A stretch of DNA of 63,879 nt from an uncultured Bacilli bacterium (GTDB lineage Bacteria; Bacillota_I; Bacilli_A; RFN20; CAG-826). The stretch covers positions 1-63,879 of the forward strand of contig CAJOLV010000009.1 of NCBI GenBank assembly GCA_905235515.1. Direction: 5' to 3'. The translations under genes and the position numbers were made by a program. Positions 1 to 63,879 of this stretch are shown piece after piece (within the stretch, counting starts at the first letter, position 1; every line of letters starts with the position of its first letter). The notes under the pieces are model-generated. The model saw only the letters and a list, made by a program, of their open reading frames with translations. It did no database searches and was not told where the DNA came from.

Positions 1-1
1 G

Positions 2-232
2 AAAAGTCGTTCAACAATAACTGAGCACATTAATAATATTTTTACCGAAGGCGAATTAGAACAAATGACTTCCGTCGGAATTTCCGACCGAAGTAATCAT
101 AGGCCAGCAAAATTGTATAATCTTGATGTTGTTTTGGCGGTCGGTTTTGGCAATATATTGTTCTGCTCCTCAAACAAAAACTGGATTTTTTGCATCCAGT
201 CTTTGTCGATTATTAATAATCGATGTTGGTAA
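2..232 (+). pseudogene. Truncated RhuM-family (virulence RhuM/Fic-associated) gene fragment running off the left edge
   Basis: Frame 2 reads KSRSTITEHINNIFTEGELEQ...LYNLDVVLAVG, typical RhuM N-terminal motifs. The expected YRVxS continuation is absent, similarity ends near 145 and the frame stops at 230-232. Confidence 0.7.
174..206 (-). terminator. Intrinsic terminator of the serpin gene
   Basis: Stem ACAAAAACTGGA / TCCAGTCTTTGT just past the serpin stop codon. Confidence 0.6.
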
Positions 233-1523
233 CTGTCCCAGAGAATATCACATCGTTATCACTATTAGTAAGGATATAACCAAACTCTTTATCAACGATG
301 AATGTCTCGTAGACATCTGTATAAGGAATCTCGTCTGGTGCAGCCGCGCCCCCCATTGCCATCATGGTTATTGCAGCTCCTTCTATTCCTTTTTTATTTA
401 CATCGAGTTTAGCGATATGTCTGACTTCTTGACAATAAATCGCTATGTCCCCATTCACTAAATTAGTGAAATCACATTTATCAATATCAAATAAATCTTT
501 AACATCAAAATCCTCTATTAACATGTCTTTTAAATCTAAATCACATTCCGCTTTAAATTCTGGGAAATAACATTCTGTATGATAGATTTCTCTTTTAATA
601 TCATCTTTAATGATGAGATTATTTTTATCTAAGACATAATTAAGAGTGTCTTTATTAAAGATATCCTTTAAATCTTTTCCTTCATTTGGTTTAACAAAAT
701 AGAGGCGATAGCCATGATCTGTTTCAGTAAAGAAACTAGAATAATCATCAGTGGTAATAGTCTTACCTAAGAAATGATAGCCATCTAATAATTGTTTTTT
801 AGAAACACTTTTATCCCTATTAGTGAATTCTATATCTTTAGAGACATATTGTAAGTTATCTCCATAATCATTCCATAAATCTTTTAAATATAAAGTATTC
901 ATTAACACTAATAGAGTTAATTCTGAGAGTTTTAATTTTGGATTGATTAACCCTTTAGTTTTATCTTTGATAAATTCTTGAATTGCTTTATTAGAGTTTC
1001 TATTATCTTTATTAAAATCCGCGTGATAGGAATAACAATAATAATCATCTCTTAAAGCATCAAGTCCACTATCAAGGAGAGTGATATCATTATCAATCCA
1101 GATAGAGTTAGTTAATAATAGCTCAGATACTAATTTATCTTGGCTATAAATCTCTCTACTCATTTGATTAAAATACATCTTATAGAATTGATTAAATGAA
1201 TCATAATCAATATCAAATGCTTTTAATAATTCTTCTCTAGTATTATTAGAGGCACTTCTAATCGCTAAACCTAGACATAATTCAATAGATAAAGGAGATA
1301 AAGTAATATTACTATTCTCTTTAAATTCTCTTTTAACAAATGAATCACTTAATCGAGAGGAAAAACCTCTTAACTTATCTTTAAAAGATAAATAATCTTC
1401 ATCTAGATAGTTATATCTCTCAGTGTTTTTCACAGGCTCTCTTAAAAGAGTCATCTTATTAAGATGAGTATGACAACCACTAAGGATAAACACAGATGAT
1501 AAGATTAATAACTTTTTAAACAT
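213..1523 (-). CDS. Serpin (serine protease inhibitor), lipoprotein
   Basis: Lipobox ILSGC; serpin motifs NITLSPLSI, NSIWI, LMNTLYLKDLW, hinge VNKKGIEGAAIT and C-terminal FIVDKEFGYIL...FSGTV. Confidence 0.92.
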   Translation of the reverse strand: MFKKLLILSSVFILSGCHTHLNKMTLLREPVKNTERYNYLDEDYLSFKDKLRGFSSRLSDSFVKREFKENSNITLSPLSIELCLGLAIRSASNNTREELLKAFDIDYDSFNQFYKMYFNQMSREIYSQDKLVSELLLTNSIWIDNDITLLDSGLDALRDDYYCYSYHADFNKDNRNSNKAIQEFIKDKTKGLINPKLKLSELTLLVLMNTLYLKDLWNDYGDNLQYVSKDIEFTNRDKSVSKKQLLDGYHFLGKTITTDDYSSFFTETDHGYRLYFVKPNEGKDLKDIFNKDTLNYVLDKNNLIIKDDIKREIYHTECYFPEFKAECDLDLKDMLIEDFDVKDLFDIDKCDFTNLVNGDIAIYCQEVRHIAKLDVNKKGIEGAAITMMAMGGAAAPDEIPYTDVYETFIVDKEFGYILTNSDNDVIFSGTVTNIDY

Positions 1524-1555
1524 ATAAAATATTATACACTCATTAAGACTATATT

Positions 1556-1580
1556 AAAACTAGAGCCATATGACTCTAGT
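1556..1580 (-). terminator. Intrinsic terminator after surface protein gene 1603-2751
   Basis: ACTAGAG/CTCTAGT hairpin followed by a T-run on the minus strand. Confidence 0.55.
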
Positions 1581-1602
1581 CTTATTAATTAATAAATATT
1601 AA

Positions 1603-2751
1603 TTATTTAGATTCTTTCTTTCTCTTGATGAAGAAGAATCCACCTAACGCCACTAATGAGATTGTGGAGGCAACCACGATGATGACAACAATACTATTAG
1701 AATTATCATCAACAATTGGATTTATGCCAAAATTTGTTCCAGAAGAAGACCTTCCCAAAAAATTAGTTAACCCAGTATATTTGGCAATAATGTAATCATA
1801 CATTTCTTCTAAAGCATCTAACTCAGAGTGATCATAATCATCAGAGTTTTGCAAGTATGTCTTTGCGTTAGCACTTAAAGCGCTGAATGCAGTATTTTGA
1901 TTAGCCCAAGCAGTTGACATAGCGGAAGGAGCAGCACCAACTGGATTGTTTTTGGTATTTTCGCAAATAGTACTAATTGCGTTAACAAAATCTCTAGCAA
2001 ATTGAAGCGCTTCGTTTTCATATAAAACTTCAAAATAGTACTCATTGGAGCTACCTAATTTGACATATAAATTGAACGCCGCCGTGACATTAACCTCAAC
2101 GTTATTGTTGTCTTTTCTAGCTTGGATTCCATCTAAATCACTCGCACCACAAGAATCAACATCAAGCCAAATATCATTTCCATTAATGGTTAAAACTGCC
2201 TTGACTTCAACATCTTTTATAAAAGTGTAATTTAATAAACTCCATTGTGCGGCGTAACCATATTCAGAATAATTAGTAGTTTCAGACATTGCTGTGCCAG
2301 TTCCCCATGAATTTGCCTCTGTTTTTAAAACCGCAGATACTTCACCAGACGACCAAGTACTGCTTTCATCCCAGTTTGTAATTTTGCAAAGATTCTTTGA
2401 AGCAAAATCTTCTGTATAAGAACTCTTATTCCAACGTATGCCTGTGTTTCCAGGAGAGCAACGATAGAATTCAACAAGACTTAATCCAGTTATATCAATA
2501 GATACAACCCAATAATCTTCAGCTATTTTTTTAGCTTCTGTATAAGTATTAACGGTTCCGTTCCATGTTCCTAAACAAATACTTTCACTGTCCCAGCCAT
2601 CAAAAGCGCTACAATCTAAATAGAATGACTTATAGTTAGTTGCAGCACTTGCTGATTTAACTTCGCCTCTATTTGCCTTGATACCAGCAAATGCACCAAA
2701 GCCCATTGCAGCAGTGACACCTAAAGTGATAAAAACATTTTTAATTTTCAT
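1603..2751 (-). CDS. Membrane-anchored surface protein with putative carbohydrate (starch)-binding modules, non-catalytic
   Basis: Signal peptide ending ASA; Trp-rich beta modules resembling CBM26 and SusE/F types; helical domain ending YDYIIAKY..NFLGR; C-terminal TM plus KRKK tail. Paralog of 2989-4215. Confidence 0.7.
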   Translation of the reverse strand: MKIKNVFITLGVTAAMGFGAFAGIKANRGEVKSASAATNYKSFYLDCSAFDGWDSESICLGTWNGTVNTYTEAKKIAEDYWVVSIDITGLSLVEFYRCSPGNTGIRWNKSSYTEDFASKNLCKITNWDESSTWSSGEVSAVLKTEANSWGTGTAMSETTNYSEYGYAAQWSLLNYTFIKDVEVKAVLTINGNDIWLDVDSCGASDLDGIQARKDNNNVEVNVTAAFNLYVKLGSSNEYYFEVLYENEALQFARDFVNAISTICENTKNNPVGAAPSAMSTAWANQNTAFSALSANAKTYLQNSDDYDHSELDALEEMYDYIIAKYTGLTNFLGRSSSGTNFGINPIVDDNSNSIVVIIVVASTISLVALGGFFFIKRKKESK

Positions 2752-2822
2752 TCAGCATTCCTCCTCCAGAGAAAATATCGATGTATAGTAAAATGATCTG
2801 TGTCTCTATTATTTCAAGTCTT

Positions 2823-2935
2823 CACATAAAAATCCACCATTTTTATTTAAAATGGAAAAAAACACGATTTTTCTTTAAAATTTAAATTTTATTTTAGATT
2901 CAGTCTTAACATTTCAGTCGGTGGATTTTTTTGTG
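2823..2935. repeat. 16-bp inverted repeat pair (15/16 match) flanking an 81-bp AT-rich segment between divergent genes
   Basis: CACATAAAAATCCACC at 2823-2838 and GGTGGATTTTTTTGTG at 2920-2935. Confidence 0.85.
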
Positions 2936-2988
2936 CATCTATTATACATTAGAGCCATATATTAGCCTTTTTAAGGAGGAAATTTCTT

Positions 2989-4215
2989 ATGAGAAAAAGA
3001 AACATATTTGCAATAGCAATTGCTTCTATGACCTTAGCGTTAGGCGTTGGAGCAGGATTAAAAGTAAACAAAGTTCAAGAAGCTAAAGCTGCGTCAACCG
3101 TTCGCATGTATGTTGATGTTAGTTCTTGGTCAGAAGGAACATGGACAGATGCTAATGCATTAACATATGCTTATGTTGCTGGCGGAACAACAAGTGTTGC
3201 ATGGCCTGGTCAACAAATGACATTATCTTCAGTAACTGGTATCTATTACTTAGATATTTATGATGATGACACAACCGTTAATTTCTTGCGTGTCAATCCT
3301 AACGACAAAACAGGATCTGGCGTTTGGACAAGAGTTGTGAATGAATGGAAATCAGACATTTCATTGCCAAATGATTATTCATCAAAAAACGTGTTTAAAG
3401 TTTATCATTCTGGCTATGATGATTGGACCTATGCTGGTTCTTGGGATTATGTTGAACCATCGGTTTCTGACGGAGCTTACTTAAGAGGAGACTGGACCAA
3501 CGGATGGAGTACAGCCGGACAAAAAGCAATGACAGCAATTACAACTGGAACAAAATATTCAATCGACAACGTTGCCTTAGGCGCTGGCGGAACAGTTAAA
3601 ATGGTTACATTTTCTCGTGGCTATATTTCTTGGGCACAACCAGGAACAGTTTCTTCCACAAACAGCGACAAATTCCCTGCGGCTAAAGAGGAATCAATGA
3701 ATAATGTTACAGTTACAAACGCTGGTGTCTATACAATTGTTTTACAAAAAAACAACGATGTTTGGGATTATACATTCACTGGATCACTCCCTGCCGAATA
3801 TGTTGCCGCAGTTGAATTCTGCGATGATTTTAAAACATCAATGGGCAAGTATTGTCCAGTTACAGGAAGCGATGGTAATAAAGGTTTAGCAAAACTAGAA
3901 AGCGAATGGTCTGATTTTGCAAATAGATTTAATAATGCAAGCTTTGCAAATTCCCGCCCATATTTAACAGATGCAAATCCATCTGATGCAACTTTCATCG
4001 AATTCCAAGAAAGATATGATTCCATTATGGGCGATTATTACAGTTCCTTGAGCTCATACAATTTCTTAGGTAGAAGTTATACTCCAGCCAACACAACTAT
4101 TGAAATGGTAAACAATCAAACCAACACAGTCGCTGTTGTTGTGATTATTATCTCCACTATTTCTTTAGTGGCCTTAGGCGGATTTTTCTTCATTAAGAGA
4201 AAGAAAGAAAACTAA
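2989..4215 (+). CDS. Membrane-anchored surface protein with CBM26-like and SusE/F-like modules, non-catalytic
   Basis: SD AAGGAGG; signal peptide ending AKA; YAYV..AWPGQQMT..GIYYLDI starch-binding-module motif; YLRGDWTNGW module; helical domain ending NFLGR; TM plus KRKK tail. Confidence 0.75.
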   Translation: MRKRNIFAIAIASMTLALGVGAGLKVNKVQEAKAASTVRMYVDVSSWSEGTWTDANALTYAYVAGGTTSVAWPGQQMTLSSVTGIYYLDIYDDDTTVNFLRVNPNDKTGSGVWTRVVNEWKSDISLPNDYSSKNVFKVYHSGYDDWTYAGSWDYVEPSVSDGAYLRGDWTNGWSTAGQKAMTAITTGTKYSIDNVALGAGGTVKMVTFSRGYISWAQPGTVSSTNSDKFPAAKEESMNNVTVTNAGVYTIVLQKNNDVWDYTFTGSLPAEYVAAVEFCDDFKTSMGKYCPVTGSDGNKGLAKLESEWSDFANRFNNASFANSRPYLTDANPSDATFIEFQERYDSIMGDYYSSLSSYNFLGRSYTPANTTIEMVNNQTNTVAVVVIIISTISLVALGGFFFIKRKKEN

Positions 4216-4237
4216 TATATAGATTATATCAATAACG

Positions 4238-4266
4238 AAGTGGACCTCTTCAGAGGTCTACTTTTT
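4238..4266 (+). terminator. Intrinsic terminator
   Basis: AAGTGGACCTC-TTCA-GAGGTCTACTT followed by Ts. Confidence 0.8.
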
Positions 4267-4313
4267 ATATAGCCCACTACTATGGCTATAATCTAGGTAG
4301 TGAGGTGATATAT

Positions 4314-4913
4314 ATGGTGTATGCCTATTTAAGAGTGTCTACTGATACTCAAACTGTGGAGAACCAAAGATATGAAATTAATAGATATGTAGAATCTAAA
4401 GGACTAATTGTGGACCACTTTGTGGAAGAGAAGATATCTGGTGGAAAAGAAGTATCTAAAAGGAAATTAGGTAATCTGTTAAGAAGATTAAAGAAAGGAG
4501 ATATCTTAATTGCTAGTGAGATATCTAGACTCGGGAGATCGTTATATATGATTATGGATATCCTTAATCTTTGTATGGAAAAACAAGTACTAGTGTTCAC
4601 TATTAAGGATAACTTCCATTTAGGGGATGATATTGAGTCTAAAGTTTTAGCCTTTGCCTTCTCTTTATCCGCGGAGATAGAGAGGAGATTAATATCGCAA
4701 AGAACTAAAGAAGCTCTATTAAGAGTGAGAAGTGAAGGAAAAATATTAGGAAGGCCTAAAGGTAAGAAGAATAATCACTCTAAAGTATTAGATAGATTAG
4801 ATATCATCAAAGACTTATTTGATAAAGGGCTACCAATATCTAAAATTGCTAAAAGAGTAAAACTACACCCTAATTCGATATATAAATTAAATTTAAATAA
4901 ATTTAATGGCTAA
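4314..4913 (+). CDS. Serine recombinase/DNA invertase, Mpi (master invertase)-like family
   Basis: YAYLRVST catalytic Ser motif, QTVENQRYEI, SEISRLGR, TIKDNFHLGDDIESKVLAFAFSLSAEIERRLISQRTKEAL and GRPKG before a C-terminal HTH. Start moved from 4305 to the ATG at 4314 behind SD GAGGTG. Confidence 0.88.
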   Translation: MVYAYLRVSTDTQTVENQRYEINRYVESKGLIVDHFVEEKISGGKEVSKRKLGNLLRRLKKGDILIASEISRLGRSLYMIMDILNLCMEKQVLVFTIKDNFHLGDDIESKVLAFAFSLSAEIERRLISQRTKEALLRVRSEGKILGRPKGKKNNHSKVLDRLDIIKDLFDKGLPISKIAKRVKLHPNSIYKLNLNKFNG

Positions 4914-4917
4914 TTTT

Positions 4918-4944
4918 TTAGCACTCTACTTGACTAAGTGCTAA
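4918..4944 (+). promoter_or_regulatory. CIRCE element (HrcA operator) overlapping the htpG promoter
   Basis: TTAGCACTC-N9-AAGTGCTAA, one mismatch to the TTAGCACTC-N9-GAGTGCTAA consensus; TTGACT (4930-4935) and TAAAAT (4952-4957) promoter hexamers. Confidence 0.9.
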
Positions 4945-5003
4945 TTGCGATTAAAATTAATAATGAAACTAGTCCTCTCCTTGAACTAGCGAAAGGAGTT
5001 TTT

Positions 5004-6923
5004 ATGAAAGAAATTAAAAAATTTGAAACAGAAAGTAAAGAATTACTCAACTTAATGATTAATTCGATTTATTCCAACAATGAGATTTTTTTAAGAGAAT
5101 TAATCTCTAATGCCTCTGATGCGATTGATAAATATAGATATTTATCATTAACTAGCCAGGGCCAAGTGCCATTATTAGAGCATTCTATTTCTATCTCATT
5201 AGATAAAAAGAATCGTACTATTACTATTTCTGATAACGGCATTGGTATGTCTAAAGATGATTTAATCAATAATTTAGGTACGATTGCTAGAAGTGGTTCT
5301 AAAGATTTTATGAACAAAATCAAAGAAGCAAAAGAAAAGAAAGACTTAGATATTATTGGCCAATTTGGTGTTGGCTTCTATAGTGCTTTTATGGTTGCTT
5401 CTAAGATTGATGTTTTAACTAAGACTTATGATGGCCAAGCTTATCTATTCTCTTCTGATGGAGAAGATAGCTATTCTATTGAAGAAGCGGATAAAAAAGA
5501 TAACGGCACTTCTATCACTTTATATTTAAAGAAGTCTAGTAAAGAGATTGATTATGATAAATATCTAGAAGAATATGAAATCAAAGATTTAGTGAAACGC
5601 TACAGCGACTACATCAGATATCCAATTAAAATGATGTGCACTACTACTAAACCAAAACTAGATAAAGATGGTAATGAGATTAAAGGTGAAACTGAGCAAG
5701 TTAATGAAGAACAAACCCTTAATTCAATGATTCCTCTTTGGAAGAAAAATAAAAAAGATGTCAGTGAAGAAGAATTAAATAAATTCTATAAAGATAAATT
5801 TATGGATTATGAAGATCCTCTTATCTCCTTATTTATTAATGTCGATGGAAAGATTACTTATAATTCATTATTATTCATCCCTTCTCATATCCCTTATAAC
5901 TTATATAGTGAAAATTATGAAAAAGGATTACAGTTATATTCAAAAGGTGTCTTTATTAAAGACAAAGCCCCTGAACTTATCCCAGATTATTTAAAATTTG
6001 TCAAAGGTTTAGTGGATTCTCCAGACCTCAATTTAAATATTTCTCGTGAGATTTTACAACATTCACCAATCATGAGTAAAATTGCTGAAAATGTTGAGAA
6101 AAAGATCGTTGATAAATTAAAAGAAGTCTTAAAAGAAGATAAAGAAAAATATATTCAATTTTGGAAAAACTTTGGAGAGCATATTAAATATGGTATTTAC
6201 TCTACTTATGGAAGTAAAAAAGAACTCCTTCAAGATATCTTATTATTCCATTCTTTAAATAATAATGATGAATATATCACTCTTGATGAATATAAAAATA
6301 AGATGTCTAAAGAGCAAAAAGCTATTTATTATGTCTCTGGAGAAAATCTTGATGCAATCAAGTTATTACCACAGATAGAAAGATATAAAAAGCTTGGTTA
6401 TGATGTTTTATTACTCGATCAAAGAATTGATGAATTCGCTATCATGATGATGCACGATTATGAGAAGGTAGAATTTAAATCTATTACTGATGATGCAACT
6501 AATGAAATCAGTAAAGAAGAGCAAGAAAAGATTGATAACACTACTGCGGATAATAAGAGATTACTCGATAATATCAAAGAGGGATTAAAAGACGAAATAG
6601 ATGATGTGGTTATTTCCTCTAAATTAGTCGATTCACCACTTTGTTTAAGCACAAAAGATGGTCTCTCCTTAGAAATGGAAAAGACATTAAATGATCAACC
6701 TGGTAATGAAGAAAAAGTGAAAGCTAAAAAAGTATTAGAGATTAATCCAGATCACGAATTATTTAAAGCCTTTTCCTCTATTCAAGAAAATGATGATTTA
6801 GTTAAAGATTATGCATCTATATTATTAGATGAGGCAATGTTATTAGAAGGTAGAGAAATCGCTAATAAAAAAGAGTTTGTCAGAAAACTCAATGAACTAA
6901 TGATTAAAGCGTTTTCTAAATAA
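5004..6923 (+). CDS. htpG: Molecular chaperone HtpG (Hsp90)
   Basis: IYSNNEIFLRELISNASDA, DNGIGM, LGTIARSG and IGQFGVGFYSAF motifs. True start is probably the ATG at 5004 after SD AAGGAG. Confidence 0.97.
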   Translation: MKEIKKFETESKELLNLMINSIYSNNEIFLRELISNASDAIDKYRYLSLTSQGQVPLLEHSISISLDKKNRTITISDNGIGMSKDDLINNLGTIARSGSKDFMNKIKEAKEKKDLDIIGQFGVGFYSAFMVASKIDVLTKTYDGQAYLFSSDGEDSYSIEEADKKDNGTSITLYLKKSSKEIDYDKYLEEYEIKDLVKRYSDYIRYPIKMMCTTTKPKLDKDGNEIKGETEQVNEEQTLNSMIPLWKKNKKDVSEEELNKFYKDKFMDYEDPLISLFINVDGKITYNSLLFIPSHIPYNLYSENYEKGLQLYSKGVFIKDKAPELIPDYLKFVKGLVDSPDLNLNISREILQHSPIMSKIAENVEKKIVDKLKEVLKEDKEKYIQFWKNFGEHIKYGIYSTYGSKKELLQDILLFHSLNNNDEYITLDEYKNKMSKEQKAIYYVSGENLDAIKLLPQIERYKKLGYDVLLLDQRIDEFAIMMMHDYEKVEFKSITDDATNEISKEEQEKIDNTTADNKRLLDNIKEGLKDEIDDVVISSKLVDSPLCLSTKDGLSLEMEKTLNDQPGNEEKVKAKKVLEINPDHELFKAFSSIQENDDLVKDYASILLDEAMLLEGREIANKKEFVRKLNELMIKAFSK

Positions 6924-6958
6924 CATTTAATTCCATAGTAACCTGTATTAAATAATTT

Positions 6959-6985
6959 AGGGATCTCACTGAGATCCTCTTTTTT
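6959..6985 (+). terminator. Intrinsic terminator of htpG
   Basis: GGATCTC-ACT-GAGATCC hairpin plus T-run. Confidence 0.8.
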
Positions 6986-7026
6986 ATATCTACACTACTT
7001 TGTTTTGAGTTTATAATGTTATTGAT

Positions 7027-7434
7027 ATGGCGGATAGCGAAAACAAAAAAGAATATATTAATCCCACTAATGCAGTACTTTTCATTTTGCATTTCTTAGT
7101 ATTAGGTGTTTGGTTTTTACCTTTAGGTAAAATAACTGATAGCATCATCTTTTCTGGATACAAATTAATATTTGATAAAGATGTGCATCTTGATTTATAC
7201 ATTTGTATCTTTATTTTTCATGTTGTATCAATGTTTTTATCATTAGCGGGGGATTACAAAGTTGTTAAATGTATTACGCTTCCACTATTGTTGTTTAATT
7301 CAATTACTTCAATCGTTATTTTATATACCCAAGGTTTTATAGTGACATTTTGGGGATATTTAGTAATGGCTTTATACATGATTTGCATAGGTTTTTCTAT
7401 ATATGATTTATGCATTAGAGATGAAAAAAGTTGA
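7027..7434 (+). CDS. Hypothetical membrane protein (about 4 TM)
   Basis: 135-aa ORF with four hydrophobic segments; TATAAT just upstream. Confidence 0.65.
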   Translation: MADSENKKEYINPTNAVLFILHFLVLGVWFLPLGKITDSIIFSGYKLIFDKDVHLDLYICIFIFHVVSMFLSLAGDYKVVKCITLPLLLFNSITSIVILYTQGFIVTFWGYLVMALYMICIGFSIYDLCIRDEKS

Positions 7435-7531
7435 GGTTCATTATGAAAAAGATGTTAAATATGGTGGGGAATGGGAAAGTTTTGTCCCTGTCACTACTGA
7501 TAGAGAGAATCCATCTACATATGATGCTTTA

Positions 7532-7759
7532 TTAGCCTTTAATGGAGCGGTTAGCACGATGTTCGCTAATGTGTTTAATATTGAAGTGGTTAATGGTCAT
7601 AAATCTACTGGTACTGCTATGAGTGTGTGTTGGCTCTGGTTCTGGAATTACTTCTGATTCTTCTTCATCTTCTGGAAGAGGCACTTCAGGTGCTTCTCCA
7701 CAACCAACTAAAGCAGAAATAGATAAAACTCCAATGGCTAATTTGATTAATGTTTTCAT
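7532..7759 (-). pseudogene. Short or truncated lipoprotein
   Basis: Lipobox LVGC, acidic PE-rich linker, then PTHTH followed by unrelated sequence; overlaps the convergent + ORF 7403-7657. Confidence 0.5.
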
Positions 7760-7891
7760 ATATATACCCCTATCACTAACCTATTTCATTATAAATTGTC
7801 TTATACATATATTTCAATAATATGAAGCGCGTATACATATATGAGAACTAAATAGTTATAGGTTAAAAGAAAAGAGCACTTTGCAGTGCCC

Positions 7892-8917
7892 TTAACCAAG
7901 GATAGCAGAATCACTCATCACATCATCTTTACTCGCGGAGGAGAACATGTTAAGTAGTTGTTCAATGGTGAGTTTTTGTTTTTCTTCTCCTTGGATATCC
8001 ACGACTATATTGCCATTAGACATCATGATTAAGCGATTGCCATATTTAATCGCATCCGCCATATTGTGGGTAACCATAATTGTGGTTAAATGGTTTTCTA
8101 AAACAATCTTATTAGTCAGTTCTAATACCTTACTAGCAGTCTTAGGATCTAATGCTGCTGTATGTTCATCAAGTAAGAGAACTGGTTTAGTAACGTCAAA
8201 GCGTCTAAATTCTTGATCAAACTTATTAAATGCTTCTTTAATTTGTTCGCGTTGTTCCTGAATTGATAATTTTTTATTATTTTTAATTTCTTGTTTTTTA
8301 TTTAAAAATTCTTGATGGAGATTCTTATAGGCTGTTTCGACTTCAAGCTTTGCTTTGGCTTTATCTTTAGCTTCAAATCTCACATAATCTTTTCGAATTT
8401 GTTTATGACTTGGTAATTGAGACATAGTCGCCATTAAGAGAGTGAGAGCTTGTCTTTGTCCACCACTTAATAGACCAACTTTTTGATGAATCTTATTTTC
8501 TAAACCTAAATCTAAACTCTTTAATTGTTCAATAAAGAATTCTTTATCATTTTTTCTAATAGACCATCTAAATAATGATCTAGTTTTACCTCTCCCTCTG
8601 GCAAGAGAAAGATTTTCTAGCACTGTCATATCAGTAGCGGTCCCTTTCATCGGGTCTTGAAAGACTCGTCCAAAATATGGGGCTCTTTGATATTCTTTTA
8701 AATGGGAGACATCCACTCCATTAAGTAAGATTAATCCTTCATCAGCTTCTAACGAACCAGAGATGATATTTAAGAGAGTAGACTTACCCGCTCCATTACT
8801 GCCAACAATGGTGATGAAGTCTCCTTCGTTTAACATTAAATGAAGGTTATTAATCGCGACGTGTTCATTAATCGTTCCAGGGTCAAAAACCTTTCGAATA
8901 TTCTTCACTTCAATCAT
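7892..8917 (-). CDS. ABC transporter ATP-binding protein (aromatic amino acid-type) with a coiled-coil insertion
   Basis: GSNGAGKST, FQDP, LSGGQRQ and LLLDEHTAALDP motifs. Confidence 0.92.
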   Translation of the reverse strand: MIEVKNIRKVFDPGTINEHVAINNLHLMLNEGDFITIVGSNGAGKSTLLNIISGSLEADEGLILLNGVDVSHLKEYQRAPYFGRVFQDPMKGTATDMTVLENLSLARGRGKTRSLFRWSIRKNDKEFFIEQLKSLDLGLENKIHQKVGLLSGGQRQALTLLMATMSQLPSHKQIRKDYVRFEAKDKAKAKLEVETAYKNLHQEFLNKKQEIKNNKKLSIQEQREQIKEAFNKFDQEFRRFDVTKPVLLLDEHTAALDPKTASKVLELTNKIVLENHLTTIMVTHNMADAIKYGNRLIMMSNGNIVVDIQGEEKQKLTIEQLLNMFSSASKDDVMSDSAILG

Positions 8918-9852
8918 AGGGAGTTAGCCTCCTTAATCTTTTTATTCTTAAAGTGCTTTTTAATCTTCATTCCATATTTCTTTTGTAGATAAGGCACTCC
9001 GAGGAAGATTGCTACCACTACTGCGGAAAGCATCTTTAATAATTCGGTATTAAGTCCGAGGAACACGACTGTTTGGAAGATGATGAAGTAGATGATACTT
9101 CCTATTACCACACCTGTTAATCTAGCAAAGAAGTTAGGCGATATCTTAGAGACTATTGCTGTACCGATCACGACTGCGCATAGGCCAATAACAATTGCCC
9201 CTCTTCCCATATTGACATCAGCAAAGCCTTGATATTGACTTAAGAGAGCGCCCGCTAAAGCGACTAATCCATTAGAGATCATTAAGCCTAAGACAATATT
9301 AAATTTAGTGTTAATACCTTGGGCTTTTGACATATGAGGATTATTACCTGTCGCTCTAATTGAGGCCCCTAGTTCTGTGCCAAAGAAGAGATAGAGTAAG
9401 CCAATTATTGCTAAAGCAATCAAACCAATTTTCCATAAGGCATCACCAATGTTTAATTGAGATAATAGGACATAATATTGTCTCACTGATATGGCGATAT
9501 TAGATTTACCATGTGATATCACTAAATTAATAGACCAGAGAGTTAATTGGGTGAGTATTCCAGCTAATATCGGTGGGATGCCTAAAAAGGCATGTAATAA
9601 ACCAGTAATCAATCCACACGCTAATCCAGCGGCGAAGCTAACTAATAAAGCGAGAAAGAAATTACCTCCATTAGTGATAATAATCGCTGAGACTATTCCA
9701 CCAGTAGCAAAACTACCATCCACTGTTAAATCAGGAATATCTAATACTTTATATGTGATATAGACACCAATAGCCATAATCCCCCAGATGATTCCAAGAG
9801 ATATCGCGCTTGGTAAACTTGATAAATAATTTAACATATTATTCCATTTCAA
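8914..9852 (-). CDS. ABC transporter permease (aromatic amino acid-type)
   Basis: PDLTVDGSF, RATGNN and QYQGFADVNMG motifs; multiple TM segments. Confidence 0.92.
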   Translation of the reverse strand: MKWNNMLNYLSSLPSAISLGIIWGIMAIGVYITYKVLDIPDLTVDGSFATGGIVSAIIITNGGNFFLALLVSFAAGLACGLITGLLHAFLGIPPILAGILTQLTLWSINLVISHGKSNIAISVRQYYVLLSQLNIGDALWKIGLIALAIIGLLYLFFGTELGASIRATGNNPHMSKAQGINTKFNIVLGLMISNGLVALAGALLSQYQGFADVNMGRGAIVIGLCAVVIGTAIVSKISPNFFARLTGVVIGSIIYFIIFQTVVFLGLNTELLKMLSAVVVAIFLGVPYLQKKYGMKIKKHFKNKKIKEANSL

Positions 9853-10792
9853 CTGCGGTATATCCCTCTGGTGGGGTGATACCTAATCTTTGGCAAATGA
9901 CTGGATTATATTTCTTGACTGGATGTTCATCATATTCAATTTCCATTGTCTTAATATCCGCGTTATCTAATAAGATCTTCGCAGCCATTTCACCAGTTTT
10001 GACACCAATATTGTAATAAGAGATTGATAAGGTGACCGCACCACAACCTTTACATAATCCTTCTTCACCTGCCACGACTGGTAATTCCTTTTGAGAACAA
10101 ACACTATCTATGATAGAAGCATTGCTTGCACATGTATTATCAGTAGGAATATATAAGACATCAATTGAGTCCGCTTTCGCGTTAAGAACACTATTGATAT
10201 CGTTGCTATCAGAAAACGCCATCGATTCTACTTGTAGACCTAATTTAGTTAATTCATCAGCGACAACATCAACTTGATATTTAGAATTAGCTTCTGCTGA
10301 GCAATATAAGATGCCGACCTTTTGCGCGGTAGGAAAGATTTCTTTCACCATTTTGGCTTGTTCATCTAATGGGGCCAAATCACTAGTGCCACTAATATTA
10401 GTGCCTGTTGCACCAGAGAAATTATCAATTCCTAAAGCCACACCATATTCAGTAATTGATGTTCCTAAAATTGGAATAGTTAATGTCGCGTTAGCGGCAG
10501 CTTGTAAAGCTGGGGTGGCGTTTGCCATCAATAAATCCACTTTCTTATTCACAAATGAATTAACAATTGTTGTGCAGCTATTCGCTTCTCCTGCGGCATT
10601 TTGTAAATCAAATCTGACGTTTTCTTCACCTAATCTTTTAATCACTTCATCTTTAAACCCTTCTGTCGCAGCGTCTAATGCTGGATGGGGGGCCAATTGA
10701 CAAATCCCGATGGTAAATTTCTTTTTGCTACTACAGCCTCCTAAGGCCATACATGTGGTTAATGCAATTAATGCAAACATACCTTTTTTCAT
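9839..10792 (-). CDS. ABC transporter substrate-binding lipoprotein (TrpX/ABC_sub_bind type, probably Tyr/aromatic amino acids)
   Basis: Lipobox LGGC; IGICQLAPHPALD, ATPALQA, SGTSDLAP and YIPTDNT motifs. Confidence 0.9.
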   Translation of the reverse strand: MKKGMFALIALTTCMALGGCSSKKKFTIGICQLAPHPALDAATEGFKDEVIKRLGEENVRFDLQNAAGEANSCTTIVNSFVNKKVDLLMANATPALQAAANATLTIPILGTSITEYGVALGIDNFSGATGTNISGTSDLAPLDEQAKMVKEIFPTAQKVGILYCSAEANSKYQVDVVADELTKLGLQVESMAFSDSNDINSVLNAKADSIDVLYIPTDNTCASNASIIDSVCSQKELPVVAGEEGLCKGCGAVTLSISYYNIGVKTGEMAAKILLDNADIKTMEIEYDEHPVKKYNPVICQRLGITPPEGYTAVEME

Positions 10793-10812
10793 AAGTGTCT
10801 CCTCCTAGTTAA

Positions 10813-10843
10813 GAAAAAAGTTTGGCGTTATTGACACCAAACT
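10813..10843 (-). terminator. Attenuator terminator upstream of the ABC operon
   Basis: Minus strand AGTTTGGTGT-CAATA-ACGCCAAACT followed by a T-run, about 20 nt before the start codon. Confidence 0.85.
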
Positions 10844-10919
10844 ATTTATTTATATCTTTTACTAGCAGGTGCCCTATCAATAATGTTAATCAGTAACACC
10901 TAAACAAAAGAGCCAAGTA

Positions 10920-10976
10920 TTATTGATCATTCCTTGGATAATAATAGCCGTAAAAGTAATAGTTAACGTGCTTCAT
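10920..10976 (-). CDS. Tyr-rich leader peptide MKHVNYYFYGYYYPRNDQ (ribosome-mediated attenuation)
   Basis: 18-aa ORF with 6 Tyr and 1 Phe codons within 8 consecutive positions, lying between a promoter and a terminator upstream of an aromatic amino acid-type ABC operon. Confidence 0.85.
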   Translation of the reverse strand: MKHVNYYFYGYYYPRNDQ

Positions 10977-10998
10977 ACTTTTCTCTTTTATGGGTCTT

Positions 10999-11026
10999 AT
11001 TATAATCCTATTTGTTGATATAGCAA
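10999..11026 (-). promoter_or_regulatory. Sigma70-type promoter of the leader/ABC operon
   Basis: Minus strand TTGCTA-N16-TATAAT. Confidence 0.65.
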
Positions 11027-11066
11027 TAATTAATTCAATATTTTTAGCGCAAAAATACCGAGTTAA

Positions 11067-11247
11067 GAAGATAGAGATTTCCTTATTAAAACACTAGAAA
11101 ATGTTCCAAAAGCAAATGAAGAATTGAAGAAGTTGTTCAAAGAAATGATAACTTAGTCATCTCTAAAAAAGCCTTTTAGATATGATTGATAAATCAATGG
11201 AAAATCTCAAACAAGGTATTGTTTCAGAACCAATTAAAATCAAATAG
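11067..11247 (+). pseudogene. Remnants of small antitoxin-like genes
   Basis: EDRDFLIKTLENVPKANEELKKLF (11067-11156) resembles a DUF1778 C-terminus; a second fragment MIDKSMENLKQGIVSEPIKIK lies at 11182-11247. Confidence 0.4.
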
Positions 11248-11325
11248 TTAATCTTTAACATTTATTGAATAATAAAAAAGAAAAAGGCATACTATTATTA
11301 GCGATTTAAAAGAAAGGATATCCAC

Positions 11326-12075
11326 ATGTACAAATTAATATTAGTCAGACATGGTGAAAGTGAATGGAATAAACTCAATCTTTTTACTGGTTGGACAGAT
11401 GTCGAATTAAGTGAAACCGGTAGAGCGGAAGCCAAAGCTGCTGGCCAAGGTTTAAAAGAATTAGGTGTTAAATTTGATGTTTGTTTTACCTCTTATTTAA
11501 AAAGAGCTATCCATACATTAAATTACATCTTAGATGAAATGGATTTAGCCTATTTACCAGTTTATAAAGCTTGGCAATTAAATGAACGTCACTATGGCGC
11601 GCTTCAAGGTTTAAATAAAGCCGAAACAGCGGAAAAATTTGGTGAACCACAAGTCAAGCTCTGGAGAAGAAGTTATGATGTTCCACCACCAGAATTAGAT
11701 CCAAAGGATCCAAGATGCCCAGCTAATCAAGAAACTTATAAAAACGTTAATAAGAAAGAACTCCCATTAACTGAATCTTTAAAGATTACAGTCGAAAGAG
11801 TTGTTCCATATTTCAATGAAAAGATTAAACCAGAATTAGAAGCTGGTAAAACCGTCTTAGTGGCCGCTCACGGTAATTCCTTAAGAGCGTTAATTATGCA
11901 TTTAGAACATATGTCTGAAGAAGACGTCATTAATCTTAACTTACCTACCGGTGTCCCAGTCATTTATGAATTAGATGATAATTATGAAGTTATCTCTAAA
12001 CAATATGTCGGTGACCAAGAAGCCATCAAAGCAAAAATGAACGCTGTGGCAAACCAAGGCAAAGTACAAAAATAA
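11326..12075 (+). CDS. gpmA: 2,3-bisphosphoglycerate-dependent phosphoglycerate mutase
   Basis: [31 protein letters not shown] and AHGNSLR motifs. Confidence 0.97.
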
Positions 12076-12095
12076 TTAATATATTATTAATTGTG

Positions 12096-12126
12096 AAAAA
12101 AGGAGTGTTTACGCTCCTTTATTTTT
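12096..12126 (+). terminator. Intrinsic (possibly bidirectional) terminator after gpmA
   Basis: AAAGGAGTG-TTTA-CGCTCCTTT with A and T runs. Confidence 0.75.
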
Positions 12127-12358
12127 GTTCTCCACTATTTCCACTCAAGTTCAATTGTCTTTTTTTCACAACATCAAGCTAGTAGTTTCCAAAGCCAACT
12201 AATCTAATACCGAAGTGTTCATATGATTGTGCCCATTTAGCAATAACAGCAAAATAACAACAAGAAAACCTTTTTTATATTTGAGATTTTGATAACTTAT
12301 CTACTTAATATCCAAAAGATTAAATTAACTAAAAAAATAAAGATAATATCGTAGAAAA

Positions 12359-13276
12359 TTAGATGTTATTTAAGAATTCATCAATTTCTTGATTAGATGG
12401 AGCGACATGTATCGCTCCTTTCTTTTGTGTGGCTAATCCGCCAGCGACATTGGCTCTCTTAAGAGCGGTGATGATATTATCATCGTCATTCATATCTAAA
12501 CCTTGATCAACACTATAGAGGAAATAGGAATAGAAAGCATCCCCTGCACCTGTTGTGTCTACTGGTTTAAGTGGATATGAACTAACTTTAATAAATTTAT
12601 CTTTGCTATAGAAGATAGAGCCATCTTTTCCAAGGGTCACTACTGCGATTTGTTTATCATTTAATAATGCTTTTAGACCTTTTAAGACATCTTTTTGATT
12701 AGATAGTAATTCTAATTCTTCTTCAGTGAATTTAATGATATCCGCGCATTTAAGGGATTTTAAGAATATATCTTTGGCTTCTTTTTCACTTTTAAAGATG
12801 TCATCACGATAATTGACATCAAAAGAGATTAAGCAATTGTAATTATTATGAATATACTCAATAGCGGAATAATAGAAATCTCTCCCTTGTTGATACGAGA
12901 GCATTAATGAACCGATATGAACAATGGAGATTTTTGATAAATCAAATTTCTTTAATTGATTGATATCTAATAGATAGTCACTACCGCTGTCTCTTTTAAA
13001 TCTAAATGATCTTTCACCATTATCAAGAGTAACAATTGCTTGAGTAGTTTCTCTACCTTTAATCACATCAATATAAGCATTAGGTAATTTCTTTTTTGCA
13101 AAATCTAATAATAGATGACCATATTCATCTGGTGATACCGCTCCATAGAAGGAGGCTTCACCATTAAAATGGGCAATATTACTTGCTACGTTAAAAGGCG
13201 CTCCACCAGGATAGGCTGTCTTTTTATCACCTTCAATAAATATATCTACTAAGATTTCTCCAACTGATAACACCAT
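12359..13276 (-). CDS. PfkB-family carbohydrate kinase, probable fructokinase
   Basis: PGGAPFNVA, SFDVNYR and VDTTGAGDAF motifs; last gene of the fructan locus. Confidence 0.9.
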   Translation of the reverse strand: MVLSVGEILVDIFIEGDKKTAYPGGAPFNVASNIAHFNGEASFYGAVSPDEYGHLLLDFAKKKLPNAYIDVIKGRETTQAIVTLDNGERSFRFKRDSGSDYLLDINQLKKFDLSKISIVHIGSLMLSYQQGRDFYYSAIEYIHNNYNCLISFDVNYRDDIFKSEKEAKDIFLKSLKCADIIKFTEEELELLSNQKDVLKGLKALLNDKQIAVVTLGKDGSIFYSKDKFIKVSSYPLKPVDTTGAGDAFYSYFLYSVDQGLDMNDDDNIITALKRANVAGGLATQKKGAIHVAPSNQEIDEFLNNI

Positions 13277-13291
13277 AACAACATCTCCAAT

Positions 13292-13316
13292 AAAAAACCG
13301 AGAGTTGGCTCGGTTT
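13292..13316 (-). terminator. Intrinsic terminator between the surface protein and fructokinase genes
   Basis: AAACCGAG/CTCGGTTT hairpin with a T-run on the minus strand. Confidence 0.65.
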
Positions 13317-13333
13317 AATTATATAATTAATTA

Positions 13334-15190
13334 TTAGTTTTGTTTACGTTTTTTAAAGAAGAATAATCCGCATAAACCCACTAATGCGATTGTAGAAATA
13401 ACAACAATGATAAATTCTGCATTATTGCCTGTTCTAGATAGCAATGAGTTAGAGGAATTTCCACTTTCGGTTGGTGTGAGATTATTTTTAGAAATAATGG
13501 CTGGAATAACTGTTCCTAAATTACCTTTCACAACCGCTTTTTCATACCAATTGCCAGAAGCGTCTGTGCCTCTTGTATAATCTTCAGATGCATTAACGAT
13601 AGCTCTTGCATCATTGGTCAACGCTGAATAATCATCACAAAGATCTTGCAATTCATTTGAAGTAAAACCAGAACAATCTAAATATTTAAATGATCCATTA
13701 GCGCGGAAGACACTGTAGTAGTTTTGTAAGAAATCATATGCTTCTTTAAGAGCGGAAGTATCTTCTGCTGGTCCATCATCAAATGCATAGTCAACTCCAC
13801 CAGCACCTTCAACAGCATTAACATAAACATCTTTTAAAACGGGATATGTGGCTGTGCCATTATTTTGGGTAGCAACTTCCACTTTAAATCCTGGTAATTC
13901 AGAATAATTTGCTTTTAATTCATCAAAATAGACAGCATTCCATCCACCAGGTTTATTAGCGACATCAGCAATACCGATTTGGACTAATCTACCCGCATAT
14001 TTTGAGAAATTGACAACGTGTCTTACTAATGTACAAACATTCACTTCACCTGTGGCGACTAAATGATTATCGCCATTAGAAACAAATGTTTTGCAGTCTA
14101 CCCACGCTAAATCATTAGCGCTTTCAAAGTCGATTAAGTGTAATGAAGCAGAATTACCTGCCATTTTAATACTGACGATACCATTTTCTGGTAAACGGAA
14201 TGGTTTAGAAATGAATCTATAGACAGAATCATCGCTAGCGACATAACCAAATTCATGATCGGTATAGTCATCGTTCGCACCACCATACCATCCTTTAAAG
14301 AATCCGTTAGTGTTATTGAATGGTAAATTGAATCCGCCATTACGATATGTGGACTGAGAAATGACTCTATCTTGATGTCTTTCACCAATACTATCGTCTC
14401 CGTAAAGATCTTTGACCCAATTGGCGTTAAATGATTCTTGAGTATCAAAGCTTTCAGCAAAGCCATTTTCATAAACGAAACCATTTCTTAAACTTCCATT
14501 TAAGCGATAATGATTCCTTAATGTAGCAATGCTGGCTTCTTCTGCTTCTCCATTTTGGCAACTAGAATAATATAGCCATTGAGCATCGGAAACTTGTTGA
14601 TGTGTTTGGTTAACGTGTAAATAGCCAAATTCATTCGCACCGTAGTCATTTCCCCTACCATCAACTAAATCGACAGACATATAAAAATCGCCATTCAAAG
14701 CCGCATACTCTTCATCGGAAATAAAGAAGTTTCTTAAAACCAAAGTAGTTTTTGAGAATGTATCATTCCAGAAATCATGAACATATGTTGGTTCTGTAGC
14801 ATCTTCACTAGCCCATAATTTGAAGACTAATTTAACATCTGAACTCTCGCCAACATGGTTATTATTAGCACAGCCGTATTGGAAATAAATCCATTGAGTG
14901 GTTTGACGCCATTTACGTGAATTCAATGTTCCTGTCCAGCCTTCATGGTCTAAACAGCCATCAAAAACTGACCCCAAGGCATTTAAAGTTTTTCCATTCC
15001 AGCAGGTTGCTTCAGTACCTCTAAATGTTCCAGCATCAGCTACCCAGTTAGTAAAGAAGGCTTCATTCATCTCAATAGATGTTTCTGGGTCATCAGCTTT
15101 TGCTTTTTCTACTTGGATTTTAGCAGAGACACTCGCTACTGCGGCAGTTGCTAAAGCAGTTGCGCCAAGCAAAACAAATAATTTTTTCAT
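13334..15190 (-). CDS. Membrane-anchored non-catalytic protein with two divergent CBM38-like (fructan-binding) modules
   Basis: Signal peptide; SKPFRLPENGIVSIKMAG...FSKYAGRLVQIGIADV...FDEL resembles the repeats of 19191-21680; helical stalk, TM and KKRK tail. Confidence 0.6.
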   Translation of the reverse strand: MKKLFVLLGATALATAAVASVSAKIQVEKAKADDPETSIEMNEAFFTNWVADAGTFRGTEATCWNGKTLNALGSVFDGCLDHEGWTGTLNSRKWRQTTQWIYFQYGCANNNHVGESSDVKLVFKLWASEDATEPTYVHDFWNDTFSKTTLVLRNFFISDEEYAALNGDFYMSVDLVDGRGNDYGANEFGYLHVNQTHQQVSDAQWLYYSSCQNGEAEEASIATLRNHYRLNGSLRNGFVYENGFAESFDTQESFNANWVKDLYGDDSIGERHQDRVISQSTYRNGGFNLPFNNTNGFFKGWYGGANDDYTDHEFGYVASDDSVYRFISKPFRLPENGIVSIKMAGNSASLHLIDFESANDLAWVDCKTFVSNGDNHLVATGEVNVCTLVRHVVNFSKYAGRLVQIGIADVANKPGGWNAVYFDELKANYSELPGFKVEVATQNNGTATYPVLKDVYVNAVEGAGGVDYAFDDGPAEDTSALKEAYDFLQNYYSVFRANGSFKYLDCSGFTSNELQDLCDDYSALTNDARAIVNASEDYTRGTDASGNWYEKAVVKGNLGTVIPAIISKNNLTPTESGNSSNSLLSRTGNNAEFIIVVISTIALVGLCGLFFFKKRKQN

Positions 15191-15272
15191 AATAGTATCA
15201 CTCCTTTATAAATTGTTTCAATTATTCCAAACAGCTTGTTTTTATTTTAACACATTATAATGTGTTTAACCT

Positions 15273-17861
15273 TTAATTATTTTTAAATTCTTCATTCTTT
15301 TTGATAACAATTAATAAAACCGTTAATAAAGAGACAGAAGAAATTAAGATACTAGCGGATAAAATTGATCCACCGCAACCTTTCTTTTCTGGTTGTTCTG
15401 GTTCTGGTTCAGGTTGTGGCTCTGGTTCTGGATCAACTGGGTCAATAGGATCGACTGGGTCTACAGGGTCAACAGGTGTTGTTTCGCTGTCTTTCCAACT
15501 AGCCACTAGTGTTAAATCGCTATTAACATCGATGATTTGACCAACTTGATATTGTTCACTACCGATTAACCAGCAATCAAATTCTTGTCCCTCAGGAGCG
15601 ATAAATGTACAAGATGGTAAGGTATAATCACCTTCTACATCAGTAACATCTGCCATTTCACCTGTTCCACCATTAGAGTCAAAACTAATTGTGTAAGAAT
15701 CTTCTATGACTGAAATTTTCTTCCATTTAGCAAATACTTCAGTATCACTGACAATATCTACTTTATCCCCCGCAGCGTATAATTCATTTTTAATAATCCA
15801 ACAATCAAATTCTTTACCTTCGGGTGCAATAAATGTACAAGTAGGTAAAGTGAGTTGTTCTCCTTCATTTACCTCAACATTTTCCATTGTGCCTGCTCCA
15901 CCATTGGAGTTAAAGGTGACTGTGAAAACAGCAATTTTCCATTGCGCAGTAATTGTCACATCCGCTGTAACAGCGATTTTATCACCAGGTTGTTTTATTT
16001 CTTCATCGCTACCGACTTTCCAACCGGCAAACGCTTTACCTTCCGGAGCGGTAAAACCACATTGTGGTAAAGAATATTCTCCTTTAATTGCCACATTAGT
16101 CATAGAACCACTACCACCATTAGAGGCAAAAGTTACTGTGAATGTTTCATATTCATCCACTAATGCACTGAAGGATGTTGATATTTCATTACTTGCGGTA
16201 ACGCCTTTGCGATACCATTCGTTAGAAAATTCTTGATTGTATTGTAAATCAGTAGATTTATTAACGATTTGTTGAGCATCACTATCTAAAGCGAGATATT
16301 CATTCACGATTTGTTGTTTAGTTTCTTCACTTGCTTTAGCGTAGTTAAATTCATTATCTGGTGAACGTAAAGCACTATAGTAATGTTTCAAGAATTTATA
16401 GGCATTATAGATTGGTGTTTCATCAACTGTTGTGACATCTTCCTTTGGAAGTTTATATTTTAAACCATTAGAGTCGTTATCAATATGAGTGCTAGCGATA
16501 TATTGGTCAAAATAATACATATGAGCGACATCTTGTAAACCTTCACCACATTGTTGACTGGTGGTATCGATATCAAATGATGGATATGATTCATAATTAG
16601 TGATTAATTCATCGAAATAGCTAGATGCCCATTGGTCTGAATAAACATCCGCTAAAGCGAGTTGAATAGTTTTACCTAAATATTCACTCAAATTGATATA
16701 ATGTCTGACCATCGTCACAGTGTTAAAGCCTAAATATTGGCTCTTTTCATCACCATTTAAATTAAATGTTCTTAAGTCGGCCCACGCTAAGTCTTCTTGA
16801 GTTTCAGCATCGATAACATGTAAAGAAGCAGATTTACCAGCCATTTTGATACTAACTAGGCCTGTTCCACCTAATACAAATGGACGAGATTTAAATCTAT
16901 AAATAGGATTGTCACTAGCGACATATCCTTGTCCGTTTTCTCTATAACCACGGAAGAAGGAAGAACCAGTTTTATTAAATGGCATCGTACTATAATCCGC
17001 ACCACTACGATATTCATAAATGGATAAAAGTTCATCTGGATAGCGGTCTAAAACTTCAAAATTATCGTAATTAACATCTAGATACCAATGGTTTAAGAAG
17101 TTAGTTTTGCTATCAAAATTCTCATCGATATTAGAAGCAGTCTTTAAAAAGACCTTCTTTAAATCCGCGTTAGCTAAATAATGGCCAAAAATATTCCTTG
17201 GATTATAATCGTTAACTTCTACTAATTGGATGTGGTTGAGATAGTATCTCATCGCATCACCAACTTGTTCTTCTGTTTGGTTAACATGCAAATAACCAAA
17301 ATTATGGAAACCATAATCCGCTCCTGGCCTTTGATCAATTAAATTGATATACATATCAAAACCATTTTCCTGGTCTAATAAAGCATATTGTTCATCAGGA
17401 ATCTTAAAATATCTTAAAAGCATTGGGTTACCACTGAAAGTATCGTTTTCCATTGTGAAAGTATATGAACCACAATGTATTTCTAAAGTTGGTTTATTTT
17501 CTAATCCATTATTTGCGCCACCCCAAGTGAAATAAATATATTGGGTATATTGTGTCCAAGTTTTTAAAGTAAGAGTTCCTTGCCAATCTCCTTTTGTTTC
17601 ACCTCTAAAAAATGTATCTAAAGCATTAAAATGATGATTTTCATCCCAGAATGTCGCATTTTTGTCAGCAAAATCACCAGCGTCATCAGTCCAATTTGTA
17701 AATGCACTAGAGTTCATTTCAATATAAGTAACAGGATCTACTGCTTTTGCTTCTTTGAGATTAGATTTTGCGCTTGAAGCATACCCGATAGCAAGCACAC
17801 CAGCAATTAATGTTAAAGGAATTAATGTCATTTTTTTCATAATTTGTAAACCTACTTTCAT
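15273..17861 (-). CDS. Surface protein: two CBM38-like modules, three Listeria-Bacteroides (InlB B/Flg_new-like) repeats, Pro-rich linker, Cys-Gly C-terminal anchor
   Basis: Paralog of 13334-15190; three (V/I)(T/S)FxSNGGxGxM..LPxCxFxAPEG repeats; PVD/PEP repeats; KKGCGGS-TM-KK. Start may be 17840. Confidence 0.7.
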   Translation of the reverse strand: MKVGLQIMKKMTLIPLTLIAGVLAIGYASSAKSNLKEAKAVDPVTYIEMNSSAFTNWTDDAGDFADKNATFWDENHHFNALDTFFRGETKGDWQGTLTLKTWTQYTQYIYFTWGGANNGLENKPTLEIHCGSYTFTMENDTFSGNPMLLRYFKIPDEQYALLDQENGFDMYINLIDQRPGADYGFHNFGYLHVNQTEEQVGDAMRYYLNHIQLVEVNDYNPRNIFGHYLANADLKKVFLKTASNIDENFDSKTNFLNHWYLDVNYDNFEVLDRYPDELLSIYEYRSGADYSTMPFNKTGSSFFRGYRENGQGYVASDNPIYRFKSRPFVLGGTGLVSIKMAGKSASLHVIDAETQEDLAWADLRTFNLNGDEKSQYLGFNTVTMVRHYINLSEYLGKTIQLALADVYSDQWASSYFDELITNYESYPSFDIDTTSQQCGEGLQDVAHMYYFDQYIASTHIDNDSNGLKYKLPKEDVTTVDETPIYNAYKFLKHYYSALRSPDNEFNYAKASEETKQQIVNEYLALDSDAQQIVNKSTDLQYNQEFSNEWYRKGVTASNEISTSFSALVDEYETFTVTFASNGGSGSMTNVAIKGEYSLPQCGFTAPEGKAFAGWKVGSDEEIKQPGDKIAVTADVTITAQWKIAVFTVTFNSNGGAGTMENVEVNEGEQLTLPTCTFIAPEGKEFDCWIIKNELYAAGDKVDIVSDTEVFAKWKKISVIEDSYTISFDSNGGTGEMADVTDVEGDYTLPSCTFIAPEGQEFDCWLIGSEQYQVGQIIDVNSDLTLVASWKDSETTPVDPVDPVDPIDPVDPEPEPQPEPEPEQPEKKGCGGSILSASILISSVSLLTVLLIVIKKNEEFKNN
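15388..15477 (-). repeat. Low-complexity Pro-rich linker repeats (PVD)n(PE)n
   Basis: TCTGGT-type and 9-nt degenerate tandem repeats encoding PVDPVDPVDPIDPVDPEPEPQPEPEPEQPE. Confidence 0.8.
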
Positions 17862-19186
17862 AAATATTTATATAAGACTACTTTCTTTGCTTTAACCGTT
17901 AAGTCTAATAAGTCATCATCTTCATCTGGATAGATAAGAGAAGTTAAGCTTTTCCCATCTACAAAGATTTCAATAGAGAATTCATCTAAAACTAGATATA
18001 TTTCGTGGCGTTGATTTTTAATATATGGCATTCTTCTAATACCATTTAATGAATCGGAATCAGTCTCATTACCCTTAATCTCTTCCCCAGATAAAGAACG
18101 ATCAAAAACCCATTCATTCCCTCTTAATTTGAAAGAAGTTTGATGTTTTTGACCCTTTCTAATCATTAATAAGAATGATTCTAAATCATCAATTTCTAAT
18201 TTATAAAATCCCACTTTGATATGTTCACAATAATGATTATCAATGATATGTTCTTCCACTTCACCTTTTGGCAAAACAGGAGTTTGATATAAATCATTAT
18301 TTCTAATTTCTAATTTTCTTGGGATTGTTAAGCTACCAGCAAAACCATATTTTTCACTCGGGTTATTTCTATCCCACATATTCATCCAAGCAATTAAGAT
18401 GTCATCGCTTAAAAACACTTGTGGAGCGTAGAAATCAAAGCCATAGTCAAGCATGTCTATTAAATGGGCTTTAAATTTATCGTCTTTAAATTCACCTAAA
18501 CGGTATAAACATGAATGAATGTTATGGTGATTATATCCTTGAAGAGGGTGGAATTGTTCAGAATTAATTAACAATCCTAAATCTTTAATATAATCGACAC
18601 ATTCAATCATTTTTCCTTCACTATCGTTATCTAAAATATAGTCAACATATTCCCAATGGATTAAATCTTTAGATTTATATTTTAAGATATTACCAGTACT
18701 ACCAATTCTTCTCGCGGCGATCAGCATGATAAATTCATCCTCTTCTTGATAGACCATTGGATCACGGAAATCATTAGGAGCGAATTCTTTTGGTAAATTA
18801 TCTTTATCAATTATTAATCCCACTTTTGTGAAATTAATGCCATCTTCACTATAGGCGAGACATTGTTGTTGAATAATCTTTTCATTATCTTCATTATAAA
18901 TGAAGCCTGTATAAATGATATAAAGATGATTATTAAAGATGATTGATGAGCCAGAGAAGCACCCATCTTTATCAAATTCATCACCAGGAGTTAACGCTAT
19001 CGGGAGATGTTCCCAATGTAACAAATCTTCACTAACAACGTGTCCCCAATGCATCGGACCCCACGATAAACCATAAGGATGGTATTGATAAAAGACATGG
19101 TATTTACCTTTAAATTTAATGACACCGTTAGGGTCATTAATCCATCCTTTAGTTGGGCTAATATGATATAAGGGTCTCTTTTCCAT
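17858..19186 (-). CDS. Cytoplasmic GH32 beta-fructofuranosidase / sucrose-6-phosphate hydrolase
   Basis: WINDPNG, WGPMHWGH, FSGS, FRDP, IEC and DFYAPQ motifs; no signal peptide. Confidence 0.92.
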   Translation of the reverse strand: MEKRPLYHISPTKGWINDPNGVIKFKGKYHVFYQYHPYGLSWGPMHWGHVVSEDLLHWEHLPIALTPGDEFDKDGCFSGSSIIFNNHLYIIYTGFIYNEDNEKIIQQQCLAYSEDGINFTKVGLIIDKDNLPKEFAPNDFRDPMVYQEEDEFIMLIAARRIGSTGNILKYKSKDLIHWEYVDYILDNDSEGKMIECVDYIKDLGLLINSEQFHPLQGYNHHNIHSCLYRLGEFKDDKFKAHLIDMLDYGFDFYAPQVFLSDDILIAWMNMWDRNNPSEKYGFAGSLTIPRKLEIRNNDLYQTPVLPKGEVEEHIIDNHYCEHIKVGFYKLEIDDLESFLLMIRKGQKHQTSFKLRGNEWVFDRSLSGEEIKGNETDSDSLNGIRRMPYIKNQRHEIYLVLDEFSIEIFVDGKSLTSLIYPDEDDDLLDLTVKAKKVVLYKYL

Positions 19187-19190
19187 TATT

Positions 19191-21680
19191 TTATAAGGCC
19201 TCGGCTAATGTATAACTACTTGGGATTAAATCAGCATTTTCATAATAGGTGATGAAATCATCAACAAAGACCAAGCCCCAATCATCAATAGCGTTATCAA
19301 CGATTCTAATCTTGATATTTTTACCAATATGGGCAGATAAATCAGCTTTATATGTCACCATATTGGCAGCGTAAATGTCATCCGCTGCTAAATCTCTTGG
19401 GGAACCTGTGTAGTAATAATTTTTACTGATTTCTTTGAATTTTTGATTATAGGTAGTTAATAAAACTTCTTCTGTATCAGCGTCGATAAATTCGATATGA
19501 CATTTATTCTTATCTTTGCCACCACCTAAACGGTAAGTGACAAATCCACTACCACCAAGGACAAAGCTAGAGGAAGTTAAGCTACCTGTTCTATCTTCAC
19601 CAGCAACCCATCCATTTAAGAAATAAGAGCCAGCTTTGTTATATAAGTAGCATTCATTCCACCATGTATAGTCTCTAGAGATACCTAAGATTGGCTCTTC
19701 ACTATGAGAAGCAGTCCAACCTGTTAAATCACCAGTTTCAAATGTGCCATTTAAGACTTGGTTGACTGAAGCGAATTCACGATAGGCTAAAGTATTTGGA
19801 TTTAAGATTGCGGCACTATCGATTGTGTCAACGCTTTCATAATAGGTAATAAAGCTATCAACGCAGACTAAGCCCCAATTACTAGTAGCGTTATCAACAA
19901 CTTGAAGTTTAACTTCTTGACCTAATAAACTTGTTAAGTCAGCTTTATATAACACCATGTTCATTAAAAATGAACCATGACCGACTAAGCCAATATTCAA
20001 GTCATTGAACATGAAGTTGGTAAATCTTAATAATTCCTCATTTGTGGAAGCATCGAGAACAGAAATATAAATAGATAATGGGTCTCTGCCACCAGACATT
20101 CTAAATGTCATATAGCCACATCCACCGACAGTGAAACTATCAGATGTTAATGTACCAGTGCCACTTTCATATAATTCACCAGAATAGAAATATGCTCCTC
20201 TTTTATTAAATGTTAAAAAAGCATTATTCCACCAATAGGATTTAGAAGAGATTTCACCCATTGGGGCACCACCATTATATTGAGTGGTCCAACCTGTTAA
20301 ATCACCAGTTTCAAATGTACCATTTTTTACTTGATATTCATTATCTATTTCTCTTTCATAAGAGGAATCAATATCAATGCGATAATATTCTTTATCAGCC
20401 CAATACGGAGTGGATTCATAATATGTTTCAAAACTATCAAATGTCATCGCTCCTAAATCATCAGTGCTAGTATTATTATCGACGATTTCTAGATACATAT
20501 TATCACCGACATAGTCGCCTAAATCGATGTAATATTGAATCATATTCAATAAGTGCATCTTCATTGGAACAAATGGGAATTGTTCATTTTTGTATTGTTG
20601 ATTGCTCACTCTGGTGATTTCAATTGGTTCACCATCGTTAACGGACATAAAGCGGATATATGTCGCTCCTTGATCAGCGCAGCCACCTAATTTAAAGGAG
20701 ATATAGCCTTTACCACCTAATTTAAAGACTGATGAACGTAAGACACCAGTGCCTGATGGATTAAAATGACCATAATGATAATTACCATCACGGTTATAGG
20801 TAATATTTTCATTCCACCATGTCGATTCATTATTGACACCTTCATGCGAGAAAGCATCACCTTCAACAATTGTCCAACCACCTAAAGACCCAATTTCAAA
20901 ATCTGGATTTTTAATATGGTATTCATCTTTTGCTTCAACATCTTCAATATATTGACGAGTTTTGATGAAATATTGACCTTCAGTTTGAGGTAAAGCATCG
21001 CTACCAATGCGGATATCATCAACACTTAAATAGCCATAATAGACATCAGTGTCGTTATCAACAATACGGATATAGCATTCTTTATTTTTATATTCACTTA
21101 AATCAATGGTATATTCACAGAAGTTATCAGTATGATACACCCCATTAGCGTATTTACTAGAATCAACATAATCTTCGGTGTGTTCTAAAAAATATTCATT
21201 AGTTTGGCGGGCAATCATTTGCTCAGTTTCTGCTAAATAGATACCGACATAACAGACTTCTTGTTCATTTTTATATTCAGCAAATTCACCTTTACCTTTG
21301 GTAATTGCCCCACCAGCGAGCTTCATAGAAACCATGCCATCTGCTGGTAAATAGAAATTATTGCTTCTAATCGCTCCGACTCTGCCATGGGAGTGTTTTA
21401 AATCAAAACCTTTACCGGATAAATACCAATTACCGGTTGGATTGATATCGATTAAATTATGTTTGTTATCATCTTCAAAATAGAAATTCTTCTTTGAAGA
21501 AACACTATCATCAGTGTAGGCATCACCATATTCAACAGTCCAACCTGATAAATCAGTGCTTTCAAAACCACCATTGATGACATTTCTAACCACTTCTGTT
21601 TCTTCTGTGATTTCGATAGAACAAGCTGAGAGTGAGAGACCTAAAGCTAAAACGAATAATAAATTAAATCTAGTTTTCAT
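19191..21680 (-). CDS. Non-catalytic lipoprotein of four tandem CBM38-like (inulin-binding) modules
   Basis: Lipobox LSAC; four ~200-aa repeats NxxFExGDLxGWT...SxxFxLGGxGYxxF(K/R)LGGG...RIVDN...VDxFxTYY, resembling the N-terminal repeats of Bacillus cycloinulo-oligosaccharide fructanotransferase. An identical 32-nt stretch occurs at 19714-19745 and 20287-20318. Confidence 0.75.
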   Translation of the reverse strand: MKTRFNLLFVLALGLSLSACSIEITEETEVVRNVINGGFESTDLSGWTVEYGDAYTDDSVSSKKNFYFEDDNKHNLIDINPTGNWYLSGKGFDLKHSHGRVGAIRSNNFYLPADGMVSMKLAGGAITKGKGEFAEYKNEQEVCYVGIYLAETEQMIARQTNEYFLEHTEDYVDSSKYANGVYHTDNFCEYTIDLSEYKNKECYIRIVDNDTDVYYGYLSVDDIRIGSDALPQTEGQYFIKTRQYIEDVEAKDEYHIKNPDFEIGSLGGWTIVEGDAFSHEGVNNESTWWNENITYNRDGNYHYGHFNPSGTGVLRSSVFKLGGKGYISFKLGGCADQGATYIRFMSVNDGEPIEITRVSNQQYKNEQFPFVPMKMHLLNMIQYYIDLGDYVGDNMYLEIVDNNTSTDDLGAMTFDSFETYYESTPYWADKEYYRIDIDSSYEREIDNEYQVKNGTFETGDLTGWTTQYNGGAPMGEISSKSYWWNNAFLTFNKRGAYFYSGELYESGTGTLTSDSFTVGGCGYMTFRMSGGRDPLSIYISVLDASTNEELLRFTNFMFNDLNIGLVGHGSFLMNMVLYKADLTSLLGQEVKLQVVDNATSNWGLVCVDSFITYYESVDTIDSAAILNPNTLAYREFASVNQVLNGTFETGDLTGWTASHSEEPILGISRDYTWWNECYLYNKAGSYFLNGWVAGEDRTGSLTSSSFVLGGSGFVTYRLGGGKDKNKCHIEFIDADTEEVLLTTYNQKFKEISKNYYYTGSPRDLAADDIYAANMVTYKADLSAHIGKNIKIRIVDNAIDDWGLVFVDDFITYYENADLIPSSYTLAEAL

Positions 21681-21681
21681 A

Positions 21682-24255
21682 TTAGATAGCCTCCGTTAAA
21701 TTGCCAACGTTTCCATAATAGGCTGGCTCCACTTCATCTTTAAAGCAGCCTTTCATTTGGGTAATCTTAAATTTTTGGAAACGAATGCCACTATTATTGT
21801 CAAATAATGAGATGTAGTCGGAATCACCATATTTTGGATAAATTCTAGTCGTAATTGTCGCGATATCATTGATATAGATTTCTAATTGTGAGCGATCAAC
21901 ATAGATTGTCACATCATAAGTAGCGCCACCGACTGGCGCGTGCCAAGTCTCGGATTTATCAACATAATCTAATAAAGTAGATTGTAATCTATTGACATAA
22001 ACATCATGTCCAGTAAAGACAATCTTAGTTCTTTCTGTTCCAATAATATTTTCTGTTGGGTTATATCTCACATAGATTCCACCATCATATTCACCAGCGC
22101 TTGGGGATAAGGTGAAACTGGCTTTGATTTCATACATATCACTACGGATATCTTTGATATTTTCTTTTAATTCATCAGCGGTTAATCCACTACCTTCGTA
22201 TTCATATAAAACTTCTTTATATAAAGTAGATACTGCTTCGACTGGTCTTCTAATCACATCGACGAGGTTATCAGCTAAATAGATTTCCACAGGGAAAGCG
22301 AGGTTATGAGCCCAACCAGCAATCTTGTTTTGGTCTGTACCAGCAGATTTACCTTGGGCCAAGGAGATGATGACACTATGACCTTTTTCATAATCAGTGA
22401 TACCATTAGCTCTTTCTTCATCAGTTAAATAACAGAAACCAGTTTGACCAGTATATATACCTTTACCATGATCAAATAATCTCGGTCTTGGATCATCTGG
22501 GATAAATCTACATGTATCTTTATTAAAGGTACCAATCCAATAATATGTATCAACGACATAACCATCCACCGTATATTGTGGAGAATCCATAAAGATATAT
22601 TTAGTCACTGAGCCATCTTCAGTGGAGATTGGTAGCATAATACAACATTCCCAGTGTTTACCTTGTTCTGGATATAATTGATAATCACATTCAAATGTGA
22701 AACCTAAATATTCCCAGTTTCTCATATCTGTGGATCTAAACATATTAGTGGAACCACCATGAGATTGATCCCAGTCATCAGCGACAGAGGTGGAAACCAT
22801 CATGTAATAATATGGTTCATCATACCAAATGAACGGGTCTCTAAATTCTTCAATTTTGCCTTGGGAGTGGTCGCTTGGTTGCACTAAGGTGTTCACTTCT
22901 TCAACTGTCCAATCGGTGAGATATGGATCATCTGGGTCAACACAATGTGCATATAAGACTGATTGATGGGAGAAACGAGATGTTTCAACCCAATCAACAT
23001 AGTTGGTACCAGCAGTCACAGTTAACCAAGGGGTACCATCTGGACCAATGACTGAGCCACCTGTCCAAGCACCTTCTGGACACGCTGGTTGTTGTGGCGC
23101 AACGGCGTCTTTAACATATATCCAGTGCACCATGTCTCTTGAACAAATATGGGCCCATCTAATTTGTGACCAATATGGTCCAATTGGGTTATGTTGATAG
23201 AAAACATGGAACATCCCTTTATAGTAAATAGGAGCGTGTGGTTCATTCATCCACACTGCTGGTGGGATACCGTGATATTGTGGACGATATCTATCACCAC
23301 TATAGACGGAAGTATCTAATTGCACTTCACTAAATGGTAATTCTGGGCATTTACCATCCACTGCATATTGATTGAATAAATGTTTTAAATCTTTTGGTGT
23401 GAAAGAATCGTGATAGATTTCCACTTCATCCACTAAAGCGGATGGAGATTGTCTTGGAATACCAAATTCATATATTGGTGAACAATAATAACCAAAATAT
23501 AATGGCTCATCACTTGGGATGATTTCAGTATTCATTAAATCTGGAATAATTGCTTCATAGCTGACTTTGCCGTTAAATGTTAAACAAATATAGCCTTTTT
23601 CCCCATCAAATGTCGCAGCGATATGGCTCCATTCATATAATGGGAGAGTATTAATTGGGTCATAATACCCGACAAAGACATCTTGACCAGTTTCCGTATT
23701 ATGGAGATTCATTTGTAATCCCCACATGCCTAATCTAGCGTAACCAAATAGGAATCCTTCGTCATTTTCCATATGACCCCAGTCAAATAGAGCGGTCATA
23801 CGTGGATGGCCTTTACAAGCATATTCGTTGCCATATCTATTGAGGTTTTCAAATCCTCTTGGAGCGACCCAAGTGGAGAAAGTTAATTTATTTGTTGGTG
23901 CTTCATAATCATTAATACGGATATTTGTGGAGAAACCATCCATATATAATGATTTATTATGGACACCTTGTTTTAATAAAGGATCATTTGGTTTTTTAAA
24001 AATAATATCTTTATTGTTTTCGTTGAAAACATAATTAACTAAGTAAGTACTTCCACTAGCGTTATCTTTGGTGTAACTACCAGTGACATCATCAAAAGAG
24101 AAAGACAAAGCCGCTTCTTTATTAAACGCATATTCACCAGGTACTTCTGGTTTATTAGAATCGTCATGAATTTCTTCTTTTAAAGAGCAACCTGTTAAAG
24201 ATAGAAAACTGATAAACGATAAAATAGTGATAATACGAGATTGTTTCATATTCAT
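21682..24255 (-). CDS. GH32 lipoprotein with LamG-like domain, CFTase/endo-inulinase-type (WMNEPH)
   Basis: Lipobox LTGC; LamG-like N-terminal domain (WSHIAATFDG); RPQYHGIPPAVWMNEPHAP, EFRDPFIWYD and WECC motifs. Confidence 0.85.
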   Translation of the reverse strand: MNMKQSRIITILSFISFLSLTGCSLKEEIHDDSNKPEVPGEYAFNKEAALSFSFDDVTGSYTKDNASGSTYLVNYVFNENNKDIIFKKPNDPLLKQGVHNKSLYMDGFSTNIRINDYEAPTNKLTFSTWVAPRGFENLNRYGNEYACKGHPRMTALFDWGHMENDEGFLFGYARLGMWGLQMNLHNTETGQDVFVGYYDPINTLPLYEWSHIAATFDGEKGYICLTFNGKVSYEAIIPDLMNTEIIPSDEPLYFGYYCSPIYEFGIPRQSPSALVDEVEIYHDSFTPKDLKHLFNQYAVDGKCPELPFSEVQLDTSVYSGDRYRPQYHGIPPAVWMNEPHAPIYYKGMFHVFYQHNPIGPYWSQIRWAHICSRDMVHWIYVKDAVAPQQPACPEGAWTGGSVIGPDGTPWLTVTAGTNYVDWVETSRFSHQSVLYAHCVDPDDPYLTDWTVEEVNTLVQPSDHSQGKIEEFRDPFIWYDEPYYYMMVSTSVADDWDQSHGGSTNMFRSTDMRNWEYLGFTFECDYQLYPEQGKHWECCIMLPISTEDGSVTKYIFMDSPQYTVDGYVVDTYYWIGTFNKDTCRFIPDDPRPRLFDHGKGIYTGQTGFCYLTDEERANGITDYEKGHSVIISLAQGKSAGTDQNKIAGWAHNLAFPVEIYLADNLVDVIRRPVEAVSTLYKEVLYEYEGSGLTADELKENIKDIRSDMYEIKASFTLSPSAGEYDGGIYVRYNPTENIIGTERTKIVFTGHDVYVNRLQSTLLDYVDKSETWHAPVGGATYDVTIYVDRSQLEIYINDIATITTRIYPKYGDSDYISLFDNNSGIRFQKFKITQMKGCFKDEVEPAYYGNVGNLTEAI

Positions 24256-24261
24256 TCCCCC

Positions 24262-26187
24262 CTACAGTTTAAGTCCGGCAGTGCCGAAACCTTTGACGAT
24301 ATATTTTTGCGCGGCAGCGTAGATAACAAAGATTGGTATGGTTGTAATGACTAATGACGCCATTTTGACACCAGCTGGAATAGCGGCGTTATTTTGAATA
24401 ATATTTAATCCTGCTTGGATTGGTAATAATGGCCACTCTCCTTCTGCGTAATCATATGGAAGAACAGATGATGGCCAGACATAATCGTTCCACACACCGA
24501 TAAAGGTGAACACCATTGTCGTCGCGACGATTGGTTTAGACATTGGGAGAATTAAGTCAAAAAATACTCTCACTCGACTAGAACCATCAATATGCATTGC
24601 TTCTTCATATTCCTTTGGAATAGAGGAGAAGAATTGTGTGAATAAGAAGATATTAAAGACAGAGATAATACTCGGTAATATCACCGCCATATAAGACAAT
24701 TGATCTTTTAAATGTAATAAGGTTCTCACAATCATCCATAACGGGACAATGCTAGTTTCCACAGGGACAACAATTAAGAACAAGATGAGAAAATTAAAGA
24801 ATCCTTTTGCTGGGAAATTAAATTTGGCCAAAACATAACCCGCTAAACCGTTGACTAAGACATTAAAGACAATAACTATCGCTGCGTATAGGATGCTATT
24901 TAAGGCATATTTCCAAACCTCATAATCAGTAAAAATAATCTTATAATTATCAAGGATATGACCAAAATCACTGAAGTCAGGGATAAACATCATAATCGTA
25001 CCACTGGAATAAGCAATCGCTTCATCGCTCTTTGTGGAGGAAGCAATCATATATAAAAGTGGCAAAATAAACATTAAGGATAATGATGTACCTACTATAT
25101 AGTAGATGATTGATTTAACAATCTTTTTCTTATCCTTTTTACTAGGGATAAAGTTTGGTTCTAATAATGTTAAATTATTTTTTCTCATCTCTTCTTCTCC
25201 CCTAGTAATTTTCTTTGTGGTGATTGAACCAATTAAGAGGGTTAATAGAAAAGCGACCGCACAAGAATAGGCGATACTACCATTCTTTAAACCTTGGTTA
25301 TACATATATAAGCTAAGTGTTAACCCATTAGTGTCATCACCCGTTAAAATCATTGGTTGAATCATCACTCTGCAAGCACCAACAAAAACAGTGATTAAGA
25401 TATAAAGCATTGTTGGTTTTAAGCCCGGTAAAGTGATGGTAAAGAAGCGACGGAAAGAATTAGCCCCATCCATCGCTGCGGCTTCATATAAATCTTTTCT
25501 GATATTGCCTAAAGCGGATAAGAAGATGAGCATTTGATAGCCACATCCTTGCCAAGCGGAGATTAAAACCATCCAAAAGATCGCGTGGTCTCTACTTTTA
25601 AAGAAATCTTGAGGTTCAATACCAAATTTGCCCAAAATTATGTTCACCACCCCATCTGCGTTAGGAGATAAGATAATTGCCCATAAGAAAGCGGTGACAC
25701 TTAAAGAAATCGCGACAGGGGCAAAGAAACAAATCTTAAAGATAGTTGTTCCTTTTCTCTTGTTATTGCAGAAAAGGGCTAATAATAAGGCGAGAATGAT
25801 TTGTAAAGGCACGACAAGAACGACAAATATCGCTGTGTTTTTAAAGGCATCATAAATCTCTAAATGATTCTTAAAGTCTTGAAATATTGTTTTAAATTGA
25901 GCAAATCCAACAAAGGAAGTGTTGTTCACTTTGGCAGGATCTAAAGCAAAATCAGTAAAGGAATAGCCAAGAGATAATAAGATTGGCAAAACAACTAGGA
26001 AAAACGCTAATGCGACAGCGGGTAGCATTAAAGCAAAAGCCAAAATAGCTTCTTTGGCATTATATTTAATTTCTCTTTTCTTTCTTCTTAATAAGTCATT
26101 AACGAAGACAGCGATGAAAATTAATGCTAATACCGCAAAAATTATTAAAGCGATGATTGTTAATTTTCTTCCTAGTATTTTATCCAT
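24262..26187 (-). CDS. Two carbohydrate ABC permeases read as one fused ORF (probably frameshift-joined; second gene starts at 25188)
   Basis: Two EAA motifs (LYEAAAMDGA, YEEAMHIDGS); internal purine-rich SD and ATG at 25188; the alternative frame gives QRKLLGEKKR-stop overlapping that ATG. Confidence 0.88.
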   Translation of the reverse strand: MDKILGRKLTIIALIIFAVLALIFIAVFVNDLLRRKKREIKYNAKEAILAFALMLPAVALAFFLVVLPILLSLGYSFTDFALDPAKVNNTSFVGFAQFKTIFQDFKNHLEIYDAFKNTAIFVVLVVPLQIILALLLALFCNNKRKGTTIFKICFFAPVAISLSVTAFLWAIILSPNADGVVNIILGKFGIEPQDFFKSRDHAIFWMVLISAWQGCGYQMLIFLSALGNIRKDLYEAAAMDGANSFRRFFTITLPGLKPTMLYILITVFVGACRVMIQPMILTGDDTNGLTLSLYMYNQGLKNGSIAYSCAVAFLLTLLIGSITTKKITRGEEEMRKNNLTLLEPNFIPSKKDKKKIVKSIIYYIVGTSLSLMFILPLLYMIASSTKSDEAIAYSSGTIMMFIPDFSDFGHILDNYKIIFTDYEVWKYALNSILYAAIVIVFNVLVNGLAGYVLAKFNFPAKGFFNFLILFLIVVPVETSIVPLWMIVRTLLHLKDQLSYMAVILPSIISVFNIFLFTQFFSSIPKEYEEAMHIDGSSRVRVFFDLILPMSKPIVATTMVFTFIGVWNDYVWPSSVLPYDYAEGEWPLLPIQAGLNIIQNNAAIPAGVKMASLVITTIPIFVIYAAAQKYIVKGFGTAGLKL

Positions 26188-26189
26188 AT

Positions 26190-27497
26190 TTATTTAATTT
26201 TGTCTAAGTTACTTTGTAAAACGTTAGCTTTGTTATCGACTAATTCCGATAAATTACCAGCTTCTAAGCCAGAGATGACTTGGGAGAAAGCACTGGAGAA
26301 TTGTGGATAACCGACTGTTGTTGGACGAGCGATGCTAGTCTTTTGTAATTGTTGATATAAAACATCTTCTGGAGAATTTGGTTGATAATTTGTTTCTACT
26401 TCTTTATTAGCAGGAATCATACCAGTAGCGTCAGTAATCTTTTTAGAAGCATCTTTAGTGGTCATATATTTTAATAACAAGGCCACTGGTGCTTTATTTT
26501 TTCTACTATTGTTACCAATTGCAAAACTCCAAGAGCCATTCGCAGAGGCACATTTGACATCCTTTGGATATGGTAATAATCCCCAAGAATCACGATTTGG
26601 GAAAGTAGTTGGATATTTATGATCTAATTCTGGAATAGTCCAACCACTAGAGAGATACATACCGACTTTACCAGTGGAGAAATCACCCGCACCAATGCCG
26701 TAACTTGTATATTTAGAAGTCACTAAATCTTTTAAGAATTGGAAACCTCTTTTGCTTTCAGCGCTATTGAAATAGCCTTGGGCTTTTAAACCTGTCCCAT
26801 CAACAAATGAACCACCGCTAGCGTAGATGAATGGATAAAGTAAATATGTCGCTGTTTCGTCTTTTGTGGCGTCCATTCTCATGTCGACTGGTGTACTAAT
26901 ACCAGCGGCTTTTAATTTTTGACAAACATCTTTGAATTGATCGTATGTCCATGGGTTATCAACTGTATAGCCTGAGACATTAATACCCGCATCACTGAAT
27001 ATTTTTTTATTATAATAAAAACCTGCACTACTTTCTTGGATTGGAATGCCATAGACCTTTCCTTGATAAGTATTTAAAGTGTAGTATTTTGCTTTTTCTT
27101 CAGCAGTCAATTCATTTGTGAAATCATAGAGGTAACCAGATTTCGCATAAGATGCACAGTTTGGAGCATCAAAAGTGATGATATCTGGTAAAGTACCATC
27201 AATCATATTGTTGAATAATTCTCTTTCATAAGCGGAATCACCAGCGGTTCTTGCAACAAACGAGGCTGTTACTTTGATGTTTTTACTCGCGTATTCTTGG
27301 TTAAATTCATCAACTAGTTTCTTATAAGCCATACCTTCACTAGTTTTACTATCAACGTGGAAACGAATCTTTAATTTAGCAACTTCACCAGTTGCACTTC
27401 CATCCCATCCTTCATCTCCACCTTCATCTTCGCTTGATCCAGCGCAGGCGGATAATAAGCATAAGATTGGGATAATACCTAATAATAATTTTTTCAT
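26190..27497 (-). CDS. Sugar ABC transporter substrate-binding lipoprotein (fructo-oligosaccharides)
   Basis: Lipobox LSAC; PDIITFDAP, GFYYNKKIF and WTYDQF SBP motifs; start set at the ATG after SD GGAGG. Confidence 0.9.
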   Translation of the reverse strand: MKKLLLGIIPILCLLSACAGSSEDEGGDEGWDGSATGEVAKLKIRFHVDSKTSEGMAYKKLVDEFNQEYASKNIKVTASFVARTAGDSAYERELFNNMIDGTLPDIITFDAPNCASYAKSGYLYDFTNELTAEEKAKYYTLNTYQGKVYGIPIQESSAGFYYNKKIFSDAGINVSGYTVDNPWTYDQFKDVCQKLKAAGISTPVDMRMDATKDETATYLLYPFIYASGGSFVDGTGLKAQGYFNSAESKRGFQFLKDLVTSKYTSYGIGAGDFSTGKVGMYLSSGWTIPELDHKYPTTFPNRDSWGLLPYPKDVKCASANGSWSFAIGNNSRKNKAPVALLLKYMTTKDASKKITDATGMIPANKEVETNYQPNSPEDVLYQQLQKTSIARPTTVGYPQFSSAFSQVISGLEAGNLSELVDNKANVLQSNLDKIK

Positions 27498-27511
27498 GAT
27501 TAACAACCTCC

Positions 27512-28486
27512 TTATTTAGTTGTTTCACCTTTAATAAAGTGACAATCGAATTTATTTAATAGTTCAAAGTTATTTTCTTGATTAATCTTTTTAATGATTA
27601 GTTCAACACACTTTTCCGCCATGAGGTCTAATGGTTGTTCTAATGTAGTGATATGTGTGTGTTTATCAATGGGGAATTCGCCGTCATAAGAGACGATTTG
27701 TAATTCATCTGGGACTTTAATTTTTCTCTCTTGAACTTCTTTATATAAGAGGCTCGCTAATGTACATCCGGAGACAAATACCCCATCAAAACCTTGATAT
27801 TTTTCAAATAATTCTTTAATCAAGCCCTCTTCTTGACCATGGTCGATATTGCGATTAACAACTATTGGTGTGAGTTGATGTTCTTTCATAACATCGAGGT
27901 AAGCCTTCTCTCTGAGAGAGACTTCGCTAGCTTGATTTGGTTTAGTACCTAAGAACGCTACTTTTTTGCAACCTCTTTCCAGCATATATTCCACACCTTG
28001 TTTAGTCGCCTCATAGTTATTTGTGGTGACAATTGGAATATCTTTGCCTAAGTGACGATCAATTGAGACAATCGCTAGATCTTCAAATTCACTTTCTTGA
28101 TGTTCATAGTGAGTGACGAATAACGCTCCATCAGCCTCGTTTTGCATCAATCTTTTTAAGATATCGCGTTCTTTTTCAATACGGTGTTGGCTGGACGCTA
28201 CTAAAAGGGAATATCCTCTTTTATCGGCGGCAAGTTCTAATCCGGCGATTAATTTTGAAAAATATCGATGGTCAATAACTGGGACGATTACCGCGATAAC
28301 ATAAGAACGATTTTGTGATAATCTTTTGCCAGCGACATTTGGCACATAATTTAGCTCTTTAATCGCATCGAGAACTTTTTCTTTAGTTTTTTCACTAATT
28401 TGTGTGGAGTTATTTAAGACGCGCGAAACGGTGCCGATACCGACACCGCATTTCAATGCGACTTCTTTAATTGTTACCGAGCGCAT
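27512..28486 (-). CDS. LacI-family transcriptional regulator
   Basis: TIKEVALKCGVGIGTVSRVLN HTH followed by a periplasmic-binding-type domain. Confidence 0.95.
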   Translation of the reverse strand: MRSVTIKEVALKCGVGIGTVSRVLNNSTQISEKTKEKVLDAIKELNYVPNVAGKRLSQNRSYVIAVIVPVIDHRYFSKLIAGLELAADKRGYSLLVASSQHRIEKERDILKRLMQNEADGALFVTHYEHQESEFEDLAIVSIDRHLGKDIPIVTTNNYEATKQGVEYMLERGCKKVAFLGTKPNQASEVSLREKAYLDVMKEHQLTPIVVNRNIDHGQEEGLIKELFEKYQGFDGVFVSGCTLASLLYKEVQERKIKVPDELQIVSYDGEFPIDKHTHITTLEQPLDLMAEKCVELIIKKINQENNFELLNKFDCHFIKGETTK

Positions 28487-31400
28487 GTTTCTTTTTCCTC
28501 TTAATTAATAAAATTGTTATAACAGTTACTCCAGCAATGAGCACTAATCCCCCACCAATAGCAACAAACAAAATTGGAGTATTATCAACGAAAGTTGTTT
28601 TATCAACTACCACTTCAATCGTATTTTTAACAGTAATATTGAAAGAGACATCATCGTTAAGGACAATTTCATTTTCTCCTTCGTTTAAATATTGTTTAGA
28701 AATAATAAGTGAATAGTCTTTAACCACATAATTAGTGGCTTCTAAGTCTTGGCCATTGACTGTTACTCTAGTAATCTCATTATTTCCGATATAAATAGTC
28801 GCATCATTACCCATATCAATTTCCATATCATCAACGGAGAAATAATGACTAATTGTGGCATCGACTTTAATGACAAATGTATAAGCAGAACCAACAATTC
28901 TAAATTGATAGACACCACTATCTTTTAATAAATCAAAATAGGATTGTTTGATATATAAGTTATTACCAGATTGATAATAATAATCACTATCGATTAAGCG
29001 ATTGCCTAAGGTAACGTTATAGATGGCGCTTACAAATTGATCAACACCTAAATTGACCGCTAGTTCACCAGAAGAATATGTGTAATTCTCTTTAGCGAGA
29101 GATAAAGATTTAAATTGGGCTTTTCCGGAGAAAACATTTAAACCAAAATAGCCAGTAAGTGGTTCATCGTCATGTAACTTATAATTAATAGCGACTACTC
29201 CGTTAGCAATTACTTGAATATCTTTTTCAAGAGCTTTTACTGACAAAACAACATCATGTGAATCTAGGTTAATAACACCACTTCTTGCAAGTTCACCATG
29301 AGTGGACCATAATTTAACAACCTTTTCATTAGCGTCATAATTAGCGACTAAATAACTAGACATGTCACTAGAAGCTCTAAAGACTAATGAGGCTGCTGCT
29401 CCATTCATTAAATCGAATTGGCCAGTATAAGTAAAATCACTACCAGTTTCCGAGGCTAATAAGAAAGCGTTACCAGAAGCTTTTTCACCGATAATAGAAT
29501 TATCCGCCATGACCCATGAACCGGAAATGATATTGTCTTTAACAAATGTTAAATCGGAAGTAAAGTTAGATGAATAGACAATAACATTAATAAATTGTTC
29601 ATGTCCACCAACACTGACTTTAAATCTTGCCGTGCCAGCGTTTTTCGCTGTTAATAAAACTCCTTGATCACTGAATTTATAATTAACGACATCTTCATTA
29701 TCAATGACTTCCCAATTCAAAGATAAATCACCAGAGAAATAGCAAGTCACGAATAGAGAATTGACAAATTGTTTATCTAATTCGACTTCATTAGTGGAAA
29801 CATATAAGATACCTTCTTCAGGTAGGATATTTTTTTGATAAGCGGAGCGAATCTCATTTAATTCTAATTTCTTAATCACTGCGTTATCCGCTTTTAAGGA
29901 CGCACCTGTGGAGAAGATAGAAGCAGTTGTCACAAAATAGAAACTAATAGAGAAATCTTCACAGAACACTTCTAAGCCACCATTATCAGAGAGAACATAG
30001 AATGTCTTGATATCACTATCACCTAAGATATGGGAAGCATATTTAACATGCCAGTCAATATTTGTATTAATACCTTTATCATCTAAATAGGTACGGTCAA
30101 CATAATAACCATCAACGCTATTCCAGCCTAATTGCATGAATTCACCTTCACCAACATCAACTTTAAAGGTAATTGGGCTGTTCTCTTTTGTTTCAATAGT
30201 CGCGTCCATTTCAAAGATATGAGTGTGGACATCTTTTAATGGGTTAACACTATTAGAGGAGAGGTTTTTATTTTCTAAATAAACAATCTCATCTTTTTCT
30301 AAATGAGGATTATTAACTGTGATTGGTTTTTGTGAGAGGCGATATTCGCCACTATCACTCTTAAATACACCATATTCAACAGGTGTGGTAAATCCACCAT
30401 TCCAGCGTCCTCTTAAACCAGCGTATTCACCTGGACCAGTGCAGAAAGAAGCATTTAAATCGCCAGAGAACCAGTTTAAAACGATATCTTTGCCATAATA
30501 ATCACTGCTTGGATCTGTGATATAGAAGCCTTGAGAAGCATAAGAATCTGGGCCAAAATCTAATGGCTTTAATGGGATTGTATCTACTGTATAAGTTGAA
30601 ATATCAACATTATTTTCATCGTAGAATTTGACTGCGCCAGTCATTTCGTTATATTCCAAAGTACCTAAAATATAGGTTCTTGATTTATTAGTTAAATACC
30701 AGTGGTCAACATTATCTTTGTCCGTAAGAACACCAACACCGATACATTCAGGAGTCGGGAGTGGAAATTCTCCAGCGACAGCCCAATCTAATAAATTAGT
30801 GGATCTTAAAAACCATCCTTTATTTAAAGCATAGCTACTTAAAGTCATGCCCCAAACGAGGACTTTGCCACTAGAATCTTTCTTTAACGGAAAGACTTTT
30901 GGGTCTCTCCAGTCAATCTTATGGTCAGTAATACCGGTAATATCTTGTGGAATGCGATGACGTTTTGTCCAAGTTAATCCTTCATCATCACTAGAGATAA
31001 CGACTTGATCTTGACGTCCACCATCTCTAGTAAAGATTGCGATAATACCATTACCACCACCATTTGGGAACCAGTTTAAGGCATCGATTTCCGCAATCAT
31101 CCCATTAGTGTATGTAATTGCACAACCAGACCACATCCAAGCGGTGTCAGGGCCAAATTCTGTCCCTTGGCCTTCTGGGAATAAACAAAGTGGCAAGAAT
31201 TCAAAATGAATTAAATCTTTACTTCTCGCGTGTCCCCAGAACATATCACCCCAATAGAGATTGAATGGATGTGTTTGATAAAACACATGATAATAACCAT
31301 TGTAATAACATAAAGCATTTGGGTCATTTGTCCATTTAGCAAAAGGTTGTAAATGATATTGATTACGATATGGTTCAGAGAAATAGGAATAATCGGAGTG

Positions 31401-32024
31401 ACCGATTTCAATATTAGATAAGTAGACATCAGCGTTAAAACAATTCATACCTAAGTATCCACCTTGATAGGTATAAGTTGTTCCTAAATCATTTAAGTCG
31501 ATGACAGTATCAATGCCAAAACGTTTGATACCTTCAACATAAAATTCAAAATAAGCGTGTTCATCTTCTCTTGTGAGAATTACTTTTAAATTAACATTTT
31601 CGATTGTGTTAACTTTTGATTTAACAAAGTTAGATTCAATTTCAGTCATCTTATCGTTACCGATAAAATAATCTCTTCTTAATTCACTTGGAGTGTAGCC
31701 ACCTTCACCATTAGAGGCAAAATAGATTAATTTGACTTGGTTTTCAATTCTATCCATGTTAACGACATAGTAATGGTCATTATCTTCACTACCAAAGGCT
31801 AAACCACCAGCTTGTCCGCTTCTGAAATGTAAATCAGCAGTGTAAACAAAGCTTTCATCTTTGCCATATTGTTTGTCTAATAAACGGAAAGCATCCTTGT
31901 CGCTATTTAATGAGATATCGTCGTACGCTAAAGCGGATTTAATGTGATTTTTGCTGATAGTAAAACTAGAAAAGGCAAATAAAGAAACTAGGCCAGAGAT
32001 GAGTAATAAATGTCCCTTATTCAT
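28467..32024 (-). CDS. Large secreted, membrane-anchored GH32 fructanase (levanase-like) with accessory beta-sandwich modules
   Basis: Signal peptide; WTNDPNAL, WGHARSKDL, WSGC, WRDPKV and PEC motifs; flanking CBM66/DUF1080-like modules; C-terminal TM plus KRKKK. Confidence 0.85.
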   Translation of the reverse strand: MNKGHLLLISGLVSLFAFSSFTISKNHIKSALAYDDISLNSDKDAFRLLDKQYGKDESFVYTADLHFRSGQAGGLAFGSEDNDHYYVVNMDRIENQVKLIYFASNGEGGYTPSELRRDYFIGNDKMTEIESNFVKSKVNTIENVNLKVILTREDEHAYFEFYVEGIKRFGIDTVIDLNDLGTTYTYQGGYLGMNCFNADVYLSNIEIGHSDYSYFSEPYRNQYHLQPFAKWTNDPNALCYYNGYYHVFYQTHPFNLYWGDMFWGHARSKDLIHFEFLPLCLFPEGQGTEFGPDTAWMWSGCAITYTNGMIAEIDALNWFPNGGGNGIIAIFTRDGGRQDQVVISSDDEGLTWTKRHRIPQDITGITDHKIDWRDPKVFPLKKDSSGKVLVWGMTLSSYALNKGWFLRSTNLLDWAVAGEFPLPTPECIGVGVLTDKDNVDHWYLTNKSRTYILGTLEYNEMTGAVKFYDENNVDISTYTVDTIPLKPLDFGPDSYASQGFYITDPSSDYYGKDIVLNWFSGDLNASFCTGPGEYAGLRGRWNGGFTTPVEYGVFKSDSGEYRLSQKPITVNNPHLEKDEIVYLENKNLSSNSVNPLKDVHTHIFEMDATIETKENSPITFKVDVGEGEFMQLGWNSVDGYYVDRTYLDDKGINTNIDWHVKYASHILGDSDIKTFYVLSDNGGLEVFCEDFSISFYFVTTASIFSTGASLKADNAVIKKLELNEIRSAYQKNILPEEGILYVSTNEVELDKQFVNSLFVTCYFSGDLSLNWEVIDNEDVVNYKFSDQGVLLTAKNAGTARFKVSVGGHEQFINVIVYSSNFTSDLTFVKDNIISGSWVMADNSIIGEKASGNAFLLASETGSDFTYTGQFDLMNGAAASLVFRASSDMSSYLVANYDANEKVVKLWSTHGELARSGVINLDSHDVVLSVKALEKDIQVIANGVVAINYKLHDDEPLTGYFGLNVFSGKAQFKSLSLAKENYTYSSGELAVNLGVDQFVSAIYNVTLGNRLIDSDYYYQSGNNLYIKQSYFDLLKDSGVYQFRIVGSAYTFVIKVDATISHYFSVDDMEIDMGNDATIYIGNNEITRVTVNGQDLEATNYVVKDYSLIISKQYLNEGENEIVLNDDVSFNITVKNTIEVVVDKTTFVDNTPILFVAIGGGLVLIAGVTVITILLIKRKKKHALGNN

Positions 32025-33369
32025 GGTAATTCCTCACTATATTTTCATATTTATAAACTGTTTCACCAGTTTCTTTATCAAATAAGTGAATGTTCTTAGG
32101 TAAGAAACCAATATGGATTTCATCACCTTGCACTAGTGTGGATCTTTCTTGCACACTGATGGAGAATTCCACATCACTATCTTTTAATTTACAAAGAACG
32201 TTTGTGGTATTACCTAAGATTTCTACAAACGTTACAACTGCTTCAACACCACTATCAGAAATAGCGATATGTTCACCTCTAATACCTAAGACTAATGATT
32301 TTATATTTCCATCAATATATTGTTCAAACATTTCATTGAAATCTTTTAATGGATATTCAACTTTTTTACCATTTGGTAATTTAATAGTGACTTCTTTTAC
32401 ACCAGCGGCAAAGTCAACATCAAAGAAATTCATTTGTGGAGTGCCAATAAAGCCAGCGACAAATAGATTTAATGGATTATCATAGATTTCACTTGGAGCG
32501 CCGACTTGTTGAATTAAACCATCTTTCATAACGACAATTCGATCACCCATTGTCATCGCTTCGATTTGGTCGTGAGTGACATAGACAAAAGTTGTCTTCA
32601 CTCTTTCGTGTAATTTGACGATCTCATTACGCATGGAGGCTCTTAATTTAGCGTCTAAGTTAGATAATGGTTCATCTAATAAGAATACTTTAGGGTCTCT
32701 TACTAACGCTCTACCAAGGGCTACTCTTTGTCTTTGACCACCACTCATCTCGTTTGGTTTTCTATCAAGAAGGTGTTTAATATCTAAAACTTCTGCTGCT
32801 CTTTGCACTTTTTCATCAATTTCTTCTTTACTGTAATGCACCAATTTCATCTTTGGTGTGTCACATTTATTCTCTAATTCAGTAATTTTGGCTTTGATTT
32901 CACTAGCTTGTTCAGCAGTTGTCGCTTTTTTTAATTCTTTTTTAAGTTCCTTAATCGCTTCTTCATCTCTTCCATAAACTGGATTGCCTTCTTTATCTAA
33001 GACTGGTTTAGCGATTTTTCTTAATTTCAGACCATACGACATATTTCCATAGCTTGTCATATGAGGATATAAAGCATAATTTTGGAACACCATAGCGATG
33101 TTTCTTTTTGAGGCATCAATGTTATTAGAAAGGATATCATCGATATAAAGTTCACCACCGGATATATCTTCTAATCCCGCAATCATTCTTAAAGTTGTAG
33201 ATTTACCACAGCCAGAAGGACCAACTAAAACGACAAATTCGCCATCTTCGATTTCCAAATTAAAATCTCTAACAGCGAATGGCGAAATGTTTTGTTCTTG
33301 TTCTTTTTTCTTTTCTATTTTGCCACGAGGATAAGCCTTATAGATGTGGCGAAGCGAAATAGATGCCAT
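32017..33369 (-). CDS. Sugar ABC transporter ATP-binding protein (MsmK/MalK type) with internal insertion
   Basis: GPSGCGKST, VFQNYALYPH, MSGGQRQR and LLDEPLSNLD motifs; TOBE-like C-terminus. Confidence 0.95.
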   Translation of the reverse strand: MASISLRHIYKAYPRGKIEKKKEQEQNISPFAVRDFNLEIEDGEFVVLVGPSGCGKSTTLRMIAGLEDISGGELYIDDILSNNIDASKRNIAMVFQNYALYPHMTSYGNMSYGLKLRKIAKPVLDKEGNPVYGRDEEAIKELKKELKKATTAEQASEIKAKITELENKCDTPKMKLVHYSKEEIDEKVQRAAEVLDIKHLLDRKPNEMSGGQRQRVALGRALVRDPKVFLLDEPLSNLDAKLRASMRNEIVKLHERVKTTFVYVTHDQIEAMTMGDRIVVMKDGLIQQVGAPSEIYDNPLNLFVAGFIGTPQMNFFDVDFAAGVKEVTIKLPNGKKVEYPLKDFNEMFEQYIDGNIKSLVLGIRGEHIAISDSGVEAVVTFVEILGNTTNVLCKLKDSDVEFSISVQERSTLVQGDEIHIGFLPKNIHLFDKETGETVYKYENIVRNYHE

Positions 33370-33392
33370 AAAAATTCCTCTTATTATGCTTT

Positions 33393-33406
33393 TGGAAACG
33401 TTTCCA
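33393..33406. promoter_or_regulatory. LacI-family operator / cre-like palindrome upstream of the fructan operon
   Basis: Perfect palindrome TGGAAACGTTTCCA between the minus-strand TTGACT (33435-33440) and the SD of the first gene. Confidence 0.85.
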
Positions 33407-33597
33407 TTTATATTTTCACTCTAATTTTTTATTCAGTCAACGAAATAAAAATGCTTATTAATATTTAAAATTAAAAATATTGAGGAACAATCTAGTAATA
33501 TAGTCATTATTCATTTGGGATTATCTTTAGTTTTATTATTTTGATTTCTTTTTAATCCTTATAAATAGTTATAATAACTAAAGACGAGGTTATCTCT

Positions 33598-35919
33598 ATG
33601 AAACAATCACTTAATTATAATTGGAATTTTATTCCTTGTTATTCTGATGAGTTTTTAGCCAAGCTTCCTAGTGAAGTGACTAAAGTTAATATTCCTCACA
33701 CAGTTAAAGAAGTCCCCTATAACTACTTCTCAGAACAAACTTATCAATTCATCTCTACTTATGAGAAGTTTTTTGATGTTGAAAACTTTAATAATAAGAG
33801 AAAATATTTCTTACGCTTTGAAGGGTTTATGGTCAAAGCTAAGATTTATTTAAATAACAAATATTTAGGCGAACATGTTTCTATCTATATCCCTGTTGAA
33901 TTAGATGTCACTGATTATATTAAAGAAAAAGATAATCGTTTATTAGTGATTTTAGATAGCAAAGAAGATAGCAATTATCCCCCATTTGGCTTTGCTTTAG
34001 ATTATCTCACCTTTGGTGGTATCTATAGAGAAGTCTATTTAGTCAGTGAACCGCAAACATATTTAAGAAATATTTATGTTTATGGAGATATGTTAGGTGA
34101 AGTAAAGATTACTTATGACAAAATCGGTGAAGATAAATTAAAAATTAGACACGCAATATATAAGAATGATCTTTTAGTAAATGACTATTTTGTCGATTCA
34201 TTTAAAGTGCCTAATATTGAATTATGGGATATCGATAATCCTGTTCTCTATGAGGTGAGAACTGAAATTGAATGTAATGAGGAAAAAGAGACTTATATCA
34301 CTAAGATTGGCTTTAGAGATATTGAATTTAATAACACTGGATTTTATTTAAATAAAAAGAAAATCAAATTGATTGGATTAAATAGGCATCAGGGATATCC
34401 ATATATGGGGTATGCAGCCTCTAAATCATTACAAGAAGATGATGCTTATATCTTAAAAAATGAAGTTGGTGTAAATGTTATTAGAACTAGCCACTACCCA
34501 CAAAGTGAACATTTCTTAAATAAATGTGATGAATTAGGCTTATTGGTAGTTAATGAAATACCAGGATGGCAACATCTCAGTAAAGAAAAGATTTGGCGTG
34601 ACCAATGCTATAAAAACACTACGATGATGGTTTTAACTGAAAGAAACCATCCAAGCGTTATCGCTCACGGGGTGAGAATTGATGAATCTATTGATGACCA
34701 TGAACTTTATAGTGAGACTAATAGAATCGCTCATGAATTAGATCCCTATAGACCAACGATTGGAGTGAGAAACTTCACTAACAGTGAGTTATTAGAAGAT
34801 ATCTATGGCTATAACGATTTCATTTGTGATTCTTTGAACATTGGATTAAAAGACCCAAAGAAGATTAAATGGAGAAATAAATCCTTATTAGTCACTGAAT
34901 ATATGGGCCATATGGATCCAGTTAAACCAACTAGTGATAATGAGAAAAAGATTGAAGTAGCGTTAAGACACGCGAAAGTTATCGATGATAATTTGAAATA
35001 TGAAAACACCGCTGGAGCGATTGGTTGGTGCTTTGTTGATTATCATAGCCACGCTGATTTTGGAGGAGGAGATTATATTTGTCCTCATGGTGTCTATGAT
35101 TTATATCGTAATCCAAAATATTCTTCTTATATCTACGCTTCTCAACAAGATAAATTCCCTGTTTTACAAGTCTTATCAAATATGAAACCAGGTGATGTCC
35201 CAGAAGCCATCTTTAATGATATCTATGTCGCCACAAATTGTGACTATATTGAGCTATATAAGAATGATGAATTAGTGGATAGGTTTTATCCTAAAAATGA
35301 TGTGTTTAAATATTTAAAACATCCACCTATTCTCATCGATGATATTGTGGGATTAACTTTCAATGAAAAGAAATTCCCCACCAAAATGCACAGGAAAATT
35401 GCAAAAATGTTCTCTTATGCAGCGATGCATGGATTTAATCATCTACCGGTAAAGATGAAATTATATTTAGCCTACACTATGTTTAGATATAGAGTGCCTT
35501 ATTCTGAATTAGTTTTCTTTTGGAATAAATATGTTGGAGCTTGGGGTGGTAAAGCTAAAACATATGTGATTAAAGGTTATAAAGATGGACAATGTGTTAA
35601 ACAATTAGAAGTTGGTCCAAGCACTAAATTTGATTTAGAATGTTCTACTTCTAAAGATGTCTTAATAAACGCTGATACATATGATACTGCCCGCATTAGA
35701 GTGAGACATGTGGATGAGCACAATAACACCATGGATTATTCTCAACGTATTTTAGAAATATCCACTAAAGGACCTATTGAATTAGTGGGTCCAGAACATC
35801 AATCATTAATCGGTGGGCAATTAACATTATTTATTAAATCAAATGGTCAAAAAGGTAAAGGTCAGGTCACCATTAAGATGGATGATATTGTTAAAACAAT
35901 AGATTTTGAAATTAAATAA
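33598..35919 (+). CDS. GH2 beta-galactosidase
   Basis: DYLTFGGIYR, GLNRHQ, RTSHYPQ, RNHPS, RIDES, VTEYMGH and GWCFVDY motifs. Confidence 0.92.
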   Translation: MKQSLNYNWNFIPCYSDEFLAKLPSEVTKVNIPHTVKEVPYNYFSEQTYQFISTYEKFFDVENFNNKRKYFLRFEGFMVKAKIYLNNKYLGEHVSIYIPVELDVTDYIKEKDNRLLVILDSKEDSNYPPFGFALDYLTFGGIYREVYLVSEPQTYLRNIYVYGDMLGEVKITYDKIGEDKLKIRHAIYKNDLLVNDYFVDSFKVPNIELWDIDNPVLYEVRTEIECNEEKETYITKIGFRDIEFNNTGFYLNKKKIKLIGLNRHQGYPYMGYAASKSLQEDDAYILKNEVGVNVIRTSHYPQSEHFLNKCDELGLLVVNEIPGWQHLSKEKIWRDQCYKNTTMMVLTERNHPSVIAHGVRIDESIDDHELYSETNRIAHELDPYRPTIGVRNFTNSELLEDIYGYNDFICDSLNIGLKDPKKIKWRNKSLLVTEYMGHMDPVKPTSDNEKKIEVALRHAKVIDDNLKYENTAGAIGWCFVDYHSHADFGGGDYICPHGVYDLYRNPKYSSYIYASQQDKFPVLQVLSNMKPGDVPEAIFNDIYVATNCDYIELYKNDELVDRFYPKNDVFKYLKHPPILIDDIVGLTFNEKKFPTKMHRKIAKMFSYAAMHGFNHLPVKMKLYLAYTMFRYRVPYSELVFFWNKYVGAWGGKAKTYVIKGYKDGQCVKQLEVGPSTKFDLECSTSKDVLINADTYDTARIRVRHVDEHNNTMDYSQRILEISTKGPIELVGPEHQSLIGGQLTLFIKSNGQKGKGQVTIKMDDIVKTIDFEIK

Positions 35920-35951
35920 TATATAATTTCTAACGAGAGGAAAAAATAATT

Positions 35952-36473
35952 ATGACAAAACAAAAAATCTTTACAATTATTGAAGGCGCTATCATCATCG
36001 CTTTGGGTATCTTAATTGCTATCTATGGTCCAGAATCCGTATTAGATATGTATGCTGGCATTGTTTGCATCGTATTAGGTGCCGCAATTTTAATCGCTGA
36101 CATCGTTACTTATGCCAATAACAAAACATTAATGTTACCATCAGTGGTTTTACCATTTGTGTTGATTTCTATCGGTATTGGTTTAGTCATTAATGGTTAT
36201 TTATCATTAAGTGCAATCTTCGGATTCTTAATCTTTGCTTTAATCGGTATAGGTGTTGCATTAATGATTTGTGGTGGCTACCTTATCAGCAAGAAGTCAG
36301 TCGTTCTTGGTGTTGGTGAAATCGTTATCGGAGCTTTATTAGTTGTCTTCAGTTTCTTATACCTATTTGTCCCAGAATTCAAAAATGCATTCTGGATTAT
36401 CGTCGGTATCTTAGTGGCTCTCTCTGGTGTCTTATTTATCATCGGCGCATTCTTAGACAAGAAAAAGAAATAG
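35952..36473 (+). CDS. Membrane protein, HdeD/DUF308-like (about 6 TM)
   Basis: Six Gly-rich hydrophobic helices and a basic C-terminal tail. Confidence 0.6.
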   Translation: MTKQKIFTIIEGAIIIALGILIAIYGPESVLDMYAGIVCIVLGAAILIADIVTYANNKTLMLPSVVLPFVLISIGIGLVINGYLSLSAIFGFLIFALIGIGVALMICGGYLISKKSVVLGVGEIVIGALLVVFSFLYLFVPEFKNAFWIIVGILVALSGVLFIIGAFLDKKKK

Positions 36474-36495
36474 GTAATAGACCATTCATAAAGAT

Positions 36496-36521
36496 AGACC
36501 ACATATGTGGTCTTTTCTTTT
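36496..36521 (+). terminator. Intrinsic terminator
   Basis: AGACCACA-TA-TGTGGTCT followed by Ts. Confidence 0.7.
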
Positions 36522-36633
36522 ATTTCACAATATTTAGGAATGGTTTAATCTTTTCAGGTGTTCTAACTTATTCTAACTAAGCATAAAAAATAGACAATCA
36601 TAAGCTGTCTATTAATTAGTTTAGTTAATTATA

Positions 36634-37197
36634 CTACATTCCGTGAACGCTAATCCATTCGTCTAATTGCTTAATATCTTCTTCATCAGCAGCGACAACA
36701 AATGGAACGTTTCTTTGTAATTCATAATAGTCTAGTCCATAACCGATTAAGAATTTATTATCTTTTAATTCATAACCTTTGTATTGAACTTCAACATCTT
36801 TCATTCTTTCAAATTCCTTATTAAATAAAGCGCAGACTAACACTCTTTTTGGTTTATGTGTTTCAAAGTGACTGATTAAATAAGACATTGAACAGCCTGT
36901 ATCAACAATATCTTCAACGATGACAACTGTTCTTCCTTCACAGTCGTAAGAAATGTCTTTTAATAGTTGCACATTACCAGTGCTATTGACTCCACGATAG
37001 GAAGAGATTTGGACATAATCAGTGTAAATTGGAATCTTCACATTCTTGATTAAATCCGCCATAAAATTAACAGAACCCTTCAAAACCCCTACAAAAACTG
37101 GAATTCTTTCTTCATTTTTTAAATCATCTGTGAGTTCTTTTCCTAATCTTTCACAGATCTTTTGAATATCTTTTTCAGTTAATAAGACTTTTCCCAT
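36634..37197 (-). CDS. hpt: Hypoxanthine phosphoribosyltransferase
   Basis: GVLKGS, VVIVEDIVDTG and FLIGYGLDY motifs. Confidence 0.95.
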   Translation of the reverse strand: MGKVLLTEKDIQKICERLGKELTDDLKNEERIPVFVGVLKGSVNFMADLIKNVKIPIYTDYVQISSYRGVNSTGNVQLLKDISYDCEGRTVVIVEDIVDTGCSMSYLISHFETHKPKRVLVCALFNKEFERMKDVEVQYKGYELKDNKFLIGYGLDYYELQRNVPFVVAADEEDIKQLDEWISVHGM

Positions 37198-37198
37198 A

Positions 37199-38161
37199 TT
37201 AGTTGTTCTCCTTTACGTATTTGGTATGAACATCATGTAAGGAACCGCCTTGTTCTAAGGCGACTAAAATTCTTGAGAACAATGGAGCAAGACTGACAAC
37301 TTCAATCTTATCGCATTTCTTTTCTTCAGCAAGCGGGATTGAATCAGTAATAACAAGTTTTTCTAATTTAGAAGCTTTAATTCTATCAACTGCGCCTTTT
37401 GAAAGAACACCATGAGATATAGCAGCGTAAACTTTTTTAGCGCCTAATTCATATAATTTATCAACGGCCATTAATAAAGTTCCGGCTGTATCAACAATAT
37501 CATCAACGATAATACAATTTTTACCCTTCACATCACCAACAATGGATAATATTTCAGATTTATTTGGTTCTGGTCTTCTTTTATCGATAATCGCTAATGG
37601 AGCGTCAAATCTTTCGGCGAGGTTTCTCGTTCTGACCACACCACCATGATCGGGAGAAACACAAACAAGATTGTCGAGTTTTAAACTTGCAAAGTATTTA
37701 TAAAATAAAGGAATAGGAGAAATATCATCAACAGGGATAGAGAAGAAACCGACTAATTGAGAGGCGTGTAAATCAGTACAAACAAGACGATCAGCGCCAG
37801 CAACTTCTAACATATCTGCGACTAATCTCGCAGTAATTGGCTGACGAGGTTTAGCTTTTCTATCTTGTCTAGCGTATCCAAAATATGGAACAACACAAGT
37901 AATGGATTTTGCACTAGCTCTTTTACAAGAATCAATACAAACTAATAATTCCATCAATCTTTCAGTGACTGGAGGGCATGTCGATTGAATAATATAAACA
38001 TTATCGCCTCTAAATGATTTTTGTGATTCGAATAATACTTCACCATCAAGAAAGTGTGTCACTGTCGTTGGCAATAGCTCCGCACCAATCATTTTGGCCA
38101 TGCTATTAGCCATTTCAGTGTTTGCCGTCAATGCAATTAATTTTAAATGTTCATTAGCCAT
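37199..38161 (-). CDS. prs: Ribose-phosphate pyrophosphokinase
   Basis: PYFGYARQDRK, DLHASQ, VSPDHGG and IIVDDIVDTAGT motifs. Confidence 0.97.
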   Translation of the reverse strand: MANEHLKLIALTANTEMANSMAKMIGAELLPTTVTHFLDGEVLFESQKSFRGDNVYIIQSTCPPVTERLMELLVCIDSCKRASAKSITCVVPYFGYARQDRKAKPRQPITARLVADMLEVAGADRLVCTDLHASQLVGFFSIPVDDISPIPLFYKYFASLKLDNLVCVSPDHGGVVRTRNLAERFDAPLAIIDKRRPEPNKSEILSIVGDVKGKNCIIVDDIVDTAGTLLMAVDKLYELGAKKVYAAISHGVLSKGAVDRIKASKLEKLVITDSIPLAEEKKCDKIEVVSLAPLFSRILVALEQGGSLHDVHTKYVKENN

Positions 38162-38234
38162 GTTAGTCGCCTATTGATTAAAGTCTCTTTTATGTAATTA
38201 TAAATCAATAAATTTATTTATAAATATGAAAAAC

Positions 38235-39284
38235 TTAATTCTTTAATGCCCCTTTATATAGTTTGATTATCTCGTCAAACAAAGTGTAGTTTATTTCACT
38301 ATATAAGTAATGATTGATAGTTTTGATATAAGCTTTCTTCTCTTCATATGATTTTCTTTTAATCGAATTAAGGTGTTCATCTACTTCTTTTTGATAATCA
38401 TTTGATTGAGGTGAGTGCCATATGGAATCATGTCCACTTTGATTATCTATGCCGTAATAGAAAGTGACATTCGGGTTTTTAAATTCATCTTTATGACATA
38501 TCAATGATTGACTATTAAAATCGATTGTTTCGTCTTGTACGCCGTGGGCAATTAACATCGGAATCTTGGTGCTATTAAGGCCAAGAAGTGAATTATATTC
38601 GGTATATTTACCGAATAAAAATGACTGGTATGTATTTAAGAATTCTTTTGGGAATCCTTCAGTGGCTAATTCGCCAGCGTATTGAAAACCTTTTTCTAAG
38701 ATGAGGGTATAAGCATTATTGACTGCAGCAATAGAAGCGCAAGCTTTAATTCCTTTCTTTAAGCAGAGGACACTATTAACAGCGTATCCACCACAAGAAT
38801 GGCCTAATAAAAATAAAGGCATTTTCTTAAAACGTCGATCCTTTTGTAGAAAAGTTATCGCGCTTTCACAATCGATTAAAGTTTGGCAAAAACCGACTTG
38901 AGATTTTCCTTCTGATGAATAGACACCCCTACCATCGTAGGAGAAAACTGCAAAACCATTCTTTACTAGATAATAATATATTGGTAAATAGTCATCTGCC
39001 CCGGATTTAAAGCCATGGACAAATAAAACCAGGCCAAGAGGCTTATCGCATGGATAATAATATCCTTCTAGCATCACTCTTTTAGAAGGGAACATGATTA
39101 ATTCTCTCGGGAGAAGAAAACCATATCTCGCATAATCATATAAACCTGGTTTTAAAGAATAATCTGGTCTTTTTAAGCGCTGAAAAATCGCATCATAAAC
39201 TTTTTTAGAAGCGACAACAGCCCCTAAATTTAATCCTGTTTTAAGAATTAATCGTTTTAAAGATACGTGTTCTTGTTCTGTCAT
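38235..39284 (-). CDS. Alpha/beta hydrolase (lipase/lysophospholipase-like)
   Basis: FVHG, YDGRG, GHSCGG nucleophile elbow, HGVQD and GHD motifs. Confidence 0.85.
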   Translation of the reverse strand: MTEQEHVSLKRLILKTGLNLGAVVASKKVYDAIFQRLKRPDYSLKPGLYDYARYGFLLPRELIMFPSKRVMLEGYYYPCDKPLGLVLFVHGFKSGADDYLPIYYYLVKNGFAVFSYDGRGVYSSEGKSQVGFCQTLIDCESAITFLQKDRRFKKMPLFLLGHSCGGYAVNSVLCLKKGIKACASIAAVNNAYTLILEKGFQYAGELATEGFPKEFLNTYQSFLFGKYTEYNSLLGLNSTKIPMLIAHGVQDETIDFNSQSLICHKDEFKNPNVTFYYGIDNQSGHDSIWHSPQSNDYQKEVDEHLNSIKRKSYEEKKAYIKTINHYLYSEINYTLFDEIIKLYKGALKN

Positions 39285-40069
39285 TTAAGAGCGTCCTTAA
39301 TAGTAGAGAATTCATAATCATTTTCTTTAAGAAAATGGATGATTTTTTTAATTTTATCTAAATAGTCTTTTCGACCATGGTTAATAAAATATTTTAATCT
39401 CTTATTCGCATTACTTGGTAATGGCAATTCGCCTTCATAAATTTCAAATGGATGAAAATAGAAAATATAATAATTGTGAGAAGAGATATATTTCTTTACC
39501 CAAGATAAATATTTATGACGTGGAAAACCTCTACCATATCCACCACCGGAAATTAGAATCTTTTTTCCTAAAAAATATTTTTTAATAAGAGGCACTTCAT
39601 ATAGTCCATTTAATTGATAAATTTCTCCATCTTTCATAGATGAACTGGAATTATAAATAAAACCATTTTCTTTTAATACTTTGAGTAATTCATCGCGATA
39701 TTCAAAACAAGGGAAACGATAGCCGATTGGCTCTACATCTAGCTCTTCTTTCAATATTTCTTTGCTCTTTTTGATTAATAAATCAAAATCTTTTTTAGAT
39801 ATATCTTTAATAACCTCGTGTTCATAGCAATGTAAAGCAATCTCATGACCTTGTTTGATGGCCTTTAATAAAAAGTCCTTACACTTTGGCAAGAAACTAA
39901 TTGTTACAAAAAAGGTCGCTTTAATATTTTCTTTTTCTAATAAATCTAAGAAACGGTCAATTTGATCCGCACAGTTAAACTTATCGTCCACAACAATATC
40001 GGTGTTTTGTAAGCTCGTCGTATCATAATACGATTCGACATCCATAGTCATGAACGCTTGTTTTTTCAT
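39281..40069 (-). CDS. Polysaccharide deacetylase family protein (DUF3473-type)
   Basis: TMDVESY, KATFFV, GHEIALHCYEH, GYRFP and FYFHPFE motifs. Confidence 0.88.
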   Translation of the reverse strand: MKKQAFMTMDVESYYDTTSLQNTDIVVDDKFNCADQIDRFLDLLEKENIKATFFVTISFLPKCKDFLLKAIKQGHEIALHCYEHEVIKDISKKDFDLLIKKSKEILKEELDVEPIGYRFPCFEYRDELLKVLKENGFIYNSSSSMKDGEIYQLNGLYEVPLIKKYFLGKKILISGGGYGRGFPRHKYLSWVKKYISSHNYYIFYFHPFEIYEGELPLPSNANKRLKYFINHGRKDYLDKIKKIIHFLKENDYEFSTIKDALK

Positions 40070-40072
40070 TAA

Positions 40073-41014
40073 TTAGCAATTCTCCTTTAAGAAATTGATA
40101 ATTGCAGCGTCATATTGTTCAGTTTGATTAATGCGTACGTGCGAATGTTCTCCGTGTTCAAACCATTCCAAGACTTTCTTTTCTGAAGAACATTTATCAT
40201 AGAGGAGTTGACCATATTTAGGAACGGAATATGTATCTTCTTTACTGTAAATAAATAAGATTGGTTTATTTAATCTATTAACATAGTTAATAGGACCATG
40301 CTTTTTTGGGGAGCGACCAGCCACTAATGTGATTAAGGCCATAACTTCTTGAGTATATGGGAATAAAGGTTTTTTCCTTTCAATTAAATGGTTTTTAAAG
40401 CTTTCATTAAAATTGATATACATGCCATCTGCAACAATACCTTTGATATAGTCTGGACATTCTTTATCGCATATTGCGTATAAACCAGTCGCAGAGCCAA
40501 TGCAAATACCGTGTATAACAACTTCTTTAACGCCTAATTCATCGTGGATATATCTTGCCCAGTTAAGAATATCTTTATATTCTTTTAAGCCTAAGCAATT
40601 ATATTTACCTTCACTTAACCCGTGACAACGATTATCAATCGCAACAATGTTATAGCCAGCTTTTCTATATGGTTCAGAAAAATAATATGAATATGTTCCT
40701 GATTCCATTCTGCCTGGGATGACAATGACAGCTTTGTCATTGCCAAAATCAAAATATTCCGCGACTAATTTAAAACCACAACTAGTGATAGAAATGGTTT
40801 TACGATATTGTTCGTATTTCTTGCCCCACTCTTCGCCGATAGCGAACATTTGTTTTTGTTCTTCATTATCCCAAGAAACTGTTCTAGACCATTTATCTTT
40901 ATTTTTACGAACAAGTAAAACTGTATATATGACATTAGAAACAATCATAGTTGGGAGAAAATAAAAAAGTATGGCTGCTCCAATTATTCCTAAGACAATA
41001 TATAAAGCAATCAT
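40073..41014 (-). CDS. Membrane-anchored alpha/beta hydrolase with Cys at the nucleophile elbow
   Basis: N-terminal TM; DNRCHGLSEG, HGICIGS (GxCxG in place of GxSxG) and HGEHSH motifs. Confidence 0.8.
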   Translation of the reverse strand: MIALYIVLGIIGAAILFYFLPTMIVSNVIYTVLLVRKNKDKWSRTVSWDNEEQKQMFAIGEEWGKKYEQYRKTISITSCGFKLVAEYFDFGNDKAVIVIPGRMESGTYSYYFSEPYRKAGYNIVAIDNRCHGLSEGKYNCLGLKEYKDILNWARYIHDELGVKEVVIHGICIGSATGLYAICDKECPDYIKGIVADGMYINFNESFKNHLIERKKPLFPYTQEVMALITLVAGRSPKKHGPINYVNRLNKPILFIYSKEDTYSVPKYGQLLYDKCSSEKKVLEWFEHGEHSHVRINQTEQYDAAIINFLKENC

Positions 41015-41015
41015 A

Positions 41016-42653
41016 TTAAAATAACCCCACGATTAAATCGTAAATATTTTCTCCACCATCAATAACAGTGGCTTCAATATTAGAATAGTTATCATAGATA
41101 AAATCTTGAATTTGTTCCATTAATTCATCATCAGATGATTTGCCTTTAAAGATAACCATCGCGAATTTATCATCGATATTTTCGACTTTAGATAATGTTT
41201 CTTTAAAGGTCTCAAAAGCAGATTGCTTTGAGGAGACTAATTCATCATTAATAGTCCCAACTTTATCACCGATTGCACATTTAAAGCCATTACTATCATA
41301 ATTTTTAATCGCACTAGAAACAGTGATTGTATCCACTGCATTAATGTTATCTTTGAAAGCATTAATACGATTTTCACTAGTATCTTCTGGTAGATCAACT
41401 TGCAATGCATAGAAGCCTTCTATCACGCTTCTTGAAGGAATGATAAACGCTTTTTTTGTTTTTAATAATTCAATAGCTTGTTTAGCAGCACCAATAATAT
41501 TGACATTATTTGGGAATATGACGATATTATCAGCATTAACAGCATTCATAGCGTTAACAAATTCATTAGTGGATGTATTCATGCTTTGTCCACCTTGAAT
41601 GACAATATCGACACCCATATCTCGATAAGCAGCTTCTAAGCCATCACCATCGACGACAGCAATAATAGCGAGACTTTTTCTCGGTAAATCTTTTTCTTTA
41701 TGGATAATTTTGAATTCGTTATGTTGAAGTTGCATATTCTCCATTTTAAAGGAAATAAATTCACCATATTGTCTTGCAATAGCGATCACTTCTTGTGGCA
41801 ATAAAGTATGAATATGAACTTTTACAATAGTTCCTTCTTGTAGGGCAACAATAGAGTTACCTAAAGGCTTGATAGTTTCAATAAAATTATTGAGATTGAA
41901 GGTCTTTTTAAAGTCTTTGCTATTCATTAATTGAAGCAAGAATTCTGTGCAGTATCCTTCGACAAATTGGGAATTTTCATCGAAGAATGGCTGGGAAAAT
42001 TCCACTTTTTGTTCAATTTCTGAAATTTCTGTGCCATCAAGTATTTCTCCATTAAGAAACTTATTCATGCCTTCCACTATTTTGATATAGCCATAAGCAC
42101 CACTATCTAAAACGTTAGCTTCCTTTAATGTTGGAAGAAGGTTAGGAGTCTCTTTGAGAGATTTATTCATTTCGCTAAGATATAACTCCATAGTTTGAGC
42201 GATTGTGATATCGCCTTGGATAAGGCTTTTGATATTTTCAATACCTTCTTTAGCGACAGTTAAAATAGTGCCTTCAACTGGATTAATAACCGCGTTATAG
42301 GCTACTTTATATGCGGAAATTAAAGCGTTTTTTAATTCTTTTGGATTAACAATGCCTTTGGATTCTAATTCATTTGACATTCCTTTAAATAATTGGGATA
42401 AGATAACGCCTGAATTACCTCTTGCGCCTAATAGCATGCCACTAGCGACCTCTTTTAAATATTCACCTAAGTGTTTATTCTTTTTGGCTTTTTTATAGCC
42501 ATGTTCAAGAGTTAAACGCATATTTGTGCCAGTGTCACCATCAGCCACAGGAAAAACATTCATGCTGTTAAGTTCTTTTTCAGCATTAATTAGATTAAAC
42601 AGGGCGTTTTTTAACATCCCTTGAAATGTTAATCCATTAATTGTATTTCCCAT
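41016..42653 (-). CDS. DAK2-domain fatty acid kinase catalytic subunit (FakA/YloV-like)
   Basis: NVFPVADGDTGTNM, GARGNSGVILSQ, GYCTEF, KVHIHT and GGQSMN motifs. Confidence 0.93.
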   Translation of the reverse strand: MGNTINGLTFQGMLKNALFNLINAEKELNSMNVFPVADGDTGTNMRLTLEHGYKKAKKNKHLGEYLKEVASGMLLGARGNSGVILSQLFKGMSNELESKGIVNPKELKNALISAYKVAYNAVINPVEGTILTVAKEGIENIKSLIQGDITIAQTMELYLSEMNKSLKETPNLLPTLKEANVLDSGAYGYIKIVEGMNKFLNGEILDGTEISEIEQKVEFSQPFFDENSQFVEGYCTEFLLQLMNSKDFKKTFNLNNFIETIKPLGNSIVALQEGTIVKVHIHTLLPQEVIAIARQYGEFISFKMENMQLQHNEFKIIHKEKDLPRKSLAIIAVVDGDGLEAAYRDMGVDIVIQGGQSMNTSTNEFVNAMNAVNADNIVIFPNNVNIIGAAKQAIELLKTKKAFIIPSRSVIEGFYALQVDLPEDTSENRINAFKDNINAVDTITVSSAIKNYDSNGFKCAIGDKVGTINDELVSSKQSAFETFKETLSKVENIDDKFAMVIFKGKSSDDELMEQIQDFIYDNYSNIEATVIDGGENIYDLIVGLF

Positions 42654-42655
42654 GA

Positions 42656-44071
42656 TTATTGTTCAGGATTTGTTCCTTCTTCGAGTAAATCTGGTTCCAC
42701 TGTTTCTTCTTGAACCTTCTCCTTATTCACTCTGCCGAGTTCAGAAATGGATTTTGGTAAAAAGAACGCTAAACCAAACGCAATGAGTGTCGCGACTGCT
42801 GCCACGATTGTAATGTAGAATGTTCCTTTGTGCCCTAAAATATTTGCGGTTTTTAACACAGTTAAAATAGCAGTGCCACCAATACCACTAGCGACTCCAG
42901 AGAATAAACCTTGGACAGCGAAATACATCGCAGAGTGGGAGATGCCAGTTCTCTTTTCATCATCGGCAGCGAGTTGAGATGGGATGGAATAAGCCACTGC
43001 AAACATCGCACCGATAGAGAACGAGGAAGCGACACCACAGACCATACCAAGGATCATCTTGACTGTGTCGGAAACATTTAATAATGAGATGCCAAAGAAT
43101 GCTAGCATACCTAACGCAAAGATTAATAATGTATATTGGAAAGCAAACTTAAAGCCTCTCTTAGCAATTAATTTATTATAAATAAGAAATGTAAATGGAA
43201 CAGGAGCAAACGCCGCTGCCATAACTGGTGTCATTGGTAAACCAGTAATGGAGAAGTATTCGTTGATGCCATTTAAGAATAATTGAAGACCTAAAGTCAT
43301 AAATGAATAGACAATCATCCAAATGATAAAGTCTTTATTTTTAAACGTATAGCCGACTGATTTAAAGAGATTGACAGTCTTTTCAACTTCTCCAACGCCA
43401 TCTTTAGTGCTCTCTTCCTTAATCATAAATAATGGAATTAGCATCAATAACACCAATGGTAAGCAAACTAATGCGACATATTTAATATTCAAACCTTTTA
43501 AAATCATTGGCACTAAAGCAAAACCAAAGATGAAATAGGTAATATCTGCAATAGATTTTGTATTAGATAAGAAACGACGATCTTTTTCATTGTCAACAAT
43601 TTCTGTAAATGTCGCATAATATGTGACCATTGTTAATGTATAGAATGAATAGAAAATAGCGAGAACAAGGAAGTAATACCAAGTATTAAGGAGTGATCTT
43701 TCCGCTAATTGAGGGACAAACAAGGCAAAAGCCACATAAGCTAATGTCATCGGTATTAAACCAATAATTAAGGATGGTCTTCTTCTCCCCCATCTAGTTT
43801 TTAATCTATCGGTCAATTGGGCCATTGGGATATCAATAACACCATCAATAACCTTAGCGATAACACCAAACACTGCCCATAGACCTGGAGCGACAAGATA
43901 CATAATTCCTTCAGAGCCGGCAAATGTGTGTGTTGCCCATTGTGCTTCGGCAAAACCTTCAGCGATAATCGCACTACATAAGTATGAGCCCATGATAAGG
44001 TTTAAAAAGTTAACGCCTAACGCCCCAAAAGCGTAAAGGATTAATTTAGCTTTACTCCTAATTGGTTTCAT
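42656..44071 (-). CDS. MFS transporter, GPH/MFS_2 (MelB/MFSD2-like) family
   Basis: DGVIDIPMAQLTDRLKTRWGRRRP motif; about 12 TM segments. Confidence 0.9.
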   Translation of the reverse strand: MKPIRSKAKLILYAFGALGVNFLNLIMGSYLCSAIIAEGFAEAQWATHTFAGSEGIMYLVAPGLWAVFGVIAKVIDGVIDIPMAQLTDRLKTRWGRRRPSLIIGLIPMTLAYVAFALFVPQLAERSLLNTWYYFLVLAIFYSFYTLTMVTYYATFTEIVDNEKDRRFLSNTKSIADITYFIFGFALVPMILKGLNIKYVALVCLPLVLLMLIPLFMIKEESTKDGVGEVEKTVNLFKSVGYTFKNKDFIIWMIVYSFMTLGLQLFLNGINEYFSITGLPMTPVMAAAFAPVPFTFLIYNKLIAKRGFKFAFQYTLLIFALGMLAFFGISLLNVSDTVKMILGMVCGVASSFSIGAMFAVAYSIPSQLAADDEKRTGISHSAMYFAVQGLFSGVASGIGGTAILTVLKTANILGHKGTFYITIVAAVATLIAFGLAFFLPKSISELGRVNKEKVQEETVEPDLLEEGTNPEQ

Positions 44072-44073
44072 GA

Positions 44074-45015
44074 TTATTTACCAACTTTCTCCATAATTTT
44101 CTTAATAGCTTCTGTTTCTTGGACTAAATCTTGACTAATTGGTTTGCCATAATAATAGGCCGCCATTAAACCTGGACCGACATTGATACCGCAATTTGGC
44201 ATAACGTCATTGATATAAACAGCCTTTGGATGGAATTTTTCAATTATTAATTGTTTGAAAGTTTCAGCTTGTTTATGACGATTGCTAGTAGCGATAAAGA
44301 CAATTTGATTTTGAATATCGGTTGAGAATTCTTCAATGTATTGAAGTAAGATTTCAATTGTTTGTTTTTCGCCTTTACCTTTACCGATAACAGTGGTTAA
44401 ACCATTATAGTCAAATTCACCAATTGGCTTAATGCCAATTAAAGAACCAAAGAACGCTTTTGCGTGAGTGATTCTACCTTTTTTCGCAACGAAGGATAAA
44501 TCATCCATCCAACCAGTTTGGTGGAAATGGTTCTTGTTTTCTTCTAACCAGTCAAAGACTTCTTTAATGGATTTGCCTTCTTTTCTTAAATCAGAGGCAT
44601 AAGTCGCCATTAAACCAGCGGCCGGTCCAAATCTTAATGTATCAACAATATATAATTCGGCTTCTGGATATTTTGCTTTAATTTCTTCTTGGGCTTTGCT
44701 CATAAAGGAATATGTGCCACTGATACCAGTAGATATACACAAAACTAATAAGCCAATTCCCGCTTTAGCATGTTTTTCAAATTCAATAAAACATTCTTGA
44801 GTGTTCGGTGGAGAAGTTTTATACCCATCTGGATCTCTTTTGAGATCTTTATAAAATTGGTCTCTTTCTTCTGGTGACCAGCTATTGATAGCGTCGTGTT
44901 CTTTTCCATCTGGGGTTGTGTAATGACCCATGATCATTTCGATGTCATACTCTTTTAAGAGTTGATCGGAAAGTTCACAAGTGTTATCAACCATAATTGC
45001 AAACTTCTTACTCAT
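44074..45015 (-). CDS. DegV-family fatty acid binding protein (FakB-like)
   Basis: IMVDNTC, KTSPP, ISTGISGT, KKGRI, IKPI and NVGPG motifs. Confidence 0.92.
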   Translation of the reverse strand: MSKKFAIMVDNTCELSDQLLKEYDIEMIMGHYTTPDGKEHDAINSWSPEERDQFYKDLKRDPDGYKTSPPNTQECFIEFEKHAKAGIGLLVLCISTGISGTYSFMSKAQEEIKAKYPEAELYIVDTLRFGPAAGLMATYASDLRKEGKSIKEVFDWLEENKNHFHQTGWMDDLSFVAKKGRITHAKAFFGSLIGIKPIGEFDYNGLTTVIGKGKGEKQTIEILLQYIEEFSTDIQNQIVFIATSNRHKQAETFKQLIIEKFHPKAVYINDVMPNCGINVGPGLMAAYYYGKPISQDLVQETEAIKKIMEKVGK

Positions 45016-45955
45016 CTAGTGTACCTCCGTTAGTATTTAAGAAAGTTATAAATTGTTTAATGACTGTCTCCCCACCAAAAGTGAGAGCAATCGCATGACC
45101 CGCTCCTTCAACAAGAATCTTCTTTTTAGAAGAAGCACATTTATCATAATTATCATTAAAAAAGTCCATTTTGACAACAATATCTTTACTCCCCTGAGTA
45201 AATAAAGTTGGAATTTTGTTAGATTGGAGAGAAATTCTTGTATCGTCTTCACGGAAATCTGCTTTTAAGATTTTTTTTGTAAACCATCTCACTAATCCCA
45301 TAAAAATACCTTTTGGAATGTGACGTTGTATAGAAATATAGTCCACTAATTCAAAAACATTAGTGTACGCAGCATCAATCACCATCGCTTTAACGATATT
45401 TGCATCAAAATAAGGTGAGGCTAACGCAACAGTTGTCGCGCCCATAGAAGCGCCATATAAATAGATGTTTTCACACTTCTTTTCATTATGAATATAATCA
45501 ACCCAAGCAAGAGCATCTTTCTTTTCATGATATCCGAATGAAGTAAACCTACCATCACTAAGGCCATGAGCTCTTGAATAGATGAGCAAAACATTATATC
45601 CTTCGCTTAGTAATCTTAACACTAAGTTAGGAAATAAAAGAGTTGGCTCAGTTCTCAAACCATGAAAGAAAATGATAGTCTTTTTTGAGTTATTTTCATA
45701 ATAACGGCCACGTAGTGTTAAACCATCAAAAGATTTAATTTCCACTATTTCGTGGGGTGTTTGCATCAATTTATCATGCGATTCCAGCATTTCTTGACGA
45801 GTTTTCTCATAATCTGGATTTGTGTCAAACGCCTTTCTAACTTTCTCATCAGACCATCTTCTATAGTTCGCATAGAAAACAAAATATGAGGCAATAACAT
45901 GAGGGATTACCACCAGAAATAAGATTGCACCAACAACAATTAAAGCAATGTACAT
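45008..45955 (-). CDS. Membrane-anchored alpha/beta hydrolase
   Basis: N-terminal TM; RAHGLSDG, YGASMGA, QGSKD and GAGHA motifs. Confidence 0.88.
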   Translation of the reverse strand: MYIALIVVGAILFLVVIPHVIASYFVFYANYRRWSDEKVRKAFDTNPDYEKTRQEMLESHDKLMQTPHEIVEIKSFDGLTLRGRYYENNSKKTIIFFHGLRTEPTLLFPNLVLRLLSEGYNVLLIYSRAHGLSDGRFTSFGYHEKKDALAWVDYIHNEKKCENIYLYGASMGATTVALASPYFDANIVKAMVIDAAYTNVFELVDYISIQRHIPKGIFMGLVRWFTKKILKADFREDDTRISLQSNKIPTLFTQGSKDIVVKMDFFNDNYDKCASSKKKILVEGAGHAIALTFGGETVIKQFITFLNTNGGTLDE

Positions 45956-45957
45956 TA

Positions 45958-46638
45958 TTAACCTCTTTTTACTTTCTTTTCTTTATAGTGATTTTCACAT
46001 AAATCTTCTAGTTTTTCTTCTTGCTCACGAAGATATGCGGTAGCGTTATCTAAATCGTTTTTTGTTAAAATAGAACCAGTTTTAAAATCGTTTGGGCTAA
46101 TCGGTTCACCCATTGCAATGATTAAACGGCTATACCAATGTGGTCTTCTTTTAATATAGACAGGAATAATTGGTGAACCACTACGCAACGCCATCATAAC
46201 AGCGCCATTTTTAAACATTTGAACACCTTCAGAGGATAAATTGACTTTTCCTTCTGGGAACATAGTGACGATATTACCAACTTTTAAGTTATCAGTAATT
46301 TCTTTAAATGTCGCAAAAGAGAAATTATCTCTATCAATTTCAATACATTTAAAACCTTTAGTGAATAACCAATGTTTAAACTTACCAGCAAATAATTCTT
46401 TTGTGGCGATGAAATGGTGTCTTCTCCTCCATAATCCGATCATTAAAAGCATTGGATCCACCATTGTTATGTGATTAGAAATGATTAAGTTACCGCCCTT
46501 CATCTTTTTATTAGCTTTAGCTTTATCAGAGATATAAATGATTTTTGGACGATACAAAAGTAAGCCAGGAGAAGCAGTAATCCTGACAAAATCAAAGAAT
46601 AAATATCTTAAACTTATCGCTCTATTTCTTTTGACCAT
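45958..46638 (-). CDS. 1-acyl-sn-glycerol-3-phosphate acyltransferase (PlsC-like)
   Basis: SNHITMVDP and MFPEG motifs. Confidence 0.9.
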   Translation of the reverse strand: MVKRNRAISLRYLFFDFVRITASPGLLLYRPKIIYISDKAKANKKMKGGNLIISNHITMVDPMLLMIGLWRRRHHFIATKELFAGKFKHWLFTKGFKCIEIDRDNFSFATFKEITDNLKVGNIVTMFPEGKVNLSSEGVQMFKNGAVMMALRSGSPIIPVYIKRRPHWYSRLIIAMGEPISPNDFKTGSILTKNDLDNATAYLREQEEKLEDLCENHYKEKKVKRG

Positions 46639-47251
46639 CTAGCTTTCCTTTTAATTCAATTATTCTATCTCTTAACAAATTAGTAATGTTAGTAACATTT
46701 TCTTTTTCTGTTTTAGTTATATCGTAATAGTCAAATGCATTAAATGGTTTACCAATTATTACTCGGGCTCTTTTCTTTTTAAAATAGGAGCCATTTGTGG
46801 CGCATGGAATAATTGGTGCTTTACTTTGTAAAGCAAGAAGAATAACGCTTTGTTTAAATTCTAAAGGTTTTTCTTCTTCTGGTTTTGGAATACGACTCTC
46901 TGGAAATGTCCCCACTACTCCACCCTTATTAATCACTTCATTGCTCTTATCTAAGAATGATAAGTCATGTGTGTTTCTATTCACATAAATGCCGCCCATC
47001 ATTTTTAAAAACGTTTTGAGGCCTCTTCTTGTATAAAGGATTTCCGCCATTAAGTAACGGAGAATGCGGTAAAAAACAAATAAATAAACTGCATAATCAT
47101 AAACCGATGTGTGGTTACTGACTATGATTGCCCCACCTTTAATATGACGGGATTGAACTTTTTTATCTTCATAATAAATCTTGGTGCGGAAGGCACACCA
47201 TTGGACAATCCAACCAGTAATACGGACAAACCATTGAAATATAGCAATCAT
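46622..47251 (-). CDS. 1-acyl-sn-glycerol-3-phosphate acyltransferase (PlsC-like), second copy
   Basis: SNHTSVYD and TFPES motifs. Confidence 0.9.
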   Translation of the reverse strand: MIAIFQWFVRITGWIVQWCAFRTKIYYEDKKVQSRHIKGGAIIVSNHTSVYDYAVYLFVFYRILRYLMAEILYTRRGLKTFLKMMGGIYVNRNTHDLSFLDKSNEVINKGGVVGTFPESRIPKPEEEKPLEFKQSVILLALQSKAPIIPCATNGSYFKKKRARVIIGKPFNAFDYYDITKTEKENVTNITNLLRDRIIELKGKLDGQKK

Positions 47252-49167
47252 AAATTCTGTTTAATGAAACTAGAGATATCACTAACTGTGTGTTTTAACT
47301 CTTCATTCGATAATATCGAAACATTGAATTCTTCTTTAATTTTGTTATCAACAATTAAAAAATCTAAAGATGTTCCTCCATAATCAGAGAAGAAATCCAA
47401 ATTAGCGTTAATCTCTTCAGCTTTGATACCTAACACCAGTGAGAATAATTCTTTAATTTTTAAAGATATCGCATCATCAATTGCTTTATCGTCTTGGACA
47501 TTATCAGCAATAATTAAGCGATGATTCATATAATCATCAGTTAAACGTTTACGATTGAGTTTAAATTCATCTCCTTGGATTAGAGGAGTAGTCACTATTT
47601 CCACTTTACCAATTTGTTTATCTAAATTATTAGATATCATCTTCTTTTTAATCTTGTCTTTAATTTTCTCAATTGATTCTAGAGATGAGTATTTATTCAC
47701 TGACACTAATAAGGTTGGAACATTATTCTCCTTATTTAAAATGAGACACATTCCATTTACACCATCGACATATAATTCTGCTTCAATGATATTAGGGTTA
47801 AGGTTTTCACCACTGATGGAGACCACTAAATCATCTTCCCTACCATATAGATAAAATCTATCCCCTTTTCGTTTTGCTAAATCATGGGTTATAAAATAAT
47901 CGTCACTACGATTAATGACTTTGTCACCTTCAATAATATATTTGGATAAGCCTTTACTTTTAACAAGCAATTCACCACTATCATTAATTTGATATTCGAC
48001 ATATGGTAATGGATGACCGATTGATCCAGTAGTTAAATATTTATATTTATTTGATAATTCTACAGATGTGATACCAATTTCACTCATGCCATAACCATTC
48101 GCGAGATGATAACCAATATAGTTAAAGAAGGACAAAACTTCTTTTTCAATCATCGACCCACCAGTAATCATAAAATAGACAGAACCACCAAATAATTTTT
48201 CTCTTACTTCTTTAAAAGCAAGTTTTCTAAAAAGTTTACCTAAAATTGGTAATCCTTGGGTTTTCGCTGCAATTCTCATTCCTTTTTGATATTTTTGATA
48301 AGTTTTATCACCCATTGCTTTAATTTCTCTTATCGCACTTTCATATGTTTTTTGCCATAAAAGAGGGACCGCAAAGATATGGGTGACATGATGTCTTTTA
48401 ATTGTTGATTGAATTGTCGCAGGGGTTAAATTATTAAGCCTTACGAAGGTTCTTGAAAAGAAGCCAAACCAAGTATATAAAGCAATTAAACCAAAGATAT
48501 GATAAAAAGGTAAGAAAGCAAGAAGCTTTAATTCACCTTGATAATGTTTCTTAACCAATTTATTAGATAAGATAATGTGTTTACTTTGTTTAATGATATA
48601 TTTAAATTCTTCAGCGGAATATGCGCACACTTTAACATTATTAGATGTACCACTACTCATCACAAAGATTTCACTACCAAATTCTCCATTATATTGTGGA
48701 GCAATTCTATCTAAATCATCTAATCTAATAGTCTTAGTATTAAATCTTTTTTCATCATCACTGATGACTAAAATAGCTTTAGTGTTATTTAATGTGTTAT
48801 TTAATGAAGTAATATCTAATCTTTTATTTAATAAAAGTGGTCGACATCCACATTTTAAAATAGCCCAAAAAGCTTCAATCCACTGATGACTATTTTCAAG
48901 GTTTAAACCAATAACTGAATTATATGGAGTGTCGCCGATGATGTCTTTTAAAGCATTAGCCATTTTAATTGCGTTTTCTTTAGCTTCACCATAGGTGATT
49001 TTCTTAATTAAAAAGCCTAGGCTTTCTTCAAACATCACATTTGTGGATTCTAAAAACATCAAATCAAATAAATAAGAGAAGGAAATTTCTCCCTTATCTA
49101 ATAAAGAGAGTTTGTAATTAACAAACCCATTTAATGTTTTATAACCATTAATATTTGTGTATTTCAT
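47248..49167 (-). CDS. AMP-binding acyl-activating enzyme fused to a C-terminal carrier (ACP/PCP) domain
   Basis: MSSGTS, LPFYHIFG, NGYGMSE, THDL and GREDD adenylation motifs; C-terminal DFFSDYGGTSL phosphopantetheinyl-Ser motif. Confidence 0.88.
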   Translation of the reverse strand: MKYTNINGYKTLNGFVNYKLSLLDKGEISFSYLFDLMFLESTNVMFEESLGFLIKKITYGEAKENAIKMANALKDIIGDTPYNSVIGLNLENSHQWIEAFWAILKCGCRPLLLNKRLDITSLNNTLNNTKAILVISDDEKRFNTKTIRLDDLDRIAPQYNGEFGSEIFVMSSGTSNNVKVCAYSAEEFKYIIKQSKHIILSNKLVKKHYQGELKLLAFLPFYHIFGLIALYTWFGFFSRTFVRLNNLTPATIQSTIKRHHVTHIFAVPLLWQKTYESAIREIKAMGDKTYQKYQKGMRIAAKTQGLPILGKLFRKLAFKEVREKLFGGSVYFMITGGSMIEKEVLSFFNYIGYHLANGYGMSEIGITSVELSNKYKYLTTGSIGHPLPYVEYQINDSGELLVKSKGLSKYIIEGDKVINRSDDYFITHDLAKRKGDRFYLYGREDDLVVSISGENLNPNIIEAELYVDGVNGMCLILNKENNVPTLLVSVNKYSSLESIEKIKDKIKKKMISNNLDKQIGKVEIVTTPLIQGDEFKLNRKRLTDDYMNHRLIIADNVQDDKAIDDAISLKIKELFSLVLGIKAEEINANLDFFSDYGGTSLDFLIVDNKIKEEFNVSILSNEELKHTVSDISSFIKQNL

Positions 49168-49169
49168 AA

Positions 49170-50696
49170 TTAATAGCTTTTTTTCGACAAGGATATTGAT
49201 GGTTTATCACCGAGCAAATATCTGATGTTCTCCTTCGCACAAACCTTTTGGACTGCCCAAGTGCCTGTCGCTAAAGCGAAAGGTAATCCGCCAGGAGAAG
49301 CCATCCATTGAGAAGCCATATAAACATTATTTAATCCTTTGATTCTTCCACTATCCCAATACATACTGTTTTTACTAGTAAAAGCAAAGGACATATAAGC
49401 ACCTTTATAATTATTTGTGTATCTAGTTAATGTTATCGGAGTGGAGACATCTAATAATTCAATATTTCCTTCTAATTCAGGGAAGCGTTTAATGATACGA
49501 GAAATGACATCGTTCGCGACTCTTTGCTTTTCTAATCGGTAGTTATTTTTATCTAAAGATTTCCAATAATCATAATCTTCTTGGAATTGGTTAAGTAAGA
49601 TTAAAACTACACTATTGCCCTTAGAGGAGATTGTTTTATCATAACTAAAATCTCTCATATGGATACCAGTAACTTTTTGTTTACCAACCATAAATGGTTC
49701 GCATTCAAAGTGATAGATAAAATCTTTCTTGATATCTTTTTTAAAATTGACAAACACCAATGTAGATGAAGGAGTTGGATTCTTCGTTTCGTTAAATAAA
49801 TTCTTATAGAATTTTTTCTTAATATATCGATCTTTTAGGATGTTATGTAAGAAATAAAATGAATCACAAGCTGGGATTAAATAATCGCAATCATAGATTC
49901 TACCATTTTCTAAAACCACACCAGTGACATTATTATCATTAATAATGACATCTTTAACAGGAGAATTAGTTTTTATTGTTCCACCAAGAGAAAGGAAATA
50001 ATCTTTCATATTTTCAATCATTTTGACAGAACCACCAATTGGGACTCCACCATTACCAGACGCTATTGCAGCGTAAGAATAGATAACTTGGAATAGATTA
50101 CCTCTTCCACCTTGAATCTTATCAATCGCATTTCTAATTGCGGGATGTTTAAATTTACGAGCGTATTTATAATTATCCATCTTCATTGTCATCAAATATG
50201 ATGGAAAAACACTTAGAACTTTTAATCCATAAGCTAAAAGCTTAAAGATATTCATCTTACCTACAGGTGTAGTGACTGGAGAAGAAATCCTCATAAAGTC
50301 TCTCACCTTATTAAAGAAACGATGAATTTGTCTTTTATCCTCTGGGGAAATTTCTATCCAAGTTTGTTCGGCTTTATCAATGTCAGAATAAAAAGGTACT
50401 TCTATTCCTTTATACTCAAAGGTTCCAAAAGATGGAAGATGAACAATATCTTCATTACATTGAAAAGCGTGGACATTTTTCCACATTCTATTTAAATCAC
50501 AACCATCTTTAGTGCCTGTTAGCCAATGGATACAACCATCGAGATAATGACCTTTACGATACCAACCAGTGCATAGACCACCGACAGTGGGATTTTTTTC
50601 TAATATTGTGGCGTGGAGCCCGTGTTGTTCAGCATAAATACCAGCAGCTAAACCAGAGACACCCGCTCCGATAATAATGACGTCTTTAATACGCAT
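49170..50696 (-). CDS. FAD-dependent oxidoreductase, phytoene desaturase/CrtISO/retinol saturase superfamily
   Basis: IIGAGVSGL, GGLCTGWYRKG..DGCIHWL, STPITLTRYTNNYKGAY and SQWMASPGGLP motifs. Confidence 0.88.
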   Translation of the reverse strand: MRIKDVIIIGAGVSGLAAGIYAEQHGLHATILEKNPTVGGLCTGWYRKGHYLDGCIHWLTGTKDGCDLNRMWKNVHAFQCNEDIVHLPSFGTFEYKGIEVPFYSDIDKAEQTWIEISPEDKRQIHRFFNKVRDFMRISSPVTTPVGKMNIFKLLAYGLKVLSVFPSYLMTMKMDNYKYARKFKHPAIRNAIDKIQGGRGNLFQVIYSYAAIASGNGGVPIGGSVKMIENMKDYFLSLGGTIKTNSPVKDVIINDNNVTGVVLENGRIYDCDYLIPACDSFYFLHNILKDRYIKKKFYKNLFNETKNPTPSSTLVFVNFKKDIKKDFIYHFECEPFMVGKQKVTGIHMRDFSYDKTISSKGNSVVLILLNQFQEDYDYWKSLDKNNYRLEKQRVANDVISRIIKRFPELEGNIELLDVSTPITLTRYTNNYKGAYMSFAFTSKNSMYWDSGRIKGLNNVYMASQWMASPGGLPFALATGTWAVQKVCAKENIRYLLGDKPSISLSKKSY

Positions 50697-50742
50697 ACGC
50701 TTATTTTACACGCTCACGTTTAATAAGTCAAAACGCACACGC
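50691..50742 (-). promoter_or_regulatory. Leaderless promoter with three ACGC-N2-ACG(C) boxes
   Basis: Minus strand TTGACT-N17-TAAAAT with the ATG 7 nt after the -10 and no SD; boxes at 50691-50700, 50710-50719 and 50733-50742. Confidence 0.7.
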
Positions 50743-50821
50743 ATTAGAGAATTGTTCCTATATTGATTAACTTTTTGTGGATTGTCATTTAAAATAGAAT
50801 AGTAACGATTAGAGGTATCAT

Positions 50822-51703
50822 ATGAGCAAACAAGAATTAATCGCTTTAACTAAGGAACTTCTCCAAGAAGAAAATTTAGAGAACAGAACTAGAGATTTAC
50901 AACTATTAAGAAGAGAATATAAATTTCTCAATGGTAGAGATGAAGAAAGTTATTTCGAACAAGAAGAAACCAATAAATTTATCGCTTTATTTAATGAATT
51001 AGCAAAAAAAGAGCCAAAATTATTGCTTTCTCCATATGACGAAAAGAAAAACATCATCGCTGAAGCGAGAAAATTATTAGACAAAAAAGAAGTCTTAGTG
51101 GCTAATAAAGAATTAGATAAATTATCTGATGACTTTAGAAAAGTTGGTAGATGTTCCACTAAAGAACAAGATGATGAATTATGGCAAGAATTTAGAGAAG
51201 CGAAAGATCAATTCTTTGCGAAGAAGAGAGCCTATTTTGAAGAATTAGCTAAATCTAATGCTGAGAAAAGAGAAAAGAAAGAAGCGATTATTGAAAAAGC
51301 CAAAGCCGTTATTGAAATAGATAACATGAAAGAGGCAAATGAACAAATGAATAACCTCAGAAAAGAATGGAAAGAAGTTGGTTATTCTGGTAAAGGTGAT
51401 GAATACTTATGGAAAGAATTCGCAAAAGTCTTAGATGAATTCCAAGATAAGAAAAAAGAACGTCATCGTGAAATGTTAAAACTCTTTGAAGAAAGAGCAA
51501 ATAAAAAAGAAGACTTAATCAAGAAAGCCAAACAACTCTTAGCGGATTCTGAATTTACTGATGAAGAAGTCGCAAAAGTAAGAAAAATGAGAGATGACTT
51601 TAGAAATATCGGTTTCGCCGGTAAAGAAAAAGAAGATGATCTCTACAATAAATTCGAAGCCGTTATTAAACAATACTTCGAAGAAATGAAATTCTATAAA
51701 TAA
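50822..51703 (+). CDS. DUF349-domain coiled-coil protein
   Basis: Repeated (W/F)(K/R)xVG..DDxLWxEF..D.FF motifs. Confidence 0.8.
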   Translation: MSKQELIALTKELLQEENLENRTRDLQLLRREYKFLNGRDEESYFEQEETNKFIALFNELAKKEPKLLLSPYDEKKNIIAEARKLLDKKEVLVANKELDKLSDDFRKVGRCSTKEQDDELWQEFREAKDQFFAKKRAYFEELAKSNAEKREKKEAIIEKAKAVIEIDNMKEANEQMNNLRKEWKEVGYSGKGDEYLWKEFAKVLDEFQDKKKERHREMLKLFEERANKKEDLIKKAKQLLADSEFTDEEVAKVRKMRDDFRNIGFAGKEKEDDLYNKFEAVIKQYFEEMKFYK

Positions 51704-51784
51704 CAAAATTCCCTGCAAAGCAGGGTTTTTTCATAAAAAAAGAGGTTGCCTTTAATAATTGAGCAGCCCCTTTTAAGTGGGAGA

Positions 51785-51985
51785 TTATTGGTTATTATTG
51801 CCTTGATTATATTTGTGATATTCATTGAGCAATTGCTTTTTGTTTTTATGACAACATTCACAATCACCCGTTGGCAAATGATGAACTTTTTTATAAATGT
51901 ACTGGCCAATCACAAAAGATAGGAATGCGACAACAAGCACAATCGCTAATATTTCTATCCAAAGTGTGTTGGGATTATTAAACAT
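51785..51985 (-). CDS. FeoB-associated Cys-rich membrane protein
   Basis: TM followed by GDCECCH, directly downstream of feoB. Confidence 0.75.
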   Translation of the reverse strand: MFNNPNTLWIEILAIVLVVAFLSFVIGQYIYKKVHHLPTGDCECCHKNKKQLLNEYHKYNQGNNNQ

Positions 51986-54300
51986 TATTTTCTCCTTAAA
52001 GTAATCTTACCTTCAAATTTGAAGATATAAACAAATGTCAAAACGATTAAACAGATTAATACCACTGTGACAGGAATTGCCCAAGCTAAAGCGCTAACGC
52101 TAAAGCAAGACAATAATGCATAGACAAAGCCCGCTCCGATAAAAGAGGCAATAATCCAGAAGGCTAATGTGTATCTAAATGTACCTTTCTTTAATTCTGC
52201 TTTTGCAGTTGCACACGCTGCAAAGCAAGGAATGGTTAACATGTTAAAGGCGATAAATGAGATACAACCTTGCCAAGAAATACCAGTCGCATGAATCATT
52301 TGACTTACCGCTGTAATACCTTCTTCATCCGCTTCGATTGCTTCAATGATTTCTGGTTCAACCACCCCGCTATTCAAATAGGCAACCGCTACTGCACCTA
52401 AAGTAATAAATGTAGCAATGACATTTTCCTTAGCAATTAAGCCTGTGATTGCCGCAACAGCAAAGACCCAGCCAATTGAGGTGAGTTGAGAACCAAAGCC
52501 AAGTGGAGTGAATAAAGGTTGAATAAACATACCAATAGAGGCAAGGATGGAATCTTGCATATTATCAACCATATGCCAATTCCAGCCAAAATTAGATAAG
52601 AACCAAACGACAATTGTGGAAGCCAAAATGATGGTAAATGCTTTTTTAACAAAGTGTTTTGCTTTATCCCACAAGTGAATCATTAATGACTTGAATTGTG
52701 GTAAATGATATTGTGGCAACTCCATAATAAATGGAGCAGCATCACCTTTTAATGTTGTATGTCTTAAGATTAAAACTGACACAATAGCGGTAATAATGCC
52801 AACGACATACATAGAGTAAGTAATTAAATCAACATGGTTAAAGTTAAAGACTTCTGCCACGCCACCAGCAATCGCAACAAGGATTGGCAATTTAGCGCCA
52901 CAAGAGAAGAACGGAATAACTCTAATTGTGGAGATTTTTTCATTCTCGTCCGCTAATGTTCTAGTATTGATCATCGCTGGAACAGAGCATCCAAAACCCA
53001 TAATCATTGGGATAAAAGCTCTTCCTGATAAACCAAATTTTCTAAATATTCTATCTAAGATAAAGGCAACACGAGCCATATATCCAGTATCTTCCATGAT
53101 GGAGAAAAAGAGGAAAAGAACGAGGATTTGCGGTAAAAACCCTAAAATTGCAAATAATCCAGATAAAACACCATCACATAGGAAACCAGTTAACCAGTGC
53201 CCTTCACCTAACCAAGCTTCCATACCTCCAGCAGTCACATCTATGAGTGCGGAGAAAGACATATCAAATAAATTAAATAGGATTACACCTGGTGAATTAA
53301 TTCCACCATCAGTCCAAATTAATCCTTCATAAATACTACCTTCAAACGATGGAGTGGCATCTTTAAATAATCCGCCTAAGAAGAATAAATTTTCTGAAAA
53401 AGTTAAGTGGAAAACAAAGAACAAAATCACTGCAAAAATTAATAAGCCAAAGACTTTATGGGTTAACACTTTATCGATTCTATCGGATTTGTTTTCTTTA
53501 ACCTTCTTTGGTTCATCTATTTCTTTTTTGATAATAGCTTTTGAGAAATTATTTGAAATATAGTTATATCTCTCATCAGCAATAATTGCTTCTATATCAT
53601 CACCAAAGGTTTCATCCTTAAATGTCTTTTTAAACTCTTCCACCATTGGCAAAAGATCTTTATGCATTTCACTCTCAATCTCATCATTCTCTACGAGCTT
53701 AATTGCGTGGAACAATGGATTGTCAACATTTTTACCTTTAAAGGCGATTCTAACATCACCAATTAAGTGATTCAAATCTTTGTTATAAACAACAGTGTGA
53801 CCTTCTCTTGAAGTCAAGCTAGCTTCATAAGCTGCTTCCATCAATTCTTTTAAATTAGATTCTTCAAGAGCGCTGATTTTCACTACTTTGACTCCTAATT
53901 TTTCTTCAAGAATCTTTTCATCTAATGTATCACCAGCTTTTTCTAAAACATCCATCATATTGATGGCCACTACGACTGGGACATCAATCTCTAATAATTG
54001 TGTAGTAAGATATAAGTTTCTTTCTAAGTTAGTAACATCAACAATGTTAATGACACAATCAGGCTTTTCATCTAAGATGTAATTTCTAGAAATTACTTCT
54101 TCACTTGTGTATGGAGAAAGTGAATAAATACCTGGTAAGTCGATAATAGAGATGGTTTCTTTTAATTTCTTATAAACACCATCTTTTTTCTCAACTGTTA
54201 CACCAGGCCAGTTACCAACATGAGCGGTGCTACCAGTCAAGTTATTAAATAATGTGGTTTTACCACAGTTTGGATTTCCCGCTAAAGCAAAACGTTTCAT
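51985..54300 (-). CDS. feoB: Ferrous iron transport protein B
   Basis: GNPNCGKTTLFN, GNWPGVTVE, DLPGIYSL and NMMD motifs; gate motifs GFGCSVPA and PCFAAC. Confidence 0.97.
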   Translation of the reverse strand: MKRFALAGNPNCGKTTLFNNLTGSTAHVGNWPGVTVEKKDGVYKKLKETISIIDLPGIYSLSPYTSEEVISRNYILDEKPDCVINIVDVTNLERNLYLTTQLLEIDVPVVVAINMMDVLEKAGDTLDEKILEEKLGVKVVKISALEESNLKELMEAAYEASLTSREGHTVVYNKDLNHLIGDVRIAFKGKNVDNPLFHAIKLVENDEIESEMHKDLLPMVEEFKKTFKDETFGDDIEAIIADERYNYISNNFSKAIIKKEIDEPKKVKENKSDRIDKVLTHKVFGLLIFAVILFFVFHLTFSENLFFLGGLFKDATPSFEGSIYEGLIWTDGGINSPGVILFNLFDMSFSALIDVTAGGMEAWLGEGHWLTGFLCDGVLSGLFAILGFLPQILVLFLFFSIMEDTGYMARVAFILDRIFRKFGLSGRAFIPMIMGFGCSVPAMINTRTLADENEKISTIRVIPFFSCGAKLPILVAIAGGVAEVFNFNHVDLITYSMYVVGIITAIVSVLILRHTTLKGDAAPFIMELPQYHLPQFKSLMIHLWDKAKHFVKKAFTIILASTIVVWFLSNFGWNWHMVDNMQDSILASIGMFIQPLFTPLGFGSQLTSIGWVFAVAAITGLIAKENVIATFITLGAVAVAYLNSGVVEPEIIEAIEADEEGITAVSQMIHATGISWQGCISFIAFNMLTIPCFAACATAKAELKKGTFRYTLAFWIIASFIGAGFVYALLSCFSVSALAWAIPVTVVLICLIVLTFVYIFKFEGKITLRRK

Positions 54301-54539
54301 TTTTGTTCCTCCTCAACTTCGAGAATGACTAAACATGCTTCTGATTTACGAAGTGTCAATTCATAGCCTCTAATTGTGACCTCTAACGGATCTCCAAATG
54401 GAGCTTTTTTACGTAGATAAACTTTCGCCCCTGGGGTTACACCCATATCAAATAGTCTTCTACGAAGGTGACCCTCACCTTCCACTTTTTTAATTAGGCC
54501 AGTCTCGCCTATTTGAAATTCGTCTAGTTTTTTTAGCAT
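54297..54539 (-). CDS. feoA: Ferrous iron transport protein A
   Basis: RRLFDMGVTPG...APFGDP...LRKSEA motif. Confidence 0.95.
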   Translation of the reverse strand: MLKKLDEFQIGETGLIKKVEGEGHLRRRLFDMGVTPGAKVYLRKKAPFGDPLEVTIRGYELTLRKSEACLVILEVEEEQK

Positions 54540-54552
54540 AATTCCTACCTTT

Positions 54553-54765
54553 CTACGCTACTAGAATCTTACTAGCGACTGAGTGATCTAACGCCAATCT
54601 TCCTTCCTTAACAGCGATTACTACACCACCATTAACTGAGGAGATTACTCTGATTAATGAGTTAATTAAAATACCAAGACTCTCTAAATGCTTTTTAGTC
54701 TTATCATCGAGCAATATTTTAACAACTTTCATTTCAATGTTAATTGGAGCTAATGCGATTGGCAT
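54553..54765 (-). CDS. feoA: Ferrous iron transport protein A (second copy)
   Basis: KKHLESLG...RLALD..ASKILV SH3-like FeoA pattern. Confidence 0.88.
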   Translation of the reverse strand: MPIALAPINIEMKVVKILLDDKTKKHLESLGILINSLIRVISSVNGGVVIAVKEGRLALDHSVASKILVA

Positions 54766-54784
54766 AATAAGTCCCTCCTTAATT

Positions 54785-54860
54785 AGTTAGCATTAACTAA
54801 CTTAATTTATTATACATTGTTTCACATTAGTGTAAAGAAAAAAGTTAGCATATACTAACT
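54785..54860. promoter_or_regulatory. Two DtxR/MntR-type operator palindromes upstream of feoAAB
   Basis: AGTTAGCATTAACTAACT (54785-54802) and AGTTAGCATATACTAACT (54843-54860), adjacent to a DtxR-family gene. Confidence 0.85.
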
Positions 54861-54889
54861 CGTAATCTTATTAATTGATAATAAATGTA

Positions 54890-55261
54890 TTATTTACGAT
54901 TTGATTGAGCGTACTTTTTTATTGCTTCCCAGGATTTATCCGAAATATCGTGTTCAATACGGCATGCATCTTCCTTAGCGGTTATTTTATCAACCCCAAC
55001 TTTGATGAGAAATTCTGTCAAAATAATATGTTTTTCTAATGTTTTTTCTGCGATTTGTAGACCACTAGTTGTTAAAGATATTTCATCTTTCTCGTTGATA
55101 TCTATATAACCCGCTTCTTTTAATTTCGACATAGCAATAGATACAGAAGGCTTAGAAAAATTCATCGCGCGAGAAATATCAATCGCGTGAACATTTTCTT
55201 TTTCCTTAGATAATTGCAATATCTTTTCTAAATAATCTTCTTGTGATTCCAAACGTCTCAT
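54890..55261 (-). CDS. DtxR/MntR-family metal-dependent regulator
   Basis: SQEDYLEKI, SKPSVS and EDACRIEH motifs. Confidence 0.93.
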   Translation of the reverse strand: MRRLESQEDYLEKILQLSKEKENVHAIDISRAMNFSKPSVSIAMSKLKEAGYIDINEKDEISLTTSGLQIAEKTLEKHIILTEFLIKVGVDKITAKEDACRIEHDISDKSWEAIKKYAQSNRK

Positions 55262-55324
55262 AAAACTAATTTTTGCGGATTTTTATATAAATATTATAAA
55301 ATAATGCCTCAATATTTTCATTAT

Positions 55325-57505
55325 TTAACTATTTTCTATTTCATCCAATTTATTGTTAAGCAAAGTGCGGTTATACCAATATTCTTCATCTATTTCAAAA
55401 TCGACTGGAATGCCTTTATCGTTTTCAATAAAGCTACCGTCTTCTAATTCAAAAGCTTCTGTCATACATGATGAGCATCTTAAATCAAAGCCACATGGTG
55501 TGGTGAAATAATCAACGCCAGACGCACCACCTGCTGATCTTTTACCAATAATTTTTGCGGCTTTATTGTATTTAGCTGCGCCTGGGAAGGCATTTCCACA
55601 GGAGAAAGAAGCACCACTAGTTAAGACATAGAATTCATATTTACCTTCATATGTATCCTCTTCTTCTCCATATATACCATTTTCATTTAAATCCAATTGA
55701 TAATGTCTTTGGCACATATCATTAACATAATAATTATATGAATTAACGTGGAAATCTTTTTTCATTAACCCTAATAAAAATGGTAAAGCAAGAACCATAC
55801 CTCCAGTATTGCAGGATAAATCAAAGACCACGCGTTTTACTTCTGGATGATTAAGTGATACATCTTTCATTGCAGTATAAGCAAAACCAATCGTATCCGT
55901 ATTAACATATGTATCTGGAGCGGCATTATATTCTTTTAATGGTTTTGTAGGTGTGGCCACAAACGAATCAAAAGCAAGATATGCAGTATCATCAACAACT
56001 TGATAACCTTGACCTAAGTTATGAGAGGCACGATAGCCTTCTGCTAACTCGGCATACTTCAATATGCCTCCTCTTCTAGGACCAACCATATTATTAATCG
56101 CAGTTTGATTTTCTTCGCTATCAAAATTATCTTTGCTAAATTTAGAGAAGCCTAATACTTTTGTGTGACCATCATCAATACCTTCTAAAGCCATCTTTGA
56201 AACACCTAAATGATAATCATGATATTTAGGGGATAATATTTCTTCTTTATATTGCTTTAAGAAATTAACGGAATCTCTTACTTTAGGATTAGATTGCACC
56301 AATCCATAATATTCTCCTAAATATAAACTAAGAATCTTATAGTCATATAGAGCGTATTCTGTGCTTCTTTCTTCTTCTAAAAAGAAAGTTTTATTTTTAT
56401 TAATTGAAGATTTAATCTCTTGCGTCGTACCTGGAACAAACGCGTTAGGATAAGAAACACTGAGATTGATATAATCATTATCTTCTGTATAAGTAACTAT
56501 CTTATTGTCAATAAGAGAGGCTTCATCCATAACGAATTCTGCCTTGGTATTGTTATTGATATAAACATAACGACCATGACCCTCATTATCTAAAGATATA
56601 CGTAAGAAAAAATCAGGAATATTAATCTTTTCTAATGTGGATTTAACGGTAAATTCGCCACCTTGAATTACTGGACATTCAAAACGATATTTCTCATTGT
56701 TACCAGGTTCCACTGGTGAAAAAGAAAAATCTGTATTTGTAGATATTGCTGGGGTTATTTTTAAAACCGATAAAAGGATATTTGGTTCTTGTAAATTAAA
56801 CTTCAAAGAAGAGGAATAACAAGATGCAAGCACGTTAGAGCCTCTAGATCCAAAATAATCAACACCATTATAAACAATATGATTATTACCAGATGGTGAC
56901 ATCGAGGTCTTAAATACCACTTGATATAAATCAATTGGCGCGTATAGTTCATTATCCTGCTCAATGATTTTTAAATCGTATTTATTTAAGTCGATAATGC
57001 GATTATCGGTGATAGAAAAATCTATATTCTTTTCTTCCGCTGGTTTATAGAGATGTTCCATTGTCTCAATATTAGGATCAGTATCATAGAAAAGATGATA
57101 AAACGCTTTTGCTTCCTTATTTATAGTGATTGTCTGATTATTTTTATTAAAGACAAAAGGATGAGTGATTGGTTCACCTTCATTACCATTAGCATAACTG
57201 ATGGTGTATACGCCTTTATTATTAGAAAAATCTAATAACGGCTCTTCGGTTTTAAATCCTTGATCAATAAATTTCACCACTGGTAAGAATTCTTTTAATG
57301 AGACATAAGGGACATTACCTTCGCCTTTTCGATTAAATGTCCATAAAGGAAAAGTAAATACTTCATTATTTTTTTCAATGTATAAATTAGATTTCCTATA
57401 TAGTGTTAATTCTTTGTGATCATTAGAGCTATTGCAACTAACAAGCGCTAGCGTACTTATTCCAAGTAATATCAGACTTTTTCTCATAATTTTAATCTCA
57501 TACAA
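55325..57505 (-). CDS. S41-family peptidase lipoprotein
   Basis: Lipobox LVSC (start probably MRKS); DDGHT, FDLSCNTGG, SFSCGN and IGKRSAGG motifs. Confidence 0.85.
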   Translation of the reverse strand: MYEIKIMRKSLILLGISTLALVSCNSSNDHKELTLYRKSNLYIEKNNEVFTFPLWTFNRKGEGNVPYVSLKEFLPVVKFIDQGFKTEEPLLDFSNNKGVYTISYANGNEGEPITHPFVFNKNNQTITINKEAKAFYHLFYDTDPNIETMEHLYKPAEEKNIDFSITDNRIIDLNKYDLKIIEQDNELYAPIDLYQVVFKTSMSPSGNNHIVYNGVDYFGSRGSNVLASCYSSSLKFNLQEPNILLSVLKITPAISTNTDFSFSPVEPGNNEKYRFECPVIQGGEFTVKSTLEKINIPDFFLRISLDNEGHGRYVYINNNTKAEFVMDEASLIDNKIVTYTEDNDYINLSVSYPNAFVPGTTQEIKSSINKNKTFFLEEERSTEYALYDYKILSLYLGEYYGLVQSNPKVRDSVNFLKQYKEEILSPKYHDYHLGVSKMALEGIDDGHTKVLGFSKFSKDNFDSEENQTAINNMVGPRRGGILKYAELAEGYRASHNLGQGYQVVDDTAYLAFDSFVATPTKPLKEYNAAPDTYVNTDTIGFAYTAMKDVSLNHPEVKRVVFDLSCNTGGMVLALPFLLGLMKKDFHVNSYNYYVNDMCQRHYQLDLNENGIYGEEEDTYEGKYEFYVLTSGASFSCGNAFPGAAKYNKAAKIIGKRSAGGASGVDYFTTPCGFDLRCSSCMTEAFELEDGSFIENDKGIPVDFEIDEEYWYNRTLLNNKLDEIENS

Positions 57506-57664
57506 TATTGTAATCCCAAAGGATAAGAAACTTCAATTAGGTGTAATCTAACGCAATAATTGAGGGAAAAGAACATAATCAAGTTGCATTTTTAAAAACA
57601 AAAAACGGCATCCTGTATATTTTACAAAATGCCGATTTTGACATTAACTAAATTGACACTTTTG

Positions 57665-58789
57665 CTATTGAGCTTGTTCTACTTTGAGAGTTAAGTTAAA
57701 TAAGTCAATGGTCAACAAGTATTGACCTTTCTTTTTGAAATAGTATTCGCCTTTGTTATTTTTGTCCAAGAGAGTTGACTCTTCTACGGTAAGTTCATAT
57801 TTCTTGTATGACTTGTTGTAAAAACTTGGAACATCATCAGACATTATGCCATAACCACCGACATCTGAGGTTGCTTCATATTGATATTCAAAGACATATG
57901 GAACCGTTGAATCTTTAGGAGTGAGCTCAACAAAATTACCATCCTTATAGACTACGCAGTCGTAGACTAATGATAATGGGTCTGCTTCCACTCTTATTTG
58001 ATAAGTCATTTTATTAACATAAATGTTAAATTTACCATTTACATTGAATACTACACTAGTTTCAAATTGCGTAGAAGAGATGTAATTTTTTGAATCTTCT
58101 GTAACTGTTAATTTGTAATTGCTGGTGTGAGGTTCACCACTATAAAAAGAATATAATTTACCAGTTTTTACTTGGTAATCGCTAATCATGAATTCATCAC
58201 TATTGTTAGGGTTAACACCCAATGAACTATAAACTATATGCTCATCAACAAGCGTGCCGATATCACAGCTTTTGAATGGATAATAGTAAGGTGTTTTGAT
58301 CGCATTTTTATATTCGAAATCCATAATCATTGTTTTGATATCAAGAACGATTTTATAAACACCACTTTTTTTAACATCAACACGGATGTCTTCGCCTTGT
58401 TCTCTTAGAGGGGTTAAATATTCAGTATTTTCATTTTTTAATGTCGCCCAGATGTGTCGATAATCGCTAGACATCAATTGGAAGAAATCGCCTTCATAGA
58501 AATACATATTGTCATAGATTCTTAAGTTCTCATTATCTTTATCGAGGGTGAAAGGAATGTTGCTTTGATAATAACCTCTTACTTCCATGATGAAAGAGAT
58601 ATAGTCAGACATATAATATGTCTCATCGCCTGTTTTGTAATCTTCTTCTTCATATTCTTTTATGTCAGTACTGTTATCAATATCAGGGATATAGATGCCA
58701 TTAGAGCCACCACTTGGTGTTAGGTCACATGCGGATATCGCTAAAGCGGTAAGAGTAATAAATAAACCAGATGCTACTTTATTTTTCAT
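57665..58789 (-). CDS. Lipoprotein with repeated beta-sandwich modules (SusE/F-like), function unknown
   Basis: Lipobox ISAC; three modules ending KKSGVYKIVLD, NGKFNIYVN and KKKGQYLLTID. Confidence 0.6.
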   Translation of the reverse strand: MKNKVASGLFITLTALAISACDLTPSGGSNGIYIPDIDNSTDIKEYEEEDYKTGDETYYMSDYISFIMEVRGYYQSNIPFTLDKDNENLRIYDNMYFYEGDFFQLMSSDYRHIWATLKNENTEYLTPLREQGEDIRVDVKKSGVYKIVLDIKTMIMDFEYKNAIKTPYYYPFKSCDIGTLVDEHIVYSSLGVNPNNSDEFMISDYQVKTGKLYSFYSGEPHTSNYKLTVTEDSKNYISSTQFETSVVFNVNGKFNIYVNKMTYQIRVEADPLSLVYDCVVYKDGNFVELTPKDSTVPYVFEYQYEATSDVGGYGIMSDDVPSFYNKSYKKYELTVEESTLLDKNNKGEYYFKKKGQYLLTIDLFNLTLKVEQAQ

Positions 58790-58968
58790 TTTGAGAAATC
58801 CTCTGTTTAATAAATTTATTGTATCACATGTGCGATAATGAAGAAAAAGGAATGTTTTTGGTAAATACGCATTGTTTTCAAAATACTATTTGAACCGTAT
58901 TAATCCTTTGAATATATGGACCATCTAATCCAAAAAAATTACCTGATAAAGTGTTTTCTGAATCAATC

Positions 58969-59958
58969 TTATATATCTTTATTAATATTTAATACTCTTT
59001 CAGCGTTTTTATATGCAATTAATTCTTTTTCTTCATCACTCAATGAACTATCCATTAAAAATTCATATGGATTTTTTGGATTGACGTAAGGGTAGTCAAT
59101 GGAATAAATCACATGATCTGCACCCATTAATTTAACGACATATTCAAGTTGATCTTTTGAAATGATTCCGCTTGGAGTTATATAAACATTTTCTTTAAAA
59201 TATTCACTAATATTTTTCTTTAATTTTGTGATGTTCTTATCAAGCATAAAATCTAATCTATCTAAAAAGCAAGGAATGGTTTCGCCCCAATGGCCGATAA
59301 TAATCTTTAATTTTGGGAATTTGTCAAAAATTCCAGATAAAATCAATCTCAAAACTTGAATTCCAACTTCTGAATGCCATCCATAACCAACTGATGATAA
59401 TTCAAAAGCAACATCTTCTGAATATGCATCTGAATCATAATAAGCCTTTTTAACTTCACTAGGAATGAAAGCCGGGTGAATGTAAAGAGGCACATTTAAC
59501 TCTTCAGCTTTTGCAAAAATAGGTAAAAATTCTTTTTCATTTAGCAAACGGCCTTTATATCTTCCAGCCAATAAAGCTCCACAAAATCCTAATTCCTTCA
59601 CACATCTTTCAAGTTCTAAGCTTGCACTCACAGGATCACACATTGGAAGAGTAGCAAAACCTAAAAATCTTCCGGGATATTGATTAATGTGTTCTTTTGT
59701 GATGTTATTAGCTAATTTGCATGCTTCAATTGCTTCTTTAGGTAAAACGTTATCTCCAATTGGCGATGTCATTGATAGGACCTGAATGTCTATATGATTC
59801 TCATCCATATATTTAATTCGCTTTTCAAAATTGGTTAGATCTTCAAAAATTCCAGTCACATGAGGAGTTTTTAAAGGAACATTGCGGTCTGAATATTTTC
59901 TATTTATTTCCATTATTCTAATATCTGCATAATGTTCTTCCAAAGTAATTAGTTTCAT
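58969..59958 (-). CDS. Amidohydrolase_2-family protein (non-oxidative aromatic decarboxylase/ACMSD-like)
   Basis: ITLEEH, PLYIHP, IGHWGE and YSIDYPY motifs. Confidence 0.9.
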   Translation of the reverse strand: MKLITLEEHYADIRIMEINRKYSDRNVPLKTPHVTGIFEDLTNFEKRIKYMDENHIDIQVLSMTSPIGDNVLPKEAIEACKLANNITKEHINQYPGRFLGFATLPMCDPVSASLELERCVKELGFCGALLAGRYKGRLLNEKEFLPIFAKAEELNVPLYIHPAFIPSEVKKAYYDSDAYSEDVAFELSSVGYGWHSEVGIQVLRLILSGIFDKFPKLKIIIGHWGETIPCFLDRLDFMLDKNITKLKKNISEYFKENVYITPSGIISKDQLEYVVKLMGADHVIYSIDYPYVNPKNPYEFLMDSSLSDEEKELIAYKNAERVLNINKDI

Positions 59959-59973
59959 GATAGTTATTCTCCT

Positions 59974-60780
59974 TTACTTTATTTTGTTTATGGTCTTTAT
60001 TTTTTTGACTCCCCTTTGATATTGATATTTTGGGTATCCAAAGCCCACCACATTTATAATTTTATGATTTTCAGGAATTCTTAAAAATTTCAATATCTCT
60101 TTATTGCTTGAAAGCAATTCAGCGCTATAAGTTGAAATAATGGTTCCGAATCCATAGGCATTAGCAAGCAATTCAAAATAAGCTGTTGCAATATTTATTT
60201 CTGTCATCGCCCCATCATAGAATCTCTCAGATAATGCTTTATGTGCGATGAATAAATGAGGGGCATCATAAACTCTTAACTCGCTAAAATCATCATTTTC
60301 ATCATCGAATAACGAAAGTTGATTGCCTTTATATAATTGATAAATGTGTCTCATCGCCTCTTTTGTGTATACCACTGTAAATTCTAAACCCTGATTATTT
60401 CCGCCGGTTGGCACATGGCTTACCGCTTCTAACATTTCATCAATTATATCTTCGGCTATTTCTTCTTTTTTAAAATCGCGACAAGAACGTCTAAATTTCA
60501 TTAATTTTGGTAGATCTTCTTTTATCGATTTTGAAGGCTTTTTTGAGACCTCATCTGCATTAATCCCTAAAATCGATATTGCTCCATTTGGGCATATCGC
60601 CAAACAATGTTCGCACTTCCAACACCCTTTCCACGAAAAATTGTATTCATTGACGAATTTAGGATGTCCGTTTTCCATCAAGAGCACGTTTCCCCCAACC
60701 ATATTCCCAGGGCATACTTTTACGCATATTCCACAACCAATACACTTTGTTAAATCTACTTTAAAATTCGCAGTTTTCAG
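59974..60780 (-). CDS. Nitroreductase with N-terminal 2x[4Fe-4S] ferredoxin domain
   Basis: CIGCGICVKVCP, CWKCEHCLAICP, RRSCRDF and PTGGNNQ motifs; probable CTG start at 60780 behind SD AGGAGG. Confidence 0.88.
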   Translation of the reverse strand: MKTANFKVDLTKCIGCGICVKVCPGNMVGGNVLLMENGHPKFVNEYNFSWKGCWKCEHCLAICPNGAISILGINADEVSKKPSKSIKEDLPKLMKFRRSCRDFKKEEIAEDIIDEMLEAVSHVPTGGNNQGLEFTVVYTKEAMRHIYQLYKGNQLSLFDDENDDFSELRVYDAPHLFIAHKALSERFYDGAMTEINIATAYFELLANAYGFGTIISTYSAELLSSNKEILKFLRIPENHKIINVVGFGYPKYQYQRGVKKIKTINKIK

Positions 60781-60793
60781 AATTTTTCCCTCC

Positions 60794-61732
60794 TTATAAA
60801 ATATATAATCCAATTCTAAAAGTAACATTAGGATGATGATTATTTCCAGGTAATGGATCTCTTAATGCCGCTGGATACCTACTTCCGAGGCACTCTCCTC
60901 CCATAAGATTATATCCACCACCACGCATAACATAATTAGAGCCATTTCTTTCTCTTGTCCATTCCCAGTTATTGCCCGCTAAATCATAAATATTATTTGC
61001 TTTAGTTTCTTCAAATACACCTGTGTAATTTCCTTTGGCATTTACTGAGAATGTGTCGTTTGAATAATTGCCCCAGCTAGTACTATCTCTTGATACTTCA
61101 TTTCTTGTTTTAGCATTGGAATCAATTAACCACTGTAATGTAGTATCATAATTGATTCCCCATGGGAAGAATCCCTGCACAGAATCATTATCGGAATATA
61201 AAGATTCACAAACTCCTACTGTATCTTGTGGTGAAAATCGTACCCAAATATTACCTGGGTTATCACTTGAGACTTTTACACTTAATGGTTTATTGTTTGT
61301 GCCTTTGCTTGCTTCATATCTCCCGATATAAAAGCCGCCATAAGTTTTTATGCTTTTAACCATTTGTTTATATGAATCTAAATCTACTTCATCATAATAA
61401 TTAGTAAATTTGTCACCACTAGAAAAATAACTGCCGAAATCCTGTGCTTTAAATTTAGTTTTAATAGTTGGAACCCAAACATATTCGCTATTATCAGGTG
61501 CAATTACCACTAGACCTGTATTTATTGTTTGCTCATTAATATTATTTGAAACTACAAAATTAAATGGAACATATGCAATATCACCATTTTTATCTTCATA
61601 TTTAGTCGCTTTAGTATTTTCTATATCTATACCAGTTAAATCAAAATTGCTGGAATTAGAATTAGCGTTGCTACAAGATGAAACAATAAAAATGAGTAAT
61701 ATAGATGCTGCTATTGTTAAAAATCTTTTCAT
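60794..61732 (-). CDS. Lipoprotein with FGE-sulfatase/C-type-lectin-fold domain
   Basis: Lipobox VSSC; GGFYIGRYEA, NNIYDLAGNNWEWT, RGG and FRIGLY motifs. Confidence 0.8.
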   Translation of the reverse strand: MKRFLTIAASILLIFIVSSCSNANSNSSNFDLTGIDIENTKATKYEDKNGDIAYVPFNFVVSNNINEQTINTGLVVIAPDNSEYVWVPTIKTKFKAQDFGSYFSSGDKFTNYYDEVDLDSYKQMVKSIKTYGGFYIGRYEASKGTNNKPLSVKVSSDNPGNIWVRFSPQDTVGVCESLYSDNDSVQGFFPWGINYDTTLQWLIDSNAKTRNEVSRDSTSWGNYSNDTFSVNAKGNYTGVFEETKANNIYDLAGNNWEWTRERNGSNYVMRGGGYNLMGGECLGSRYPAALRDPLPGNNHHPNVTFRIGLYIL

Positions 61733-62595
61733 TTCTTTTTCCATTCCTTTACAAATTTGTCAGTAAAGTCCCATAGTTCCTTTTGATTTTTAATTTCATA
61801 TGATAATGGTGATGATTCTTTATAATTAATACTTCTATCAAAATATTTAGCTTTTACATTTAAAGAATCATCTAACATAAGCGATGCAAGAGCGCTGGAT
61901 GATTTATCCAAATCTCCAAATCTATCTGGCATCATTGTCTTTACAAAGATTATTCTTGATTTAGGCATAGGGCCACCAGCAAAATTCGTTTGCATCATGC
62001 CTGGATTAAATGAATTAACTAATGTGTCTTTATTCTCTTGATCCAATCTTTCTTGAAGTTCATTTGTAAAATAAATATTTGATAATTTAGAATATGGATA
62101 AGCTGTCCTATCATTATTTTCAGAATAAAAAATATCTTCTACATTTGTCCACTTTAAACCTTGAGGTGGATTATGCATGTCGCTTGTAATATTGAATATC
62201 TTTTTAATGTTGTATTTTTTGAGCAAAAGATTGGTTAAGTACCAATGACCTAAATAGTTAGTAGCCATAACAATCTCAACTCCATCAACTGATTTTCCTT
62301 GATGCATTCCAGATATCCCAGCGTTATTTATAAGGCCATATAAAGAATCGTTTGTTTTTTCAAATTCAGACACGAATTCTTCTATTGATTTAAGCGATGA
62401 TGTATCTAATTTTATGTATTCAATATTTGGATTTTGGGTTTCTTTAAAAATTTGTTGTTTTGCTGATTCTGCTTTTTCTAAATTACGGCAAGCTAAAATA
62501 ATTCGATATTCTTTATTTAAAGCTATTTTTTTAGCGGTTTCAAAGCCTAATCCTGAATTAGCTCCTGTTATAATTACATTTTTTAATTCACTCAT
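61729..62595 (-). CDS. Short-chain dehydrogenase/reductase (retinol dehydrogenase-like)
   Basis: TGANSGLG, NNAG, NYLGH and YPYSK motifs. Confidence 0.92.
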   Translation of the reverse strand: MSELKNVIITGANSGLGFETAKKIALNKEYRIILACRNLEKAESAKQQIFKETQNPNIEYIKLDTSSLKSIEEFVSEFEKTNDSLYGLINNAGISGMHQGKSVDGVEIVMATNYLGHWYLTNLLLKKYNIKKIFNITSDMHNPPQGLKWTNVEDIFYSENNDRTAYPYSKLSNIYFTNELQERLDQENKDTLVNSFNPGMMQTNFAGGPMPKSRIIFVKTMMPDRFGDLDKSSSALASLMLDDSLNVKAKYFDRSINYKESSPLSYEIKNQKELWDFTDKFVKEWKKK

Positions 62596-62599
62596 ATAA

Positions 62600-63016
62600 T
62601 CACGCTCCTATCAATTTATTAAGAAGGCTAATCATTTCTTCTTTTTCTTTTGAATTTAAATTCTTTGATAACTCGTTTTCAATATCATCACCAACCTTGT
62701 TTAATTCCTTTTCTAATGATAAAGCTGTTTTGGTTGGTGTGATTAGTTTTCCTCTTGCATCATTGGGATTAGCTATTCTTTCAACTAAACCTTTCTTTTC
62801 TAAATAATCTATGTGTCCTATTGTTGTTGGATGAGTCATAGATAAAAATTCTTCTATATCTGTAACTCTTGCACTATGATTATTTTTTGCATATAAAAAC
62901 TTTAATATTTTATATTGTGTTGCGCTTATCTCATAAGGCTCTAAAATCTTATTTGAAATCTTATCAAATTTAAGTGATGCTTTTTTAATCAAAATAGCTA
63001 TTTTATTTATTTCCAT
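62600..63016 (-). CDS. MarR-family transcriptional regulator
   Basis: LEKKGLVER..NPNDARGK winged-helix motif. Confidence 0.92.
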   Translation of the reverse strand: MEINKIAILIKKASLKFDKISNKILEPYEISATQYKILKFLYAKNNHSARVTDIEEFLSMTHPTTIGHIDYLEKKGLVERIANPNDARGKLITPTKTALSLEKELNKVGDDIENELSKNLNSKEKEEMISLLNKLIGA

Positions 63017-63032
63017 AAATTAATTCTCTTTC

Positions 63033-63078
63033 GTAGTTTCCTACAAATATTATATAGTAGGTTCCTACCAAATGTCAA
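63033..63078 (-). promoter_or_regulatory. marR promoter with two palindromic operators
   Basis: Minus strand TTGACA-N18-TATAAT; GTAGTTTCCTAC (63033-63044) and GTAGGTTCCTAC (63057-63068). Confidence 0.8.
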
Positions 63079-63127
63079 TTGATTTGCTTTCTTTTATAAG
63101 AAAAGAAAAATTCCCCCACCAATAGAT

Positions 63128-63562
63128 ATATCCATAACCATCAGTTTCTAATTAACGTAATCTCGTTAGATATGAAACATCGAGTGTTATTCAACTAATC
63201 AACGTTTGGATATTAAAAACTGTGGCTTGAAACTCCTTAAAACAGTCAAGGCTGTACAAATATAGGAACAAGTTCACAGTGTAAATTAATTATACCAGGA
63301 GAAAGAAATGTTATCTAATCAAAGACCGGGTACGATTAGATAATACGAATTAATATATGGAATTATTTATAGACGAAACTCAAATGCGATTATGACAAGG
63401 TCAGGTCGCCATCGCTACAATGAACTGTAATCACCCGATTTCGATTACAGGAAGCTTTATTTGAGGGCCTTCGCGGAAAGCAAGGAGGACATCCAGGATA
63501 ACGGCATATATTGATTATGCTAGTTAGACATAAAAGAAAATCTAACCAAAAATGGTTAGATT
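63128..63562 (+). ncRNA. Two adjacent structured non-coding units resembling IS110-family non-coding ends (bridge RNA-like), no transposase present
   Basis: Multiple nested stems with large internal loops (see findings). The resemblance to IS110 non-coding regions is from recall and is unverified. Confidence 0.45.
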
Positions 63563-63641
63563 ACATTATTTGTTAAACGATGACTTAATTATACAATTTT
63601 CTTAAGAAACAACGTTATCTTGCTTATTTTAAAGTAGAATT

Positions 63642-63879
63642 TTATAACTGAATACAGTCCAGTGCAAGCATGATCACAAATCCTAAAATGAATGACCAGA
63701 CACCAAAGTGATCGTGACCTTCGCTTGTCATTTCTGGAATCATTTCTTCCGCAACTACGTAGATCATGCATCCACCCGCAAAGGCTAAAGCCCAAGGCAT
63801 AATTCCTTGGATTTGCATAGCAAGGAATAAACCAATGACTGCGGCAACTGGTTCAACTGCACCACTTAACATACCAAAG
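63642..63879 (-). CDS. ZIP-family (ZupT-like) metal transporter, 3' end (partial, runs off the right edge)
   Basis: SGAVEP, LAFAGGCMIYVVAEEMIPE and GFVIMLALD motifs. Confidence 0.9.
   Translation of the reverse strand, partial: FGMLSGAVEPVAAVIGLFLAMQIQGIMPWALAFAGGCMIYVVAEEMIPEMTSEGHDHFGVWSFILGFVIMLALDCIQL

Follow-up and report, generated by a model that had tools for sequence, protein, structure and literature searches.

A candidate 81-bp promoter inverton between two divergent surface-protein genes beside an Mpi-family invertase gene in an uncultured member of Bacilli

Do two divergently transcribed surface-protein genes in an uncultured member of Bacilli share a promoter segment that the product of a neighboring serine recombinase gene could flip? 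This question arises from an earlier note on the window (the whole stretch of DNA analyzed, 63,879 bp), which described two paralogous surface genes diverging from a 237-bp spacer, a 15/16 inverted repeat around 81 bp within that spacer, and a serine recombinase gene that follows. Every element of this description was recovered in place. The coordinates of the open reading frames (ORFs) surfA and surfB delimit a spacer of 237 bp, BLASTP agrees that the two genes are paralogous, the positions of the repeat and its count of complementary bases are as described, and the recombinase corresponds to the ORF at 4305–4913 on the plus strand. The features of the locus are listed below.

1603–2751, minus strand: surfA, a 382-aa ORF for a surface protein with a signal peptide, two β-sandwich domains, a four-helix bundle and a C-terminal membrane anchor without LPXTG
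2752–2988, no strand: divergent spacer between surfA and surfB, 237 bp, site of the candidate switch
2823–2838, no strand: arm A of the inverted repeat, CACATAAAAATCCACC
2824–2848, no strand: candidate site A (arm A plus the next 10 nt), dyad-symmetric, ACATAAAAAT-CCACC-ATTTTTATTT
2839–2919, no strand: segment between the arms, 81 bp, candidate invertible piece
2853–2881, plus strand: promoter-like element TGGAAA-17-TAAAAT, directed toward surfB in the assembled orientation, 9/12 matches by consensus only
2910–2934, no strand: candidate site T, with the center GGTGG
2920–2935, no strand: arm T of the inverted repeat, GGTGGATTTTTTTGTG
2989–4215, plus strand: surfB, a 408-aa ORF for a surface protein with SusE/SusF/CBM25-26-like β-sandwich domains, a four-helix bundle and a C-terminal membrane anchor
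4241–4268, plus strand: terminator-like hairpin followed by a T-run, downstream of surfB, read by eye and absent from the program scan
4264–4292, plus strand: promoter-like element TTTATA-17-TATAAT before the recombinase gene, 10/12 matches
4314–4913, plus strand: Mpi-family small serine recombinase, 199 aa, in an ORF open from the GTG at 4305

The recombinase gene lies 1.4 kb from the inverted repeat, is present in a single copy in the genome, and, judging from an alignment of family members, probably starts at the ATG at 4314 rather than at the GTG at 4305. Its product matched the NCBIfam model of the master DNA invertase Mpi family (NF009949) with 273.8 bits against a cutoff of 272 (E 8.3e-82), a thin margin, over model positions 1–191 of 203. 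By this curated model the protein is an Mpi-family serine DNA invertase, and its 56–59% identity to proteins named as Mpi family by NCBI, from Paludibacteraceae, Porphyromonas and a Clostridiales MAG, bears out the earlier note's description of the enzyme as Mpi-like. The catalytic domain matched Pfam Resolvase (PF00239, E 1.6e-31), the catalytic Ser sits in YLRVSTDTQ, and R10, S12, R75 and R78 are invariant in the alignment of 10 family members. At the C-terminus, residues 164–194 scored 19.8 bits against HTH_7, for which the Pfam cutoff is 23.8, and this region aligns with the family members. Among solved structures, the DNA-invertase entries 4m6f and 3uj3 (E ~1e-12) and γδ resolvase come closest. 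The spacer and its surroundings (1500–5100) contain no Rfam family at E ≤ 1.

As a class and by number alone, the inverted repeat is nothing out of the ordinary. The 1,200,340-bp genome contains 17 pairs of 16-nt arms with one mismatch or none and a gap of 30–300 nt, the window contains one, and 40 shuffles gave a mean of 0.65 such pairs per shuffled window. These chance-level numbers are what speaks for an AT-rich inverted repeat without function, a reading that we consider extremely improbable given what is kept in a second genome of the same genus (G001). There, the divergent surface-gene spacer reads GACATAAAAATCCACC ... GGTGGATTTTTTTGTT with exactly 81 nt between, and an orthologous recombinase (72% identical to that of the source genome) is encoded alongside. 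The 21-nt block at arm A, ACATAAAAATCCACCATTTTT, is identical in G001, amid surroundings that have been randomized: the spacer flanks are unalignable (z −0.9 to 1.5), which argues against recent transfer of the whole spacer, and the 81-bp interior gives no alignment in either orientation (P 0.28–0.60). Moreover, a scan of arm pairs with gaps of 70–95 nt across one genome per species (185,579 species) returned 82 matching loci, only one of which encodes relatives of these proteins, namely that of G001. It is because of this conservation within the genus that the repeat stands above chance.

The motif is close to unique within each genome. A search of the source genome (G000, 92% complete) at up to two mismatches found the 16-mer at the two arms and one unrelated site on contig C22; at up to one mismatch it found the two arms and a lone one-mismatch site on contig C1, and a reversed-pattern control also gave one site. 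In G001 the motif occurs without mismatches at the two arms only, with 21 looser matches versus 15 for the reversed-pattern control. There is only one motif pair in G000 and one in G001. In G002, a third genome of the genus that is 86% complete, the searches recovered no recombinase and no copy of the motif, so that of the three congeners searched, two carry both and one yielded neither. Across a wider sample, the recombinase has an ortholog in 17 genomes, 9 of which have >350 nt of upstream sequence, and in 4 of these 9 (G000, G001, G346 and G472) its gene directly flanks a gene of the surface family. Taken together, these comparisons indicate that selection has maintained the inverted repeat in connection with the recombinase.

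The arms are complementary at 15/16 bases with 81 nt between them, and each reads as a serine-invertase crossover site, with two half-sites around an asymmetric CCACC/GGTGG center. Candidate site A forms a near-perfect dyad around the asymmetric 5-bp center CCACC. The GGTGG center at arm T is the reverse complement of CCACC at arm A, so that the two centers, 86 bp apart, stand in the inverted geometry that inversion requires. The inner half of site T, TTTCAGTC, is no consensus half-site, although G001 has the same base at 6 of its 8 positions; this want of a recognizable inner half-site counts against an inverton. An imperfect 28-nt tandem repeat (2828–2855 and 2856–2883) reaches from arm A into the segment.

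Could the arms instead be operators, with nothing being flipped? In such an arrangement, a DNA-binding protein would regulate the divergent genes, perhaps with the 86 bp between the centers drawn into a loop; this protein could be the recombinase itself, acting through its putative helix-turn-helix alone, or an unrelated regulator. Tn3-type resolvases repress at res, and the spacer holds a res-like trio within ~110 bp (2824–2848, a degenerate tandem copy at 2856–2883, and 2910–2934). The dyad symmetry of site A and the preservation of the arms and their spacing in G001 are likewise consistent with operators. However, the recombinase has an intact catalytic domain and passed an invertase-family model, and the inverted asymmetric centers have no obvious role for a repressor. 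The motif is also missing upstream of the other surface-family paralogs of G000 and G001, and thus is not a family-wide operator. In addition, the distance between the arms is conserved while their distances to the start codons vary, from 53 and 71 nt in the window to 77 and 228 nt in G001. The remaining points in favor of operators come from the orientation data described next, and overall we regard this reading as unlikely.

Orientation was checked with Logan assembled contigs of four runs against the region. No strand-changing joint over 2839–2919 was listed in these contigs; because assembled contigs drop rare variants, this null result on a second orientation is weak. In G000 and G001, the two genomes with the locus, each outer arm variant is paired with the same inner end, an outcome expected twice as often without switching as with free switching. 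The single orientation in the contigs and the identical arrangement in the two genomes both fit operators. In run X4, two contigs break off within the segment, 18 nt in from either side, a pattern that would be compatible with a forked assembly graph. Separately, the source run yielded a 45-nt contig (2807–2851) of higher depth that is common to two haplotypes.

What, then, might inversion switch? The promoter-like element at 2853–2881 scores 8.6, the highest value in the spacer, where 7.6 marks the 90th percentile of random 81-nt genome pieces; the spacer outside the segment holds nothing comparable for surfA or surfB. The element is a modest consensus match for a candidate promoter inside the 81-bp segment. 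In G001, the best promoter-like element within the segment scores 7.6 and runs in the opposite direction relative to the arms (the window element runs from arm A to arm T), an inconsistency that counts against an inverton. The earlier note had joined an Mpi-like enzyme and the repeat into a promoter switch. The enzyme family and the retention of the arms in G001 uphold the first part of this proposal, whereas no strand-changing joint was listed in the contigs and the promoter is a modest match.

Each arm, read toward its gene, also resembles a weak ribosome-binding site with a start codon, an observation that counts against an inverton and fits another reading, in which an inverted duplication gave rise to the paralogs and left the arms behind as leader elements, with a very short upstream ORF that modulates translation or mRNA stability. 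The pattern would begin with GGTGG as a weak Shine-Dalgarno-like element, followed after 6 nt by ATG or TTG, and GGTGG-ATTTTT-ATG/TTG with a short frame is present in all four arms of the window and G001. In the window, arm A has ATG followed by TGA and arm T has TTG opening a 51-aa frame; the G001 frames are 7 and 3 codons long. The upstream ORFs nonetheless differ in sequence and length, and leaders on both sides would need transcription starts in both directions inside the 81-bp segment, where one promoter-like site is present. The exact 81-bp spacing, the inner-side dyad of site A and the linkage to the recombinase would also go unexplained, which makes leader elements quite improbable.

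The recombinase might alternatively serve some other rearrangement, with the spacer repeat being incidental. It could exchange the 3′ anchor ends of the paralogs, or resolve or move a mobile element. The gene ends at 1581–1669 and 4152–4240 form an 89-nt inverted repeat that is 76–81% alike, those of G346 form a 112-nt inverted repeat at 88%, and run X2 contains a strain whose recombinase gene is ~97% identical and whose sequence begins to diverge exactly left of 4151. The recombinase is also patchy in distribution, being present in 3 of 41 relatives and in 13 of 401 genomes of the taxonomic family. However, flipping the whole two-gene block would alter nothing, paralogy with ordinary homologous exchange explains the similarity of the anchors, and no transposase, second copy or composition break is seen near the recombinase gene. 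The conserved arms would again be left unexplained. We consider such a role very improbable.

The two surface proteins are paralogs over their full length (28% identity, E 1e-25, BLASTP), with near-identical C-terminal membrane anchors. AlphaFold models were obtained with mean pLDDT values of 70.9 for surfA and 74.2 for surfB. In Foldseek, the surfB model matched SusF (4fe9, E 4.5e-5), SusE (4fem, 9.9e-4), Sas6 (7uwu, 2.1e-3) and also CBM25; the Atlas leads for surfB were CBM26, X25 and SusE/F, and its match to Pfam CBM26 (15.1 bits) falls below the cutoff. Paralogs in G001 matched Pfam SusF_SusE (E 9.4e-11) and CBM26 (above the cutoff). The surfA model had no fold match at E ≤ 0.001, and surfA was assigned no Pfam family; its best local fold matches, which are weak, are α-glucan modules of pullulanase and CBM41 (probability 0.93–0.99). 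The models thus support a starch-binding-type β-sandwich module in surfB, while carbohydrate binding by surfA can be suggested tentatively. Accordingly, of the carbohydrate-binding function that had been ascribed to both proteins, the surfB half holds and the surfA half rests at that tentative level. By fold comparison, the β-sandwiches of surfB resemble the starch-binding modules of SusE/SusF from Bacteroides thetaiotaomicron and Sas6 from Ruminococcus bromii. Like those proteins, surfA and surfB are surface proteins that lack a catalytic domain. They differ in their anchor, which is a C-terminal transmembrane helix rather than lipid or cohesin–dockerin attachment, and in the additional four-helix bundle, which matches no known family.

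Based on these findings, we propose that the locus is an 81-bp promoter inverton toggling two α-glucan-binding surface proteins and flipped by the Mpi-family invertase, a proposal that we hold to be about evenly balanced. Dimers of the invertase (4314–4913) would bind two ~25-bp crossover sites, A (2824–2848) and T (2910–2934). Strand exchange at the CCACC/GGTGG centers would then flip the 81-bp segment, where the one reasonable promoter-like element of the spacer is located. If this element is a promoter, surfB would be driven in the assembled orientation and surfA in the inverted one, and each cell would display one or the other of two α-glucan (starch-type) binding proteins. The 81-bp segment demands a very tight DNA loop, which weighs against an inverton. 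A more ambitious form of the proposal can be put forward as a possibility, and tentatively: a working mini-inverton that acts as a two-way selector of starch-binding adhesins, run by a locally acting branch of Mpi whose clade has been recruited repeatedly to hypervariable surface loci across the order.

The proposed switch is reminiscent of that of Bacteroides fragilis, whose Mpi and invertible promoters were reportedly described by Coyne et al. in 2003. As cited in two reports, Mpi acts on invertible promoters at surface loci, those for capsular polysaccharides among them (PMC4747536, PMC10403206), and one of the reports presents it as a master enzyme, acting at a distance to flip 13 regions (PMC4747536). 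The likeness lies in the enzyme family, as given by the curated model, and in short inverted repeats that bound a small candidate promoter segment before genes for surface structures. There are several differences. In place of 13 distant regions, each genome here has one site pair, beside the enzyme gene, so that "master" action at multiple loci does not apply. The putative recognition helix reads HPNS/TIYK rather than the HRVTLYR of Bacteroidales Mpi members, the host is uncultured, belongs to Bacilli and has a 1.2-Mb genome, and the proposed output is a choice between two genes instead of on/off. Moreover, inversion is here a prediction from sequence. The arm sequence has no known relation to the B. 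fragilis Mpi repeat, and the B. fragilis Mpi substrates, at ~170–230 bp, are longer than this segment, which also counts against an inverton.

The Hin/Gin/Cin/Pin invertases, known from Salmonella flagellar phase variation and the phage Mu G segment, offer a second comparison. They share with this system a small serine recombinase, here with a putative C-terminal helix-turn-helix, that is encoded beside its (here candidate) substrate. The candidate sites may also resemble hix sites; they would be ~25 bp long with an asymmetric center, one half common to both sites and the other imperfect. However, identity to these enzymes is only 20–30%. Hin-type systems flip ~1–3 kb, including enzyme or tail-fiber genes, and require a Fis-bound enhancer, for which the 81-bp segment leaves little room.

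Overall, the locus probably represents an on/off switch of a familiar type, although in an unusual host. If the arms are operators or leader elements, it would be an ordinary regulated pair of surface genes. If the switch works, a segment of 81 bp (86 bp center to center) would rank with the shortest that serine invertases are known to flip, and its short, length-conserved form would provide a compact natural substrate for synapsis of sites 86 bp apart. Starch binders, as nutrient-capture proteins, would then join capsules and fimbriae as targets of phase variation. When a defined gut community was surveyed, the median number of invertons per genome in Bacillus-like Firmicutes was 0 (PMC11892184). 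A working switch would mean that Mpi-type phase variation reaches tiny-genome, uncultured Bacilli of animal guts.

The earlier note had described two divergent paralogs around a 237-bp spacer with a recombinase gene after surfB, and this layout is present as described. It lies at the left end of the window, which is one complete contig (C9, 63,879 bp), among these features:

213–1523, minus strand: serpin gene, 436 aa (Pfam Serpin, E 9e-41)
1603–2751, minus strand: surfA, surface-protein gene
2752–2988: spacer between surfA and surfB, 237 bp
2989–4215, plus strand: surfB, surface-protein gene
Between surfB and the recombinase gene: hairpin with a T-run
4305 (start of the ORF; probable ATG at 4314) to 4913, plus strand: small serine recombinase gene
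Next gene after the recombinase gene: htpG

The host assembly (1.2 Mb, 34% G+C, 92% complete) holds no second copy of positions 1400–5100 except the repeat formed by the anchor-coding ends of surfA and surfB, and no Rfam family was matched at the locus. The serpin carries a lipoprotein-type signal peptide (…LSGC), and its gene directly adjoins the surfA/surfB pair.

The inverted repeat claimed for the spacer, matching at 15 of 16 positions with 81 nt between its arms (arm A, 2823–2838; arm T, 2920–2935), is real. By number alone it is nothing special: comparable repeat pairs number 17 in the genome and one in the window, against 0.65 on average in a shuffled window. Its single-strand fold (z −3.6) merely reflects the repeat itself. 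A check for further pairs found the arm motif in this genome to be unique to arms A and T. In the same-genus genome G001, whose recombinase is 72% identical to that of the window, the recombinase and two surface genes lie on one strand, with a 416-bp spacer and a further surface gene on the other strand. The top inverted repeat of that spacer shares its core (…ACATAAAAATCCACC / GGTGGATTTTTTTGT…) with the window repeat, and its arms are likewise exactly 81 nt apart. The flanks from arm to gene do not align between the window and G001 (z −0.9 to 1.5), nor does the interior of the segment (2839–2919) in either orientation (P 0.28–0.60). Because arms and spacing are shared while flanks and interior no longer align, selection has preserved both arms, their spacing and a few inner bases in surroundings that have drifted. 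A chance pairing, to which we give next to no credence, is excluded by this conservation.

When one genome per species was scanned for the arm pair with a gap of 70–95 nt, 82 loci were returned. Apart from the G001 contig, none encodes a relative of these proteins, and the other 81 loci were taken as chance matches. Among 10 other genomes bearing a recombinase ortholog, the arm-pair pattern was found in G001 only, and the metagenome collection gave 0 matches with a gap of 76–86 nt. Inverted-repeat scans near the other recombinase orthologs yielded nothing convincing, and neither recombinase nor arm motif was found in G002, a further genome of the genus (86% complete). The conserved arms might instead be protein-binding sites that do not flip, either a local operator pair or a regulatory site bound by the recombinase, an account that we consider unlikely yet appreciable; an operator serving the whole surface family is unlikely because the arm motif is absent upstream of other surface-family paralogs.

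The enzyme had been called Mpi-like, which is borne out by the NCBI equivalog model 'master DNA invertase Mpi family serine-type recombinase' (273.8 bits, cutoff 272) and by 56–59% identity to Mpi-family-named proteins of Paludibacteraceae, Porphyromonas and a Clostridiales MAG; closer relatives exist at 71–83% identity, and two recombinases, P0003 and P0009, seem to be encoded on contigs (5,702 and 10,470 nt) that also carry genes for surface proteins (P0140 and P0133/P0150, respectively). The protein matches Pfam Resolvase (E 1.6e-31) and, weakly, HTH_7, and catalytic-domain residues are invariant in its alignment with family members. The putative recognition helix reads HPNS/TIYK in the Bacilli set versus HRVTLYR in the Bacteroidales set, and the two sets are therefore expected to differ in target sequence; the window arms are unrelated in sequence to those of Mpi. 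The gene is single copy in the genome. Its frame is open from a GTG at 4305, all nine aligned relatives (9/9) start at a Met matching the ATG at 4314, and a GAGGTG ribosome-binding site lies 7 nt upstream of that ATG.

Two candidate crossover sites of ~25 bp are built on the arms. Site A (2824–2848), ACATAAAAAT-CCACC-ATTTTTATTT, is a dyad around an asymmetric 5-bp centre; in site T (2910–2934), CATTTCAGTC-GGTGG-ATTTTTTTGT, the outer half alone matches, and the odd inner half is largely common to G001 (TTTCNNTC). The two centres, 86 bp apart, are mutual reverse complements. Judged from the sequence, two half-sites with asymmetric centres in inverted orientation are what a serine invertase would need, and the sites may resemble hixL and hixR, in which one half-site is shared and the other imperfect. 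An inversion switch is our leading reading, on which we are evenly divided. Alternatively, the arms could be leader elements, each arm presenting toward its gene a GGTGG, 6 nt, and an ATG or TTG that opens a tiny frame; we regard this as improbable. The sequence also holds an imperfect 28-nt tandem repeat (2828–2855 / 2856–2883, 79% alike), the second copy of which is a degenerate site A within the segment; this copy may be a relic of slippage or act as a third binding site.

The best promoter-like site of the whole spacer, TGGAAA-17-TAAAAT (2853–2881, plus strand), lies inside the segment and scores 8.6 with a simple weight matrix, against a 90th percentile of 7.6 for randomly drawn 81-nt pieces of the genome. 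Nothing comparable was found for surfA or surfB in the spacer outside the segment, and after an in-silico flip of the segment the site would face surfA. The best in-segment site of G001, GTGACA-17-CATATT (score 7.6), points in the opposite direction relative to the arms, and the promoter evidence is for this reason suggestive but not coherent.

A second orientation was sought in assembled contigs: those of run X1, probably the source run, span the stretch, and three animal-gut runs cover small parts of it; no RNA data covering the region were found among the runs searched. Among the joints listed for the Logan contigs of these four runs, which are contigs rather than raw reads, none changes strand. 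The X1 contigs break at arm A, into 1400–2836 (depth 21.1), 2807–2851 (45 nt, depth 35.7) and 2822–5100 (depth 19.7), with adjacent contigs overlapping by 30 nt. These breaks are compatible with a second haplotype that has precisely the site-A block (2807–2851) in common and is different to either side of it; they do not fit the points (2838, 2809–2857 and 2828) computed for mixed orientations. A role of the recombinase in some other rearrangement is, in our estimate, very improbable. In run X4, where depth is low, 2856–2919 is uncovered and a second arm-A haplotype is present, one contig stops 18 nt into the segment beside arm A (which there has one extra A), and another has 18 unaligned letters inside arm T. 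These ends hint at an assembly-graph fork (31-letter words), as expected if one inner end joined both arms. The window and G001 have the same pairing of outer variant with inner end, and the two assembled genomes therefore give no evidence of switching. An orientation call from the segment interior was discarded, the score difference (0 versus 10) being weightless for interiors that are unalignable both ways.

Recombinase orthologs (at least 55% identity) are patchily distributed, occurring in 11 of 301 sampled genomes of the order, 13 of 401 sampled genomes of the family and 3 of the 41 nearest relatives; the surface family occurs in 10 of these 41. In 8 of the 17 ortholog-bearing genomes in total, a contig ends 40–350 nt upstream of the recombinase (loci L114–L119, L141 and L144 in G055, G216, G106, G139, G021, G189, G456 and G364). 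Among the nine with longer upstream sequence, a surface-family gene is the immediate neighbour of the recombinase in four: the host genome (G000), G001, G346 and G472. In three others the recombinase adjoins yebC. A recombinase protein search of the metagenome collection returned one locus, L120, from the same species as the G472 locus (L003); no switch region is visible in it because only 117 nt of its contig precede the surface gene.

At three of the end-cut loci (L115, L116 and L119) the neighbour is a divergent ORF beginning MSDY/F…. The 87-aa ORF divergent from the G216 ortholog matched no Pfam family; it may be a methyltransferase specificity tail. The end-cut loci may represent another repeat-rich, possibly invertible locus of the same enzyme clade. 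In G346 (L140, contig C67, 6781–13226) the recombinase, 65% identical to that of the window, lies between two surface-family genes, and a weak 23-nt inverted repeat (74%; 9208–9230 / 9374–9396) surrounds 143 nt in which TTGACA-17-TATATA, seen by eye, faces an 816-aa gene; its arms have an A-tract half-site flavour in common with the window arms. In G009, which held no recombinase ortholog in the search of the 41 nearest relatives, two giant paralogous surface genes (L127, contig C14, 3399–3700 / 4544–4914) have a near-identical ~117-nt leader, with a perfect TTGACA-17-TATAAT promoter before one and not the other. The first base of that leader is also precisely where the L120 contig (leader at 1–117) starts.

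SurfA and surfB align as paralogs at 28% identity (E 1e-25); the C-terminal transmembrane anchor, in which LPXTG is absent, barely differs between them. AlphaFold models built from shallow alignments (16 sequences for surfA, 14 for surfB; mean pLDDT 70.9 and 74.2, respectively) both contain, besides a signal peptide and a transmembrane helix, a pair of beta-sandwich domains and a four-helix bundle. The surfB model matches the folds of SusF (E 4.5e-5) and SusE (E 9.9e-4), as well as Sas6 and CBM25 modules; that of surfA has weak local fold matches only, to pullulanase/CBM41 alpha-glucan modules. The G001 paralogs match Pfam SusF_SusE (E 9.4e-11) and CBM26 (28.4 bits, cutoff 28.1). Owing to these fold and Pfam matches, the proposed label of non-catalytic carbohydrate-binding surface proteins is fair, firmly so for surfB and tentatively for surfA. 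The bundle (surfA residues 243–324, surfB residues 269–353), conserved across the surface family, sits just outside the membrane anchor and holds an invariant cysteine; no Pfam family matched this domain.

The 3' anchor-coding ends of the two genes form an inverted repeat of 89 nt (1581–1669 / 4152–4240, 76–81% alike), and G346 has one of 112 nt (L140, 6795–6906 / 13101–13212, 88%). Run X2 contains a strain whose recombinase gene is ~97% identical and whose sequence diverges directly left of 4151. Because of these long anchor repeats and this divergence, surface-gene bodies seem to have been exchanged between strains at the conserved anchor.

Bacillus-like Firmicutes are given a median of 0 invertons per genome in the figures of one study, for a defined gut community (PMC11892184). 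Among the papers listed on DNA inversion, none names RF39, a group to which the organism might belong. The window locus resembles Hin/Gin systems; in comparison with known Mpi and Hin/Gin systems it is local and single-site. An inversion switch here would further differ from known invertase systems in its very short segment of conserved length, in the placement of that segment between two alternative genes, and in its host, a small-genome member of Bacilli.

Follow-up and report, generated by a model that had tools for sequence, protein, structure and literature searches.

How might a gut bacterium with no outer membrane, and probably no cell wall, hold fructans at its surface for breakdown and uptake? 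Fructans, among them inulin, fructo-oligosaccharides (FOS) and those of grasses and cereals, are major prebiotics and forage sugars. Their capture by Gram-positive or wall-less gut bacteria is mainly understood as the work of a secreted or wall-bound GH32 enzyme and an ABC importer. The locus described here, part of a window of 63,879 nucleotides (the whole stretch of DNA analysed) from an uncultured Bacilli bacterium, would add to this picture enzyme-free arrays of CBM38-type modules and an enzyme resembling cycloinulo-oligosaccharide fructanotransferase (CFTase), in a cassette near-unchanged across 77 loci. It may thereby offer a testable model for glycan capture at a cell surface with neither outer membrane nor wall.

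Operon content and host

In the ORF listing, eleven genes, all on the minus strand, occupy 33369 to 12359, neighbours overlapping or standing apart by no more than 82 nt (Table 1). Searches of Pfam, NCBIfam and PDB sequences identified three GH32 enzymes. With them are encoded a LacI-family regulator, an ABC importer, a kinase read as a fructokinase, and three surface proteins that have no catalytic domain. An earlier note on this DNA had described a co-oriented locus of about 21 kb with GH32 enzymes in membrane-anchored, lipoprotein and cytoplasmic locations, and the ORF listing and domain searches bear this out. The cluster contains what defines a Gram-positive polysaccharide utilisation locus, enzymes that degrade polysaccharides together with a carbohydrate transporter and a regulator.

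We read the operon as serving the utilisation of a fructan (inulin, levan or graminan), surface binding and uptake included, with a probability of roughly 0.7. Fructan chains would be held at the membrane surface by p829, with four modules, and by the transmembrane-anchored p862 and p618, with two modules each on stalks. GH32_857, which combines a LamG domain with the glutamate nucleophile (WMNE) of endo-inulinases and CFTases, would cut the chains internally, and GH32_1185, with its CBM66, would trim their ends. Oligosaccharides would then be imported by the solute-binding lipoprotein, fused permease and MsmK-type ATPase; GH32_442 would free fructose in the cytoplasm and the kinase would phosphorylate it, the whole gene set being regulated by LacI.

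The host is probably a small-genome, wall-less Bacilli bacterium of the gut or rumen. Neither a sortase nor a PBP transpeptidase was found in its 92%-complete genome of 1.2 Mb, and the cell is therefore probably without a wall.

Table 1. Features of the operon, with positions in the window.
Feature	Position	Strand	Description
ABC ATPase	32017..33369	-	MsmK/UgpC/MalK type, 450 aa; NCBIfam PRK11650, 432 bits
GH32_1185	28467..32024	-	surface GH32, 1185 aa; Pfam, PDB matches, motifs
LacI-family regulator	27512..28486	-	324 aa; Pfam LacI and Peripla_BP_3
Solute-binding lipoprotein	26190..27506	-	438 aa, lipobox LLSAC; Pfam SBP_bac_1 and SBP_bac_8
Fused ABC permeases	24262..26187	-	641 aa, MalF/UgpA-like and MalG/UgpE-like; Pfam BPD_transp_1 twice
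GH32_857	21682..24255	-	CFTase-core-like lipoprotein, 857 aa, Cys23; Pfam Laminin_G_3 and GH32
p829	19191..21680	-	lipoprotein, 829 aa, lipobox Cys20; solely four CBM38-type modules
p829 m1	20961-21596	-	self-comparison, module HMM
p829 m2	20397-20960	-	self-comparison, module HMM
p829 m3	19785-20396	-	self-comparison, module HMM
p829 m4	19194-19784	-	self-comparison, module HMM
GH32_442	17858..19186	-	putative cytoplasmic exo-beta-fructofuranosidase, 442 aa, without signal peptide
p862	15273..17861	-	
p862 m1	17142-17747	-	diverged module
p862 m2	16527-17141	-	module
p862 helical region	16062-16526	-	
p618	13334..15190	-	also helical region and C-terminal TM anchor
p618 m1	14486-15085	-	module
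p618 m2	13841-14485	-	module
Terminator-like hairpin	13295..13316	-	between p618 and kinase genes; consensus match only
Sugar kinase	12359..13276	-	PfkB family (Pfam PfkB, E 2.5e-43); read as fructokinase

The three GH32 enzymes

All three GH32 proteins exceed the Pfam cut-off for PF00251 (301, 162 and 139 bits); PF08244 exceeds it in two and was not reported in GH32_1185. GH32_442, which scores 301 bits for the Pfam GH32N domain and 332 bits for TIGR01322, finds its best PDB matches in sucrose-6-P hydrolase and T. maritima beta-fructosidase (7vco, E 4e-77; 1uyp, E 9e-64).

GH32_1185 is probably an exo-fructosidase, as its motifs (WTNDP, RDP, EC) and its match to exo-inulinase 1y4w (E 7e-25 among PDB sequences) suggest. 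An N-terminal hydrophobic signal is followed by a ConA-like domain, the GH32 domain (224-502), a CBM66 (832-975), an X2/Shr-like Ig domain (about 1065-1122) and a C-terminal transmembrane segment ending in a KRKKK tail. Residues 832-975 match the CBM66 of Bacillus subtilis levanase SacC (PDB 4azz, 4b1l and 4b1m; phmmer E 3e-8 to 6e-8), while the score against Pfam PF06439, 22.4 bits, falls under the cut-off of 26.8. As in SacC, the CBM66-like domain follows the catalytic one; unlike SacC, the protein is anchored at its C-terminus and bears the additional ConA-like and Ig-like domains at its N-terminal side.

In GH32_857, LamG occupies about 45-300 after the lipobox cysteine and precedes a GH32 domain with the nucleophile motif WMNE, the arrangement of CFTases (Pfam Laminin_G_3, GH32N and GH32C, with the accompanying motifs). 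Its WMNE, RDP and WEC motifs align with those of the proteins P0314 and P0353, and WMNE is kept in 68 of 68 orthologues. CFTases are by far its closest characterised relatives: residues 38-846 align with 550-1318 of the Niallia (Bacillus) circulans CFTase (BAA24360.1 / O52973, 1503 aa) at 32% identity (E 6e-111, 362 bits), against 102 bits (E 2e-28) for the best solved GH32. At this level of identity, neither reaction nor substrate linkage nor endo versus exo action can be carried over with confidence from the characterised CFTases.

Non-catalytic surface proteins

The modules of p829 lie in tandem, measure about 190 aa each and are 25-46% identical in pairs, so that the lipoprotein is, as previously claimed, built of four such modules and nothing else. 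Our assignment to CBM38 follows homology to the repeats of the P. polymyxa and Niallia circulans CFTases, CBM38 itself having been defined on the P. macerans sequence. According to PMC10076258, CBM38 corresponds to residues 32-389 of that CFTase and comprises two beta-sandwiches. Residues 638-815 of p829 align with 74-243 of the P. polymyxa CFTase (43% identity, E 1.6e-37, BLASTP), and a profile of the modules in the window matches the Niallia circulans CFTase with an i-E of about 3e-52 in its two N-terminal repeats and 1e-22 in the C-terminal one. These matches point to membership of CBM38, a proposal of the earlier note on which its reading had been made to depend. The modules had no match in Pfam or among PDB sequences, where no CBM38 structure was found by sequence. 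An AF2 model of m4 is an all-beta beta-sandwich (pLDDT 96.9) in keeping with the CBM38 fold of about 180 aa, and its top structural neighbours are carbohydrate-binding modules, namely a porphyran-binding CBM (Z 12.9, rmsd 3.2, 134 aligned) and also CBM16, CBM4 and CBM61.

The other two proteins, p862 and p618, are paralogous to each other, with 36% identity along some 600 aa (E 2e-106). p862 consists of a signal peptide, m1, m2, the helical region, three Listeria-Bacteroides (Flg_new) repeats, a Pro/Glu-rich stalk and a C-terminal transmembrane anchor; residues 38-600 are modelled by AF2 as two beta-sandwiches (pLDDT 77.6). Just ahead of the anchor of p618 stands LSRTG (TIGR01167 LPXTG_anchor, 17 bits, E 0.0069). 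An HMM built from the four p829 modules alone detects one module in each protein (i-E 2.2e-18 and, for p618 m2, 5.3e-10), and p862 m2 matches the CFTase CBM38 repeats directly (E 1e-10 to 5e-7). With this HMM the N-terminal copies of p618 and p862 fall short of significance (i-E 0.012 and 0.014), and they were recovered in a family-versus-family comparison (hhalign probability 97.1%, E 7.7e-11, 132 columns); their ligand is for this reason the least certain prediction among the modules. Two further anchored, non-catalytic proteins with two copies each are thus present as had been claimed, one copy apiece being clear and one very diverged, and the "up to eight" modules counted previously become six clear ones and two (m1 of either protein) whose divergence is very large.

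Conservation in other genomes

Synteny was compared across 77 loci from one-genome-per-species records, chosen by similarity to p829 and found in gut or rumen genomes labelled Bacilli, Anaeroplasma, Christensenellaceae, Oscillospiraceae and other Clostridia. They represent one orthologous cassette and not 77 independent observations. A LamG and GH32 gene lies directly upstream of the four-module gene in 67 of the 68 loci with at least 2.7 kb of upstream sequence. Where at least 9.9 kb is available upstream, GH32 with CBM66, solute-binding protein and permeases are always present (44/44) and LacI nearly so (42/44); with at least 6 kb downstream, 47 of 50 loci have the cytoplasmic GH32 and 45 another module protein. 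Co-conservation of the non-catalytic with the GH32 genes, on which the earlier note had also let its reading hang, is therefore supported, and four same-order relatives (G002, G019, G027 and G029) likewise have GH32-linked module genes. The arrangement is common to dozens of uncultured gut species; we found no description of a stand-alone CBM38 array beside a CFTase-type enzyme in the literature searched.

The modules of p618 and p862 are merely 15-25% identical to those of p829, which raises the question of whether they bind fructan at all. Module proteins of the operon, perhaps all of them but chiefly these two, might instead be adhesins for plant particles, mucus or microbes, or binders of other glycans that ride in the operon. 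The Listeria-Bacteroides repeats of p862 are common in adhesin-like surface proteins, and in the relative G022 diverged modules of the same superfamily occur in a mannoside locus, where they are fused to GH125 and accompanied by GH130, no GH32 being detected. Given this fusion and a further GH125 among 46 additional module-bearing representatives (whose only other catalytic Pfam domain is one GDSL), the superfamily is not exclusive to fructans. Against such a role here, homologues of p862 and p618 occur in seven Bacilli-labelled cassettes (L013/L022, L024, L025, L033, L038, L040 and L097), downstream of the cytoplasmic GH32 every time, and the direct match of p862 m2 to CFTase repeats reaches E 1e-10. 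We consider a non-fructan ligand unlikely. Clostridia-labelled cassettes have a different multi-module protein in the p862/p618 region.

A proposed split CFTase

The CFTases of Niallia circulans and Paenibacillus polymyxa (1333 aa) combine CBM38-type repeats, LamG and a WMNE/RDP/EC GH32 in one secreted chain. Here, GH32_857 aligns over the whole LamG and GH32 core, no CBM38 module was found in its chain by the module HMM, and the p829 modules, encoded by the next gene, align full-length with the repeats. As far as homology can tell, GH32_857 and p829 divide between them the set of domains that Bacillus and Paenibacillus CFTases have in one chain, and the cassette would be a natural split version of an industrial enzyme. 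Of the best 150 module-bearing cluster representatives, 17 also match GH32, and 16 of those the LamG query; one (P0216) reads LamG-GH32-three modules, in the order of the two genes here. Unlike those of the CFTases, the blocks lie on two lipoproteins, and they occur in an anaerobic gut bacterium whose locus also encodes an importer and a cytoplasmic GH32.

Whether the two lipoproteins still associate was approached by modelling p829 module 1 with GH32_857, a check that had been suggested for this gene pair. In the single model, which supports binding but does not demonstrate it, module 1 sits on the LamG domain with a score of 0.67, against 0.00 for the best of three controls. Of 80 solved complexes 58 attain the mark applied to such scores, as do 2 of 110 mismatched pairs; own alignments having been used, the mark is only roughly valid here. 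At least 94% of contacts are shared between runs, and the partner's pLDDT is at least 86. The LamG interface is near-invariant in 60 split-type orthologues (Y198 59/60, P200 60/60, Y233 59/60, E234 60/60), and its residues differ in seven fused proteins. With the end-to-end core alignment and the fused proteins of the same order, the model lends support to the split-CFTase claim of the earlier note. Continued association through module 1 and LamG is given slightly less than an even chance; the predicted contact could account for the assembly of such multi-protein systems.

A reading that we hold somewhat short of even odds is that the enzyme works apart from the module proteins, with p829, p862 and p618 as free-standing glycan binders for which their anchors suffice, with no complex between p829 and GH32_857. 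Each of these two lipoproteins has its own lipobox, and the docking comes from one model in which the module 1 residues concerned (A157, N209 and the 152-158 strand) sit in motifs common to all modules, so that any specificity for module 1 is tentative. The score beyond all controls, an interface near-invariant in the split lineage only, and the adjoining genes in almost every locus argue against independent action.

GH32_857 might also be a true cyclising CFTase which, with the CBM38 array, makes cyclofructans from inulin at the surface, to be imported by the ABC system and so kept from competitors. Its kinship with CFTases, the shared LamG and GH32 layout, the WMNE motif and the CBM38 modules next door all favour this. 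The identity of about 32% is, however, low when named CFTases and their Paenibacillus kin share about 60% among themselves. Exo-acting GH32 beta-fructofuranosidases require a free chain end, and the sole cytoplasmic GH32 resembles these, so that the locus has no obvious ring-opener; the whole genome has four GH32 genes only. Moreover, PMC6042768 links the Glu of WMNEPNG to endo-inulinase activity, the WMNE glutamate being equally typical of hydrolytic endo-inulinases. We regard cyclisation as improbable, hydrolysis being the more likely chemistry. More improbable still is the combined proposal of a non-covalent, lipid-anchored CFTase holoenzyme of GH32_857 and p829 that cyclises inulin at the surface for ABC import of cyclofructans unusable by competitors; if true, dozens of uncultured gut Firmicutes and wall-less Bacilli would share a route for fructans analogous to that for cyclodextrins.

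Comparison with other fructan systems

In sequence, length (about 180-190 aa), beta-sandwich fold and tandem arrangement (PMC10076258), the modules resemble CBM38 from the CFTase of Paenibacillus macerans, an inulin-binding module once called X39; they differ in forming stand-alone arrays of four, two and two with no catalytic domain in the chain, and their fructan binding is a prediction from homology.

At the level of whole loci, the levan utilisome of Bacteroides thetaiotaomicron reportedly comprises SusC/D and two lipoproteins, one a surface glycan binder and the other a GH32 endo-levanase. Our operon is similar in placing a lipid-anchored, enzyme-free putative binder and an endo-type GH32 lipoprotein beside a transporter, with intracellular breakdown thereafter, and dissimilar in its lack of an outer membrane and of SusC/SusD, its ABC transport and its unrelated binding modules. 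Pfam scans of ten operon proteins (the eleventh is the ABC ATPase) revealed no SusC or SusD domain. The operon may thus be likened to a Sus-type utilisome as an analogue, not a member. The functional analogy in the earlier note's "Gram-positive" Sus-type system is supported, its "selfish" mode of uptake and the co-expression of the genes being predictions, but the adjective "Gram-positive" needs a qualifier, the cell being probably wall-less.

Gram-positive FOS and inulin loci, as in lactobacilli, bifidobacteria and Roseburia, combine GH32, an ABC transporter and LacI, and the present operon follows the same logic of regulator, solute-binding protein, permeases, ATPase and intracellular GH32. 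We know of no such locus with dedicated enzyme-free CBM38 surface proteins or a CFTase-type LamG-GH32.

Importer and kinase genes

The closest PDB relatives of the solute-binding lipoprotein are oligosaccharide-binding proteins. The permeases form one ORF (UgpA at 46-325 and UgpE at 373-634 in NCBIfam) as against two separate genes in related loci, and a homologue of the sugar kinase is also present in related loci of G019, G027 and G029. The ATPase gene overlaps that of GH32_1185 by 8 nt, and an insertion of about 65 aa separates the two stretches of its product that match PRK11650.

Operon layout and gene content

Eleven co-oriented minus-strand genes run from 33369 to 12359 with gaps or overlaps of at most 82 nt in the ORF listing, and were identified through domain searches and PDB sequence searches.

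Genes of the putative fructan operon, in transcription order
Gene	Coordinates	Strand	Features
MsmK-type ABC ATPase	32017-33369	-	First gene
GH32_1185	28467-32024	-	Signal peptide, GH32 domain, CBM66 at residues 832-975, C-terminal TM anchor
LacI regulator		-	Third gene; domain search
Solute-binding lipoprotein		-	Fourth gene; domain search
641-aa ORF	24262-26187	-	Two permease domains; domain search
GH32_857	21682-24255	-	Lipoprotein, LamG + GH32
p829	19191-21680	-	Lipoprotein, no Pfam domain, four tandem modules
GH32_442	17858-19186	-	Signal peptide absent; nearest PDB relatives are a sucrose-6-P hydrolase and the T. maritima beta-fructosidase
p862	15273-17861	-	Signal peptide, C-terminal TM anchor; p618 paralogue
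p618	13334-15190	-	Signal peptide, C-terminal TM anchor; p862 paralogue
PfkB kinase	12359-13276	-	Last gene

The earlier note placed the three GH32 enzymes in different compartments, and this is borne out by their predicted signals and anchors: a TM anchor, a lipobox and a missing signal peptide, respectively. The CBM66 of GH32_1185 matched PDB 4azz (E 3e-8), GH32_442 had 7vco as its best sucrose-6-P hydrolase match (E 4e-77), and p862 and p618 share 36% identity (E 2e-106). Promoter-like sites were no commoner than in shuffles (94 vs 89.6 ± 9.1), and no convincing LacI operator palindrome was found upstream of the first operon gene.

Several features of the transport and flanking genes were also noted. 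An insertion of ~65 aa (residues ~108-173) separates two UgpC/MalK-matching stretches of the ATPase; the ATPases of the loci in the related genomes G019 and G027 exceed it in length, at 654 and 620 aa, and likewise match in two stretches. The permeases form a single ORF here versus two adjacent genes in related loci (327 and 309 aa in G002), reflecting either a real fusion or a stop codon lost in assembly. Divergent from the operon start lies a GH2-family gene (33598-35919, +; 773 aa) whose top NCBIfam match, beta-galactosidase GalA, scored 185 bits, far under its cut-off.

Non-catalytic modules and CBM38

The four tandem modules of p829 (m1-m4) are each ~190 aa long and 25-46% identical to one another. 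An HMM built solely from them detected a single module in each of p862 and p618 (i-E 2.2e-18 and 5.3e-10, respectively), with non-significant values for the N-terminal halves of these proteins (0.012 and 0.014). An alignment of those N-terminal regions, comprising p862, p618 and seven ORF hits from related loci, matched an alignment of p829 and CFTase (cycloinulo-oligosaccharide fructanotransferase) modules over 132 columns (hhalign 97.1%, E 7.7e-11), and in the AF2 model for residues 38-600 of p862, based on only nine sequences (pLDDT 77.6), a helical region comes after two beta-sandwiches. Of the up to eight modules originally proposed, six are therefore clear and two very diverged.

Searches of Pfam, NCBIfam and PDB sequences returned no match to the modules beyond a short NGxFE start (CBM_4_9 or NTTRR-F1), and the ESM Atlas returned unnamed clusters only, with a weak DUF4980 lead (0.89). 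For p829 m4, an AF2 model based on 148 aligned sequences confidently predicts a beta-sandwich (pLDDT 96.9) whose top structural neighbours are CBMs: a porphyran-binding CBM (Z 12.9, rmsd 3.2, 134 aligned), followed by CBM16, CBM4 and CBM61; Foldseek TM-scores reached 0.54 at most. Across 60 p829 orthologues, identity to the window is 62% for m1 and 61% for m2 but drops to 48% for m3 and 44% for m4; m1 carries a conserved insertion (~residues 125-146) absent from the other modules.

A profile of the six window modules, searched against 1.84 billion cluster representatives, matched 1249 proteins at E ≤ 1e-3, of which 288 reached E ≤ 1e-30. A GH32 match was present in 17 of the 150 best module-bearing representatives, 16 of which also matched the LamG query. 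One such module and GH32 protein, P0138, retrieved as a query two proteins named CFTase by their sources, P0314 (Niallia circulans BAA24360.1 / O52973, 1503 aa) and P0353 (P. polymyxa, 1333 aa). The proposed match to CBM38 held: p829 residues 638-815 share 43% identity with residues 74-243 of P0353 (E 1.6e-37), and in P0314 the window profile found both N-terminal repeats (i-E ~3e-52) and the C-terminal one (1e-22). The second module of p862 matched the P0314 repeats at E 1e-10 to 5e-7. Modules and CFTase repeats, the latter reportedly named R1-R4 by Kim and Choi in 2001, align over their full length, with the motifs NxxFExGDLxGW, WW, TGxLxSxxFxLGG and VDN...WG...D in common. In the P. macerans CFTase, residues 32-389 have been described as CBM38 (formerly X39), two beta-sandwich domains binding levan and inulin with low micromolar affinity (PMC10076258). 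The P0353 repeats (67-256 and 250-397) occupy the matching position, judged for P. macerans by the published residue range only.

Modules of this kind are also found beside other enzymes. In G022, a same-family relative, they form one 869-aa polypeptide with a GH125 alpha-mannosidase, encoded in a locus (L016, G022:C15:10000-29127) where GH130 genes, DUF1861, an SBP and permeases adjoin and GH32 was not detected. A further 46 module-bearing representatives included one with GH125 and one with a GDSL domain, the others having Ig-like spacers or nothing. Because of these GH125-linked modules, the superfamily is, on sequence grounds, one with non-fructan members that also serves a mannoside locus. 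As a predicted ligand, fructan is best supported for p829 and least for the diverged copies.

A CFTase-like architecture divided between two proteins

In the known CFTases, two to three modules precede LamG-GH32 and one follows, whereas in the window LamG-GH32 and the modules reside on separate proteins. The whole LamG+GH32 core of the N. circulans CFTase (residues 550-1318) is matched by GH32_857 over residues 38-846 (32% identity, E 6e-111); the E-value for the best solved GH32 is 2e-28. The WMNE nucleophile motif is present in GH32_857, both named CFTases and all 68 of 68 LamG+GH32 orthologues, and the RDP and E-C motifs of GH32_857 and the named CFTases are likewise aligned. Moreover, the fused protein P0216 (Paenibacillus spp., 1342 aa) reads LamG-GH32-3 modules, the order of the GH32_857 and p829 genes. 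By virtue of the core alignment, shared motifs and fused order, the earlier reading of a CFTase architecture split over adjacent lipoproteins is well founded.

The Glu of WMNEPNG has been tied to fungal endo-inulinase activity (PMC6042768). At 32% identity, however, the reaction of GH32_857, be it hydrolysis or cyclising transfer, cannot be deduced from the CFTases. Cyclisation is possible but less likely, since the cytoplasmic GH32_442 resembles exo-enzymes and only four GH32 genes were found in the genome. The fourth lies on another contig (G000:C8:25245-26042, -; open frame 480 aa).

Modelled contact of GH32_857 with p829

The pairing of GH32_857 with p829, raised in the earlier note, was modelled using residues 45-832 of the enzyme and residues 29-240 of p829 (m1 only), with a 60-row alignment for each. 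The complex scored 0.67 versus 0.00 for the best of three controls; the score mark, reached by 58/80 solved complexes and 2/110 mismatched pairs, is only roughly valid here given the custom alignments. Contact agreement among runs was at least 94% and partner pLDDT at least 86. The model supports rather than demonstrates binding of GH32_857 to m1, with a predicted contact between LamG residues 195-200, 222-237 and 286-289 and m1 residues 139-141, 149, 152-158 and 209.

In 60 split-type orthologues, whose LamG domains average 54% identity to the window, the LamG contact residues are nearly invariant (Y198 59/60, P200 60/60, Y222 57/60, Y233 59/60, E234 60/60, P287 57/60). Those of m1 fall in motifs common to all modules. 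An interface that is a mere memory of fused enzymes was considered and rejected, as the LamG contact positions differ in seven fused proteins (W, N/K/T, A, S and others).

Cell envelope and proposed mechanism

Sortase (PF04203) and PBP transpeptidase (PF00905) had no match in the 1.2-Mb, 92%-complete genome, and both were matched in the named control genomes. Close relatives are labelled as rumen Bacilli, Erysipelotrichaceae or Anaeroplasma, and the cell is probably wall-less, in keeping with a Mollicutes-like Bacilli lineage; surface display via lipoboxes and TM anchors would fit such a cell. An LSRTG precedes the p618 anchor (13334-13430, -; LPXTG_anchor 17 vs a 15.9-bit cut-off, E 0.0069), although no sortase was found; it could be either the remnant of a sorting signal or a coincidental match.

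We propose that CBM38 arrays would hold fructan at the membrane, where GH32_857, possibly docked to p829, may cut it internally and GH32_1185 may trim chain ends with its CBM66. The ABC system would take up the oligosaccharides, GH32_442 and the kinase would complete their breakdown, and LacI would regulate the operon.

Conservation of the cassette

A p829 scan of one-genome-per-species records recovered 77 loci (42-75% identity; two in one MAG) which, being picked by p829 similarity, represent one orthologous cassette rather than independent trials. Depositors labelled 11 as Bacilli/Erysipelotrichaceae/Anaeroplasma, 65 as Clostridia-type (Christensenella(ceae), Oscillospiraceae, Eubacteriales and others) and one as 'Akkermansia'. 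Gene content was counted through ORF calling and searches with the window's own domains. The expected co-conservation of non-catalytic and GH32 genes was observed: among the 68 loci with 2.7 kb or more of upstream sequence, 67 have a LamG+GH32 gene immediately upstream of the module gene, the single exception (L057) having LamG+GH32 as two ORFs (725 and 100 aa). The remaining loci comprise eight with too little upstream sequence and one without a called module ORF. Where at least 9.9 kb upstream was available, GH32+CBM66, SBP and permeases were present in 44/44 loci and LacI in 42/44; where at least 6 kb downstream was available, cytoplasmic GH32 was present in 47/50 and an additional module protein in 45/50.

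Homologues of p862 and p618 were found only in Bacilli-labelled cassettes; in Clostridia-labelled ones, different proteins with 2-5 modules are encoded. Modules were matched in 7/41 genomes (the window genome and 40 relatives), with GH32-linked loci in the relatives G002, G019, G027 and G029, and in 17/300 genomes of a class sample at E ≤ 1e-20. The modules, enzyme family and locus logic are already known; stand-alone CBM38 surface arrays, their separation from the CFTase-type core and the conserved cassette were not found described in the literature searched.

Loci L014, L017, L018 and L021 (G019, G027 and G029; same order) encode an extra lipoprotein of 682-695 aa with one module fused to the N-terminal side of a GH32; this form is absent from the window genome, which has GH32_1185 with CBM66 instead. 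Locus L043 places a whole Firmicutes-type cassette (p829 53% identity) on a contig binned as Akkermansia muciniphila, a label which is probably a binning error.
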